In this document: positions 1 to 64,000 of the stretch, one piece after another | Layout: each line of letters starts with the position of its first letter | Position numbering within the stretch: position 1 is the stretch's first letter | Source: Octopus vulgaris | Taxonomy: Eukaryota | Direction of reading: 5' to 3' | Assembly (NCBI GenBank): GCA_951406725.2 | Contig: OX597829.1 | Span: 50,468,001-50,532,000 of the forward strand | DNA: 64,000 nt | The notes under the pieces: model-generated | Seen by the model: only the letters and a program-made list of their open reading frames with translations | Told to the model about the DNA's origin: nothing | Databases searched by the model: none | Made by a program: the position numbers and the translations under genes

Positions 1-110
1 AACCTGGCTGAAGCTCCTCTCCATCTAACCTTGTGGATACAGCATACATCAACATACCTCCATTCAAGCATCTCTACAATCTTGTTAGATCTACATTTCA
101 GTGTGCCAAC
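1..110 (-). mobile_element. RTE-type LINE, AP-endonuclease N-terminal remnant
   Basis: Minus strand reads VGTLKCRSNKIVEMLEWRYVDVCCIHKVRWRGASAR, matching the APE start (NV.TL...E...R.VD.CC.QE.RW.G). Confidence 0.6.
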
Positions 111-394
111 TCTGAAAACTTGGAAAGGGATGTGGGATGGAACATGGGAAGGAGAGATGTTATTCAACGCCCAAAAAGGAGCTTTCCATGATCATTTGAT
201 ACCAGACATGTCATAACAGTTGCTCTCACTCTTAACCTATCATCATTAAAACAAGTTAAAATTGTTGCCTCTACTGGGGAGTGAGAGTAAGGTAAGCATT
301 GTAAATATAAGCATTACTGCAGCTGAAAATATAGATATAAATATACCAATGTTCAATTAAGTAAGTAAATGGGCGGCTATTTGGTTTTATTCCC

Positions 395-439
<45 letters not shown>

Positions 440-973
440 CACACATACATACACACATATATACATATATATATACACACACATATATATATATATATAT
501 ACATACACACATATATACATATATATATACATATGTACACACATACATACGTGTATATATATATATATATATACATAGAGAGAGAGAGGGAGGGGCGAGA
601 AGATGGTTTGGAAGGGAGGGATGGATGGAGGTATGTAGATCTGGGGTAGGAAGGAGGCAGAGCCTTGTGGGAGTTTACAGTAAAAGAGGGAAGAGATTTC
701 AGAGTAAAGAGAGGAGATTACCGGTATACAGGAGAAGGGATTTCTGGTATTGGTGGTGAGGACAGGAAAGGGTGCGTGCATCGCAAGAAAAAGAAATGGG
801 ATTACAGGGTAGCTTCACATTAAGCTTACAAAGTGAATTTTACTCAGGTTTGTTTAGCAAGTTAGCAATACAAGTTAAATGAATGAATGAAGAGAATGAT
901 GAATGATTAAGAAGTGGGAGGATTTCTTAGCTTATTGGCTGGACATTACGCAGATGGGGACACACACACATAC

Positions 974-1035
<62 letters not shown>

Positions 1036-1544
1036 TTACTTTTCATTTGTCTTGCTCACTTACGTTTCTGGTGTGCTAAATTTTCTGGAGAACAATTCTT
1101 AGTGGTTAAGACCATAGCGGATCTTCTTCTAGCATAAGGGTTTCCACATAGTGGTAAAAAATTCCCTCTTATATATATGTATATATATGTATATATATAT
1201 ATGTGTGTATATATATATATATCTTAATTTTTTTTTAAGACCAGGCTATCAGATGTTGCTACACATCACTGGTCACAATGTGCTTTGCATTATTTTAGCC
1301 TTCAAGGGATGCCACCCCGCTGGCTAAGCAAGCAGGCCACACACACACATATATATATATAAAAATATATATACAATTAAGAGAAATAACCTCTATTAAG
1401 CAATTCAGTAATGAAAGACTTTATCTATATCATAAAGAAAAAATTTAAACACATTATAATAAATATTATTCAAAAAATCACTAAATTAAATTGCTAAATT
1501 GAATTTTTCCCTGTAAGTTTGGAAATGTATTCCCTACTACTACT

Positions 1545-1576
<32 letters not shown>

Positions 1577-1997
1577 TATAATGATGATAAGAAGTGACAA
1601 CAAAAGAATGAGACCTCAATATTAGAGAAATAGAAGATTATTTATATATGTTATAATTTAGAAAAAAGTGTAAAAGGTTGTCATTATAATACTCTGAGTT
1701 TCGAATGTTGGCGTGAAGAGCTACAATGCATTCTTGTTGGCGATTAATGGCAACAGATGCTATGAAAATCCGTTGAATACAAGGGAAGTTACTCTAATAG
1801 GTAGAAAAAGATAAAAAATACATGCAACCATATTCTCACAATACATTGACATAAATCTCCTGCATTCATAACAGCTACATACGTACGCACTCACACAAAC
1901 ATGTATACATACATGCACATACACACACATATATGTGGATGTACTTACTCATACATACACATATCCACACACACACACATATATTTATGTATGCATA

Positions 1998-2039
<42 letters not shown>

Positions 2040-2476
2040 TATATATATATGTGTGTGTGTGTATATGTGTACACAACATCATCCTCATATACAAATAGGT
2101 GTTTGCGTGCATACATGTAACATAATACATTCATATGGACTGGCTCCTGTGCAGGTGGCACATAAAAAACACCATTTGAGCATGGCCGTCGCCAGTACCG
2201 CCTGACAGGCCCTCATAGCAGTGGCACGTAAAAGCACCCACAACACTCAGAGTGGTTGGCGTTAGCAAGGGCATCCTGCTGTAGAAACTCTGCCAGATCA
2301 GATTGGAGTCTGGTGCAGCCATCATGTTCGCCAGTCCTCAGTTAAATCGTCCAACCCATGCTAGCATGGAAAGCGGATGTTAAGGAACTAGCAGGGGCCC
2401 AGGAACCACACTAGGCTCCATTCTCTGTTTTGGCATGGTTTCTACAGCTTGATGCCCCAGGCAAGTAATAAGTTTC

Positions 2477-2890
2477 AAACAGAAGCCAAGTGCCGTTATT
2501 GAGTTCTTGGTGAATGAGGGCTGCAGACTGTCCCATGTTCCACATCCATAGTAAGCTACAGGTTGTTGTTGAAGAGATAACACCATTGGCAAAAGCAATG
2601 TGCACAAATGGATGAAAAAATTTAAAAGCTTTGAAGATAAATCATGCAGTGGAAGACCATCAACCGTGTCCACTGACATTCACCGATGAGTGGATGAATT
2701 GGATCATGCGGACAGGCAAGTCACAGTCTGTGAGCTTGAGTCACAGCTAGAGTATGGTTACAATGCATTACAAAAGATGGTGAAAGAATTTGGATATTAA
2801 GAATTATATGCAAAATGAGTTCTTTGGCAGCTGACATCTGTTTTGAGGAGAGAAAAATTGAAGGTTCCTCTGATCTGCTGAAAGTGTGTG
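2477..2890 (+). mobile_element. Degenerate mariner transposase fragment (N-terminal HTH)
   Basis: Frameshifted AVIEFLVNEG...IGKSNVHKWMKKFKSFEDKSCSGRPST. Confidence 0.6.
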
Positions 2891-4072
2891 TAATCAATGA
2901 AAACGTTTTTTTTTTGGGGGGGGGGTTACACCAATATGGTGCAAAGGGAATGAAACATGAGTGATTCTTTATGATCTGCAAATGAAGATTCAGGCCACGG
3001 AATGGTGCCACACTATGTCGCCAAGAGCCAGCAATCGACACAGAAAGATGATCTAACCACCTGTCCAGTTGAACTGTCCCTAGTCTTCAAAGACAATGAT
3101 TTGATGACATAGACAGTTGAAGGTCATGAATGAGTTGAGTCCTGCAGTGCACACCTGAATATTTTCAAAAAGAATTCAGGTGTTGGATTTATTGATGGCA
3201 CAAATGCATCATTTGTGATGCAGATTATTATGTTGGATAGTGGCACTTATGAATAGAGGAAGAGGTATTCTACTGACATGTGTAATTTGAAAGATCTGTG
3301 TCTGTTAATAAAAGAAATTGGGTCGACTCTTGCATTACTTTCAGTACAACCTTTGTGTGTATGCATGTGTCTAGATAGATGGGTGGATGGATAGGTAGGT
3401 AGATGGATAGATAGGTAGGCAGGCGGGCAGATAGATCAATAGATAGACAGCTAGGTAGCTAGCTAGCTAGATAGGTAAGTATGTAGGCAGGCAGATAAAT
3501 AAATAGATAGGTAGGTAAGTAGATAGGTAGGTAAATAGATAGGTAGATAGCTAGGTAGGTAGGCAGGCAGGCAGATAAATAGATATATAGGTAGGTAGGT
3601 AAGTATGTAGGCAGGTAGATAGATAGATACATGAGTGTATGGTTAAGAAATTTGCTTCCCAACCACATGGTTATCAGTTCAGTCCTACTGCATGGCATCT
3701 TGGATAAGTACCTTCTACTATTGGTCCAGGTCAACCAAAACCTTGTGAGTGGATTTAATTAACAGAAACTGAAAGAAGCCTATCATATGTGTGTGTGTGT
3801 GTACACATGCATGCATGTGAGTGTGTTAGCATCTCCTTGCCTTGAAGTCCTATAAATAAGTGTTATTGTTATGCAAGCGGTATCCTTCATTTCCAATCTT
3901 CTATGAAAACTAGTCTGGCCATGAGGAAATATTGCATTGCTTGGAGACAGGTGAGAGATTGGTAACAGGAAAAGCATTTTGGCTGTAAAATATCTTGCTA
4001 TAAACTCAGTCCAATCTATGCAATCAGGGAAAGGTGGACATTAAAACATCAAAACAATGATGATAATGATAT

Positions 4073-4410
4073 AAAGACCACCTTCAGTCATGAATGACCA
4101 AGGGATTGCACCAAGAAAGTTCTCCACTGAGGCACAAGTCCAGCCAAGGTTGTTTATGGAAGACAAGCAGTCACTTGTGCATACCAGCCTCCCTTCTCCA
4201 CACCACTGATGTTATCCTAGGGAAAGGCAAAGGGGCCGATACAGCTTGGCACCAGTGATGTCGCAATTCATTTCTACAGCTGAGTGAACTGGAGCAGCAT
4301 GAAATAAAGTGCCTTGCTCAAGAACACAACACGCAGCCTGGTCTGGGAACTGAACTCACAACCTCATGATTGTGAGCCTGATGATCTAACCACTGAGCTA
4401 TGCACTTTCA
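4073..4410 (-). mobile_element. tRNA-derived CORE-type SINE (family D); other copies at 15530-15866(-), 15920-16220(-), 21650-21925(+), 46519-46895(+)
   Basis: tRNA-like A/B boxes (AGCTCAGTGGTTAGA / GAGTTC), CORE-like GTGTTCTTGAGCAAGGCACTTTATTTC, shared body across copies. Confidence 0.75.
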
Positions 4411-4423
4411 CTATATGTATATA

Positions 4424-5341
4424 TATGCAAGCGGGCACCCAATAGAAACCAGAATTTTGCAATGTTATTTTATTCACTTAGTTTTACACATTTACACTTT
4501 TATCGTCTTCAAAGTATCATCCATTTAAAGTAAAGCATTGATCCAGATGCATTTTCCACTGTTTGAAGCAGTCCCGGAACTCTTGCGAAGTGATTCCTTT
4601 TAACACTTCCATCGTTTTTTTTTCTTCACCTCTTCCATGTCTACAAATTCCATTGCACCAGCTTTTGTCACCAGTGATTACCTTTGAAAAAAAAGTTCAG
4701 ATCAACTTTCAATTGTTTTTCCATTCACAACATGCATTCAGTCATGACTGCTTTTAATTTTCCATGAGCAAGCGAGGCACAAATTTTGCTGAAACTTTTT
4801 CCATTTGCAATTCCTCACTCAAAATTCGTTGGCTGGTGCTCCAGGACACAAAAGTCTTATCAATAAATTTGTCAATTGTTTGGTGATGGTTCTCCAAGAT
4901 CAGTTTGTGAATTTTCATGATGTTTTCATTTGTTCAGGAGGTTGATGGTGGCCCTGAACGAGGTTGGTTCTGAAGCAACAAGTGACCATTCCTAAAGAAT
5001 GGAAACCACTCGTAAACTTGTGTTTTGCTTATGGCAGTGTCCTTGTAAGTGGTTTGAAGCATGACAACTGTTTCAGCCACTGTTTTCCCCAGCAGAAAAC
5101 AGAATTTCATGGCAGCATGCTGTTCCTTCATTTCAGCCATTGCAAAAATTGATGAACAGGGGAGAAGCACTGCAAAACAAAAATCCACCAAGTGGCAGTA
5201 TGACTCCACCTGATATTATACTGGTTGGCAAACTGATGCCTGATGGTCACATTAAGTGGATTCTAGTGGTGGAAGCCTGAATTACGATGGTCTTGTCCCA
5301 CAGAGAACATTTTCTGTTACTCTTGGGTACTTGCTCAACAT
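4424..5341 (-). mobile_element. Internally deleted mariner element
   Basis: ORF 4934-5209 encodes mariner HTH (EQHAAMKFCFLLGKTVAET...VYEWF...PRSGPPSTS); C-terminal G.YFE remnant near 4500-4520; imperfect TIRs at 4424-4460 and 5305-5341. Confidence 0.8.
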
Positions 5342-5637
5342 CAGCAATATCAAATTCAAATCAAATCGAAATTGAAGTTGTGAGCCCCATGCCAGTAGCA
5401 CGTAAAAAGCACCATCCAAACGTGGCTGATGCCAGCTCCTCTGGCCCCTATGCTGGTGGCATGTAAAAAGCACCAACTACACTCTCAGAGTGGTTGGCGT
5501 TAGGAAGGGCATCCAGCTGTAGAAACACTGCCAGATCAGATTGGGGCCTGGTGCAACCTCCTGGCTTCCCAGACCCCAGTCAAACCATTCAACCCATGCT
5601 AGCATGAAAAACAGACATTAAACGATGATGATGATGA

Positions 5638-5671
<34 letters not shown>

Positions 5672-6708
5672 ACACTCACACACGCCAATGTTGAACAGTG
5701 AGAATGGGTGCTGTATACCACATTGATGAATAAATATTCTTTATTTGTGAGTTAACAAGGCTCCCCATAGTTTCATGTACCGAGTAATCTTCTATTGATT
5801 ATCAAGTCTCCCATGATCTGTATATTTATTTATTCTGAAATCCCGTGCTGTCATGTGTAACTTTGTGTATTCTCATCCAAATGGAGATGAGTACCAATCT
5901 TCTCATGTTGAGATTCCTCTTTATGTGAAACTATTAATAGCTTTGTTAATCCCAAATAAAGTATATACATACATTAATGATTTTACTGCTAACCCTAAGA
6001 AATTGGTTGTGATTGAACAGATAGATCTATAATCAAAAGTATTGATTCTTTTTAACCTATCAAAAGTACTGTTGAATTCATGTATCCGGTATACATTAAA
6101 GTTGGTACAGTTCACAACTATAGACAGACAGAGCGCTGTTATGTTATAACAGTGCTCCCACTGCCTGTAATACAATATAAGGTGGAAAGCTGGTAGAATC
6201 CTAACCATGCTGAGTAAAATGCTTAGTGGAATTTTATCCATCTTTATGTTCCAAGTTCAAATTACGCCTAGGACAACTTTGCCTTTCATTTTTTTTTGGG
6301 GGGGGTGGATCGATAAAATAAGTACCAGTTGAGCAATGGTAATCAACTAAGCCCCTCCCCTGAAATTGCTGGCCTTGTGCCAAATTCTGAAACTAATATA
6401 TGAAGAAAGCTGTTTTGGGTCAAATTCTATGGTTCTCTATTAAGAAACATGATTCCACTCCAGTGTAATTTCTTGTTACCAGAAGTTATTTCTCATTTTT
6501 ATTTTTTATGTTCTTTAATTTGTTTTAGATGTTATTACCAGGGCCATGCTGCAGCACCACATTCCTATATGTTTCCATTTAAGTTTTCTTTTTCTTTTGT
6601 TTTACATCCATGTGGAGGATTCCCATTTGATTCTCTATGTTTGTAATATACATTCATTTACATACATAACAAAAATTTTGCCCTTTTATTCTTTTGTCTT
6701 CTGAACAG

Positions 6709-6831
6709 ATAATACTGTGGGGCCGCCACGTACAGTCACTCTCCCAGACCAGTACAGAAGTGTGTGCACTGGGAACCCCTTGTGTTTACATGCAATGTGA
6801 TGTCAGTATCAAAGAAGATATCGACAAACAG
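6709..6831 (+). CDS. DHRS3: DHRS3-like short-chain dehydrogenase/reductase, internal exon (first in window; phase 0/0)
   Basis: Acceptor ttttgtcttctgaacag, donor GTATTC; 123 nt = IILWGRHVQSLSQTSTEVCALGTPCVYMQCDVSIKEDIDKQ, resembling DHRS3 IVLWGR...CDV (Rossmann beta2-beta3). Confidence 0.9.
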
Positions 6832-7152
6832 GTATTCTTTCATTCTTTAATTCTTTTATTCTTCTACTGCTTTCAATTATTGGTCTGCTGATAGAGTGAT
6901 GATCCGTGTTTGAAGATTTTAATCAGTTATATCAACATCAACACTTTTCCTTGCATATTATGTTACCATCTTCATGAAGGAAAAGTGGTAAATCAACCTT
7001 GGCATAAAGGGATAATTAAAATGTTTTTTCTGTTTTTTTTTGTTCCTCTCACTCACATTCATACACAACTGGATGACCTCCCTAAACAATTTTATCTACA
7101 AAATTTTACTTGTAGCATTTTGATTGACCCAGAACTATAGAACTTAAACATG

Positions 7153-7199
<47 letters not shown>

Positions 7200-7653
7200 C
7201 CTATTAATAATTGTTTGATAAGTGCCAACGAACAAACCTCTCAGCCCTTGAATCACCTGTAACTTCTACCGATTATTAATAAAACACACACACATGTAAT
7301 TATTCCACAGCATATCTTTCCCTTTTCACTAACTGTACACACATATTCAGGGTGTTTTGGGCTAAATTTGACAGTTTGCATAAAAGGGGAGAAAAAAAAA
7401 ACACAACATCCCATCCTAAAATATTAGTATTTAAAAAAAATTTTTTAAATATGAAATTAGATTATAACTGAAAGATACCAGTTTAGCCAGAGTAACCACC
7501 CTCAGTCTTCCACAATGACCTCAACATACCTCTGGAGCTTGGCACATGTGTTCTTCACTGTATCACTGGAATGTTCTTCAAATACCTCTTTGATCTTGGC
7601 TACCAGCTCAGCCTTGATGTTGCAGGCAGAGCAGTTGATGTCTTTCGCAACAG

Positions 7654-8252
7654 CACCCCTATTGGCCACTCCTACTGGCCACCCCTACTGGCCACCCCTA
7701 CTGGCCACCCCTACTTGCCACCCCTACTGGCCACCCCTCTGGCCACCCCTACTGGCCACCCCTACTGGCCATCCCTACTGGCCACCCCTACTGGCCATCC
7801 CTACTGGCCATCCCTACTGGCCACTCCTACTGGCCACCCCTACTTGCCACTCCTACTGGTCACCCCTACTGGCCACCCCTACTGGCCACACCTACTGCCA
7901 CCCCTACTGGCTACCCCTACTGGCCACCCCTACTGGCCACACCTACTGGCCATCACTACTGGCCACCCCTACTGGCCACCTCTACTGGCCACCCCTACTG
8001 GCCACACCTACTGGCCATCCCTACTGGCCATCCCTACTGGCCACCCCTACTGGACACACCTACTGGCCACCCCTACTGGCCACCCCTACTGGCCACCCCT
8101 ACTGGCCACTCCTACTGGCCACTCCTACTGGCCACCCCTACTGGCCACCCCTACTGGCCACACCTACTGGCCACCCCTACTGGCCACCCCTACTGGCCAC
8201 CCCTACTGGCCATCCCTACTGGCCACCCCTACTGGCCACTCCTACTGGCCAC
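7654..8252. repeat. 13-bp minisatellite (GGCCACCCCTACT)n, about 46 units
   Basis: Direct reading; explains the WPPLLATPTGHPY repeat ORFs. Confidence 0.97.
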
Positions 8253-8366
8253 AACATCGTAGTTTCTCTGGCAGCTGTTCATGTCATGTATTACAGCATT
8301 TTCAGTGTTCACAAAGCAGCAGTGAAGACATCAGCGTTTTGATACCCAGTCTAAATCATCACGATA

Positions 8367-8956
8367 CTATTTCTTTACTACCCACAAGGGGCTAAACACA
8401 GAGGGGACAAATGGATTAAGTCAATTATAGTGACCCCAGTGCGTAACTGGTACTTATTTAATCGACCCCGAAAGGATGAAAGGCAAAGTCGACCTCGGTG
8501 GAATTTGAACTCAGAACGTTGTGGCAGACAAAATACCTATTTCTTTACTACCCACAAGGGGCTAAACACAGAGAGGACAAACAAGGACAGACAAAGGGAT
8601 TAAGTCGATTACATCGACCCCAGTGCGTAACTGGTACTTATTTAATTGACCCCGAAAGAATGAAAGGCAAAGTCGACCTCGGCGGAATTTGAACTCAGAA
8701 CATAAAGACGGACGAAATACCTATTTTTTTACTACCCACAAGGGGCTAAACACAGAGAGGGAATGAACAAGGACAGACAAAGGGATTAAGTCGATTACAT
8801 CGACCCCAGTGCGTAACTGGTACTTATTTAATCGACTCCGAAAGGATGAAAGGCAAAGTCGACCTCGGCGGAATTTGAACTCAGAACGTAACCGCAGACG
8901 AAATACTGCTAAGCATTTCGCCCGGCGTGCTAACGATTCTACCAGCTCGCTGCCTT
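8367..8956 (-). mobile_element. Tandem trimer of tRNA-SINE family A (two 5'-truncated plus one full unit)
   Basis: Three consecutive TATTTCTTTACTACCCACAAGGGG...GAACTCAGAAC units; flanked by repeated ATCATCACGATACT (8356-8369, 8969-8982). Confidence 0.85.
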
Positions 8957-9456
8957 ATCATCACCAGTATCATCACGATACTGGTAACTCTCTTCCAATA
9001 CTCAGATGACTTCCAGTCCTTCGTGTCAACTGACCTTTTTCTCAACTACAACTTTAATCTTTACGCTATCCAACACTGTTGACTGTCCCCAAATACATCA
9101 GGTTGTCCCCGAAAAAAGGAGACCTAGGATATTGTCAAATTTACCCTGAACGTCCCACATGTTTATCTGGCTTCTAATTCAATCTCAAGTTTGTCTTACC
9201 AAAATGCTGGTTAAAAGATAATATGGGTTTCTGGTTATGGTATTCTTTTTTTTTTTACTGTAGCCATGCTGGAGCACCACCTTTTAGTTGAAGAAATTGA
9301 CCCCTCAGTTTATTCTTTGTAAGCCTGGTACTTATTTTATTGGTCTCTTATGGCGAACAGCTAAGTTATAGGGACATAAACACACCAAGATCAGTTACCA
9401 ATAGTGGAGGGACAAACATAGACGCAAACACATAAATGTATAAATATATATATATA

Positions 9457-9833
9457 CACTACCGTCAGAAATTAATTAGCACCCTTGATTTGCTCTTCAC
9501 TCAAGGTATGTGCTGTCACCTAGTGGCCATATCTCGAACTATTGCTTTGTTGCGAGTTCACTGTTGCACAGAATGATGACGTAACTTTGTTTGCAGAGCA
9601 GTTTGAGAGTCTACAGCCTTATGATGTTGACATAGCAGTGCAACAACTTGGAGTCCGGATGCAGACAAATCTTCCTTTGTTTAATAGATATAGCTAGCGC
9701 CTCGCAAGGACCGAAATCACACCATACTAAGTTTTCTCATCGCGTAAGACGTTTTGAACAGCTCATAGGTTAATTGATTTAACCTATTTAATGTAGAAAT
9801 TTGAGAAGTGCTAATTAATTTCTGACGCAAGTG
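9457..9833. mobile_element. Tc1/mariner-type MITE, copy 1
   Basis: TIRs CACTACCGTCAGAAATTAATTAGCAC / GTGCTAATTAATTTCTGACGCAAGTG, TA on both sides; near-identical copy at 37774-38153. Confidence 0.9.
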
Positions 9834-9835
9834 TA

Positions 9836-9894
<59 letters not shown>

Positions 9895-9928
9895 ATATTT
9901 GAATTATATTGCCAGTTTAGCAAGTGTA

Positions 9929-9980
<52 letters not shown>

Positions 9981-9982
<2 letters not shown>

Positions 9983-10211
9983 CGGCGATCTGGCAGAAAC
10001 GTTAGCACGCCGGGCGAAATGCGTAGCCGTATTTTGTCTGCCGTTACGTTCTGAGTTCAAATTCCGCCGAGGTCGACTTTGCCTTTCATCCTTTTGGAGT
10101 CGATTAAATAAGTACCAGTTACGCACTGGGGTCGATGTAATCGACTTAATCCCTTTGTCTGTCCTTGTTTGTCCCCTCTGTGCGTAGCCCCTTGTGGGTA
10201 GTAAAGAAATA
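9981..10211 (+). mobile_element. tRNA-SINE family A (about 230 bp, MetaSINE-like central domain); many more copies, e.g. 12505-12730(-), 19612-19842(+), 20707-20938(-), 23765-23993(+), 31402-31631(+), 34280-34494(+), 34563-34965(-), 37060-37293(-)
   Basis: GGCGGCGAGCTGGCAGAA head, GAGTTCAAATTCC B box, GCCTTTCATCCTTTCGGGGTCGATAAA domain, AAAGAAATA tail. Confidence 0.9.
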
Positions 10212-10646
10212 TATATATATACACACACACACAATGAGCTTCTTTCAGTTTCCGTCTATCAAATCCACACTCAAGGCTTTGGTGAGCCCAAAGCTGTAGT
10301 AGAAAACTCTTGTCCAATGTGCCACATGCTGGGATTGAACCTGGGACCATGTAGTTGGGAAGCAAGCTTCTTACCACACAACCACGCCTGGAACTGCTAA
10401 TTTTTAAACCATATCATTTACCCCTAAGCTACGCTAACTGGCACCATTGCTTTTCTTTTATCATCAGCATCGTCATCAATGTTTTAACGTTACAGGAGTT
10501 AGACAGTTTGTTGAGGCAGATATTCTACGCCCTGATGCCCTCTCTTTCACCAATCCTCACCTGTTTCCAAGTAAAGGTAATATCTCTTCATGATCAGACA
10601 GGTTTTCTCAGATTAAAACAACTATCATGCAATGTCTAGGCAAGAA

Positions 10647-10931
10647 CATGCACACACAAACACACACACACATGCACACACACAATCACACACATGAACA
10701 CACACACACACATGCACAATCACACACACAATCACACACACATGCACACACACAATCACACACATGCACACACACACACACACACAATCACACACACACA
10801 CACAATCACACACACAATCACACACACATGCACACACACAATCACACACACATGCACACACACATGCACACACACATGCACACACACATGCACACACACA
10901 TGCACACACAATCACACACACACATGCACAA

Positions 10932-10965
<34 letters not shown>

Positions 10966-11160
10966 ACACACACACAATCACACACACACATGCACAATTA
11001 CACACACACATACACACACACACGATCACACACACATGCACACACACGCAATCACACACACACACACAATCACACACACACACGCACGCACACACACACA
11101 CAATCACACACACATGCACAATCACACACACACAATCACACATGCATGCACGCACACACG
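10647..11160. repeat. Compound (CA)n microsatellite with ATG/ATC interruptions
   Basis: Direct reading; source of the His/Thr and Cys/Val ORFs. Confidence 0.95.
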
Positions 11161-13096
11161 TTTCAGTGATGCCTGGTGGTTGTTGTATTGGTGGTTGCTG
11201 CCCTCCTAAATTTCAAGCAGGGGTATAACCAAAGTTTTCCAATAAGATTTGTGATTAAATTTTCGCTGGGTGTGCAACACACACTTTGCACGCGTGGCAG
11301 ATACTGGTGTCATGCAAATGGCACCCATGCCAGTGGCACATAAAAACACCCATTACATTCTTGGAGTGATTGGCGTTAGGAAGGGCATCCAGCCATAGAA
11401 AACCATGCCAAATCAGACTGGAGTCTGGTGCAGTTCCCCAGTTTGCCAGCCCTGGTCAAATCCGCCAACCCATGCCAGCATGGACAACGGATGTTAAATG
11501 ATGATGATGATGATGATGATATATTTATTTATGTAGAGAATGGACTTTCTTTCAATTTCTGTTTACTAAATCTTCTCACAAAGCTTTGATTGGCCAAGGG
11601 CTACAGTAGAAGATACTTGGCGAAGATTCCACAAAGTGGGGTCGAACCCATAACTCTGTGTGGTAGAAAGCAGACTTTTTACCACACAACTATGCCTGCA
11701 CCTATACTCTTTTACTCTTTCTTGTTTCAGTCATTTGACTGCGGCCATGCTGGAGCAACGCCTTTAGTCGAGCAAATTGACCCCAGGACTTACTCTTTGT
11801 AAGCCCAGTACTTATTCTATCGGTCTCTTTTGCCGAACTGCTAAGTTTACTCTTTTACTTGTTTCAGTCATTTGACTGCAGCCATGCTGGAGCACCGCCT
11901 TTAGTCGAGCAAATCGACCCCAGGACTTATTCTTTGTAAGCCCAGTACTTATTCTATCGGTCTCTTTTGCCGAACCGCTAAGTAACGGGGACGTAAACAC
12001 ACCAGCATCGGTTGTCAAGCAATGCTAGGGAGACAAACGCAGACACACAAACACACACATATATATATATATACATATATACGACAGGCTTTTTTCAGTT
12101 ACCGCCTACCAAATCCACTCACAAGGCATTGGTTGGTATGGGACTATAGCAGAAGACACTTGCCCAAGATGCCACGCAGTGGGACCGAACCCGGAACCAT
12201 GTGGTTTGTTAGCAAGCTACTTACCACACAGCCACTCCTGTGCCTATATGTATCTAAAAAAAATTAAGAAGACATAGATTTCCCAACATTTAAGTTACAG
12301 CTTGTGTTTACTTTACAAATTCATGTGTTATCTATCACTAACATATCGATTTCAAATTCTGGCACTAGGCCAGCAATTTCAGGGATGGTGGGTAAATCGA
12401 TTTCATTGACCCCCAGTACTCAACTAGTATTTCTTTTATCGACTCTGAAAGGGATGAAAGGCAAAGTTGACCTCGGCGGAGTTTGAACTCAGAATGTAAA
12501 ACTAGTCTATTTCTTTATTGCCCACAAGGGGCTAAACACAGAGGGGACAAACAAGGACAGACAAATGGATTAAGTCGATTACATTTACCCCAGTGCGTAA
12601 CTAGTACTTAATTTATAGACCCCGAAAGGATGAAAGGCAAAGTCGACCTCGGCGGAATTTGAACTCAGAACGTAACGGCAGATGAAATACCGCTAAGAAT
12701 TTCGCCCGGCGTGCTAACGTTTCTGCCAGGTCAAAACATTACTAAGCATTTTGTTTGACGTACTTGCCAACATGCTACCTTATCTATCACTAACATATTA
12801 ATGAAATATTGTTAATATTCTCATTTAAATATAAATAGATAATTATGGCATTATTGATCAAATTGGTAATCTTTAGCCATAAAAAAATTTCATGCAGTTA
12901 TCAGGCATGTTTGAAATGAAAGAGTTAATTATCCAACAACATTGAAAATGTTGATTCACAAAGAAATAATGGCTCTGCTTGAACTGTAGTATCTGAAATC
13001 TCTGCTGAGTTTTGAGGCCAAAATGAAAAATTACAGTGTCTTCTCAGAAAATGCATCTTAAGCAGAATTATTATAATACAGTTCTAAGAGATGAGG

Positions 13097-13478
13097 AATT
13101 CTGTACATTATTTACGTTATTTGCATTTGACGAATATTTGTCCTCATCTTGTTTGTTGTTAACACATTTTAGCTGATATACCCTTCAGCCTTCATCAGGT
13201 GTCTTGGGGAAATTTTAAACCTGGGTTCTCATTCCTAAGGTATTTTTCGATGTTAAATTTATTCATCATCATCATCATCATCATCATCATCGTTTAACGT
13301 CCGTTATCCATGCTAGCATGGGTTGGACGGTTCGACCGGGGATCTGGGAAGCCAGAAGGCTGCACCAGGCTCCAGTCTTATCTGGCAATGTTTCTATAGC
13401 TGGATGCCCTTCCTAACGCCAACCACTCCGTGAGTGTAGTGGGTGCTTTTTACGTTATTGTTATTATTATTATTGTTA

Positions 13479-13523
<45 letters not shown>

Positions 13524-13617
13524 TCACTGCCTGGAATTGAACTCGGAATCTTGGGGTTAGTAGCCCGAGCTCTTAACCACTACACCATATGCCTGTGGGC
13601 ATATTGTGTAGTGACCC

Positions 13618-13659
<42 letters not shown>

Positions 13660-13845
13660 TAACAATAATAATAATGATAACAATAACATTGAAAAATAGC
13701 TTAGGAATGAGAACCCAGGTTCGAAATTTCCCCAAGACACCTGATGACGGCTGGAAAGTATATCAGCTGAAACATTATGTTAACAACAAACAAGATGAGG
13801 ACAAATATCCATCAATTGTAAATAATGTAAATAATGTACAGAATT
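13097..13845. mobile_element. Head-to-head dimer of a tRNA-headed element with (AAT)n spacer and hammerhead-like tail; family C SINE inserted at 13263-13455
   Basis: Inverted arms 13097-13255 / 13684-13845; tRNA-like head on - strand at 13520-13593; CTGATGA-stem-GAAA at 13741-13772. Confidence 0.7.
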
Positions 13846-14280
13846 ATTATGTTGGAGTTCTTCCAACTCCTCTTGCATACATTTCCTAGTCTGTAACTCC
13901 TTAGCAGTTGCGGTGAAATAAATTCCAAAGGCACAAATTCATTGTTATCAAGATTTAAGAAATATTCATTTTGTTACTCGTCCATATTCTTTGAATATTT
14001 CAGCCTTGTATTGTGGATTTTCAGCTAGAAATGTGGCCAATATATCAGACTGAATATTTCCTCTCTGCTGTCATAGCTTTATTGGTAAATGCTCAGAGCT
14101 AAAGCATAAACTGACAAACTGTTGCATCTCATCTTTGGAAATTTTGGTTTAGCCTTTATAGAGCGTCAGATATATCAATTTATAATAAAAGAACTGAGGT
14201 TAACAAAGCGGAAATGAGCTTTCAAGGAAATGATAAAATTTTCATGTTTGTTAGAATTTTGAAAAAAATCCAGCATTTCT

Positions 14281-15264
14281 TCTCTTTAGCATTTAAACCA
14301 GGTATGTCCAGCTTAAATACCCTACCTGTCTTGTGTTCAAACAGGCCAGATCTAGCACCACATACCAACTCTGTTATGTCATTCTAAAAAATATACAAAA
14401 TATACCCCATTCGAATCACAAAACATAAAAACACCCATTACATTCTTGGAGTGATTGGCATTAGGAAGGGCGGGCATCCAGCCATAGAAACCATACCAAA
14501 TCAGACTGGAGTCTGATGCAGTTCCCCAGTTTGCCAGCCCTGGTCAAACCCTCCAACCCATGCCAGCATGGACAACGGATAATGCCCGAGTAATTCAAAT
14601 CAATGTCAATAAATATTACATTTGACAGGAGTGGCTGTGTTGTAAGTAGCTTGCTTACAAACCACATGGTTCCGGGTTCAGTCCCACTGAGTGGCACCCT
14701 GGGCAAGTGTCTTCTACTATAGCCTCGGGCCGACCAAAGCCTTCTGAGTGGATTTGGTAGAGGGAAACTGAAAGAAGCCCATCGTATATATGTATATATG
14801 TGTGTGTGTGTGTGTTTGTGTGTCTTTGTTTGTACCCCCAACATCGCTTGACAGCCGATGGTGTGTGTGTTTACGTCCCTGTAACTTAGCAGTTTGGCAA
14901 AAGAGACTGATAGAATAAGTACTAGGCTTACAAAGAATAAGTCCTGGGGTCGATTTGCTCGACTAAAGGCGGTGCTCCAGCATGGCTGCAGTCAAATGAC
15001 TGAAACTAGTGAAAGAGAGTATTTGACAGAATAGTCTGAATGCTAAAGAGTTGACTTTTTAACATTTAAACCAGCCATGTCCAGCCCAGATATTCTACCT
15101 GTTGAATGTTAAAAACCAGCCAGATCCAGCCTCTCACACCTACCCTACAATATACAATCACTTCATCAAGATCTCATAGTTAAAAGATAATGTATAATTA
15201 ATTGAAAACAATGAGAATAAACAAGAATTACATTTGACAGAACATTTGAATGCTAAAGCGTTAA
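14281..15264 (+). mobile_element. Two tandem piggyBac-like MITEs (first interrupted by SINE pieces); same family at 24470-25547
   Basis: Termini of type CTTTAGCATT...AATGCTAAAG(G/A)G next to TTAA-like sites; shared CTCTCACACCTACCCTACAATGTC body. Confidence 0.6.
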
Positions 15265-16971
15265 ATTATGGCCAAAATAAAAGCAATGAATTGGCAGAAT
15301 TATTAGAGTCTTCATGTTCTGAGATCAAATGCCACAGTGTTTGATTTTGTCTTTCATATTTTTGAGACCAATAATGTTAAGTACCAATCCAGATTAGTAG
15401 ACTGGCAAAGTTATTAGCACCCAACAATGTTCTTGCAGTATTTGTTTCAAGGTCTGTACATTTCACTTTCAGTTGCTTCTGAAATTAATATTTCTTGTCA
15501 TTCTTCTGGGGTCTGTCGGTAAAGGGTAAAGGGTAAGGACCCCCTTCACTCATGACTGACCGTGGGATTGCACCTAGAATGTTCCCCTCCGAGGCACAAG
15601 TCCAGGTATGATTGTTTATGGAAGACCAGCAGTCACCCATGCATACCAGCCTCCCTTCTCCACGCCACTGATGTTATCCAAGAGAAAGGCAAAAGGTGAT
15701 ACAGCTTTGCACCTGTGACGTCGCAACTCATTTCTACAGATGAGTGAACTGGAGCAACGTGAAATAAAGTGTCTTGCTCAAGAACACAACACACAGTCCA
15801 GTCTGGGAATCAAACTCACTACCTCAGGTTTGTGAGCTTGATGCTCTAACCACTGTGCTATGTGCCTGAAATCAATATCTCCTGTCATTCTTCTGAGGTC
15901 AGTCAGTAAAAGGTAAAGGCTAAAGACCTCATTCAGTCATGACTGACCATGGGATTGCACCTAGAATGTTACCCTCCAAAGCACAAGTCCAGGCAAGGTT
16001 GTTTATGGAAGACCAGCAATCACCTATGCATACCAGCCTCCCCTCTCCACACTACCAATGTTATCCAAGGGAGACGCAGACCAGTACAGCTTGGCACCAG
16101 TGATGTCACAATTCATTTCTACAGAAATTCATTTCTACAAGAGCACAACACAGCCTGGTCTAGGAATTGAACTCACTACCTAATGATTATGAGCCTGATG
16201 CTCTAACCACTGAGCCATGTACCTGAAATTAACATTTCCTGTCATTCTTCTGGGGTCAGCCAGTAAAATGCCAGAAACGGTAGATTTTTGCTATATATGT
16301 TCCACCGCTTTATGTTCTCAGTTCACTTGTCATGGCACAGGAGCTGAGCTGCATTGGCCTTTGGATGTCATTGGTGGCACAGCGAAGGGAAATTTGCTGC
16401 ATGGGTTACTGCTGGGCTTCTTTGAGGGAAATGAAATCTTGCTGAAGCCTATATCATGGAGAGGAACTTCCCTGGTGCAGACACTCGGGAAGTTCCAGAC
16501 TGAAGATGATATAAACAGGTAACAGAATCAATCCTTATTGAGTACAGTGAATCATAATCACCACCACCACCCTCATCGCCAACATCATCACTACCACCAT
16601 CATCATCATCATCATCATCATCATCACCGCCGCCACCACCACCACCATCATCATCACCATCATCACCATCATCTTTATCATCATCATCATTTAACGTCCG
16701 TTGTCCTTGCCGGCATGGGTTGGATGATTTGACCAGGCCTAGCAAGCTGGAAGGCTGCACCAAACTCCAGTCTGATTTGGCCTGGTTTCCTACGGCTGGA
16801 TACCCTTCCTAATGCCAGTTATTCCAGAAGTGCAATGGGAGCTTTTACGTGCCACCAGCATGGGTGTCATTTGCATGACACCAGTATCTGTCATGACTGT
16901 GATTTTGCTCAGTTTGATGAGGTCATCTTCTCAAGTACAACACAATGCCAAAGGCTTCAGTCATTGTGACA

Positions 16972-17365
16972 TCTTTATATATAAAAGTGATGTTGTGTGC
17001 TGTCTGTCTCCTACGATTTAGATTCCTTACTCCCACATTTTGCGGTGCAGTTTAACCAAAAGCGGGTATCTTATAGTTGTGATTCATATCGAGCCCTTCT
17101 GGGTATTAGCGCGCGTCTACGATGAGTCTACGATTTAAAAAAAAATTTACCATCAATTTTTCCCATTTTTAATGCATTTTTGGCATATATAAGGGAAGCA
17201 ACTCTCTAAAAATTTATTATTAAATCTCAGAACGTAAAAAGCTACAGTAACACCCCACCCTTTGTGGTTTACTATATTGAGATGGCTATTATACTTTACA
17301 TCTCTAAAAAGGCTTATATAGTTATTTCCCTTACAAACCCGAGCAACGCCGGGCGATACTGCTAA
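16972..17365 (+). mobile_element. Non-autonomous Helitron, copy 1
   Basis: A|TC start, subterminal hairpin CCCGAGCAACGCCGGG, CTAA|T end. Confidence 0.8.
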
Positions 17366-17941
17366 TATATATATATATCATCATCATTTCAATGTCTGTT
17401 TTCCATGGGTTGAATTACTTGACAGGAGCTGGTAAGGCCAGTGGCCACACCAGGACCCATAGTCACTTTTGGCTTGGTTTCTACAACTGGATGTCCTTCC
17501 TAATGCCAATCACTTTACAGAGTGTACCAGGTGCTTTTTATATGGTACCAAATCCAGTGCTTTTTACGTGGCACCTTGGTTTTCCGATATCACTACTGTT
17601 GTGCTGGGTGAGTCTTCTTGAGTACAGCAATGGTCCCCATATTTCAGTCCTCTGTCGTCTCCATTGTAAGGCTCAACATTTTGAGATCAACCTTCAGTAT
17701 TCTGTCTTGTGTCTATCTGGGTCTCCCTTTTTGACAACTTCCCTCCACTTATTTAAATACTTGAGAGTAATATTAAGAATCTGAGAAAAAAAAAGGAAGG
17801 TGCTTTTTTTTTTATCATTTTTGCCTATATTTCTTTCCAAATATTCTATTTTAAAGCAGAAATTTTATTATGCCTGTTTGTTCCATTTTTGTTTCTTTCA
17901 TTTTTATTCTTTCTTCCTGCTGAAGCACAGTCTTGGATTTA

Positions 17942-18341
17942 TCTTTATATATAAAAGTGAGGTTGTGTGCTGTCTGTCTCCTACGATTTAGATTCCTAAC
18001 TACTCCCACATTTTGCGGTGCAGTTTAACCAAAACCGGGTATCTTATAGTCGTGATTCATATCGAGCCCTTCTGGGTATTAGTGTGCGTCTACGATGAGT
18101 CCACAATTTAAAAAAAAATTTACCATAATTTTTTTCCATTTTAATGCATTTTTTCGCTATTATATAAGGGAAGTAACTCTCTAAAAATGTCTACGATGAG
18201 TCAACGATTTAAAAAAAAATTTACCATCATTTTTTTTTCCATTTTTAATGCATTTTATTGCTATTTTTTGGCTATAACTCTCTAAATGCTTATATAGTTA
18301 TTTCCCTTACAAACCCGAGCAACGCCGGGCGATACTGCTAG
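17942..18341 (+). mobile_element. Non-autonomous Helitron, copy 2
   Basis: A|TC start, same hairpin, canonical CTAG|T end, internal tandem duplication. Confidence 0.88.
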
Positions 18342-18358
18342 TTGTCAATAAAAACAGG

Positions 18359-18731
18359 ACTACCTCTCAATGGAAGTAATTACATTATTACTTTCAGTCG
18401 TGTTTGTTTGTTTGTCCTTGGACAAGATATCTCAAGAACCACTGGGTGGATTCGGATGAAACTTTTTTCAAGGATGTTTGGCCTCATGACTGGCACAAAC
18501 TGATTAGATTTTGGAATCAATCCGGTACCAGACAAGGATTCTGGATTATTCTTCTGTTTTTGTTTTTTTTTTTACTTAATTTTTTAGTGCAGTCAAGTTT
18601 ATTTTAAGTATTCTCATTTGTGAGAGCAGTTGAGAATATTTCAGATATTCTCATTTCAAAAATTATCTCTGGTTAATCGTTGAGAGGATGTTAGTGTTGC
18701 CTTGGTAGAGGATTGCACTCTCTGAGTGCTC

Positions 18732-18733
<2 letters not shown>
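18359..18733. mobile_element. Probable Helentron/DINE-like non-autonomous element; opposite-orientation copy at 50485-50832
   Basis: TACCTC..GGAAGTAAT hairpin end, GTTT repeats, CCTTGGTAGAGG..GCACTCTCTGAGTGC end; homologous to the reverse complement of 50485-50832. Confidence 0.5.
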
Positions 18734-18774
<41 letters not shown>

Positions 18775-18784
18775 CATTATTATT

Positions 18785-18822
<38 letters not shown>

Positions 18823-19363
18823 TATGTGAGAAGTAATAAAATTTATCAACAAGTATGAATATATTTTACGTAAAATATTCAACACAGTTACGAACAGCCA
18901 ACACCAATGCAGTCCTTACAGCTGATCCTTGTGGACAACTTTACAGCCTGACACGTTAAACTAACTGATACACACACACACAGTCACTTGCTAGGTTTTT
19001 TTCTATTCCAAGTTAGCAGGTATTGATTTTTTTTTCAGCCAGTTGACACATTGATTTGAGTTAAAATAGGGCAGCATTGAATAAGTTATACGTGCAACTT
19101 TGTAACATGAAAGACGAAGATAGAAGACTTTGCCTATTTAGTTTTGTTTATGCGTTGTGTATATTATTATTATTATTATTGTTGTTCTTGTTGTTGTTAT
19201 TAAGGCGTCGAGCTGGCAGAACCGTTAGCACACCGGGCAAAATGCTTAGCGGTATATTTCGTTTGTTACTATGTTCTGAGTTCAAATTCCGTCGAGGTCG
19301 ACTTTGCCTTTCATCCTTTCAGGGTCGATAAATTAAGTACCAGTGCATAACTGATACTTATTT

Positions 19364-21187
19364 AATGCTTGCTATGTTATTAAAGACAGAACGAACACAC
19401 ACACAAACAAAATTTAATGAATTTTCATTTACATTATCTGCATGCACCGAATGGGTTTACTGCTGAGTGCTGCAAGAAAGGAATGAGAATTGGTGTTGCG
19501 AATTCTAAGACATTGGTCCTTCTACAAAAAGTTTTCCCAGGGAAGTGTGTATGTCAGTGGAACATCACTGATACAAGTGGAGAAGTTTATGTGACATGGT
19601 GTTGCATTCATGGCGGCGAACTAGCAGAAACGTTAGCACGCCGGGCGAAATGCTTAGCGGTATTTCGTCTGTTGTTACATTCTGAGTTCAAATTCCGCCG
19701 AGGTCGACTTTGCCTTTCATCCTTTCGGGGTCGATAAATAAAGTACCAGTTTCACACTGGGGTCGATGTAATCGACTTAATCCCTTTGTCTGTCCTTGTT
19801 TGTCCCCTCTATGTTTAGCCCCTTGTGGGCAGTAAAGAAATATATGGTGCCGCATTCACAAATGAGGAGAAGGCAGGAGGCTGAATTGGATGCTGGAATT
19901 GCAGGTGATGACACTGGAATAGGCCAGATACTATAATCAATATTCAGAAGAGGAGAAATTGGTGAAAAAAAAAAAATCCAAATTTGATACCCTCAATTTG
20001 GTTTCTATGCTTATCTTCATCTATGGTCATGAATGATGGGTAATCGATCCCGAAAGGATGAAAGACAAAGTTGATTTTGGCAGAATTTGAACTCAGAATG
20101 AAATACCGGCAGACGAAATACCAATAAGCATTTCTCCCGGCATTCTAACGTTTCTGCCAGCTTGCCACCTTAAATATTGAGTCATAAAAGGTAAGAGATA
20201 GACCTCTAAAACTTGAAAGAAAGAAGGCGAGTGAGAGTAATAATTAGCAGCTATCCATTCTCTCAATCAACTCCTAGGTCTCCTGCTCGTTAAAAAAAAT
20301 CCATCTTGTAACTCTTTTTTGTGACATTCTAATCACACATGTCCGTAATACTGGAGCTGTGACCTCTCACTGCAGAGCAGTAATGGGTCAAACTGGAGAA
20401 ATTCCTTGACCTCCAAGCTATATATCATGTAGAGAAACATAACTCTGGAGATCCTTTGGAAGAATGCTGTCTCAGCTACTTATATTTGTGATCATATTCT
20501 TTCAGTCATTACCCATCATTCATGACCCTAGATGAGGATAAACATGGAAACCAAATTGAGGGTATCAAATTTGGATTTTTTTTTCACCAATTCCTCCTCT
20601 TCTGAATATTGATTATAGTATCTGGCCTATTCCAGTGTCATCACCTGCAAATTCCAGCATCTGATTCGGCCTCCTGCCTTCCCCTCATTTGTGAATGCAA
20701 CACCATATATTTCTTTACTGCCCACAAGGGGCTAAACACAGAGAGGACAAACAAGGACAGACAAAGAGATTAAGTCGATTACATCGATCCCAGTGTGAAA
20801 CTGGTACTTTATTTATCGACCCCGAAAGGATGAAAGGCATAGTCGACCTTGGCGGAATTTGAACTCAGAACGTAACGACAGACGAAATACCACTAAGCAT
20901 TTCGCCCGGCGCGCTAACGTTTCTGCCAGCTCGCCGCCATGAATGCAACACCATGTCACATAAACTTCTCCACTTGTATCAGTGATGTTCCACTGACATA
21001 CACACTTCCCTGGGGAAAACTTTTTTTAGAAGGACCAATGTCTTAGAATTCGCAACACTAATTCTCATTCCTTTCTTGCAGCACTCAGCAGTAAACCCAT
21101 TCGGTGCATGCAGATAATGAATGAAAATTCATTAGATTTTGTTTGTGTGTGTTCGTTCATTCTGTCTTTAATAACATAGCAAGCATT
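19364..21187. repeat. Long inverted repeat IR1: arms 19364-20044 and 20508-21187
   Basis: About 680-bp arms that are reverse complements, roughly 90-95% identical by eye, each carrying the same SINE insertion. Confidence 0.95.
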
Positions 21188-21312
21188 CTTGTTAAAAACG
21201 AAGGGATTTTCTGGCGTCCATGTTTATAATAATTATAAATATTCTTTACATTTTGTTTGGTCTAATTCATGGTAAAAATGAAATTCTCATCTTGTGTGAA
21301 TTTCCGCTGCAG

Positions 21313-21453
21313 GCAAATGAAATAAAACGCCAACATGGAGCTGTTACCATTCTTGTGAACAATGCTGGATTATTGGCCCCGGGGAATTTTCTGGAAGTTG
21401 AAGACGAGAAAATTGAGCAGGTTTTCAAAGTTAACATATTGGCTCATTTTAGG
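21313..21453 (+). CDS. DHRS3: DHRS3-like SDR exon (phase 0/0)
   Basis: Acceptor tttccgctgcag, donor GTAAGT; 141 nt = ANEIKRQHGAVTILVNNAGLLAPGNFLEVEDEKIEQVFKVNILAHFR with SDR NNAG motif and helix-4 Asn. Confidence 0.95.
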
Positions 21454-22447
21454 GTAAGTTTTGTTTTTATACTTTGACTATTTTCTATCAGTGGACAGTG
21501 ACCTTGCTAGGTACCATCCTATAGTGACATAGCTAGAGTACCATTCTGACATATTTTATTTTACTTTTATTAGTCTAAAAGACAATTTCTTTTGAATAGA
21601 AGAACAAGGTTGCTATCAAATTATTTAATACAACTGCATGTTGCTGATGTCATAAGAATCATGAGGTAGTGAGTCCAGTTCCCAGACGAGGCTGCATGTT
21701 GTGTTCTTGAGCAAGACACTTTATTTCACATTGCTCCAGTCCACTCAGCTGTAGAAATGAGTTGCAACATTATTGGTGCAAAGCTGTATCGGCCCCTTTG
21801 CCTTTCCTTTGGATAACATCAGTGGCATGGAAAGGAGAGGCTGATTTACGTGCGTGCAACTGCTGGTCTTCCATGAAAAACCTTGCCCAGACTTGTGCCT
21901 CAGAGGGGAACTTTCTAGGTGCAATTTCTTTCTTCTCACAGTACATTATTCAGTCTTGGTCAAAATATGAATTTCAAGTCAAGTTGGTTTATCTGAAGTG
22001 GCTGGAAACTTTTTCACAGCCATTTTTGTGGTCATTTTGCATCGTCCCTTCTCATTCAGAACCCCTTCTACAAAATATAATGATTCGGTATAGAAATGAC
22101 TCCAACAGGGCCAATGTTTCATCAGCAAAAAAACACAATGCGAAACATCCATTTATAAGTCAGCAATTAGTAGAAATTTATAATAGTTTCAAGTGGCCGA
22201 AGACTTTTGCATGGAACTGTATTTGCATTCAATAAAAAAGTAAATTGATCTCCCATCAGCATCAATGTCATATGTTCCAATTGTTCAATCAGAAAAAAAA
22301 CTTCTTACTCGTTGAATTAGCATGGAGTATTCCACAGACATGGGTACTCTTAAGGTAATCCATGAGTGGAATATTTGGGACATCACTGTCATCATCATCA
22401 TCATCGTTGATGATGTCCGCTTTCCATGCTAGCATGGTTGGACGATT

Positions 22448-22725
22448 TGTGGTGTGTGCGAGAGATTCGAAATAAAGGCACCTACCTTCTCTTCACTCAG
22501 ATGGAGACCCTTCAGCGGTAATGGATCCTTCAACACAGCCCGACCCGAATGCTAGAGATAGCAGCTGCTTCACCCAACCTTAACAACGTGATCACCCGTC
22601 TTAACCCCTCGACGACCTGACTCGAAAAAGGCAGAATGCCCCGCTCACTGCGCACGCATCACGGCTTCCCCTTCCGGTCAGCCCCAAGTTCCGGTCAGCT
22701 CCCCAGCTGCTGACGTCATCCCACA
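22448..22725. mobile_element. Solo LTR (278 bp) inserted in a family C SINE
   Basis: TGTGG...CCACA termini, 5-bp target duplication CGATT (22443-22447, 22726-22730), GC-rich, splits the SINE consensus cleanly. Confidence 0.85.
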
Positions 22726-25129
22726 CGATTTGACTGAGGTCTAGCAAACCAGATGGCTGCACCAAAATCCAATCTTGATCTGGCAGAGTTTCTACAGCTG
22801 GATGCCCTTCCTAATGCCAACCACTCCAAGAGTGTAGTGGATGCTTTTACATGCCACCGGCACAAGGGCCAGTCAGGTGGTACTGGCAATGGCCACTCTC
22901 AAATGGTATTTTTTATGTGCCACCTGCACAGGAGCCAGTCCAGCGGCACTGGCAATGGCCTCACTCAAATGTTTTTTCACATGTCACCGGCACAAGTGCC
23001 AGCAAGGCAACGCTGGTAATGATCACGCTCGAATGTTGCTTTTTTACGTGCTACCAGCACGGAAGCCAGTCAGCTGCTCTGGCAACGATCATGCTCGGAT
23101 GGTGCTCTATAGGAAACATATATTCTCCCCTATATGGAACATTGCATTTTTACTCATTTACCTCTGAAAGGACTGAAGTGGCTTGAAATGAAGTGTTTTG
23201 CTCAAGAACACAACACACTGCTGGTGTGGGAATTGATAACATGATATTACAACCACGAGTGCCGAACTCTAACCACTAAGCCATATGCTTTCACCAATGT
23301 GAAGTGTGACTTAGCATGGCTTTTTGAAGAATAAGTAAAAATCATCGGACAACTCCCACTGTTTCCATTTACTGAATTTTTCTTTCAAGACTTAATTTGA
23401 CCTGGGGTCTATGATAAAAGGTACTTGCCATAGTTATCACACTGTGGAATTGAACCCAAAATCTCATGATCGTAAAATGAAGTTCTTACCTACTTGGCTT
23501 TGCCTGTGCTTTGTCTATGTTTACACACACAAGCACATGTGCATACATCAGGCATACATACGTCAGGCATACATACAAACACACAATCACACACATATGT
23601 CTAATACATACATTAAGTGTACAGGCCCTCACATGCATCAAACATCCACACATGTATCAGACACATATGCACACATGTCTAACTCATGCTTTAAACACAT
23701 GCATACACACACATGAAACACAAATGCAAACATCCAGCATGCACACACAAACATCCAACATGATCGGCGAGCTGGGAGAAACATTAGCACACCGGGTAAA
23801 ATGCTTAGTGGTATTTCATCTGCCGTTAAGTTCTGTGTTCAAATTCCGCCAAGGTCGACTTTGCTTTTCATCTTTTCGGGAGTCGATAAATTAAGTACCA
23901 GTTACGCACTGGGGTCAATGTAATTGACTTAATCGCTTTGTCTGTCCTTGTTTGTCCCCTCTATGTTTAGCCCCTTGTGGGCAATAAAGAAATAACAAAT
24001 ATCCAACATGCAGATACAAACATCCAACATGCACACGCAAACATGCAACACACACATGCACTTACATTTAACAAAGATGCATACATATATCAAACATGCA
24101 CAGACAAACACACACGCCCATCAAATATACATACACACACATCAAACACTCACACATTCATCAAACACAAACATACAAAACACAGAAAGCGCACACATAT
24201 ACACCAGAATTACCACACTCTACTACCCATACACATACCCAAGGATTGAACTCTCTTCCCTGTTGCCTTCTTTCTTTAGAACTTTTTTCTTTAGATTATC
24301 TCCCTCGGTATCTGTTCTTTGCTCTCAAAGTTTGAGACCTTCTTCATTTTTATTCAAACATTCTCGTTTTCAAATGGAACAAAAATCTGCTGGAATTTTT
24401 GGTGAGAAGCTCCCCTTCTCATCTACCCACATTTGTTCCTGTATGTTTATTTCCTTTAATCTGGCCCAAGAGTTCTACCTTGTTTTATGTTTAAACTGGA
24501 CAGACCTGGCCTCTCACACCTACCCTACAATGTCGTTCCAAAGAAAAGCAATTACACCATTGAAATCTCACAGTTACAGGATAATGCATGATTAATACAA
24601 AACAATGTGAATAAATAAATAAGCATTACATTTGACAGAATAATCTGAATGGTGAAGGGTTGACCCAATAGCATTTAACCCAGCCATGTCCAGTCCAAAT
24701 ATTCTACCTGATTTATGTTCAAACTGCTTGTATCTAGCCTCTCTACCTGTTTTAAGTTAAAACTAACCGGATTTAACCTCTCACACCTATCCTACAATGT
24801 CATTCTAAAAATAAACAATCAGATTGGTGGTGCCCCAACATGGCCACAGCCTTAGGGTTGAAACGTATAAAAGTAAGTAAAAGAAAGATAATTGAAAGCT
24901 TAAAGCTATAATGATGATGATCATCATCATCGTTTAACGTCTGCTTTCCATGCTAGCATGGGTTGGACGATTTTGACTGAGGGCTGGCGAACCAGATGGT
25001 TGCACCAGGCTCCAATCTTGATCTGGCAGAGTTTCTACAGCTGGATGCCCTTCCTAACACCAACCACTCGAGAGTGTAGTCCACTCCAAGAGTGTAATAT
25101 GAATTTTAATTCAAAACATTCTATCTATC

Positions 25130-25490
25130 TATGTCATCCCTCTGGCCGCCTCAGTGCTGTTTTCGCACATTTTCTCCACTCATAATGGTCCTCAGCTCCT
25201 GTACCCCTTCCATACCAGTATCCTCCAGCAAGTTGTCGATATAGGTCGTCTTCTACCTTCCTCTCTTGGTTCTTCCTTCCGTTGGTTGCCAGAGCACCAG
25301 CTTGTTAGAGATTTCATCAGTGTGTCTGATGCAGTGTCCAGATAACGTCATCCTTCTATGCTGTTCCTTCAATCTTACTTTTGGTAGTCCCTGGTATAAG
25401 CCGGCATTTGTTGTATGAATCTTCCAGGAGACACTGAGTGCCATTCTAAGCATCCTCGTGTAACAACCGTCCAAACAGCTTCCTCAATTC
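25130..25490 (-). mobile_element. RTE-clade LINE 3' remnant
   Basis: DGCYTRMLRMALSVSWKIHTTNAGLYQGLPKV...SGHCIRH...LVLWQP. Confidence 0.8.
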
Positions 25491-26214
25491 TTAAGTGATT
25501 TAATAGGCATTACATTTGACAGAATAATCTGAAAGCTGAAGGATTAAATTTTCCTCTGTGTCCCTCCCCACTCCTGATCCCAAATTCTTCCTTTTATCTT
25601 TCATATAACAGTCATAACCAACTCCACTAATCTAGATAACAGCAACCTTCCCCTTAAATCACATTTTACTGTCTTAAAAAAAAAAAGGAAGGACATTTTG
25701 AATAATTTAATCCAAATCCAGTATATGACAATCTTCTACGTCTTACTTGTTTTAGTCATTGGACTACGGCCATGCTGGGGCACCACCTTGAAGGGTTTAG
25801 TCAAATGATTTGACCCCAGTGCCTTTATGTTTGAGCCTGGTTCGTATTCTATCGGTTTCCTTTTTGCCAAACCATTAAGTTACAGGGATGCAAATAATGC
25901 AATACCAACTGTCAAGCAGTGGAGGATGGGGAAACACACACACACACACACACGTACACACGCATACATACGCATGCACACATACGCATGCACATGCACA
26001 CACACATACATATATTTGACAGTCTTCCATACAGTTTCCGTCTACCAAATTCATTAACAAAGTTTTGGTCAGCCTAGGGCCTTAGTGGGAGACATTTTCC
26101 CAAGGTACAATGGAGTGGGATTGAACCTGATACTCTGTGGTTGCAAAGCAAGCTTCTTAGCCACACAGCCATGCCCTGCATCTATATGAAAATAAACAAT
26201 AAAAAGTAGTAGTA

Positions 26215-26252
<38 letters not shown>

Positions 26253-26253
<1 letters not shown>

Positions 26254-26795
26254 GCCCTGAAGCAGTACCAGGCAGTGGCTCTCATGGCTTCTGATCTTAA
26301 CTGATTGGAAGTGTCATCATGTACATTGTTTTGTGTTGGTATAAAAGATGGGCTACAGAAAATATTCTGCTCAATACCATAAATTAGCTTATCAGTTGTT
26401 TGACCATAACCAGTTAAGCATGTCCTTTGGTGGCTGATGATATGTGCATCTCTGATCACGAGCAGAAGTAGTGGGGGAACATCATAGACATGTGTTGAGA
26501 GGAATTCTTTGGGGGTTTGAATAATTCACCTGTGGAAATGTGAGTGTTTTGTTCAACATCCTTAAACAACCCTTATTCAGGAACCTTTTGAGCAGGATGG
26601 GCTACTCGACCTGAAGAAAATTCTAACTGGGTTCCGCTTGATATGTGATCACCATGTCGCACACACATGGATGTGATGAACGTACCTTGTGTACCCTTAT
26701 CAGACAGGTAGCCATGCTGGGTATACTGGGCTTCGTATATTTTACCTCAATGTCACTTTGATGGCATGCACTGCTCTCTCACTCAATTATAATAA
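26253..26795 (+). mobile_element. Unclassified ~540-bp interspersed repeat embedded in (AAT)n; copies at 28620-28780, 51342-51880, 62225-62700
   Basis: Shared GCAGTACCAGGCAGTGGCTCTCATGGC...CTCTCTCACTCAATAAT sequence. Confidence 0.8.
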
Positions 26796-26919
26796 TACTT
26801 TCTTTTATTGGCCACAAGGGCTGAACACAAAAAAATCGGGAAAATACAATACAAGAAACAAGTGGGATGTAGAACAATGCTGTGTATACAATAAGTAACA
26901 AAAAAGAAAACAAATAACA

Positions 26920-27540
26920 AAATATTTAAACAATAAAAATTCCCCAAAAGTAAGGGGTTTCCTCACAGGGGCAACTGCAGAACCCCACACAACCTGGTTA
27001 TCTCGGTCACTAGGTGCACCTCAGCAGGCACATTTCTCCTTAATTCCTCCGGTTTACAAATGAAAGTTCAGAGCAGGCCCATTCACACAGGCCATCCTCA
27101 CAACATACACCCACCTTTCAACAAATTTAATAGGGAGACAAATTTCCTTCACCCTCATATTCCTTTTCAAGTGCAACTTGAAAAAGTCAATGAGGGCTTG
27201 GCTGAAGAGGAAAGTATCTGTCTTCAGTCCTTTCAATCTTATCCACCACACTACCTCCTTCACCATAGCCACCAGACAGAGGAAAACTGCCTTTCCCTTC
27301 CGGCAAAAAGAAGACAGTGGGGCAATCTTCACGATGGATCCAGTTGATTACCGGATCCATCTTACACATGACAACAGCTGTCTGACAAAGATCCACAAGT
27401 CAGTAATGCACAGCCACTGGATGAGTGTGTGCAGGACAGTTTCATTGTCCTGCGCACACCTCAGACAAGTCCAGCTGACATTACTTCCATGTCTGTAGAG
27501 CTTGTTTCAAACTGGCAGAGCTCTCTGGTAGCACCGCTAG
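26920..27540 (-). mobile_element. L1/Tx1-like LINE 3' remnant
   Basis: RCYQRALPV*NKLYRHGSNVSWTCLRCAQDNETVLHTLIQW: zinc knuckle C-x2-C...ET..H of the L1-clade ORF2 C-terminus. Confidence 0.7.
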
Positions 27541-27627
27541 GCCAGGTAGGAAAACAAACCACCACCGGCACTAGAAAATGACTACATCTCACTCCTTTGG
27601 AACGTCATCGTTCAAAATGGCAGCAAG

Positions 27628-28256
27628 ACAGATGCAAATATGCCAGGCATTATATTGAAGGACTTCAGACAAAAATTATGCCTCCTCATCAATATGACTG
27701 CTCCAATTGCCATAAATGTATCTGTCAAAACCTACAAAAAACTGAGCAAGTATAAAGATCTTAAAGGATAGAAATTGGCAAAATGGGAATCCTCAAAACT
27801 AAAATAACACCTGTTGTCATAGGTGCCCGAGTAATGATAGGAAAAGGGGCTGATCATTATCTAGCTCAGATACCAGGAAATCCAAAAATGTAAGAAATTC
27901 AAAAAGTGGTGCTAATGGGAACTGTCCATATCCTACATAAAATATCATTTATGTAATCCCCAAAATATTTTAATCCATAAACAGTATCAAAATACTTTTA
28001 AATGTACATAACGACAAATACCTTTTACTGTCATCTTAACATCAGACTATCATCTTACAAACAAATTACTTTTAAAACAAACTCATAATTTTCTTATGTT
28101 TTCTTAAGCATTCTCTACAACAATACTCTGTGCAAAACCAAAGATTTGGCACCCTAGTCATAACACTAACTCGAACTTCTAATATGTTGTCTCGTGAGGT
28201 CTCTGGGTGGGACTTGCAGTCAACTTGCACAAATACAAAGCAAAACTCAAACATAC

Positions 28257-28258
<2 letters not shown>
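27628..28258 (+). mobile_element. R4/Dong-like LINE 3' remnant (restriction-like endonuclease plus 3' UTR) ending in (AAT)n
   Basis: ANMPGIILKDFRQKLCLLINMTAP...KTYKKLSKYKDL...PVVIGA...EIQKVVLMGT, the PD..D/K..KY REL pattern. Confidence 0.8.
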
Positions 28259-28303
<45 letters not shown>

Positions 28304-28541
28304 CAGTAACAATAATAACAAAAATAATAATAATAATGATAACAACAACAACAACAACAATAATAATAATGATAATAATTTTTTTCTTTATTGCCCACAA
28401 GGGGATAAACATAGAGGGGACAAACAAGGTCAGACAAAGGGATTAAGTCAATAACAACGATCCTAGTGCGTAACTGGTACTTAATTTAATCAACCCTGAA
28501 AGGATGAAAGGCAGAGTTAACCTCGGTGGAATTTGAACTCA

Positions 28542-28587
<46 letters not shown>

Positions 28588-29032
28588 GAAGAAGAAGAAG
28601 AAGAAGAAGAACATTCTGTTTATCTTGATATAAAATCCCCATGTTATGCACATAGGGTTATGATGCATGTGCCTGATGTACCCTTATTAGATGGGTAGTC
28701 ATAATGGTTATATTGGGCTTCATATATTTGTACCCTAGTATCGCATTGATGGCATGTGCTGCTCTGTCACTCAATAATAAGACAGGATGGTCGCAACTGG
28801 AATGTCTTTCATTACATATTTGGTCAATCAGAGTTAACCTAATACAGCCACTCCTAACATAGGCGTAGGAGTGGCTATGTGGTAAGTAGCTTGTTTACCA
28901 ACCACATGGTTCCGGGTTCAGTCCCACTGCATGGCACCTTGGGCAAGTGTCTTCTACTATAGCCTCGGGCCGACCAAAGCCTTGTGAGTGGATTTGGTAG
29001 ACGGAAACTGAAAGAAGCCCGTCGTATATACG

Positions 29033-29088
<56 letters not shown>

Positions 29089-30101
29089 TGTGTGTGTGTT
29101 TGTGTGTCTGTGTTTGTTCCCCTAGCATTGCTTGACAACCGATGCTGGTGTGATTATGTCCCCGTTACTTAGCAGTTCAGCAAAAGAGACCGATAGAATA
29201 AGTACTGGGCTTACAAAAGAGTAAGTCCCGGGGTCGAGTTGCTCGACTAAAGGCGGTGCTCCAGCATGGCCACAGTCAAATGACTGAAACAAGTTAAAGA
29301 AAGATAGAGAGATAATGCGAAGCAACAATATTTATGGCTGATGTTAAACATGAAAAATCAAATAGAATGAAATAAATAACTAAAAACAAACACAAAGATA
29401 ACAAAACTGACCTTTAAATTTCCCAAGTGTTTTCGCCTGAGTAGTAAACAAACAATTTTTCAGTTTTCTCAAGATTTAAATAAAACTTTTTATAATCCAA
29501 TGAGTATGAATCCACTTAAGATGACATCCAGACATGTTTCCAGGAAAAATCTTGCTTGTGTGATGCACTTGGTATCTAAATAATAGCGTGTAGCTTAAAC
29601 TAAGTTTTTTTTTTTTTTGTGTGTGTGTTGGCTGCTGTTGAGAGCTTGGGTGTTCCCGGGGCCCCGAACTGCCAGTTTCCTCCACAAAACCAGGATAACT
29701 ATAACCTGTCTGAGAAATGTGCCCCCGCAAGGTGGAGCGGCTGTCGCAGAGAGCGTTGCTGGTCATTCTCCATGGCAACGTTTTTGCAATCATGTCCACA
29801 GAGCGCAACTGAATACACCATTTTTACTCCTCCCCACTCCATATTCTGCTGATTAATTCCCCCTAACCGACCCCACCCTGCTTTTTTCTTTTTGTCTTTT
29901 TCTTGGTTGCCTTTGTGTGCTCGTTATAGGTTTTCTTTTTCTCGATAATTTAATCTGTTTTGCCTTTAATGTTTTCTTCGTTCTTTTCTTCCTGTAAAAA
30001 TATGTCGTTAATAAAATGTAATTAAAAAGGAAACGAAGTTATTACACAAGCCATCACCATACTACAGGGAAGTATCATCGTGGTCACAGTTCAATAGTTA
30101 C

Positions 30102-30103
<2 letters not shown>

Positions 30104-30132
<29 letters not shown>

Positions 30133-30737
30133 GTTTAACGGCCGTCCTCCATGCTAGCATGGGTTGGACGGTTCGACCGGGGATCTGGGAAGCCAGAAGG
30201 TTGCACCAGGCTCCAGTCTTATCTGGCAATGTTTCTACAGCTGGATGCCCTTCTTAACGCCAACCACTCCGTGAGTGTAGTGGGTGCTTTTTACGTGCCA
30301 CCCGCACAGGTGCCAGGCGAGGCTGGCAACGGCCACGGTCGGATTGGTGCATTTTAAGTGCCACCAGCACAGAAGCCAGTCGAAGCGGCACTGGCATCGG
30401 CCACAATTTGGATGGTGCTTTTTATGTGCCACCGGCACGGAAGCCAGTCGAGGCGGCGCTGGCATCGGCCAAGATTCGGATAGTGCTTTTTACGTACCAC
30501 CAGTTCAGGGGTCCTGGCATCTGCCAGGTGCCAGCCATAGGATTGATTCAATTTCGATTCCGATTTCGATTTTCACTTGCCCCAACAGGTCTTCGCAAGC
30601 AAAGGGGGGTTGGCATGGGTGCCTGTCGTCGGATGAGGTTCAATATCGACTTCGCTTGCCTCAACAGGTCTTTGTGTGTCCAAGGGAGGAAAGGCATGCA
30701 TAAGTGGGCTGGACTCACTTGTCCTGCCTGGTCTTCT
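30104..30737 (-). mobile_element. Family C retroposon with (GAT)n tail (RTE-type 3' end); other copies at 2135-2382, 5385-5641, 11295-11521, 58915-59169 (+) and 22390-23105, 32288-32586, 39008-39548 (-)
   Basis: (CAT)n-CGTTTAACG..CCATGCTAGCATGGGTTGG..GGATGCCCTTCCTAACGCCAACC with internal GGTGCTTTTTACGTGCCACC repeats. Confidence 0.85.
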
Positions 30738-30837
30738 CACGTACAGCATATTTCCAGAAGACCAGGCTGGACAAGTGAGTCCAGCCCACTTATGCATGCC
30801 TTTCCTCCCTTGGACACACAAAGACCTGTTGAGGCAA
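30656..30837. repeat. Near-perfect hairpin: 82-bp stem (1 mismatch), 18-nt loop
   Basis: 30656-30737 is the reverse complement of 30756-30837 except for one T:T mismatch. Confidence 0.97.
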
Positions 30838-30981
30838 TCTAATTATTATTTCATAGACATGACTGTGTGGTAAGAATCTTGCTTCCCAACCATGTCAACT
30901 TGGGTGAGTATCTTCCACTATAGTACCAAGCTGATCAAAGCCTTGTGAGTAGATTTATTAGACAGAAACTGAAAGAAGCCC

Positions 30982-31023
<42 letters not shown>

Positions 31024-33193
31024 TATATATATATGTGTGTGTGTGTATATATATATATATTTATAAATTTTCTTTTATTCTTTTACATGTTTCAGTCATT
31101 TGGCTGTAGCCATGCTGGAGCACCGCCTTAAAGGGTTTTAGTCAAAGAAATCGATCCCAGGACTTATTCTTTGTAAGCCTAGTACTTATTCTATTGGGTC
31201 TCTTTGCCAAACTACTTAGTGGCGGGGGACAAACGCAGACACAAACATAGACACATAAATACATATGCATCTATATAAAGCAAATATGTAACAAGATTGT
31301 CCAGGTATCAGTGCATTACAGCTATTTCAAGGCCATTCAAGAATTTGGATCTGGAGATCTCCATTTCCAGCGACTTCAAAGACCACCTCCCAGTGGTATC
31401 AGGCGAGCTGGCAGAAACGTTAGCATGCTGGGCGAAATGCGTAGCCGTATTTCGTCTGCCATTAGGTGTTCTGAGTTCAAATTCCGCCGAGGTCGACTTT
31501 GCCTTTCATCCTTTCGGGGTCGATAAATTAAGTACCAGTTACGCACTGGGGTAGATGTGATCGATTTAATCCCTTTGTGTGTCCTTGTTTGTCCCCTCTA
31601 TGTTTAGCCCCTTGTGGGTAGTAAAGAAATATATATTATAATACATTATAATATAACAAGATATTTCAAAGCCCCTTGTGGGTAGTAAAGAAATAGGTAT
31701 CAGGTTTCAACGAAGAGCTCTTGACTACAACAAGATGACCAAAGTTTTTTTTTCCAAGGTCTGGGGTCTCCTGCCCCTAAGCCCTAGACCATCACCTAAT
31801 CACCCTTACCCGTCTTGTTGCTTAACAACAACAGCCATTTCAAGTGGTTCCATTTAATCGATCAGTGCAAATATATCAATTTGAAATAAACCTCTCTCCT
31901 CGGACACATAAGACCGTATAGATTTCCAACATACAGGATACTCCATTATAATTTTTTTAGCAAATTTTTCATCAGAACTAGAGAATAAAAGAATTACATG
32001 CTTATTGCTATTATTGTAGCAGAATTAATTTAGGGAAAAATACCTAAATCCTTCTATAATTTAGAGCTGCAGAAGAAAATAATGGGGGTCAAGAAAGAGG
32101 AATGGTGATATGGCTACATTCATCTTTATCTTTCTCACATTCAAAAGACCCAATGCAGCAAGTAGTCTACACCCCCTTAGAATCAAAACCATTGGGAATT
32201 GACAGTTAAGTTCTTGTTGTTGGTGATAAATTAATTAATGTCAGATTCTCTTCACTACTCCTATTTTACTGTGACCATAAAATCAGCCATCATCATCATC
32301 ATTTAGCGTCCGTTCTCCATGCTAGCATGGGTTGGATGGTTCAACTGGGGTCTGTGAAGCCAAAAGGCTGCATCAGGCCCAGTCTGATCTGGCAGGGTTT
32401 CAATGGCTGGATGCCCTTCCTAATGCCAACCACTCCGCGAGTGTAGTGGGTGCTTTTTACGTGCCAGCCGCACAGGAGCCAGACGGAGCTGGCAAACGGC
32501 CACGAACGGAAGGTGCTTTTACGTGCCACCGGCACGGGGGCCAGGCGAGACTGGCAATGGCCATGAACGGATGGTGCTTTTTACGTATCTACATATCTAC
32601 ATAAAAGAATATGTCTTAGAAGATGCTAGCAACATAATAATATATAGATACGGGGTGATAACCAGAAAGAGGAAGGGAAAGGGTAACTTAACTTATTATG
32701 ATTATCAACTAAAAGGGGCCGAAAATGGAAAAGAAAGGGGGTCACAATGAGATCTAAGTGTGGAAATTAGAAGTACAGGGGTAGGTGGGATGTGCATCCA
32801 AACTTAGCAAAATTTATATATTAAGATATATTAAATATTAAAAGATTTAAGGACCATGTAAGAGAAAAGGGATAGATAAATTAACCTAAGCCATAAAAGT
32901 GGGGGCTTTTATATAAAATAGAAACCTCATAATGTTTCTTCCTAGCATAATGTTAAGGTGGTCATGATAAAACTATTCAACCCATAATTAAATTCAGATA
33001 TCATCCGAGTAGGGGTATACATTTTCTATTGAATCAAGACCAAAGATTAAGGGCCTAAAAAATAAGATAAACATTTCTATAACATTTCTATAACCTATTT
33101 AAAAACCATGGAAAAATATATTTATTTAAAAATTACCGACATTATGAAAAAATCTGAAAGGGAATAAGAAGGTATGAAAATATACATAAAAAT

Positions 33194-33242
<49 letters not shown>

Positions 33243-33247
<5 letters not shown>

Positions 33248-33653
33248 GTAAAGTATAGAAGCCATCTTATCATGGCTAACCACATTGGGGAGGGGTGTTA
33301 CTGTAGCTTTATAGCCCCAAGAGATCTTCGTCTCTAGCTGGCTTTAGACACAATATCTGTGTCCTTGGAGTATTTGCAAAGGGAGGCCATCCCATCCTCG
33401 CAAGCCTGAGTGATACGCTCGAACTAGTTTCGGGATTGTTGTCCCTCGTCAACGGGCGGTAACCACCAGGTAGCGATGAAAGAGAAGGCTCCTTTGCAAA
33501 TAGATATAAGTTTTTCTAATGGCGTCTGCCACTGGGGCTATAAAGCTACAGTAACACCCCCTCCCCAATGTGGTTAGCCATGATAAGATGGCTTCTATAC
33601 TTTACATTATCGAGCGATTACTGTTTCAATCTCATTCTGAGATTTAATAACGC
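33243..33653. mobile_element. Fold-back element with ~76-bp near-perfect inverted repeats, inserted in (TA)n
   Basis: 33243-33319 is the reverse complement of 33533-33610 (one G indel); inner IR TATTTGCAAAGG / CCTTTGCAAATA; (TA)n on both flanks. Confidence 0.9.
33416..33458 (-). ncRNA. Minimal type I hammerhead ribozyme-like motif (C3U variant)
   Basis: CGCCCG-TTGACGA-GGGA/CAACAA/TCCC-GAAA-CTAG-TT-CGAGCG: stem I 5 of 6 pairs, perfect stem II, palindromic ACTAGT stem III, GUU cleavage triplet. Confidence 0.7.
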
Positions 33654-35149
33654 TATATATATATATAGGTGCAATTATAAATATAAATACCATATTGTAT
33701 TATATCATAACATGATTACTATAGAGAAAAGTTACAAACCCCTTCACAATCTATAGAAATTACACCAGTATATATATGAGGGTATATAGATATCCAAAAT
33801 ACAATTATATAATATAAGATAAAAGAATAGATAAAATAAAATAAAATAAAAATGAATAAAAGGAAAAAAATATTTGTATAAAATTTCAATAAAGTATTTA
33901 TAGAATGTAAAAATAGAAATAACGATAAAAATTTTACATTTTGAATGCCATAAAATATATACTGGATATAAAAAGAGATGAAAGATAAAAAAATAAGGAT
34001 AAGTCATGGTATTCATAATAAAAGCTAATTAAAAAATAAATAAAATACGATGAAAATACCATTGGTATTGGTTTTATAAAATATTTCCAGATATGTGTAG
34101 AATCATAGCAGTTCTTGGGGGATATATAATATACTTAAGGGAGTCATGGGCTCTGGTAATCAATTGTAAATATACCTATTACGACTGATAGGGAAGAAAG
34201 TCTTAGAACCGAAGGGGAAATTGTGTAATCTAAGCATAGAGGGAATGCAGATTAAACAGGTAGGGGTTATAAAAGGGCAGAAAGGTTAGCACGTCGGGCT
34301 AAATGCTTAGCAGTATTTCAGCTGTCGTTACGTTCCAAGTTCAAATTCCGCCGATGTCAACTTTGCCTTTCATCCTTTTGGGGTCGATAAATTAAGTACC
34401 ACTTACGCACTGGGGTCGATGTAACCAACTTAAGCCCTTTGTCTGTCCTTGTTTGTCCCCTCTATGTTTAGCCCCCTGTGGGCAATAAAGAAATAAATAT
34501 TATGTATAATTCTATACAATAGAGGGTATGTTAGGAAAAACATGGCACCCCAGATAATTTCCTATTTCTTTACTGCCCACAAGAGGAGACTAACAAGGAT
34601 AGACAAATGGATTAAGTCAATTATATCGACCCCAGTGCGTAACTGTTACTTATTTAATTGACCTTGAAAGGATGAAAGGCAAAGTCGACCTCAGCGGAAT
34701 TTGAACTCAGAATGTAGTGGCAGACGAAATACCTATTTCTTTACTACCCACAAGGGGCTACACACAGAGGGGACTAACAAGGACAGACAAATGGATTCAG
34801 TTGATTATATCAACTCCAGTGCGTAACTGGTACTTATTTAATCGACCCTGAAAGGATGAAAGGCAAAGTTGACCTCGGCAGAATTTGAACTCAGAACGTA
34901 GTGGCAGATGAAATACAGCTTAGCATTTCGCCCGGCATGCTAACGTTTCTGCCAACTCACCGCCTTATAATTTCTGCCACTAAATCATTGTATGATATGT
35001 ATAATATTATTTGTTTCTAAAATATTTGAAGGTAACTTCGAGCCATGAAGACAATATCAGACTGACTTGGTGCCTCAACTTAAGTACCTAATTCAACTGA
35101 ATCATAATTCTTTATATATATATAACTTAGATTGGTCCAGGCTATGTCT

Positions 35150-35705
35150 AACTTAATAGCACTACTTAATAGGATTATCTAAATCCTTTTTAAGTCAAGT
35201 TTTGTTTATGGTCCATTCATGTAGTGAGTTCTTGTTGAGTGAGTTGTATCCAGGTATGGGTGGCTTATCTGGTATTCCTTGAAGGAATTTGTCCAGGCTC
35301 CTTTTAAAGGCAATGGGATCCTTTTCCTTTTTGATCTGTTTTGGGACAATGTTAAATAGGGCAGGGCCTGTTGAGGAAAAGAAATTGTGTCACAGTGTAC
35401 CTATATGTTGTGATCCTGAATTGGGCAGGGACGTATGGCCCATTGTCCCAGCATTAGATGAACCTTGAAGCTAATGTTCAGGTCATTTGGGCAATGTTGG
35501 TAGTATATTCTCCACATCATGCAAATGATGGACCGCTCACGGCAGCACTGGAGAGAGTAGAGTTTCAAGGCTTTAAGGCAGTCCCAGTAATCGAGACCAG
35601 TCATGCTCTTAATTTGTTTAGTGAATGCTCTCTGGGATGATTCAATTTGTAAGATGTTTTGTTTTGTATGGGGAGACCACGGGGGTCAGCAGTATTCGAG
35701 GTGTG
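35150..35705 (-). mobile_element. CR1/L2-group LINE 3' remnant
   Basis: LEYC*PPWSPHTKQNILQIESSQRAFTKQIKSMTGLDYWDCLKALKLYSLQCCRER. Confidence 0.75.
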
Positions 35706-36076
35706 GCCATGATATATATAATATATATATATATGACAGGCTACTTTCCGTTTTCATCTACCAAATCCACTCACAAGGCTTTGGTCAACCCACGGCTACA
35801 GTAGACGACACTTGCTTGAAGTGCCATGCAGTGGAACTGAACCCTGAACAATGTGGTTGGGAAGCAAACTTCTTACCAGACACACACATATGTATACATA
35901 CATATGTGTGTTTGTATATATTTGTGTGTCTGTACTTGTGCTTGTCCCCTACCATCACTTGACAACCAGTGTTGGCTTGTTAGTGTCCCCCATAACCTAG
36001 CAGTTCTCCAAGAGGGACTGATGGAATAAGTACTGGACTGGAAGATAAATATTGGTATCGATCGTTTTGACTAAAC

Positions 36077-36573
36077 CAGTGGTTCTCATCTGGGGTCCAT
36101 ATGACCCTTGAGGGTCCATTTAAGATTTTTTGGGAGTCCATGCAACAAAATAGTGTATTAGGGATCCACAATAGTATTTTAAGGGACCCCTGAAAAGCTT
36201 TTGCTTTAGATGTATGTATTGGTATGTAGTGAAAAACAAAATAGGGGTTTTGGAAGAAGTTTCTATAAAACTAATTTTTAAACATCAAATGGCTATGGAG
36301 TCCACCAGAATAAAATAATAATCAAGGGGTCCATACATAAAAAGGGGTTTGAGAACCCCTGCTTTAGATGTATGTATTGGTAAGAAACAGATTGGTTTCT
36401 TTCTCTGTTTTCCATAGTTCAACCTATACAAGTTTATGTATGAAAAACAAAATATCAATTTTGGAAGAAGTTTCTATAAAACTAGTTTTTAAACATCAAA
36501 TAGCTATGGAGGTCCACTAGAATAAAATAGTAATCAAAGGGGTCCATAGATCAAAACTGTTTGAGAACCTCTC
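36077..36573. mobile_element. hAT (Charlie/MER5-like) MITE with duplicated 3' half, inserted in a family B SINE
   Basis: CAGTGGTTCTCA...TGAGAACCCCTG termini; two 3' ends (36361, 36573); degenerate 8-bp duplication gactaaac/agctaaac. Confidence 0.7.
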
Positions 36574-37414
36574 AGCTAAACCCTTTCTGGGCAGTGCTCC
36601 AGCATGGCCACACTCCAATGACTGAAACAAGTAAAAGGTAAAACGATGAAAGATAAAAGCCAATGAGGTGTTACAATGCAAAAATCGGTCACAAAACAAA
36701 TTTCTTATTCTTGAGGCCAAATTTAAATTTAAAATATGATCAAGTGCACATTTTCCTGACGAGGGACCAGGAGATGATGCAATTTGCTAAACTTGACGAG
36801 CTTTGTCAAACTAAGTAAAAATCTCTATCTTACACACACACACACTCACACACAGACTTGTCCTTTTAGGTAACTGTGCCACTTGAAAAGCACCTGTGCC
36901 TGTGCTGCGTGAATACACCTGAGCTAGGTGGCACGTGGAAAGTACCTGGCATACTCTGTTAAGTGGTTGGTGCTAGGAAAGGCATCCAGCCATAGAAACC
37001 ATGCCACAATAGACTGTTGGAGTTTGGACACCTCCCTGTTAGCCTGCTCCATATCAAACCTATTTCTTTACTACCCACAAGGGGCCAAACACAGAAGGGA
37101 CAAACAAGGACAGACAAACGGATTAAGTCGATTACATCGACCCCAGTGCATAACTGGTACTTAATTTATCGACCTCGAAAAGATGAAAGGCAAAGTCGAC
37201 CTCGGCGGAATTTGAACTCGGAACGTAATGACAGACGAAATACCGGTAAGCATTTCGCCCGACGTGCTAACGATTCTGCTAGCTCGCCACCTTATCAACC
37301 ATCCAACCCATGCCAGCATGGAAAGTGGACATTAAATGATGACGACGAAGGGGGAGGGGGATTATTTTTTGTTTTCTTTTAATTCTTATTTTAAAAAATT
37401 TTTCTGATTTATAG

Positions 37415-37659
37415 ACCGTGAAAACGTTTTTACCTGAGATGCAGCAGTTAGAACATGGCCACATTGTGACGATTGGATCTTGTCTTGGAATCTCAGGAAT
37501 GGATGGTGTTTCATCCTATAGCAGTTCCAAGTTTGGCGTGACTTCTTTTGCTGATTCTCTGGCAGCCATGTTAGACAGTGCTACCTACAAAGGCGTTGAA
37601 TCCACTGCCGTTTATCCCTTCCAGATTTCAAACAGTATGTTCGCTGGCTGTGAAATTAG
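37415..37659 (+). CDS. DHRS3: DHRS3-like SDR catalytic exon (phase 0/2)
   Basis: Acceptor tttctgatttatag, donor GTTTGT; 245 nt = TVKTFLPEMQQLEHGHIVTIGSCLG...YSSSKF...VYPFQISNSMFAGCEI(R); catalytic Ser and YxxxK. Confidence 0.95.
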
Positions 37660-37773
37660 GTTTGTTTTTTTTTATTATGTTTTATTGCATTTTCTTCATT
37701 TCTTTCCTTCCTGTGTGTGTGTGCATGTGTCTGCATATGTGTGTGTGTTTGTGTATGTAATTGTGCATATATA

Positions 37774-38153
37774 CACTACCGTCAGAAATTAATTAGCACC
37801 CTTGATTTACTCTTCACTCAAGGTATGTACTGTCACCTAGTGGCCATATCTCGAACTATTGCTTTGTTGCGAGTTCACTGTTGCGCAGAACGATGACGTA
37901 ACTTTGTTTGCAGAGCAGTTTGAGAGTCTGCAGCCTTATGATGTTGACATAGCAGTGCAACAACAACTTGGAGTGCGGATGCAGACAAATCTTCCTTTGT
38001 TTAATAGATATAGGTAGCGCCTCGCAAGGACCGAAATCACACCGTACTAAGTTTTCTCATCGCGTAAGACGTTTTGAACAGCTCATAGGTTAATTGATTT
38101 AACCTATTTAATGTAGAAATTTGAGAAGTGCTAATTAATTTCTGACGCAAGTG
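37774..38153. mobile_element. Tc1/mariner-type MITE, copy 2
   Basis: Same TIRs and TA flanks as 9457-9833, few substitutions. Confidence 0.9.
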
Positions 38154-38185
38154 TATGTATGGGAAGATGATTTATATATGTGTTT

Positions 38186-38231
<46 letters not shown>

Positions 38232-38310
38232 TTGCATGTGGTGAGCAGCTGTATGTGTGGAGATGATTTATGCATGTGTTTGTGAGTGTGTGTATGCATA
38301 TGTGTGGTAT

Positions 38311-38356
<46 letters not shown>

Positions 38357-38359
<3 letters not shown>

Positions 38360-38511
38360 ATGGATGGATGGATGGATGGATGGGGGTGGGTGGGTGGGTG
38401 GGTGGATGGATGGATGGATGGATAGACAGACAGACAGGCAGACAGACAGATAGACAGATAGATAGATAGATGGTGGATGGATAGATAGATAGATAGATAG
38501 ATGGGTGGATG

Positions 38512-38554
<43 letters not shown>

Positions 38555-38594
38555 GGTGGATGGATAGATAGATAGATAGATAGATGGGTGGATG

Positions 38595-38637
<43 letters not shown>

Positions 38638-38677
38638 GGTGGATGGATAGATAGATAGATAGATAGATGGGTGGATG

Positions 38678-38708
<31 letters not shown>

Positions 38709-38748
38709 GGTGGATGGATAGATAGATAGATAGATAGATGGGTGGATG

Positions 38749-38783
<35 letters not shown>

Positions 38784-38791
38784 GGTGGATG

Positions 38792-38847
<56 letters not shown>
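38357..38847. repeat. Compound (GGAT)n/(GATA)n microsatellite with higher-order periodicity
   Basis: Alternating GATGGTGGATG / GATGGGTGGATG spacers between GATA runs. Confidence 0.95.
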
Positions 38848-39693
38848 TGTATGTATTTATGTATCTGAGTGTGGGTATCTATGTGTCTGTGTGTGCATTT
38901 GCATGTAGGGATGTTGTTATGTATGTGTCCATGTATATGTATCTATCTCTATGGATGGATGGATGGACGGATGGATGGATGGCTGGATGGCTGTAAGGTA
39001 TGTATATATCATCATCACCATCATCATCATCGTTTAACATCCGTTCTCCATGCTAGCATGGGTTGGACGGTTCGACCGGGGATCTGGGAAGCCAGAAGGC
39101 TGCACCAGGCTCCAGTCTTATCTGGCAGTGTTTCTACAGCTGGATGCCCTTCCTAACGCCAACCACTCCGTGAGTGTAGTGGGTGCTTTTTACGTGCCAC
39201 CTGCACAGGTGCCAGGCGAGGCTGGCAACGGCCACGGTCGGATTGGTGTATTTTATGTGCCACCGGCACGGAAGCCAGACGAGGCGGTGCTGGCATCGGC
39301 CACGAGTCGGATGGTGCTTTTTACGTACCACCAGACCAGGGATCCTGGCTGGTTCAATTCGATTTCGATTTCGCTTGCCCCAACATGTCTTCGTAAGCAA
39401 GGGGGTTGGCATGGGTGCCTGTTGTACGGTCAGATTGGTGTATTTTACGTGCCACCGGCACGGAAGCCAGTGGAGGCGGCGCTGGCATCAGCCACAAGTC
39501 GGATAGTGCTTTTTACGTACCACCAGACCAGGGAACCTGGCTGGTTCAATAAGTTTGCGTAGTTTTATCTTTTGAATTGCTCATCAGCAAAGAAAGGAAT
39601 GTATGTTTTGGGACATACATACAGAGAAAGTTGTTTATTATATTCATTGGGTAATGCTTAGACATAGTTATCAACATCAAAATTATTTGAAAC

Positions 39694-40056
39694 CATACAA
39701 TTTACCTAAAATAAATTAAAAATTGTCTGCTTCTTAAAATCAAAGATTCAGGTGCTATTCTCTAAATTTCTGTGTTTAACAATTTTTGGACATCATTCAT
39801 TTTATTAACATATTTCAGTCTGCATTATTTTTAAAATTCAAATGTCAGCTTCAAGTCTCCAAAGTTTTTGATACTTGACAGAATAACACATAATAAAATC
39901 AAAAATAGATAAATTAAATTGTTTTTTTGATAATATTAATTTTTGTCCAGTGAAAAAAAAAAGCAGCCAAGATGATATTTTCTTTAATATTGCTAAAAAC
40001 GTACAATAAGTACTTCACATCATTTTCTTGACTTTACATCGTTATTTACTTATCTT
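39694..40056 (+). mobile_element. Possible highly decayed Penelope-like reverse transcriptase remnant
   Basis: PYNLPKIN (cf. Y.LPKIHK) at about 39693 and FLDFTSLFT (cf. SFDVxSLFT / TFDFSTLYT) at 40024-40050, in the expected order and spacing; stops and frameshifts in between. Confidence 0.4.
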
Positions 40057-40289
40057 TTTTTTTTCCATGAAATTAATGCGAAAAAATAAACCTCAACTTC
40101 AGTCAGTTTATTCCATTTTACGCCAGTTTCAGCAAAACATATTTAAAAGAATAGAAATTCAAAAAATTAAAAAAACATGAAAACTAAGACTGAAATATAT
40201 AAAAATCAAATAAAATACTTGTGAAAATATGTATAAATCAGTTTATTAAAAGAAATAAAAGCCAATAAATTGTAAAAGAATTCTACATA

Positions 40290-40692
40290 GGCACAGGAGT
40301 GGCTGTGTGGTAAGTAGCTTTCTTACCAACAACATGGTTCCGGGTTCAGTCCCACTGCGTGGCATATTGGGCAAGTGTCTTCTGCTATAGCCCCGGGCCG
40401 ACCAATGCCTTGTGAGTGGATTTGGTAGACGGAAACTGAAAGAAGCCTGTCGTATATATGTGTGTATATATGTATGTATGTGTATGTATATGTTTGTGTG
40501 TCTGTGTTTGTCCCGCTAGCATTGCTTGACAACCGATGCTGGTGTGTTTACGTCCCCGTAACTTAGCGGTTCAGCAAAAAAGACCGATAGAATAAGTACT
40601 GGGCTTACAAAAGAATAAGTCCCGGGGTCGATTTGCTCGACTAAAGGCGGTGCTCCAGCATGGCCGCAGTCAAATGACTGAAACAAGTAAAT
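40290..40692 (+). mobile_element. tRNA/CORE-type SINE family B (about 400 bp, internal TA/TG microsatellite); other copies at 11845-12245(-), 14626-15020(+), 28862-29296(+), 53506-53915(+), 55505-55912(-), 61725-62162(-)
   Basis: TGGCTGTGTGGTAAG A box, GGTTCAGTCCC B box, CCTTGGGCAAGTG core, GACTGAAACAAGTAAA tail. Confidence 0.9.
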
Positions 40693-41073
40693 AAGTAAAT
40701 GAGAGTTTCAATGTTTACACTCATTCACATGGTGTTTGGGACCTTTAATTCTAGCTTTCCAACAGAAGGTGGCGCTCCAATTCATACCAGGAAATTCAAA
40801 TGTGTGTACAGGTTTACTTTGTTTCGCTTTTCATACACCATACTTCCTGTGTTTAAAATATAGTATTTTATAACACTAGAAATGTCTTTCTTTTAATGAA
40901 TTTTATTGAATTTTTTTATTGCTCTTTTCAATTTTTTTTTTTTGTGTGTGTGTTACATCATTTTTTGAAGTTAAGTTGCAATGTCTTGGAACCAATTATC
41001 AATGTAGGTTGAAGTATGTCTGTATAAAATGTGTGTGTGTGTGTAGAGTTTTTGAAGTGGTGTATAGATATTG

Positions 41074-42707
41074 TATATTGAGAGAGGAGGAGGCAGTCAG
41101 AATCTTGGATAATTCTTTATTAGTGCTTTCGTTTGTTTTTCAAACTCGTCAAGACAAAATCAAAATCAAAATGGTACAAACAGAATGTTTCATTGTTCTG
41201 TTAAGAAGAACAGAATATTGTTTTTGTTTTTTGTTTGTTTTTTTAGAAAAAGGGGAAGAGAGAGAGAAAGAGAAAAGCAAAGGGATGGGGGATAAGGAGC
41301 GAGAGAGCTGTCAGAACAATCAAGAATGAGGAGAAAACATAATAATAAAGGAGGGGAAAAGATAGATAGATAGATAGATAGATAGAAAGACAGACATGCA
41401 GACAGAGGTTTCTTTTCAATTTCATGTCAATTCATTGAAATTTCATTACAAAGCATTTTTCTTTCTCCTTTCTTTGTTTTTTTCTTTCCATTGTATACCT
41501 ATAAGCATATTTGTAAATAAGCACATTTTCTCACAAGGGCTGGTGACCTTTCAATGATGTCAATTTTAGGAAGTACAATGGAAGAAATAAGAAAAGGGGG
41601 GAAGGTGTGGACATCACTGTAAAACGAAAAAGACTTTAAAGTTCAAAGTCCTATGAAAATGTATATTCCTTTACATTTGTATAGCCAAGTTCCATATTCT
41701 GTGTAATTCCATGTTTTTCATGAACAAACATTAAATATTAATACAATATTCATAAATTAATAAAATAAAATCAGAATATGAAAAAATAATTTGGTACTGT
41801 TTATAATTCAATTTACTCTCAATGTACATTTAATCAAACATCACACTTGGGTTTTGTATGTATTTTGTATATTTAGCTGGAAGCCCCTCTGTAGGATATA
41901 AATTGCATAATAAAACAGGGCCCACTTAAGTATATTTCTTTGAGTATGTTTCATTCTTTTGCAGAATTTATTTTAATTTTTATTGCCTGCTTAGATAAGA
42001 TAATTCAAAAGAGATCTTTTTCACAAATTACTTTGCCAAATAGCTACATTAAATATCTTTCCTAATCAGTGGTAAAATGCTTCTAGTATTCTTTCTCTTA
42101 AGAAAGAATACCTGAGAAATTGAATAATAAACAATACCAAATTATTTTATTAAATTCCGACTTTAAATTCCTATTTTATGAATATTTAATGTTTGTTCAT
42201 GCAATTACACAGAATATGGGACTTGGCCATACAGTGTAAAAGAATATACATTCTCATAGGACTTTGAACTTTGAACTATTTTTTTATTTTTCAGCTATGA
42301 CTGCACCCTCACCCCCTTTTCTTATTTCTTCCATCCTACTTCCTAAAATTGACATCTTTGTGAGGTCACCAGTCCTTGTGAGAAATTGTATTTATTTATA
42401 AATATGTTGATAGGTATACAATGGAAAGAAAAAAGAAAGGAGAAATAAAAAAAGAAAAATGCTTTGTAATGAAATTTCAATGAATTCACCACTTCAGATT
42501 GAAAAGAAACCTCCCATACTCTCTCTCTCATTCTCTCTCACTCTCTCTCTCCCTTTCCAAAAAAAAAACAAAAACAATATTCCCCTCTTCTAAACAGAAC
42601 AATGAAACGTTCTGTTTTTACCATTTTGATTTTGTCTTGAGGAGTTTGAAAAATGAATGAAAGTGCTTATAAATAATTATCCAAAATTCTGACTGCCTCC
42701 TTTTTCT

Positions 42708-42714
<7 letters not shown>
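41074..42714. repeat. Long diverged inverted repeat IR2: arms ~41074-41814 and ~42117-42714
   Basis: Colinear reverse-complement blocks throughout (e.g. AAAGTTCAAAGTCCTATGA / TCATAGGACTTTGAACTTT), roughly 75-85% identity by eye. Confidence 0.9.
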
Positions 42715-42779
<65 letters not shown>

Positions 42780-44759
42780 GTATGCATGCATATATTGCTA
42801 ATATATGTATTTTTATTTTTTATAATGTTCCACAGCTGAATGGAAACAGGTAGGGTAATTCACACACAAGCTTTGCAGGTTCGAGTTTCACCTCATGTAC
42901 TTTTTGTCTTGCTGCTACCATATCCACCACTACTATCACCCCCACAAACACCACCACCACTACCACCAATACAATTACTACTGTCACTGCTATCACTGAT
43001 ACTAATGTTTTGCCTATAGTTGCTATACGGATGATTGTATCATCGTCATTGTTGTCATCATAATTTAACTTCCACTTGTCTGTGTTTGCATGAGTTGGAC
43101 AGAATTTGTTGAGGAAAACACTTGATAGACAGATGTCCTTCCTATCACTAACCATCACCTCACAGTTCCCACTACTAAGAGGAAGTATTTGGGAAGGGAA
43201 AGTGGAGGTGGATGGCTGTATGTCAGGTGTTGAAAGGCTAAAAGTAAGACAGAGGGACATGCACAGGTGTCTCGCTATTGAAGAGATACATGGATGAATG
43301 GGATAAGGGGAAGTTAGTGATGGGGTGCTAGAGCAAACTCACAAGGAACAAGAAGGTGGGCATAAAAGAAGAGATGGACAGTTTCCAAGTAAGGTAATAT
43401 TTCCCCCATGACCAGACATGTTTTCAGGGAAGATTGGAAACAAAGGACCCTGCTTGTGTAAGAGTGACACTTGCTTGCAACTTTCATGTGAAGTCAAAGC
43501 AAGGAGACAGAAACACACACACTCACACACACACACAACGCACACACAACACACACACACACACATCTACATATCTATATTATATCCTGTGTATATAATT
43601 AGATGTACAACTGCTTCTGTTGAGTTTAGAGCTCTCTGTAGATTATCACCACCCAGACTGCTTCTGGTGTAGTGGTTTGGTTAATATTATACTTAGTAGT
43701 GTTACTGGCTATGATATACAGAACAAATTCTGTTCAAGCATCCAATGACACACGGAACATCCAGTTCTGAGCTCCAAGCAATCATAACGGTGAAACTAAT
43801 AATTTAAACTAATAATTTAAACTTGTGTTTATCGTAATTACTCATATATCATCATCATCATCATCAGCATCATCATCATAATCATTAGCATCATCATCAT
43901 AATCATCATCATTTAACGTCCATTGTCTATACTGGTATAGGTTGGATGGTTTGACCTGGGCTGGCAATTGAAGGGAATACAGTTTAATTGTTTACTCTAA
44001 ATGATTCTTAATGTTTCCTATCATTCAGTGTGGTTAGCCAAGTCTAGATTTTATCAGGGTGCTCATAAGGTATCTGCCCAGATTGAATCCCTATATATGT
44101 GTGGTGTATTTGATGGGCCTTCTTTCAGTTTCTGTCTATCAAATCCACTCACAAGATTTGATCAGCCTAAGGATATAGTAGAAGGCACTTATTCAAGGTG
44201 CCATGCAGTGGGACTGAACTTGGAACCGTGAGGTTGGAAAGCAAACTTCATACCACACAGCTACCCTTCTGCCTATATGTGATTATATGTGTATATACAT
44301 ATCGCCATCATTAATCAGTGTCAGAATCCTTGTCACCACTTTTACCCTAGCTTTTCCATGCTTGTATGGATTGGACAAGTCCTCACGGACAAAACCAGTC
44401 CCTGTTCAGACTTACTGCTCTCCTACTCAGGTCAGGGATAAAGGTAAAGAATGGGTGGTGGTGAGAGGTGGACTCTAATTACAGACGTATCCAGTGTGAT
44501 ATCATGCTTCGCTACACAGCTGGTGGCATGGTCATGGGAAGGAGGTAGGGCAATATAGAAATGATAAGGGGGGGGGGGGAGGCAATAGACAAGAGGGAGC
44601 AACAAAATGTGGAGTATGAGTATAGGGAAACTTAATATAAACAAGGATCAGAAGATGAATATTGACAAACATTATGATCACCAGCACCATCTGCATGTCT
44701 TCTTTTAATGCTTACCATGTGTTGCGGAGGGGTTTTTTCTAGCGTGGTGCTTCATCACA

Positions 44760-45520
44760 AGTCTTAGGCATTGTCATTTACTCTGCAATATTTCAATCAC
44801 TTGAGATCAATCTTCACTGCTTTCCATATTTTGCTAGGTTTCCCTCTTCCACTAATCCAATCCACTTGGAGTGCACTTCTTAGTATTAACAACTGACTGC
44901 TTCCATGTACATCATGTGGCCCACACCAGAGCAGTTTTCATCATTCAAACACATGATGTCTGATTCTTCTCAGCTCATTTTTTTCCCCCTCCATATTTCA
45001 TGCTCATTAACTCCCTAACATAGCACATCCAGTGGATCATGGTTAACTAATTTCTTTCCAGCCTTCACATGTCCTCTGCATTCATGACCCACATCTCACT
45101 ACAATACATCATCATTTTCTCTTTATACATAGGCACCACACAATCTGCACTTCATTCTCAGAAGGAAACACTTTGCTGGCAACAGTGGTAACTTCTCACT
45201 GAACACTTTTCCACTATTTTCTCTTAACCCTTTCGTTACCAACCTGGCTAAAACCGGCTCTGGCACTGAGTATAAATGTCTTGTTTTCATAAGTTTTGAA
45301 TTAAGATCTTCCACCAAACCTTAGTCACAATTTATGTTCTTAACACTAGCTTAATGCTAACTAAGTTATTTTACTAAATTCTTTGTTATATTTAAAATTA
45401 ATTGAAAGAAACACAGAACATCTCAAAATAAATACTGTAACAAAAGGGTTAATCTTATTATATCTTCCACTGCTAATTAGTTCACCTAAGTCATAGAAGC
45501 TATCAACTACTTCCATGGAG
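44760..45520 (-). mobile_element. Decayed RTE-clade LINE remnant
   Basis: Minus strand pieces MEVVDSFYDLGELISSG and EMWVMNAEDM*RLER...MIHWMC. Confidence 0.6.
45228..45448. mobile_element. piggyBac-like MITE
   Basis: TTAA on both sides; TIRs CCCTTTCGTTAC / GTAACAAAAGGG. Confidence 0.85.
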
Positions 45521-45949
45521 ACTCTGAGCATATATATACATATGTATGTAACATAATGCAATAAAGTATCTCCTTGATCTGTTGTGGTTAAGCATCCAGT
45601 TGCACTTGATAAATTCAGTGCAGAATTCCCAAACAGCCACAGTAGTGAAACATACATAAGGAACATAAGATATAATTGCAATTTCTCCTACATTTGCTCT
45701 TTATATCATAGCTAGTGATACTATTAAGTATAGTAGTTATCTAAGTACTATACTGAAAGCAGATTGGATAATTAGAATCTCTATGAGGCTCTAAAACCAG
45801 CTGCAGCAGTTGCTCCCATCTACTCCCTAGTGGTTTCTACTCCACCTCCTGAACCACTTCCATTCCTGCCCATACGATTTTAACAAGTCACCCCCCCCCC
45901 CCCCCCGCTTTCCATGCCTTCAGTAGAGGCACGCCCTAAAAATGGCTTC

Positions 45950-46518
45950 TGGTTACAAATATCTTGGGTCATACATATTATCTGAAAAAGATCTTCTAAC
46001 TAGAAAGGGTATGGCCTGGTCAGCCTGTAATGATATGCATAAGATCTGGTCATCAAATCTAAGTAGAGATTTCAAACTTGAAATCTTCAAAGCCACAGTC
46101 GAACCAATTCTACTATATGGCTCAGAAACCTGGACGTTATCAAAGAAGCTTGAGAGGCGGTTGGATGGAACTTACACTCGCCTCCTTATGAGAGCTCAAA
46201 ATCTCTCGTGGAAGCGCCATCCAACCAAAATGCAAATATATGGGAAACTACCACCTGTGTCATCTCTTGTGAAAGGGAAGAGAGTCCAGTTTGCTGGACA
46301 TTGTTGTAGAGCTGAAAAAGAAGTAATTTCTACTCTTCTCCTCTGGAAGCCATCTACTCGCAATACCAGAGGGCGCACACTCTCCTACACTGATGTAATC
46401 TCCAGGGATACAGGCATCCAGCAACATGACCTCCATAATGCTATGATGGACCGTGAAGTCTGGCGTAACATAGTATATTCCATTGTCTCGACCACAGTCG
46501 AACAATGATGATGATGAT
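45950..46518 (+). mobile_element. 5'-truncated RTE-clade LINE with uninterrupted C-terminal frame and (GAT)n tail
   Basis: ORF 45942-46508: YKYLGS...ATVEPILLYGSETWTL...LDGTYTRLLM...FAGHC...MMDREVWR. Confidence 0.9.
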
Positions 46519-47693
46519 GTGGTTAGGGATGTTGGACTCCTGATTGTAAGATTGTGGTTTTGATTCCTGGACCAGGCGACACGTGTTCTTGAACAAGACA
46601 CTGCATTTTCACATTGCTCCAGTTCACTCAGCTGGCAAAAAGGATTAACCCTGCAACAGACCAGTGTCCTGCTCAGGTGTGAAATTTAAATGCAATGGAA
46701 ACCCGGAAACCAGGAAACTGGTCCTTAGGAGTCGGCATGACTGATAGAGGTAACTTTATTTTTGTGGAGGCACATAGCTTAGTGGTTGGGGTGTTGGACT
46801 CATGATTGTAAGGTTGTGGTTTCAATTCCAGGACTGAGCAATGTTTGTTCTTGAGCAAAACACTTCATTTCACATTGCTCCAGTCCACTCAGCTGTCTCC
46901 TACCTCCACCTGTTTCCTCCCTCCTCATACTCTTATGAAAGCATCCTCTCTCTCTCATCCCCCCTCTCCTCCCATGACTCACTGCCTGTGCCTTCTTTCA
47001 TGCTCACCTTCTTGTTCCTTGAGAGTTTGCTCTAGCACCCCATCACTATCTTCCCCTTATTTCATTCATCCATGTATCTCTTCAATAGCAAGACACTCGT
47101 GCTTGTTCCTCTGTCATACTTTAGCCTCTCAATGCCTGGCATGTGGCCAACCACCTCCACCTTCCCCTCCCAAATACTTCCTCTTAGTAGTGGGAGCTTT
47201 TCCTCTTTCATTTTTCACTGTTCTTACAAGTTACACAGCAACCTCACTTGTGCTGGTGCCAAGGGGAAAAAAGCACCCAGTGCACTCTGTAAAGTAGTTG
47301 GTGTTAGGAAGGACGTCCAGCTGTAGAAACCATGCCAAAGATGATGTTGGAGCTTGATGTAACTCTTGCAGCTTCCCAGTTTCCTGTCAAACCATCCAAC
47401 CCATACCAGCATTGAAAACAGACATTAAATGATGGTGATGATGATGGGTAAGAAGTAGATAACTACAAAACAAGTATATTTATTTAAAGATTGTTCAAAT
47501 GTTCATATCTTTTATTTGATATCGCTGACCAGTTATCGTTGTTTTAAAGACACTGCCCAAAGTAACGGCAATAATTGGATTCTGTTCTCACACACACATA
47601 AACAGAGCAGACATAGAATATAGTATGTATATACACACATATATACACATATGTGATCAAGCAGACTCCAATGAAGCTGTTGCTCTGCACAGG

Positions 47694-48478
47694 CACAACT
47701 TATATAGTAAAAAAATCAATAGAAATAAAAAAATAAAAAAGAGTTACCATGAAGTTGTTGTGTGGTGTGGAAACTGCGTTGTTTCAGACAGTCTTCCTTC
47801 AGGAAAAAGTTTAACAGAAAGAAATTAATGGGAGACACAGTAGAGTTTTATATCTTCTAACTTAAAAAAAAAAAAAAACTGGCTGCAATTGACAAGGAGC
47901 ACAGGAATACGTGAGCTTTGTACGTGAACAAGAAATGGTAGGAGAAACATAGAAAGAAGAAAATTAGGTAAAAATAATGGAATGAGAAGAAAGAGAAATG
48001 GAACGAGAGGAAGAAAATTGAGAGTGAGTTTAAGAGGAAAGACGACGAAGGAGGGGTGTTGAAGGATGACAAAGGGTTTAATGAAGTATGAGGAGGTGTA
48101 GGACTAAAAGGAAAAACATTTTATCTCATTAAACTCTTTCTCATCCTTCAACTCTCCTCCTTCTTCATTTTTTCCTTTCATCTCACTTCTCTATTTGCCT
48201 GTTTCTTGTCATTCCATTATTCTTTCCTTCTTCTTTCTCACAGTTTTTCTTGCCCCTTCTTGTTCACATACGAAGCTCACATGTTACTGTGTTCCCCATC
48301 AGTTGCAGCCAGTTTCTTTTTTTAACTTAAACGATGTAAAACTCTGCTGTCTCTCACTAATTTCTCTCCTCTCAACCTATCACCTGAAGAAGGACTGTCT
48401 GAAACGAAGGATTTTCCACTCCTCGCAGTGAGCTCACTGTATTCTTTTTAATTGATTTTACTATGAATGTTTGTGTGT
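47694..48478. repeat. Diverged inverted repeat IR3: arms ~47694-48084 and ~48127-48478, spacer ~40 bp
   Basis: e.g. GTTTCAGACAGTC / GACTGTCTGAAAC, AAACTGGCTGCAA / TTGCAGCCAGTTT, TTGAAGGATGA / TCATCCTTCAA. Confidence 0.85.
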
Positions 48479-49190
48479 GTGTAGTCTAAAAATGGGCACC
48501 AGCCAAATGGTGATGCAGTCCATCTCCCTCTCTCCTTCCAAATGTCATGGTTTTTGATACCTCACTGGGTCAAGGGGCTGTGTTTACGCAATATTACAGA
48601 AGAACCTAAAGCAATTTAGCACAATTAACTAAATCAAGAAGCTTAATTTCATTGCTTCAGAATGTATTTTCCCAAAAAACTTAAAACAGGATAAATTTTT
48701 TTTATTTGTTTCAGGTTTCCTCGTTTGTTTCCTCCTGTGGATGAAAAGTATGTTGCTGTAAAGACAGTAGAAGCAGTTCTTACCAATACCAAATCCCTCA
48801 TGATTCCACGCCTTATCGGTTATGTAATCATATTAAAGACGTGAGTGACTTAATGATTGTTGAATCTTTCTAAACGGTCAACCCATTGGGTTTTCTGATC
48901 TTAAACATGGAACTTTGGAGATGAGATGATTAGGTGCTGCTATTTGGATGCAGAGGATTTGGCATGGCTGGATATTGAATTGGTTTTGGTGAGAGTATAC
49001 TTTGGCACTGGAGACACACACACTTGCACACACATACACACATGCTTATGCACAGAGAAGTACAGATAGAAAGAATGAGAGAGAGAGAGAGAGAGTGACG
49101 TTGCGATTTATTAAGTGAAAACTTCTCTTCTACACATAGAGAGAAATATGCATCACCATTTGGCTGGTGCCCATTTTCAGACTACACACT

Positions 49191-49195
<5 letters not shown>
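48472..49195. repeat. Short inverted repeat IR4 bracketing exon 48715-48840
   Basis: GTGTAGTCTAAAAATGGGCACCAGCCAAATGGTGATGCA (48479-48517) pairs with TGCATCACCATTTGGCTGGTGCCCATTTTCAGACTACAC (49149-49187), one mismatch. Confidence 0.92.
48715..48840 (+). CDS. DHRS3: DHRS3-like SDR exon (phase 2/2)
   Basis: Acceptor tttatttgtttcag, donor GTGAGT; 126 nt = (R)FPRLFPPVDEKYVAVKTVEAVLTNTKSLMIPRLIGYVIILK(T), resembling DHRS3 RFPNLFPPL...TVEAV; not in the ORF track. Confidence 0.93.
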
Positions 49196-49223
<28 letters not shown>

Positions 49224-49863
49224 ACAGAAAGAGGAAGACTCTCATTAGTTGAACCTGAGTGACATAAACACTTCTCCTTCTCATCAGACACACAAGGGAA
49301 ATATACTCACATACATAAACAGAGCGAAAGAGAGATGAGAGACAGATGTGAGAGAAATATTACATTTTATTAATTGGTTGCAATTGACGTAAATACTTTT
49401 CCGTCTCCTCAGACACATAAAGATAGATATGTTCACAGGGAGGAGAGAGAAAGAGATGTTCACAGGGATGGGTAACATGCTTCTAGGCGCTATGCCTAGC
49501 TTGTTAAAGAGTCTATCAACTCGCCACCTTAGTTGTAGTAGTAGTAGTAATAGAAGTAGTAGTGGGGGCGCAGTTGTGGAGGTGGCAGCAGCAGCAGCAG
49601 CAGCCATAGTAGCAGTAGTAGTAGTAGTAGTAAAAATCATAATTCTTTCTACTGAAGGCACAAGGCTTCAAATTTTGGGAGAAGACATTTGGTCAATTGC
49701 ATCAACCCCAGTATTTCACTGGTACTTATTTTATCTATTGTGAAAGGATGAAAGGCAAAGTGGACCTCAGTGGAATTTGAACTCAGGACATAAAGACAGA
49801 TGAAATGCTGCTAAGCATTTTGGTACGGCGTGCTAATGATTCAACCAGTTTGACGCCTTAATG

Positions 49864-49913
<50 letters not shown>

Positions 49914-51062
49914 CCTTTCTACAAAAGACACAAGGCCTAAAATTTTGGAGACAAGGACCAGTTGGTCAGTTGAAGCTTAGACAGTGTCACATGACAGTTA
50001 GCTGGTGCTGGCTGCTGGAGCCTACTGGTGAGTATTTAAAGGGAAATTTGGCATGATAGTCATTCACCTGCTGACATTCATTGACACTGCATCAAAGAAA
50101 CCAAAGAACAAAAGAAAAAAGGAGAAAGAAAAAAACACACTCAACACCAGAAGTGAAGATACCTCTGAAAGGCGGGGAGGCATCACGTCGAAAACAATAG
50201 AGGAGTAGGGGCTGAAACTGGACTTGGTTCCTCCTGATGATGTCTTTAGCCACTGGATCCTATAAAGGAGCTGTTGAGGTAGCAAACCATGAAACGTGGT
50301 TGGAATTCCTTGACCCCAGTGTTCAACTGGTATTTATTTCATTGACCCCCCAAAAGGGTGACAGGCTAAGTCAACCTCAGTGGAATTTGATCTCAGAACG
50401 TAAAGATGGACAAAATGCCCCTAAGCATTTTATCTGGTGTGCTAACAACTCTACCAGTTTGATGCCTTAATGATAATAATACTAACAAGAGCACTCAGAG
50501 AGTGTAATCCCCCACCAAAGCAACACCAATGTCCTCTCAACGATTAGCTAGAGATGATTTTTAAATGAGAATACCTGAAATAAACTTGACTGCTCTCACA
50601 AACGATAATACTAAAAGTGAACCTGACCACTCTCAAAAATTAAGTAAAAAAGTAGGAAAAAAATCCAGAATCCTTGTCCGGTACTGTATTGATCCCAAAA
50701 TCTAATCACTTAATGCCAGTCACGAGGCCAAACATCCCTGAAAGTTTCATCTGAATCCATCCAGCGGTTCTTGAGATATCTTCTCCACGCACAGACAAAA
50801 CAATACCTCCGCCTCCGCTAAGGTTGAGGTAATAATGGTTTCAAATTTTGCCACAAAGGCAGCAGTTTTGGGGGAGAGGATGAATTGATTACATTGACCC
50901 CCCCCCACCTCATACACACACACCAGTGTTCAAATGGTACTTTTTTTATCGACCCAGAAATGATGAAAGGCAAAGTTGACCTCGGTGGAATTTGAACTCA
51001 GAACATAAATACGGTTGAAATACCACTAAGCAGAGTACTAATGACTTTATCAGCTCGCCACC

Positions 51063-51109
<47 letters not shown>

Positions 51110-52118
51110 CTTTCAACTGGAAGCACAAGGCCTCAAATTTGGGGGAAGGGATTAAGTCAATTACATCGACCCCAGTATGTATAACTGATACCAATTTTAT
51201 TGACTCTGAAATGATGGAAGGCAAAGTCAACCCCAGCAGAATTTGGAAATACTGCAAAGCATTTCATCCAGTGTGCTAATGATTCTGCCAGCTGTTGCCT
51301 TAATAATAATAATAATAATAATATTAATAATAATAATAATACTGATGTAGTACCAGACAGTGGCTCTCATGGCTTCTGATCTTAACTGATTGGAAGTGTT
51401 ATCATGTACGTTGTTTTGTCTTGGTATAAAAGATGACCTACAGCAAATATTCTGCTCAATACCACAGATTTGCTTGTCAGTTGTTTGACCATAACCAGTT
51501 GAGCATGTCCCTTAGTGGCTGACGATACGTGCATCTCTGATCACGAGCAGAAGTAGTGGGGGAGCATCATAGCCATGTGTTGAGAGGGATTCTTTGGGGT
51601 TTGAATAATTCACCTCTGGAAACATGGTGTCCAACATTCTTAAACAACCCTCGTTCAGGGACCTTTTGAGCGGGATGGGCTACTCAACCTGAAGAAATTT
51701 CTAACTGGGCCCCACCTGCAAGGTCATGTGCTGTTTATCTTGATATGTCACGCACATATGGTTGTGATGCATGTGCCTGGTGTACCCTTATCAGACGGGT
51801 AGTCATGATGGGTATACTGGGCTTCGTATATTTTACCCCAGTGTCACTTTGATAGCATGAACTGCTCTCTCACTCAATAATAATAATAATAATAATAACA
51901 ATAATGGTTCCAAATTTTGCCACAAGGGTAGCAGTTTTGGGGAAGGGGACAAGTCAATTACATCGACCCCAGTATTCAACTGGTACTTATTTTTATCGAC
52001 CCCAAAAGGAAGAAAGACGAAGTCAACCTCACTGGAATTTCAACTCAGAACACAGCAACAGGCGAAAGATGCTAAGCATTTCATCCAGCATGGTAAGGAT
52101 TCTGCCAGCTCATCACCC

Positions 52119-52154
<36 letters not shown>

Positions 52155-52158
52155 GTGT

Positions 52159-52203
52159 GGTGGAAGAAGAGGAGGATGACAACAGCAATAATGATGACAC
52201 TGT

Positions 52204-52265
<62 letters not shown>

Positions 52266-52416
52266 AACTAAGATGAAAATGATAATGAAAACAAAGGCAA
52301 TAATCATGACAATAATGATTATGAGGATTATGATGAAGCAGGTGATGACGACGATGATGGTGGTGGTGGTGGTGGTGGAGGTGGTCATGATGTTGGTGAT
52401 GATGAAAATGATGATC

Positions 52417-52455
<39 letters not shown>

Positions 52456-53083
52456 GCAGCAACAATGGTGATGATGATGATGATGGTGATGATAATGATA
52501 ACCTTGACTACAACTTGAAGAACAATGATGATAGTGACGATAAAATTGACGACGATGACGATGATGACAACGACAACGACAATGTCAGTAATTATGTAAT
52601 CGCCAATCTAAGAACAGTTCTGCAACTGGCAGCGAATGGCCAACCTTAATCATTGACTATTTTCGCACTGTCAGCTGCACCGTTGCATGTGACGATGCAC
52701 TTGAACTGTTTGATTTCCTGTTGCTCTGCCGGACGGACATTCCACCGTGCAACCCCACACACCCCACCTACCACACCCCACCCCACCACTTCACCTGCAC
52801 AAATTAATTGACAAATCTGCATTGTATTTCTTGTAAATATTCTGCAAAGAGTCGGACGGACACATAACTAATATATGCATACTCGTGTGCATATCAAGTT
52901 GCACATGTGCAGACACGTATATACAACATATGCACACACACACACACACACACACATCACCGTACACTGACATACACACATATTCACATGCATACACATA
53001 CACACCATGTTCATATTTGTTTATTACACAGACACATGCATGTATGCATATAGTGTATACAATTATATTATACACATGCACAA

Positions 53084-53131
<48 letters not shown>

Positions 53132-53214
53132 AACACATATATACATGCTGAAAGACACATCCACATACACGTATGCATATCATGTATACAATTATATTAT
53201 ACACATGCACAAGT

Positions 53215-53285
<71 letters not shown>

Positions 53286-54263
53286 GCACAAACACATATA
53301 TACATGCTGAAAGACACATCCACATACATGTATGCATAGACACGCACACAACGCATATACATGTTTGTACGCATGCACATAAAGCTATGCACACGCAAAA
53401 TCAAACTCATACATATTATTAGATAAACATCTGAAGCAGACACATAAATTCATTTGGAAGCATTTTTACATACACACGCGGTTCAACATTGAATGTCAAT
53501 ATATAGGCGCAGGAGTGGCTGTGTGGTAAGTAGCTTGCTAGCCAACCACATGGTTCCGGGTTCAGTCCCACTGCGTGGCATCTTGGGCAAGTGTCTTCTG
53601 CTATAGCCCCGGGCCGACCAATGCCTTGTGAGTGGATTTGGTAGACGGAAACTGAAAGAAGCCTGTCGTATATATGTATATATATTTATATGTATGTATG
53701 TGTATATGTATGTGTTTGTGTGTCTGTGTTTGTACCCCTAGCATTGCTTGACAACCGATGCTGGTGTGTTTACGTCCCCGTCACTTAGCAGTTCGGCAAA
53801 AGAGACCGATAGAATAAGTACTGGGCTTACAAAGAATAAGTCCCGGGGTCGATTTGCTCGACTAAAGGCGGCGCTCCAGCATGGCCGCAGTCAAATGACT
53901 GAAACATGTAAAAGAGTAAAAAAGAGAAAGAGTAAAGAGTATATAGTATGAACGTGTGTGTGTGTATATATATATATATATATGTTTGTATTGTATTCAT
54001 GTGTATGTTTATAGTCGAGGTTATCATTATAATCATCATCATCATCATCACCATTGTTGCTGTTGTCATCATCATCCTCCACCTCATCATCATTTTCATC
54101 ATCACCAACATCATGACCACCTCCACCACCACCTACCACCACCACCACCATCGTCGTCATCACCTGAATCATCATCATCCTCATAATCATTATCGTCATG
54201 ATTATTGCCTTTGTTTTCATCATCATAATAATGTTCATCATTGTCATCATGTTCGTCTTAGTT

Positions 54264-54298
<35 letters not shown>

Positions 54299-54342
54299 AC
54301 AGTGTCATCATTATTGTTGTTGCCATCCCCCTCTTCTTCCAC
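52159..54342. repeat. Inverted duplication IR5 of a degenerate (GAT)n block: 52159-52513 and 54009-54342
   Basis: Unique interruptions are shared in mirror order (GGTGGAAGAAGAGG, GACACTGTATG, ATAACTAAGA, AAAACAAAGGCAATAATCATGAC, GATAACCT). Confidence 0.9.
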
Positions 54343-55356
54343 CTCATTTTCGTGTACAAATTTATACATAATTTTATACATACATATGTGTGTGGTAAGA
54401 AGTTTCCTTCCTACCCACATGGTCCTGGGTTCAGTCCCACTGTATGGATCCTTGGGCAAGTGTTTTCTACTATAGCTTCAGGCTGACCAAAGACTTGTGA
54501 GTAGATTCGGTAGATGGAAACTGAAAGAAGCCCATTGTGTGTGTGTGTGTATACATATTCGTTTTTCTTTTTATTTGTTTCAGTCATTTGATTGTGGTCA
54601 TGCTGGAGCACCACCTTTAGTTGAACAACTCGATCCCTAGTACTTATTCTATCAGCCTTTATTGCCCAAACTTGTGCCTCAGAGTGAAACTTTCTAGGTA
54701 GAATCCCATTAGATAGACAAATAGATAGACAGACAGACAGACAGATGGGCTTCTTTCAGTTTCTGTCTACCAAATCTACTCACAAGACTTTGGTCGGCCT
54801 GAGGCTATAGCAGAAGACACTTGCCCAAGGTGCCATGCAGTGGGACTGAGCCCAGGACCATGTTATTGGGAAGCTAGCTACTTACCACACAACTACTCCT
54901 GTGCCTTGATGGTTCTGCTGTATAAAAATCTATAAATCTAATGCATAAAATCTATCAAGTGGTGAGTAATTGTAGGAAGACAACAGAGAGAGAGCGAGAG
55001 AGAGAGAGAGAGAGAGAGGTGGTGTAGGATTGTGTGAATACTAAAATGATAAAGAAAGAGAGAGGTTGAAGAAAGAGTAAGAAAGTATGAGAGAGAATTG
55101 CAAGGTTCTGAACCTGCAGTTATGTAAAAATGCAGTGATCAGCAAAATAAAGCAAAACAGCAAAAGAGTAGGGTGCAAATAGGGGTCACGCAGAAGTAAC
55201 TTTATACGGCTGTTATTTGCCAGCATTTGTTAATTCCTTGAGTCAATGTTCTTGTAATTAATTAGTTTCTTTAAGAGTATTAGTTAAAATGTTTAATCAA
55301 TTAAAATTAGTACTAATTTCACTGGTTCATTTAATCGTTTTGGTCTTAGCACACAA

Positions 55357-55424
<68 letters not shown>

Positions 55425-55710
55425 ATACGTATCTGTATTTGTATGTAAAGTGTATATATATACATGTATGTAAAGACACATACATACATACATACATACA
55501 TATACACTCTTTTACTCTTTTACTTGTTTCTGTCATCTGAGTGTGGCCATGCTGGAGCACCACCTTTAGTCGAGCAAATCGACGCCAGGACTTATTCTTT
55601 GGAAGCCTAGTACTTCTTCTATCGGTCTCTTTTGCCAAACCACTAAGTTACAGGGACGTAAACACACCAGCATCGGTTGTCAAGTGATGTTGGGGGAACA
55701 AACACAGAAG

Positions 55711-55748
<38 letters not shown>

Positions 55749-56095
55749 CGACGGGTTTCTTTCAGTTTCTGTCTACCAAATTCACTCACAAGGCTTTGGT
55801 CAGCCCGAGGCTATAGTAGAAGACACTTGCCCAAGGCGCCATGCAGTGGGACTGAACCCGGAACCATGTGGTTTGTAAGCAAGCTACTTACCACAAAGCC
55901 ACTCCTACACCTATATATATTTTGTGTAAGGAAGTGTTATAACACTATTCCACATATACAAAAACAGCCATACCAACAATCCAACATACCTCCTTCATCA
56001 GCTGCCCCATGAATATCATTATGGTTTCAACACCTGGACAAGATTTACATATACATATTGTATATACATATATAGCTATATCTACTACATATATT

Positions 56096-56128
<33 letters not shown>

Positions 56129-56133
<5 letters not shown>

Positions 56134-56277
56134 CCGTGTCAGGCAGAAGAACGAAATGTTCCCAAGATAAGAGAGTCTTTCTAATCTAATGTTGTGGTTG
56201 AGCTGTTTATTATTTATTATTATTACTATTATTAGTAGTATTAGTATTGTCCCTTTGATCCTCGGTCGAAAATTTGC

Positions 56278-56313
<36 letters not shown>

Positions 56314-56704
56314 TTACTATTTTCAGCTTCGCCTTGTATTGCATATTATTTCTCCATACAGGGGTTTTTTCAATGGCGGCCCATTTTCGCGGGGTTCCAC
56401 TATTTACCTTCTCTCTCTCCCTCTTTTACGTTGTCTGCCATCCCCCCTCTTCCTTTGCTAAGAGCATTTTTAAGCCAGCCCGTCATATTCCCGTGTCAGG
56501 CAGAAGAACGAAATGTTCCCAAGATAAGAGAGTCTTTCTAATCTAATGTTGTGGTTGAGCTGTTTATTATTTATTATTATTACTATTATTAGTAGTATTA
56601 GTATTGTCCCTTTGATCCTCGGTCGAAAATTTGCTTATTATTATTATTATTATTATTACTATTTTCAGCTTCGCCTTGTATTGCATATTATTTCTCCATA
56701 CAGG

Positions 56705-56748
<44 letters not shown>

Positions 56749-57012
56749 CAATGGCGGCCCATTTTCGCGGGGTTCCACTATTTACCTTCTCTCTCTCCCT
56801 CTTTTACGTTGTCTGCCATCCCCCCTCTTCCTTTGCTAAGAGCATTTTTAAGCCAGCCCGTCATATTCCCGTGTCAGGCAGAAGAACGAAATGTTCCCAA
56901 GATAAGAGAGTCTTTCTAATCTAATGTTGTGGTTGAGCTGTTTATTATTTATTATTATTACTATTATTAGTAGTATTAGTATTGTCCCTTTGATCCTCGG
57001 TCGAAAATTTGC

Positions 57013-57043
<31 letters not shown>

Positions 57044-57374
57044 TTTCAGCTTCGCCTTGTATTGCATATTATTTCTCCATACAGGGGTTTTTTTTTTTTT
57101 TTTTTTTTTTCAATGGCGGCCCATTTTCGCGGGGTTCCACTATTTACCTTCTCTCTCTCCCTCTTTTACGTTGTCTGCCATCCCCCCTCTTCCTTTGCTA
57201 AGAGCATTTTTAAGCCAGCCCGTCATATTCCCGTGTCAGGCAGAAGAACGAAATGTTCCCAAGATAAGAGAGTCTTTCTAATCTAATGTTGTGGTTGAGC
57301 TGTTTATTATTTATTATTATTACTATTATTAGTAGTATTAGTATTGTCCCTTTGATCCTCGGTCGAAAATTTGC

Positions 57375-57410
<36 letters not shown>

Positions 57411-57459
57411 TTACTATTTTCAGCTTCGCCTTGTATTGCATATTATTTCTCCATACAGG

Positions 57460-57491
<32 letters not shown>

Positions 57492-57754
57492 CAATGGCGG
57501 CCCATTTTCGCGGGGTTCCACTATTTACCTTCTCTCTCTCCCTCTTTTACGTTGTCTGCCATCCCCCTCTTCCTTTGCTAAGAGCATTTTTAAGCCAGCC
57601 CGTCATATTCCCGTGTCAGGCAGAAGAACGAAATGTTCCCAAGATAAGAGAGTCTTTCTAATCTAATGTTGTGGTTGAGCTGTTTATTATTTATTATTAT
57701 TACTATTATTAGTAGTATTAGTATTGTCCCTTTGATCCTCGGTCGAAAATTTGC

Positions 57755-57790
<36 letters not shown>

Positions 57791-58110
57791 TTACTATTTT
57801 CAGCTTCGCCTTGTATTGCATATTATTTCTCCATACAGGGGTTTTTTCAATGGCGGCCCATTTTCGCGGGGTTCCACTATTTACCTTCTCTCTCTCCCTC
57901 TTTTACGTTGTCTGCCATCCCCCTCTTCCTTTGCTAAGAGCATTTTTAAGCCAGCCCGTCATATTCCCGTGTCAGGCAGAAGAACGAAATGTTCCCAAGA
58001 TAAGAGAGTCTTTCTAATCTAATGTTGTGGTTGAGCTGTTTATTATTTATTATTATTACTATTATTAGTAGTATTAGTATTGTCCCTTTGATCCTCGGTC
58101 GAAAATTTGC

Positions 58111-58146
<36 letters not shown>

Positions 58147-58680
58147 TTACTATTTTCAGCTTCGCCTTGTATTGCATATTATTTCTCCATACAGGGGTTT
58201 TTTCAATGGCGGCCCATTTTCGCGGGGTTCCACTATTTACCTTCTCTCTCTCCCTCTTTTACGTTGTCTGCCATCCCCCTCTTCCTTTGCTAAGAGCATT
58301 TTTAAGCCAGCCCGTCATATTCCCGTGTCAGGCAGAAGAACGAAATGTTCCCAAGATAAGAGAGTCTTTCTAATCTAATGTTGTGGTTGAGCTGTTTATT
58401 ATTTATTATTATTACTATTATTAGTAGTATTAGTATTGTCCCTTTGATCCTCGGTCGAAAATTTGCTTATTATTATTATTATTATTATTACTATTTTCAG
58501 CTTCGCCTTGTATTGCATATTATTTCTCCATACAGGGGTTTTTTTTTTTTTTTTTTTTCAATGGCGGCCCATTTTCGCGGGGTTCCACTATTTACCTTCT
58601 CTCTCTCCCTCTTTTACGTTGTCTGCCATCCCCCTCTTCCTTTGCTAAGAGCATTTTTAAGCCAGCCCGTCATATTCCCG
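56129..58680. repeat. Tandem array of seven ~356-380-bp units
   Basis: Units start at TATTCCCGTGTCAGG (56129, 56486, 56864, 57226, 57606, 57962, 58318); nearly identical apart from homopolymer/microsatellite lengths. Confidence 0.97.
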
Positions 58681-59659
58681 GTGCACCCGCCCTTGCCCAC
58701 CACCAATACCGGATATCTCTATATTTTTGCTCCATCTATACCGGATGTCGCTTCTCCCACCACCATTATAGGTGTCTACTCTTCGAACCCCCCTCTTCAA
58801 TACGCTATTTCAACATGCATTACCCCTCTCTTGATATCCTACGTTTTACTTGCCTAGAACCTGTCATCATTTCTCTGAACCACCCCTCCCCACTGGTGCT
58901 CCCCTATATTCCCCCCCCCCACATAAAAAGCACCATCCGAACGTGGCCGATGCCAGACCCCTCTGGCACCTGTGCAGGTGGCACGTAAAAAACACCCACT
59001 ACACTCGCGGAGTGGTTGGCGTTAGGAAGGGCATCCAGCTGTAGAAACACTGCCAGACTAGACTGGAGCCTGGGGCAGTCCCGAGCTCCCCAGACCCCGG
59101 TCGAAACCATCCAACCCGTGCTAGCGCGGAAAACGGACGTTAAATGATGATGATGATGATGATGATGATATATATACACATTATCTGTTGTGTATGTGTG
59201 TGTGTATATTCATTCACATTATAACCATTTTTTCTATGGTTCCATGGTACCATGAATTTATATAGGGAGTTATTTGAAGTAGGATCCTTATGCTCTTCCG
59301 GTCATCAACCCTTTTTTATTTCCAAGAAAAAGATTCTTTTTGTTTCAAAATCCAAAGTTCTTTGAATGCTCATGTTAAATTAATGTTTTTGGTCTTAATT
59401 CTCCAGACTCAATTTTGTAATTTGATATTGTTTATGTAATTTTGGACACAAGGCCAGCAATTTTCTGGGGTAAGTGTATGTCAATTGCATCAACCCCAGT
59501 GTTTAACTGGTACTTATTTTATTGATTCCTGAAAGGATGAAAGGCAAATTCAACTTTGGAAGAAAATTTGAATTCAGAACATAAAGATGGACGAAATGCC
59601 TCTTAGCATTTTGTCTGGCATGCTAACAATTCTGCCAGCTTACCTCTTTAATAATAGTA

Positions 59660-59711
<52 letters not shown>

Positions 59712-60349
59712 TAATAATAATAATAATATTGGTTTCAAATTTTGTCACAAGGCTAGCAATTTTGGAGAGGGTGTAAGTTGACTACATTGACCCCAGGGCT
59801 CGACTGGTACTTATTTTATCGACTCTAAAAGGATGAAAGACAAGGTCAACCTTAGTGGAATTTGACCCCAGAGCATAGCAATGGAAGAAATACTGCTAAA
59901 CATTTTGACCTGTCAGCTTTGCTGTCTTAAATTGTAATTTACTATTAGATATATCATATTCATCACATTGCTGTCATCATATTACCTCCAGTTTTCCAAT
60001 ACTTGCCTGAATGAGAGAGAATTTGTCAAGGCACATTTTATACAGCTGGATGCCCTTCCTATCACCAACCCTTACCTGTTTCCAACCAAGGTGAATCCCC
60101 TCCCCCCAGAACCATGTGGTTGGAAAGCTAACTTATTTTCACACAGCCAATGCCTGTATGTATAAATGGGAATATACCATTTCTATTGTCTCACTCTGTT
60201 GTTTTTATGCCTCACTCTCACTCAGGAATTCTCCATGCCAAGGCACCTGCTTCCCTCATTTATTTACCATTCAATGAGGATAATCCTTTCTCTCTTAGCT
60301 TAGGTCTTTCTATCACAGCCCTATGCCATTTTCATTCATTCTTTCAATT

Positions 60350-61540
60350 CTTTCCACTTTAACCACACCCGTCATACAGTACTCTTTCTCTCTCTCTCTC
60401 TCTCTCAGCTTTAACCTCACCCATTGAAAGTACTTTATATCTCTCACATCTTTAGCCACACCCATTATACAATACCATATATCTATCTCATCTTTAACCA
60501 CACCTACTGTACAGTACCATATATCTCTTACATCTTTAACCACACCCATTGTACAGTACCATACATATCTCTCACATCTTTAGCCACACCCACTATACAA
60601 TACCATATATCTCTCTCATCTTTAGCCACACCCACTGTACAGAACCATTTATCTCTCTCATCTTTAGCCACACCCACTGTACAGAACCATATCTATCTCT
60701 CACATCTTTAGCCACACCCACTATACAGTACCATAATTCTCTCTCATCTTTAGCCACACCCACTGTACAGAACCATATATATATCTCTCACATTTTGCCA
60801 CACCCACTATACAGTACTGTTTATCTCTCTCATCTTTAGCCACACCCACTGTACAGAACCATATATATCTCTCTCATCTTTAGCCACACCCACTGTACAG
60901 AACCATATATATATATCTCATCTTTAGCCACACCCACTGTACAGAACCATATATATATCTCTCATCTTTAGCCACACCCACTGTACAGAACCATATATAT
61001 CTTTCTCATCTTTAGCCACACCCACTGTACAGAACCATATATATATCTCTCATCTTTAGCCACACCCACTGTACAGAACCATATATATATATCTCATCTT
61101 TAGCCACACCCACTGTACAGAACCATATATATCTCTCTCATCTTTAGCCACACCCACTGTACAGAACCATATATATATATCTCATCTTTAGCCACACCCA
61201 CTGTACAGAACCATATATATATCTCTCATCTTTAGCCACACCCACTGTACAGAACCATATATATCTCTCTCATCTTTAGCCACACCCACTGTACAGAACC
61301 ATATATATATCTCTCATCTTTAGCCACACCCACTGTACAGAACCATATATATATCTCTCATCTTTAGCCACACCCACTGTACAGAACCATATATATATCT
61401 CTCATCTTTAGCCACACCCACTGTACAGTACTGTTTATCTCTCTCATCTTTAGCCACACCCACTGTACAGTACTGTTTATCTCTCTCATCTTTAGCCACA
61501 CCCACTCTATAGTATTTTATATTTCTCTCATCTTTTTATC
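60350..61540. repeat. ~44-bp minisatellite (CATCTTTAGCCACACCCACTGTACAGAACCATATAT...), about 26 units
   Basis: Direct reading; homogeneous centre, degenerate edges. Confidence 0.96.
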
Positions 61541-61968
61541 CTTGCAAGTAACTTATCAATTTTGTCTTAACAGTAACTGTTCATTATTTTACTTTTTTCA
61601 CCTTTTTTTACCATTCCACTTGGAATTTAACAAATCTTTACCTTACCATTGCTAAACATTGCAACTTTCCATAATTTTGAAACATCAAGAAATTTGATAT
61701 TTATATTTTCAGTTTATTTTTTATCTTTTACTTGTTTCAGTCATTAGACTACGGCCATGCTGGGGCACCACCTTCAAGAATTTTCAGTCAAATGAATTGA
61801 CCCCAGTACTTACTTTTTTTTCTTTCAAGCCTAGTATTTATTCTATCAGTTTCTTTTTGCTGAACTGCTAGGTTATGAGGACATAAATAAACCAACACCA
61901 GTTGTCAAGTGGTAGTCAGGACAAACACAGACACAAAGACACACACACACACACAAGCACACGTGCGT

Positions 61969-62006
<38 letters not shown>

Positions 62007-62768
62007 ATGACAAGCTTCTTTCAGTTTCTGTCTACCAAATGCACTCACAAGGCTTTGGTTGACCCAAGGCTTTAGTAGAAGACACTTGCCCAAGGTGCCA
62101 TTCAACGGAACTAATCCCAGAACTATGTGGTTGGGAAGAAAGCTTCTTAACACACAACCATGTTTTATTTCATCTTTGTTTATATAATTTCATGAGCACA
62201 ATACAAACAATTTTTATTATTATATGCCCTGATGCAGTACCAGGCAGTGGATCTTGTGGCTTCTGATCTTAACTCATTGGAAGTGTTGTCATGTACATTG
62301 TTTTGTCTTGGTATAAACTATGGGCTACAGCAAATATTCTGCTCAGTACCACAGATTTGCTTATCAGTTGTTTGACCGTTAGTAGCTGACGATATGTGCA
62401 TCTCTGATCATGAGCAGAAGGAGTGGGGGAGCATCATAGCCATGTATTGAGAGGGATTCTTTGGGGCTTGAATAATTCACCTTTGGAAACATGGGTGTTG
62501 TGTTCATCATCCTTAAAACAACCCTTATTCAGAGACCTGAAGAAAATTCTAACTGGGCCCCGCTTGCAAGGTCATGTACTGTTTATCTTGATATGAGATC
62601 TCTATGTCGCGCACATATGGTTGTGATGCATGTACCTTTATCAGACGGGTAGTCATGATGGGTAAATATTAGGTTTCATATATTTGTACCCCAGTATCAA
62701 TATTATTATTATTATTTTAATTTTGTTTCTAATTAGTGACTTTGACATTTCTATTTCTCAATTAATAG

Positions 62769-62868
62769 GCTTATGCCCTTTGAAGTGACCACAAAGTTAA
62801 ACAAGTTCTTTGGTGTTTCAACAGCAATGGAAAAATGCAAGAAACTTGGAAATTCTACATCAAGCTGA
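62769..62868 (+). CDS. DHRS3: DHRS3-like SDR last coding exon
   Basis: Acceptor tttctcaattaatag; phase 2 completes ACG; LMPFEVTTKLNKFFGVSTAMEKCKKLGNSTSS*, typical SDR16C C-terminus (LP...F.G...M); stop TGA at 62866-62868. Confidence 0.88.
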
Positions 62869-63109
62869 CTGAAAGCTAAATGTAATACTTGTTTTTTAAT
62901 GATTTACTATTCTTTAATACATTTTTTTAATCTTTTACATTTTATGGAAATCCCTTTCATTCTTGCCCCTTTAACCCACATCTCTCTGAAAGTATATTCT
63001 TAAAGTTTTTTTAAGAAATTGTTGATTTTTTTTCTTTGACTTTTCTTTATATATTTTCCAAACTTTGAGTATCATTATACTTTATTTTGTAATTTGACAT
63101 AAATAATTT

Positions 63110-63115
63110 AATAAA
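63110..63115 (+). promoter_or_regulatory. Candidate polyadenylation signal of the SDR gene
   Basis: AATAAA about 240 nt after the stop codon, following a U-rich 3' UTR; AT-rich context makes a chance match possible. Confidence 0.45.
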
Positions 63116-63369
63116 TGAATAATCATTTTTATATTATACCCATTAAGGCCTGAAATTTTGACGGAGCTAGCTGATTACCTTCACCCCAGTTATCAACTGG
63201 TACTTATTTTGTTGACCCCTTCTTCCTCCCAAAATGGTAAAAGGCAAAGTCGACCACAGTAGAATTTGAACTCAAAATGTAAAGCCATAAGAAACACCTC
63301 TAAGAAAGTTGTCCAACTTGCTAAAAATTCTGCCAATGCATTGTCTTAATAATAATAATAATAATAATA

Positions 63370-64000
63370 AAATACTTTCACAAAATACTTTCTATGTAAT
63401 CTCAAGTTTTAAAACAAACATAATTTTCGTATGGTTTTTTTTAGACATTCACTAGTACAACACTAAATACAAAACCAAATATATGGCACACTAGGCATAA
63501 CATCACGAACTTCCAACCTGTTGTCTCTTGAGGTCTCTGGGTGAGACTTGGAGCCAACTTGTACAAATATAAAGCAAAAGTCAAACATAGAATAATAATA
63601 ATAATAAGATATTAGCCATGAATCCCTTAGTAGTTCCAGTTGTTATTTATAGTCTGAATGTGTTGAAATGGAATATGAGTGAAATAAGGAAGATTAATTG
63701 GAAAATCTGTAACCTGCTGACTTGCAATAAGATGCACCACCCAAAGGTAGATGCAGAAAGTCTTTACCTTCTTAGAGCCCAAGGAGGTTGAGGCATGATC
63801 CAATTTGAAATCCCTTACAAGACCACTACAATTAGACTGGCCAAATATCCTGAAACATCTAATGGCTGGATGCCAAAACTCATTAAAAACCATGAGAGAT
63901 GTAAGAAGCTTTGTTTTTGTTATGAAGGAGAGCAAAAAAATCTGTTATTGAGTTCATCCTTAATACCCAGGTTGAACAGCGTGATGGAAGTGTGGCAACT
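63370..64000 (+). mobile_element. R4/Dong-like LINE pieces: a 3' end (63370-63608) followed by an RT-thumb fragment running off the window
   Basis: 3' UTR matches 28080-28258 and ends in (AAT)n; next piece reads KWNMSEIRKINWKICNLLTCNKMHHPKVDAESLYLLRAQGG*GM. Confidence 0.75.

Follow-up and report, generated by a model that had tools for sequence, protein, structure and literature searches.

The window, i.e., the whole 64,000-nucleotide stretch of Octopus vulgaris DNA analyzed here, contains a plus-strand short-chain dehydrogenase gene whose introns hold six pairs of inverted sequence copies (P1 to P6) and an 82-bp hairpin. Five spliced exons with fixed ends match an Octopus sinensis protein (P0001 residues 76-319). 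These plus-strand exons are a short-chain dehydrogenase/reductase exon at 6709-6831 (P0001 residues 76-116); a 141-nt exon at 21313-21453, whose 3′ splice site lies 126 nt from the donor arm of P1; a 245-nt exon at 37415-37659; a 126-nt exon of phase 2-2 at 48715-48840, which lies within the arms of P5 and would preserve the reading frame if skipped; and the last coding exon at 62769-62868. In sequencing run X15, presumably an RNA run, the 141-nt exon has no cover and the unique parts of the P1 arms have only trace cover, which is uninformative on expression or editing.

All six inverted pairs and the hairpin listed in a preliminary description of this DNA are confirmed, with coordinates that agree with those given there to within about 20 bp and with ungapped identities of 78-99%. 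P1 (19364-20044/20508-21187) is 96% identical without gaps across a 463-bp spacer. P2 (87.5% identity, spacer 295 bp, large indels in microsatellites) has a plus-strand left arm at 41074-41818 and a minus-strand right arm at 42114-42714, the outer end of which enters an (AT)n array at 42710-42783. P3 (43164-43382/46981-47198) is 87% identical with a spacer of 3598 bp, and P4 (47694-48084/48126-48478) is an old near-palindrome with 78% identical arms only 41 bp apart. P5 (98%, spacer 631 bp) flanks the 126-nt exon: its plus-strand left arm at 48473-48517 lies 198 nt upstream of that exon within a (TG)n run, and its minus-strand right arm at 49149-49195 enters (CA)n 309 nt downstream. In P6 (90%, spacer 1495 bp), the plus-strand left arm at 52156-52513, which belongs to a longer cryptic (ATG)n tract, is the probable donor and the minus-strand right arm at 54009-54346 the probable acceptor; more than 80% of this pair is masked low-complexity (ATG)n-like sequence. 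The hairpin (30656-30737/30756-30837) has arms identical at 81 of 82 positions around an 18-bp loop. Two further old pairs are absent from the preliminary description, one nested in the P3 spacer (43600-43728, plus strand/45692-45822, minus strand; 74%) and a weak one at 5721-5790/5911-5979 (77%). The adjacent opposite SINEs at 34276-34968 are ordinary members of their family, one at 34276-34498 and the other at 34561-34968. The pairs had been described as distinct from common SINEs, which is only partly true: both arms of P1 contain the same SINE, parts of P1 have raised contig depth, P6 is largely low-complexity sequence, and the hairpin is the end of an apparent retroposon. The arms of P1 to P6 occur in only two copies each within the 64-kb window, and the clustering of six of the nine pairs in 11.4 kb is marginal (P = 0.038).

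P1 interrupts an older repeat. In its host (19200-20173), two SINE pieces of opposite orientation meet at CCAGT (19344), and the left arm, a new 681-bp inverted copy on the minus strand at 19364-20044, interrupts the minus-strand piece (19345-19363 plus 20045-20173). Excision of this arm restores the SINE, which 19 SINE copies of the window match over the empty joint. The right arm on the plus strand (20508-21187) is ancestral intron DNA and the donor, at a distance from the acceptor of 463 bp, i.e., more than 50 bp and within 5 kb. One and the same 231-bp SINE, with an identical target-site duplication, sits in both arms (19612-19842 in the acceptor, 20708-20938 in the donor). The acceptor ends show microhomologies of AAT and TAAT, with the target TAAT on both sides; at the inner joint, TAAT and ATTA form a primer microhomology (20041-20044 and 20508-20511); and the junction sequences of the left arm contain no poly(A) or (GAT)n tail. 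Transitions account for 24 of the 27 mismatches between the arms.

The order of events at P1 is supported by contigs from sequencing runs, for which P1 was the only pair compared, using four of 24 listed runs. In X14, an octopus diverged by 6-10%, one unbroken 572-bp contig leads out of the spacer and across the arm, lacks the inner SINE, and has single-copy depth (42.5 versus 41.5 and 37.4). Because both arms in the window carry the SINE missing in X14, the SINE and the P1 duplication are younger than the split from X14; the 4% divergence of the arms agrees with such an age. The empty acceptor joint is absent among the X14 joints listed, and these contig sequences suggest indirectly that this more distant octopus has the donor arm only. 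Contigs of X1 (0 differences) and X8, from two independent studies, cross the left joint of P1 at 19364, and an X1 contig crosses the joint between spacer and donor. One X1 contig from a P1 arm, with SINE and low-copy repeat parts inside, has about twice the single-copy depth; relative to single copy, contig depth is ~20-35x in parts of the P1 arms and ~60-110x in the spacer.

P3 has the same anatomy. An interspersed repeat (43040-43480) is split at 43163/43383 by the left arm, a 219-bp inverted copy on the minus strand at 43164-43382, and excising this arm restores a repeat matched by three window copies that cross the empty joint. The inferred donor is the plus-strand arm at 46981-47198, at 3598 bp and, thus, within 5 kb. 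The joints, blurred by 13% divergence, show about 3 nt of filler on the left and about 2 nt of microhomology on the right, without a poly(A) or (GAT)n tail in the junction sequences of the left arm, and 22 of the 28 mismatches are transitions. The split host led to rejection of the possibility that the two P3 arms are independent members of a dispersed family.

The order of donor and acceptor is established for only two of the six pairs, P1 and P3. A split host was sought among window copies for P2, P4, P5, and the right arm of the hairpin, and none was found; for P6, the host matches across the joint are low-complexity sequence. Donor distances for P2, P5, and P6 exceed 50 bp and lie within 5 kb, while those of P4 (41 bp) and the hairpin (18 bp) are below 50 bp. 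A single compound event generating both P4 and P5 was ruled out by their identities of 78% versus 98%. The hairpin lies at the end of a minus-strand element at 30101-30839, which we take to be a retroposon, with a (GAT)n tail at 30103-30132, family copies at 39032-39550, and a weak candidate 5-bp target duplication, CAATC (30101-30105 and 30835-30839); an empty site for it was not seen. It is likely a snap-back copy at the truncated end of this element.

Local low-copy non-tandem pairs, classified manually in a window selected for its inverted pairs, comprise nine inverted and one direct (binomial P = 0.011), or 8:1 without the hairpin (P = 0.020), versus two inverted and five direct among distant low-copy pairs. 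Snap-back synthesis gives inverted copies by construction (PMC5728401, PMC11724301, PMC11371274), and the 9:1 bias, the one observation bearing on whether the template was the same strand or the sister or homologue, favors fold-back synthesis. With two interrupted repeats in about 14-30 kb of repeat, the density is 67-143 per Mb (95% lower bound 8-17), as obtained in a selected window by a more permissive method than that of Pace, Sen, Batzer and Feschotte (2009), who reported 0.08-0.65 repair-mediated duplications per Mb of transposable element (PMC2671141); it is thus far above the figures for vertebrates. A Porath-type window score, an ungapped approximation in the same selected window, gives 2.3% inverted versus 8.3% direct, the latter mostly tandem arrays.

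Altogether, these findings support a model, to which we assign a probability of roughly two in three, whereby P1 and P3 are nearby intron DNA copied in inverted orientation into older repeats, likely when double-strand breaks were repaired in the germline, and whereby the other structures likely arose in the same way or, in the case of the hairpin, by retroposon insertion. For P1, a break at TTTAAT inside the SINE would have been followed by folding back of the resected right end, the 3′ ATTA of which would pair with TAAT at 20508, leaving a 463-nt loop; after 680 nt had been copied outward and the end released, AAT would have rejoined the left end, resulting in an inverted copy flanked on both sides by TAAT. 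The same scheme with a 3.6-kb loop would account for P3, and the same chemistry acting on a retroposon cDNA end is likely for the hairpin at 30.7 kb. Singly, the joint microhomologies of 2-4 nt are unremarkable, and P1 and P3 could just as well have arisen by invasion of the sister or homologue as by fold-back. The pair identities of 74-99% suggest that such events recurred over time, in line with the recurrent mutational process making local inverted copies that had been proposed from the preliminary description. Of the routes proposed there, templated repair or template switching finds support at P1 and P3 in the split hosts and short junction homology and, for P1, the outgroup polarity, while P2 and P4 to P6 are unpolarized; Penelope-type inversion does not account for the listed pairs, in none of which a hammerhead core was found, and it fits two unlisted pairs.

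These two pairs are relevant to a mobile-element reading, in which only P1 and P3 are repair copies and most unpolarized pairs (P2, P4, P5, P6, and the two weak ones) are TIRs of old foldback elements or MITEs, inverted pseudo-LTRs of Penelope-like elements, or opposite copies of low-copy families. The window does contain such structures: a MITE with TIRs at 37766-38161 has a 97% identical copy at 9450-9833; the inverted pair at 13097-13845 bears a hammerhead (motif 13741-13772); and the inverted pair at 33246-33607 has an HH9 match (33400-33470, E = 7e-4, below the gathering score). Penelope-type inversion explains the latter two (13.1-13.8 kb and 33.2-33.6 kb); Penelope-like elements form inverted structures, and their Naiad families occur in Octopus (PMC8557442). 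The raised contig depth even in parts of the P1 arms points the same way. However, the hammerhead core is absent from P1 to P6, as is the hammerhead motif from the hairpin; decay may have erased it from old copies, and Naiads do not carry it. Eight ORFs over the arms yielded no Pfam domain of note (three weak sub-threshold matches in one ORF, none in seven), and Rfam gave no match at gathering score, the miRNA-family matches being to generic hairpins or microsatellites. Moreover, the arms were found only twice within the window, no target-site duplication was seen by eye around P2, P4, P5, or P6, and a TIR-bounded unit repeated elsewhere in the window with a target-site duplication was found at 37766-38161 and for none of P1 to P6. 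P5 cannot be the TIRs of one element because it encloses a conserved exon. SINE patterns used to look for octopus background loci in viral, metagenome, and GTDB collections gave 0, 0, 1, and 0 matches, the one being a metagenome locus (L001). We consider this reading unlikely as a whole, while some of P2, P4, P5, and P6 may be mobile-element structures.

Alternatively, the copies could be RNA-templated, with a broken sense-strand end priming on the nascent pre-mRNA of the same gene and LINE reverse transcriptase or polymerase theta extending it to an antisense cDNA insert. The location of all pairs within one transcription unit, a donor downstream of the acceptor in both polarized cases, and the richness of the window in retroposons agree with this scheme, which nevertheless seems very improbable to us: polarized events number only two, the left arms of P1 and P3 lack poly(A) and (GAT)n tails, and the scheme does not require an inverted bias, since the other end, when serving as primer, would give direct copies. 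Inverted structures are also a known assembly problem (PMC8557442), and our comparison with other data covers P1 only, raising the question of whether the pairs stem from chimeric long reads or mis-joins. The mostly transitional mismatches between arms that differ by 1-26%, together with the independent contigs across the left junction of P1, indicate that the pairs are not artifacts; these contigs, from two studies, exclude such an origin for P1, and the left arms of P1 and P3 split their repeats cleanly. We give an assembly origin almost no weight.

Each pair has both its arms in a single transcription unit and would therefore form a duplex in the pre-mRNA. Folding of the seven named structures predicts helices of 18-93 bp, the longest in P1 (93 bp) and the hairpin (69 bp), which could serve as ADAR editing substrates. 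Of 7914 bases that have an inverted partner no more than 2 kb away, named local copies contribute 3040 and multicopy repeats 2265. The nearest splice sites are 126 nt from P1, 243 nt from P4, 198 and 309 nt from P5, 1517 nt from P3, 3316 nt from P6, and 3415 nt from P2; the preliminary count of three pairs within ~130-310 nt of splice sites was therefore right. A functional version would have exon-proximal copies preferentially retained as ADAR or splicing substrates, with a predicted 46-bp P5 helix around the 126-nt exon promoting skipping or back-splicing. In its favor, the nearest splice site is no more than 320 nt away for three of six pairs (P = 0.007 naive, 0.012 repeat-aware); P5 has one mismatch in 45, no other inverted pair encloses any of the five exons nearly as closely, and its helix appears in both MFE and centroid folds (z = −5.6). 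In human cells, inverted repeats of 30-40 nt are enough for circularization (PMC4201285). However, the proximity weakens to P = 0.077-0.083 when the adjacent P4 and P5 are treated as one cluster, the threshold was chosen post hoc, and repeats are depleted near splice sites (20% versus 44%), so that unique donors sit there anyway. In P1, the arm near the exon is the older donor, and the inserted copy is 1.27 kb from the exon. P2 and P4 are decayed, with mixed mismatches and large indels, and the balance of G:U- and A:C-forming mismatches in P1 (10:14), P2 (22:21), and P4 (21:18) gives no sign of selection for pairing. Thus, the frequent position beside exons noted in the preliminary description finds no support as a selected or functional trait, and we regard functional retention as improbable. 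The duplexes are most likely tolerated by-products that decay neutrally, even though a mild exon proximity (P = 0.012-0.077) is not expected from a neutral model.

The locus already provides a clear invertebrate example of repair-mediated local duplication, with one event ordered (SINE, then duplication) and dated by an outgroup. A more speculative reading, which we think less likely than not, is that inverted fold-back repair duplications of 50-750 bp arise in octopus germlines at a density 10-100 times that of vertebrates. Alongside SINE pairs, they would then supply a large share of intronic dsRNA and partly explain the outlier hyper-editing, and an occasional one across an exon, such as P5, would alter splicing. 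Should density and inverted bias hold across the genome, ADAR substrates would stem directly from a DNA-repair habit, which would then be a testable cause of the outlier dsRNA potential published for octopus; if not, the locus would be a local hot spot of ordinary repair scars. Literature searches, in which subscription journals were poorly covered, returned no paper on octopus repair duplications and nothing on genome-wide long inverted repeats in octopus introns.

Octopus bimaculoides is reported to have an exceptionally high near-perfect dsRNA potential in its genome (4.4e-3) and exceptionally high hyper-editing, and inverted duplicates are far less depleted in pre-mRNA than in mRNA (PMC5625713, PMC7006430, PMC9989829). 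These studies credit most dsRNA to neighboring inverted copies of repeat families, whereas in our window named local copies exceed multicopy repeats. Penelope-like inverted pseudo-LTRs (PMC8557442) fit the pairs at 13097-13845 and 33246-33607 but not P1 to P6, which have no hammerhead, tail, or coding remnant. The hairpin (30656-30837), with its weak 5-bp target duplication, resembles the snap-back 5′ junctions of R2, in which the cDNA 3′ end self-primes to leave an inverted copy at the 5′ end (PMC11371274). In snap-back SD-MMEJ, a 3′ end anneals to an inverted primer repeat on its own strand, synthesizes, unwinds, and rejoins by microhomology, generating an inverted repeat (PMC5728401, PMC11724301); experimental products measure a few to tens of bases with primers nearby (about 5-34 bp for insertions in yeast, PMC11724301), whereas the octopus pairs measure 45-745 bp with loops of 18-3598 bp. 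The closest counterpart is the repair-mediated duplication of Pace et al., defined by an insert of at least 50 bp interrupting a transposable element with a donor within 5 kb; such duplications show 2-9 nt of microhomology, in some cases together with filler or a target duplication, lack a poly(A) tail, and differ in age (PMC2671141). P1 and P3 fit this anatomy, except that P1, at 681 bp, exceeds the longest such duplication (619 bp) and includes a SINE, which Pace et al. filtered out. The octopus copies are also inverted, while the available portion of PMC2671141 gives no orientation analysis ("inverted" occurs 0 times, and the accessible part of Table S1 has no strand column). The mechanism proposed for this locus is a known one, and its rate and orientation may be unusual.

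The six inverted pairs and the hairpin in this octopus gene are mostly best read, judging by their sequence, as inverted repair-mediated duplications (RDs), a known class, together with one retroposon snap-back end; this bears out the preliminary interpretation in part. In line with the preliminary description, all were recovered by comparing the tandem-masked window with itself and by pairwise alignment: P1 (19364-20044/20508-21187; ungapped identity 96%, spacer 463 bp), P2 (41074-41818/42114-42714; 87.5%, 295 bp), P3 (43164-43382/46981-47198; 87%, 3598 bp), P4 (47694-48084/48126-48478; 78%, 41 bp), P5 (48473-48517/49149-49195; 98%, 631 bp), P6 (52156-52513/54009-54346; 90%, 1495 bp) and the hairpin with 82-bp arms (30656-30737/30756-30837; 99%, 18 bp). 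Two extra weak inverted pairs lie at 43600-43728/45692-45822 (74% identity) and 5721-5790/5911-5979 (77%). The arms had been described as not being common SINEs. That they lack common repeats holds only in part: both P1 arms hold one SINE with the same target duplication, P6 is mostly cryptic (ATG)n, and the hairpin is a retroposon end.

The window covers the 3' part of a single plus-strand gene. Five plus-strand exons with AG/GT splice ends (6709-6831, 21313-21453, 37415-37659, 48715-48840 and 62769-62868) give residues 76-319 of a 319-aa protein when spliced; this protein, labeled short-chain dehydrogenase/reductase 3 of Octopus sinensis at its source, has an adh_short domain and is matched by one exon at 100% identity. 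Tandem or multicopy repeat makes up 26,267 bases (~41%), and satellite arrays are present at 56128-58680 (356-bp x7), 60399-61535 (44-bp x26) and 7654-8252 (13-bp x46).

That the pairs are artefacts is very unlikely given their transition-rich arm mismatches (24/27 in P1, 22/28 in P3 and 43/74 in P2), and for P1 it is excluded by contigs spanning two of its joints. The read check covered 18850-21650, the P1 region only, with contigs from 4 of 24 sequencing runs. In run X1, a 138-bp contig crosses the left joint with 0 differences at single-copy depth, a second crosses the spacer/donor joint, and a contig on the arm has ~2x depth; the left joint is also crossed by a contig of run X8, from a separate study with a different organism label.

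Deleting 19364-20044 makes a SINE continuous, and 19 window copies align across the joint. The target sequence is TTTAAT|CGATCC, and the insert has AAT at its start and TAAT at its end, both of which recur at the donor ends. Because the inner SINE is in both window arms, its insertion preceded the duplication. In the more distant octopus of run X14, which is 6-10% diverged, an unbroken 572-bp contig at single-copy depth runs from spacer into arm without the inner SINE; no empty acceptor joint was found among the X14 matches listed. The order of events is thus that a SINE entered exon-near intron DNA and that an inverted copy of this DNA was then placed 463 bp upstream. Before insertion, two SINE pieces in opposite orientation met at the internal CCAGT/ACTGG inverted repeat of the SINE and made 19200-20173 a palindrome; the insertion point lies ~20 bp from its center, fitting expectation for a hairpin-prone break site. 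The spacer (20260-20541) has a contig depth of ~60-110x single-copy and, therefore, is a repeat family; it has no second copy within the window.

At P3, deleting 43164-43382 restores an interspersed repeat, of which three copies cross the joint (3869-4023, 10490-10607 and 60003-60092); this acceptor has a ~3-nt filler and a ~2-nt microhomology at its joints, lacks a tail, and lies 3.6 kb upstream of its donor. Donor/acceptor polarity was obtained for P1 and P3, not for P2, P4, P5 and P6; three of these four have a microsatellite at the outer end, and neither a hammerhead core nor a coding remnant was found in them. The left arm of the hairpin continues a retroposon with a (GAT)n tail (30103-30132) whose units recur at 39.0-39.5 kb, and the candidate target duplication CAATC lies on either side of retroposon and hairpin. 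Around the fourth exon, 41.0-54.3 kb holds 6 of 9 local inverted copies, possibly a fragile region.

Other elements lie nearby. A 385-bp MITE has two copies at 97% identity (9450-9833 and 37767-38153, the latter recovered as an inverted pair at 37766-38161). It is flanked by TA and has terminal inverted repeats of ~28 bp; one copy begins 107 nt past an exon. A ~500-bp element inside a SINE (36076-36575), with CAGTGGTTCTCA-type inverted ends and an internal near-tandem 140-bp duplication, is presumably a hAT-like MITE. Nearby direct copies at 16958-17364 and 17928-18340, with a TC start and a hairpin plus CTA(G) end, are what we take to be Helitron-like. Another retroposon copy is interrupted by a GC-rich 276-bp insert (22449-22724) whose ends carry a short duplication; no donor for this insert lies within the window. 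A non-LTR retrotransposon ORF is represented at 45927-46515 by its intact 193-aa 3' end (weak DUF6451 match), followed by a (GAT)n tail; this piece may explain most words in that region shared with the runs guessed to be RNA. On the minus strand, 4937-5215 holds a fragment of a Mos1-type transposase HTH (PF17906, E 3e-8). The inverted pair at 13097-13845 (86-88% identity) contains a hammerhead core (13741-13772) and a nested retroposon; it has an (AAT)n end, and its possible target duplication of 11 bp is displaced by ~20 nt. The pair at 33246-33652, between (TA)n runs, has 75-bp arms of 98.7% identity and a 213-bp spacer with a minus-strand Hammerhead_HH9 match (33400-33470) below gathering score; a diverged piece recurs at 17235-17301. 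Both pairs, the second taken as 33246-33607, fit Penelope-like elements (PMC8557442).

A single transcript carries all the arms, and they are modeled to pair as RNA, with longest predicted helices of 93 (P1), 69 (hairpin), 62 (P6), 40 (P3), 33 (P2), 29 (P5) and 18 bp (P4). By the criterion of an inverted partner with ≥80% identity over 50 nt within 2 kb, 7914 bases have dsRNA potential, including 3040 in the named arms and 2265 in multicopy repeats; at any distance, multicopy repeats contribute 9043 bases versus 3553 in the named arms. In the accessible portions of two studies, octopus is an outlier in genomic dsRNA potential and hyper-editing (PMC5625713), and depletion of inverted duplicates is much weaker in pre-mRNA than in mRNA (PMC7006430); tolerated dsRNA is thus expected in introns. 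The pairs had also been held to lie often beside exons: 3 of 6 have a splice site ≤320 nt away, a threshold chosen post hoc (P 0.007 with free placement, 0.015 with circular shift and 0.012 with a repeat-aware null), but P rises to 0.077 with the adjacent P4 and P5 counted once. This placement does not establish a selected role at exons. At P1, the arm closer to the exon is the older one, the donor, so the new copy did not land next to the exon. P5 is the sole candidate for a functional case: its predicted helix of ~46 bp (z -5.6) encloses the frame-preserving 126-nt exon, its arm sequence occurs only twice within the window, and it is much nearer its exon than any inverted pair spanning other exons. 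In human cells, short inverted repeats can drive circularization (PMC4201285).

After hand sorting, 9 inverted versus 1 direct (49260/49385) local low-copy pairs (<6 kb) were retained (binomial P 0.011; 0.020 without the hairpin), in a window chosen for inverted pairs. The inverted rows left out comprised two Penelope-like pairs, a MITE, an old pair of SINEs, a 28-bp SINE tail and a self-palindrome of 36 bp; the direct rows left out comprised two that we take to be Helitron-like copies, three tandem or near-tandem and two of one multicopy family. Distant low-copy pairs were 2 inverted versus 5 direct. Two RDs in ~14-30 kb of repeat correspond to 67-143 per Mb (95% lower bound 8-17), compared with 0.08-0.65 in ten vertebrates by a method that differs from our window count (PMC2671141, in part). 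Should eight or nine of the pairs be RDs, finding so many in 64 kb would have a P of 1.5e-8 even at 10x the primate rate; 6 of 9 pairs fall within 11.4 kb (P 0.038). The window may be a local hot spot rather than represent a genome-wide rate. The high density, based on a single window, is the part possibly surprising to specialists; a high rate with an inverted bias in octopus is possible.

Provided that they are also single-copy genome-wide, P1 and P3 agree with the RD working definition of Pace et al. 2009; as the origin of RDs, the available text of that study proposes ectopic synthesis-dependent strand annealing, without an analysis of orientation (PMC2671141). A resected 3' end that folds back and copies its own strand, as described in PMC5728401 and PMC11724301, would yield an inverted copy, and a surplus of inverted copies is expected from this route. 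It likely underlies the inverted pairs, although the snap-back products published there are far shorter than the octopus copies. The hairpin, in turn, resembles the R2 cDNA snap-back junctions of PMC11371274.

Follow-up and report, generated by a model that had tools for sequence, protein, structure and literature searches.

A ribozyme-bearing fold-back insertion in an Octopus vulgaris intron is most likely a non-LTR retrozyme copy with Penelope-type ends

A 411-bp insert at positions 33243-33653 was examined within a 64,000-nucleotide stretch of Octopus vulgaris DNA (the window; GCA_951406725.2, contig OX597829.1, positions 50,468,001 to 50,532,000). This insert is a 5'-trimmed copy of a hammerhead-bearing unit joined to an inverted fragment of the unit's 3' end and is very probably a non-LTR retrozyme that a Penelope-like element's enzyme inserted into a TA microsatellite. 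As judged from genomic and contig sequences, the copies most likely represent a new octopus family within the known class of non-LTR retrozymes, with cleavage being a prediction, and the fold-back shape of the insert is likely a by-product of Penelope-type integration. No report of an octopus, cephalopod or MITE-like retrozyme was found in the literature covered, with most subscription papers and Repbase/Dfam lying outside its scope.

The insert is located between a (TA)24 tract (33198-33245) and a (TA)7 tract (33654-33667), which form the left and right parts of the target. An earlier reading made from the sequence alone had described an element of about 410 bp in (TA)n, and its coordinates and letters were exact. 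As the last bases of the (TA)24 tract overlap the end of the element, the target duplication of the main copy is unreadable. The main copy occupies 33243-33534 on the minus strand and contains 292 nt of an approximately 357-nt unit, without the 26-nt linker at the 5' end and without the tail at the 3' end. An inverted, 5'-truncated second copy of 121 nt (33533-33653, plus strand) is made up of 78 nt from the 3' end of the unit together with the tail and overlaps the main copy by 2 nt (33533-33534). The 3' end of the main copy (33243-33319, minus strand) is also the left arm of an inverted repeat, with 33533-33610 forming the right arm. These arms of 77 and 78 bp are identical at 77 of 78 positions, the exception being a G indel, in keeping with the near-perfect repeats of about 76 bp described previously, but the repeat is not terminal on the right, where 43 bp (33611-33653) lie outside the arm. 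These 43 nt represent a tail that is present at one end only (plus strand), and 33611-33648 is colinear with the unit in other copies. The insert is noncoding, with a GC content of 45% and a longest Met-initiated ORF of 33 aa. No RT or GIY-YIG ORF was present in any frame of the insert, and no RT or GIY-YIG endonuclease was detected by inspection among the 46 long frames of the window. The minus strand of the whole insert was predicted to fold into a rod of -227 kcal/mol. An inner inverted repeat, also reported from the sequence alone, was found to be the base of a 131-nt rod-like stem with the ribozyme at its tip (33370-33500, minus strand; -52.1 kcal/mol, z = -4.5), and none of 200 shuffles was as stable as this rod.

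The proposed hammerhead motif at the centre of the insert was recovered with both a covariance model and a descriptor. The Rfam model HH9 (RF02275) matched 33400-33470 over the whole model with 31.2 bits, which is below the gathering score of 52, and with E values of 4.6e-6 for the 411 bases and 7e-4 for the window. This match takes in the internal loop of stem I and the letters of loop 2; differences from HH9 include, besides the score, a stem III reduced to a palindrome and the presence of U3 and U17. The other Rfam matches of the window (102 of 103) were below the gathering score, and those inspected were microsatellite or fold-back sequences. A descriptor requiring the two core boxes, stem II and 5 of the 6 stem I pairs detected one site in the window versus 0.04 sites per shuffled window (100 shuffles) and none in 5000 shuffles of the element.

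The type I hammerhead extends over 33405-33470 on the minus strand. The core, U3-U-G-A-C-G8-A, starts with U3 at 33452 and has G8 at 33447. Stem I (33458-33453/33421-33416) contains one C.A mismatch and belongs to an extended stem I with an internal loop, stem II (33445-33442/33435-33432) has 4 bp and a 6-nt loop, and the stem III region is the palindrome ACUAGU. Cleavage on the minus strand is predicted to occur after GUU, between 33422 and 33421. Predicted pair probabilities were 0.78 to 1.0 for stems I and II and 0.0 for the A15.1-U16.1 pair of the monomer, and two copies of the hammerhead were predicted to co-fold through the palindrome. The ribozyme is a type I hammerhead of the canonical form, its stem III being palindromic, and its predicted cleavage likely requires a dimer. 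Type I architecture, a palindromic stem III and a link to Penelope-like elements and retrozymes had all been recognized in the sequence-only reading and were retained, but the minimal form named there was replaced by the canonical metazoan form, which fits better. The canonical metazoan form has a helix I of 6 bp, a helix II of 4 bp, loop contacts, and a helix III of 1-2 bp with a palindromic loop and works in dimers; the minimal Penelope hammerhead has a helix II of 7-8 bp, a helix I of 4-5 bp, a loop 1 that is ill defined, and one additional base ahead of stem II (PMC4209133). The octopus motif has a helix II of 4 bp, a helix I of 6 bp with a distal stem, and no extra base. Its one-pair stem III with a palindromic tetraloop resembles that of axolotl HHR_Amex1, which cleaves well only as a dimer (PMC7229834).

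Other copies of the element were examined in contigs from sequencing runs. Runs holding at least half of the sampled words (20 of the 24 listed) came from 10 studies; none of the listed runs holding element words was an RNA run, with one, X4, being guessed to be RNA. Four of these runs (X1, X2, X4 and X6), all in the form of contigs, were aligned to 33243-33760. The joints, loose ends, substitution rows and contig pieces described below are those listed, and a further 2, 287, 24 and 2862, respectively, may include the junction of this copy or a C3 variant. The numbers of fitting records in the four runs (7, 1369, 1435 and 50), spread across all identity bands, indicated a many-copy, diversified family. 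Summed contig depth, which is not a copy number, was far higher over the element than over the 3' flank, and the fall in depth towards 33530 mixes truncation with subfamily divergence. An exact-motif scan detected 0 loci in metagenome contigs and 0 in viral contigs; the one locus detected in a prokaryote genome was discarded as a chance 21-mer with unrelated flanks.

The arrangement of the unit was apparent from a small number of contigs. X1 record 2 (387 nt) starts with 20 loose letters, follows the minus strand from 33534 to 33292 with 1 difference, then reads 33561 to 33648 on the plus strand with 0 differences and ends with 36 further letters, giving 1 difference over 331 aligned letters. 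Because 33561-33610 mirrors the left arm, this contig represents a copy in which the hammerhead, the 3' end and the tail run in one direction. X4 record 22 has 36 letters past the tail, and the 30 that were printed comprise 6 new letters, the 20 loose letters of X1 (as the reverse complement) and the main copy's opening 4 letters. Both X1 and X6 have loose ends at 33534 that run into the 26-nt linker, and six X6 contigs share this neighbour. The resulting period of 357 nt (20 + 243 + 88 + 6) derives from the one 387-nt contig, whose last 36 letters are unprinted, together with the loose ends, and would read the same from a DNA array as from an RNA circle. The difference of 30 between 387 and 357 is the overlap expected if X1 record 2 closes in a graph of 31-letter words, and these lengths suggest that the contig does close on itself. 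X4 record 20 (356 nt) was rejected as a representative of the unit, as only 95 nt fit the stretch. On the evidence of these assembled sequences, the family unit is noncoding, linear, arranged head to tail and about 357 nt in length, with the 26-nt linker joining the tail to the start. The head-to-tail linkage was observed as a joint in contigs, and the window itself carries a monomer.

Inverted joints were also present in the contigs. Of the 15 joints listed, 12 lead out of the main copy and into the inverted arm; no two of these use the same pair of positions, and none lies at the point found in this copy. Each listed joint was represented by one contig per run, 4 of the 12 had at least 30 letters on the short side, and one listed joint was found in both DNA-type runs. 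If the ends are the same as here, the 12 joints imply arms of 0-71 nt, and 3 of them keep the whole hammerhead. The location of a joint within 1 nt of the predicted cut (33422) was not beyond chance for 12 joints over approximately 290 nt. In four X2 contigs, the unit's own sequence preceded the right arm rather than the junction of this copy (loose ends at 33532). Contig comparison thus indicated that the inverted repeat is specific to this insertion and is absent from the family unit. The inversion point lies elsewhere in other copies, and so the present one is a monomer trimmed at its 5' end and joined to an inverted 121-bp fragment that bears the tail.

These joints bear on the interpretation originally proposed for the insert, namely, that it belongs to a family resembling MITEs, in which the inverted termini are fixed and a ribozyme lies at the centre, mobilized by a DNA transposase or by a route combining MITE and retrozyme features. 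MITEs are short, noncoding elements with a fold-back shape and a TA-rich target. The octopus insert has all of these properties, including the rod fold of the whole copy within TA repeats, but its inverted repeats do not form both termini and are not constant across the family. The 43 bp outside the repeat at one end, the other copies that are linear at the junction or inverted at 12 other points (joints listed), and the second copy at 17.2 kb, which has no inverted repeat and has a 9-10-bp duplication, render this interpretation extremely improbable. The MITE reading, in which repeats would be terminal and shared between copies, was largely refuted by this variation in termini, and the hybrid with its own inverted termini was not supported either.

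The second copy in the window (17217-17301, plus strand) is an older insertion of the family consisting of 16 nt of inverted tail end followed by 67 nt of the unit's 3' end without the tail. The 67-nt part is 81% identical. An exact 9-nt duplication (17204 and 17302) flanks this fragment, increasing to 10 nt with the loose end of X1 (33246). The fragment lies within a host repeat (16971-17366), a related copy of which (17941-18341) is without the insert. Both repeats end in a GC hairpin and CTAG/CTAA, and we take them to be Helitron-like on the basis of these features. The junctions of the fragment recur as loose ends in all four runs, and hence the host repeat probably multiplied the retrozyme fragment, as far as can be read from the sequences.

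The two insertions were also considered in relation to a satellite origin, whereby monomers would spread at the DNA level by unequal exchange or template switching, the fold-back would be a repair accident and the hammerhead would be a relic. Such an origin would accommodate a commonest listed core, U3.G8 with GUU, that may not cut, and a satellite route after birth from a Penelope end has been discussed (10.64898/2026.07.22.740005). DNA slippage, however, does not predict that the ends of two independent inserts should fall at almost identical pairs of points, one to each side of the tail, with one insert showing a target duplication; furthermore, a second stem III palindrome in a sibling suggests selection on the RNA fold. 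A satellite origin was considered very unlikely.

The family was compared with known retrozymes. Non-LTR retrozymes have units of 150-450 bp (350-390 bp in mussel), type I hammerheads and a GC content below 50% and are self-paired (Cervera and de la Pena 2020, PMC7229834). The octopus unit shares with the metazoan retrozymes of that report the size range, the head-to-tail joint, the GC content, the self-paired RNA and the canonical type I hammerhead. The target duplication of retrozymes is longer than 4 bp when present, and that of the 17.2-kb fragment is 9-10 bp, the (TA)n context of the main copy making any duplication there unreadable. Unlike these retrozymes, dispersed octopus copies carry inversions and a tail as well as a U3.G8 core with GUU; octopus is not named, and the word 'inverted' is absent, in the main text of PMC7229834.

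The ends of the insert resembled those produced by Penelope-like elements. According to Craig et al. (2021, PMC8557442), Penelope-like insertions are 5' truncated, often have an inverted 5'-truncated copy next to the 5' end, carry a 30-40-bp tail at either end and are biased towards (TA)n, as are the Naiad and Hydra families of octopus. A Penelope-like enzyme cuts AT-rich DNA, and cDNA starts at two RNA-internal sites downstream of the hammerhead, with the tail being the stretch between these two RT start sites; in vitro, insertion was not prevented by mutations in the ribozyme (Frangieh et al. 2024, PMC11167929). The octopus insert similarly has an inverted 5'-truncated copy beside the main copy, a one-sided tail, a (TA)n target and a hammerhead upstream of the tail, with the order being cut site, 179 nt, first end, 38-43-nt tail and second end. 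It differs from Penelope-like elements in the absence of an RT or GIY-YIG ORF and in having a 38-43-nt tail located 179 nt after the predicted cut.

As every end feature is of the Penelope type, the insert could instead derive from an autonomous Penelope-like element, of which it would be the 5'-truncated end (pseudo-LTR), inserted in the usual inverted fashion, and would then not be a retrozyme in its own right. Sibling families retain the last 150-175 nt plus the tail, with divergence at 33392 and 33418, the 255 letters ahead of 33584 in one contig are unrelated, and truncated Penelope-like copies with opposite-strand hammerheads 100-700 bp apart have been reported (PMC4209133), all of which would be compatible with a pseudo-LTR. 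In the octopus unit, however, just 26 nt separate the tail from the next start, too few to hold an ORF, no ORF was found in any frame, and the 4-bp helix II and the 6-bp helix I with an internal loop are unlike those of the minimal Penelope hammerhead. A pseudo-LTR origin was considered unlikely. Ten short motifs used to look for an autonomous partner gave 0 true matches in the published Naiad, Chlamys and Hydra consensus files, which included the first part only of Hydra-1_Obim, with octopus Penelope/Poseidon and Neptune being outside this scope; one 10-mer match in an algal element of these files was dismissed as chance.

A retrozyme that depends on a Penelope-like element would be in line with a preprint by Li, Clavereau and Pollet (2026, 10.64898/2026.07.22.740005), who argue that the retrozymes of animals derive from Penelope elements and are non-autonomous. 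The octopus copies resemble the vertebrate retrozymes derived from Penelope pseudo-LTRs in that study, being monomeric offspring of tandem units with a proposed dependence on Penelope. The vertebrate case is built on co-occurrence and pseudo-LTR homology, and the terms 'tail' and 'mollus' are absent from the available text. Frog retrozymes were reported there to be excluded from introns, whereas the octopus copy is intronic and antisense to its host gene.

The sequence-only reading had attributed C3U and the stem I mismatch to defects of this copy and had forecast a C3 core for the family. Neither proposal was upheld. The motif is covered by X1 record 2 and X4 record 19, in which 33394 is the sole difference from the window; because U3, the C.A mismatch and GUU are the same in both contigs, these are subfamily letters. 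U3 was present in other copies, and no C3 variant was found among the substitution rows listed. The letter at 33394 is private to this copy, with nearly all of the contig depth reading T (plus strand), and a T at this position would, by eye, bring back a base pair in the rod beneath the ribozyme. The small number of differences from other copies makes the insertion look young, and on this sequence comparison it probably is.

The commonest core among the rows listed was U3.G8 with GUU. A U3.G8 pair and a GUU site lower the cleavage rate, and no measured rate for a C3U hammerhead was found in the literature covered; this core may be nearly inactive. Eight of nine frog retrozyme dimers were without cleavage in a recent test (10.64898/2026.07.22.740005). 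A G8A substitution was common, being detected in 26, 28 and 4 contigs of X2, X6 and X4, representing 16%, 24% and 61% of summed depth, and in 0 contigs of X1, with these counts being taken from the substitution rows listed. Together with U3, G8A would give U3-A8, which is a natural, active covariant (PMC3088659). The G8A site is a CpG, and decay could also produce this substitution. Another variant, X4 record 18, has a different, longer palindrome at the stem III position and a GUC site, as read by eye, and is partly supported by 1-2 contigs of X2 and by loose ends that agree at 69%.

A possible route for formation of the insert can be outlined. Tandem copies would be transcribed (from the minus strand here), and the multimer would be split into monomers by hammerheads acting in pairs; these monomers might become circular. 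AT-rich DNA would be nicked by a reverse transcriptase/endonuclease of the Penelope type, cDNA synthesis would begin at two set positions within the RNA, one to each side of the tail, and two early-stopped cDNAs would be joined back to back, generating a main copy with no tail and an inverted copy with the tail. As the main copy extends 113 nt beyond the predicted cut, we infer that its template was uncut or re-joined RNA.

The enzymes that move animal retrozymes are still a matter of hypothesis, with Penelope-like elements being described as 'a strong candidate' (PMC7229834). In the octopus family, a unit of retrozyme size bears the tail and the inversions typical of Penelope, and the cis signal would lie in the last ~80 nt plus the tail. 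A more ambitious interpretation, which is conceivable but doubtful, is that a large octopus retrozyme family with the full Penelope signature in its dispersed copies, comprising a pair of fixed ends about a tail, random inversions and a target duplication of ~10 bp, constitutes genomic proof that retrozymes are moved by Penelope enzymes, that the young U3.G8/GUU subfamily spreads while barely cutting, and that the U3-A8 and GUC siblings cut and make a 357-nt circle. If this were true, the family would offer a natural experiment on whether the elements need a ribozyme at all. The natural core variants (U3.G8, likely U3-A8 and the GUC sibling) bear on the role of the hammerhead, which is an open question (PMC11167929, PMC8557442). 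The remaining interest lies in the tail-and-inversion signature on a retrozyme and in the success of a subfamily with a doubtful catalytic core. For annotation, a warning is that such insertions resemble MITEs.

Five exon matches to short-chain dehydrogenase/reductase 3 of Octopus sinensis were detected on the plus strand of the window (6709-6831, 21310-21471, 37415-37663, 48713-48841 and 62770-62865), of which four were 100% identical, in agreement with the cephalopod origin assumed in the sequence-only reading. The insert is situated in the ~16-kb intron after the second match (21.5-37.4 kb), with the hammerhead antisense to the gene. A lone antisense intronic copy is unlikely to cut the host transcript, and a single copy is probably without effect on the host gene. 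The microsatellites are flanked by AT-rich sequences at 32588-33197 (GC 0.30) and 33668-34275 (GC 0.25), for which no other copy was found within the window and stops were present in all 12 frames. The right flank is itself repeated in the sequencing-run contigs, at low depth, and the two flanks are possibly one older element split by the microsatellite.

Several other features were observed in the window. Tandem repeats with a ~360-370-bp period and an identity of 92-96% occupy 56128-58680, and the hammerhead descriptor detected nothing within this array. A 193-aa stop-free frame at 45927-46508 (plus strand) gave no Pfam match and resembled, by eye, the C-terminal end of a non-LTR retrotransposon protein. 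A degenerate self-complementary stretch of 660 bp (71%), in which a purine-rich arm faces a pyrimidine-rich arm, is located at 47764-48422. Finally, a symmetric fold-back of 182 bp (30656-30837; 92% self-complementary), present as a single copy in the window, looks like a plain MITE or hairpin element.
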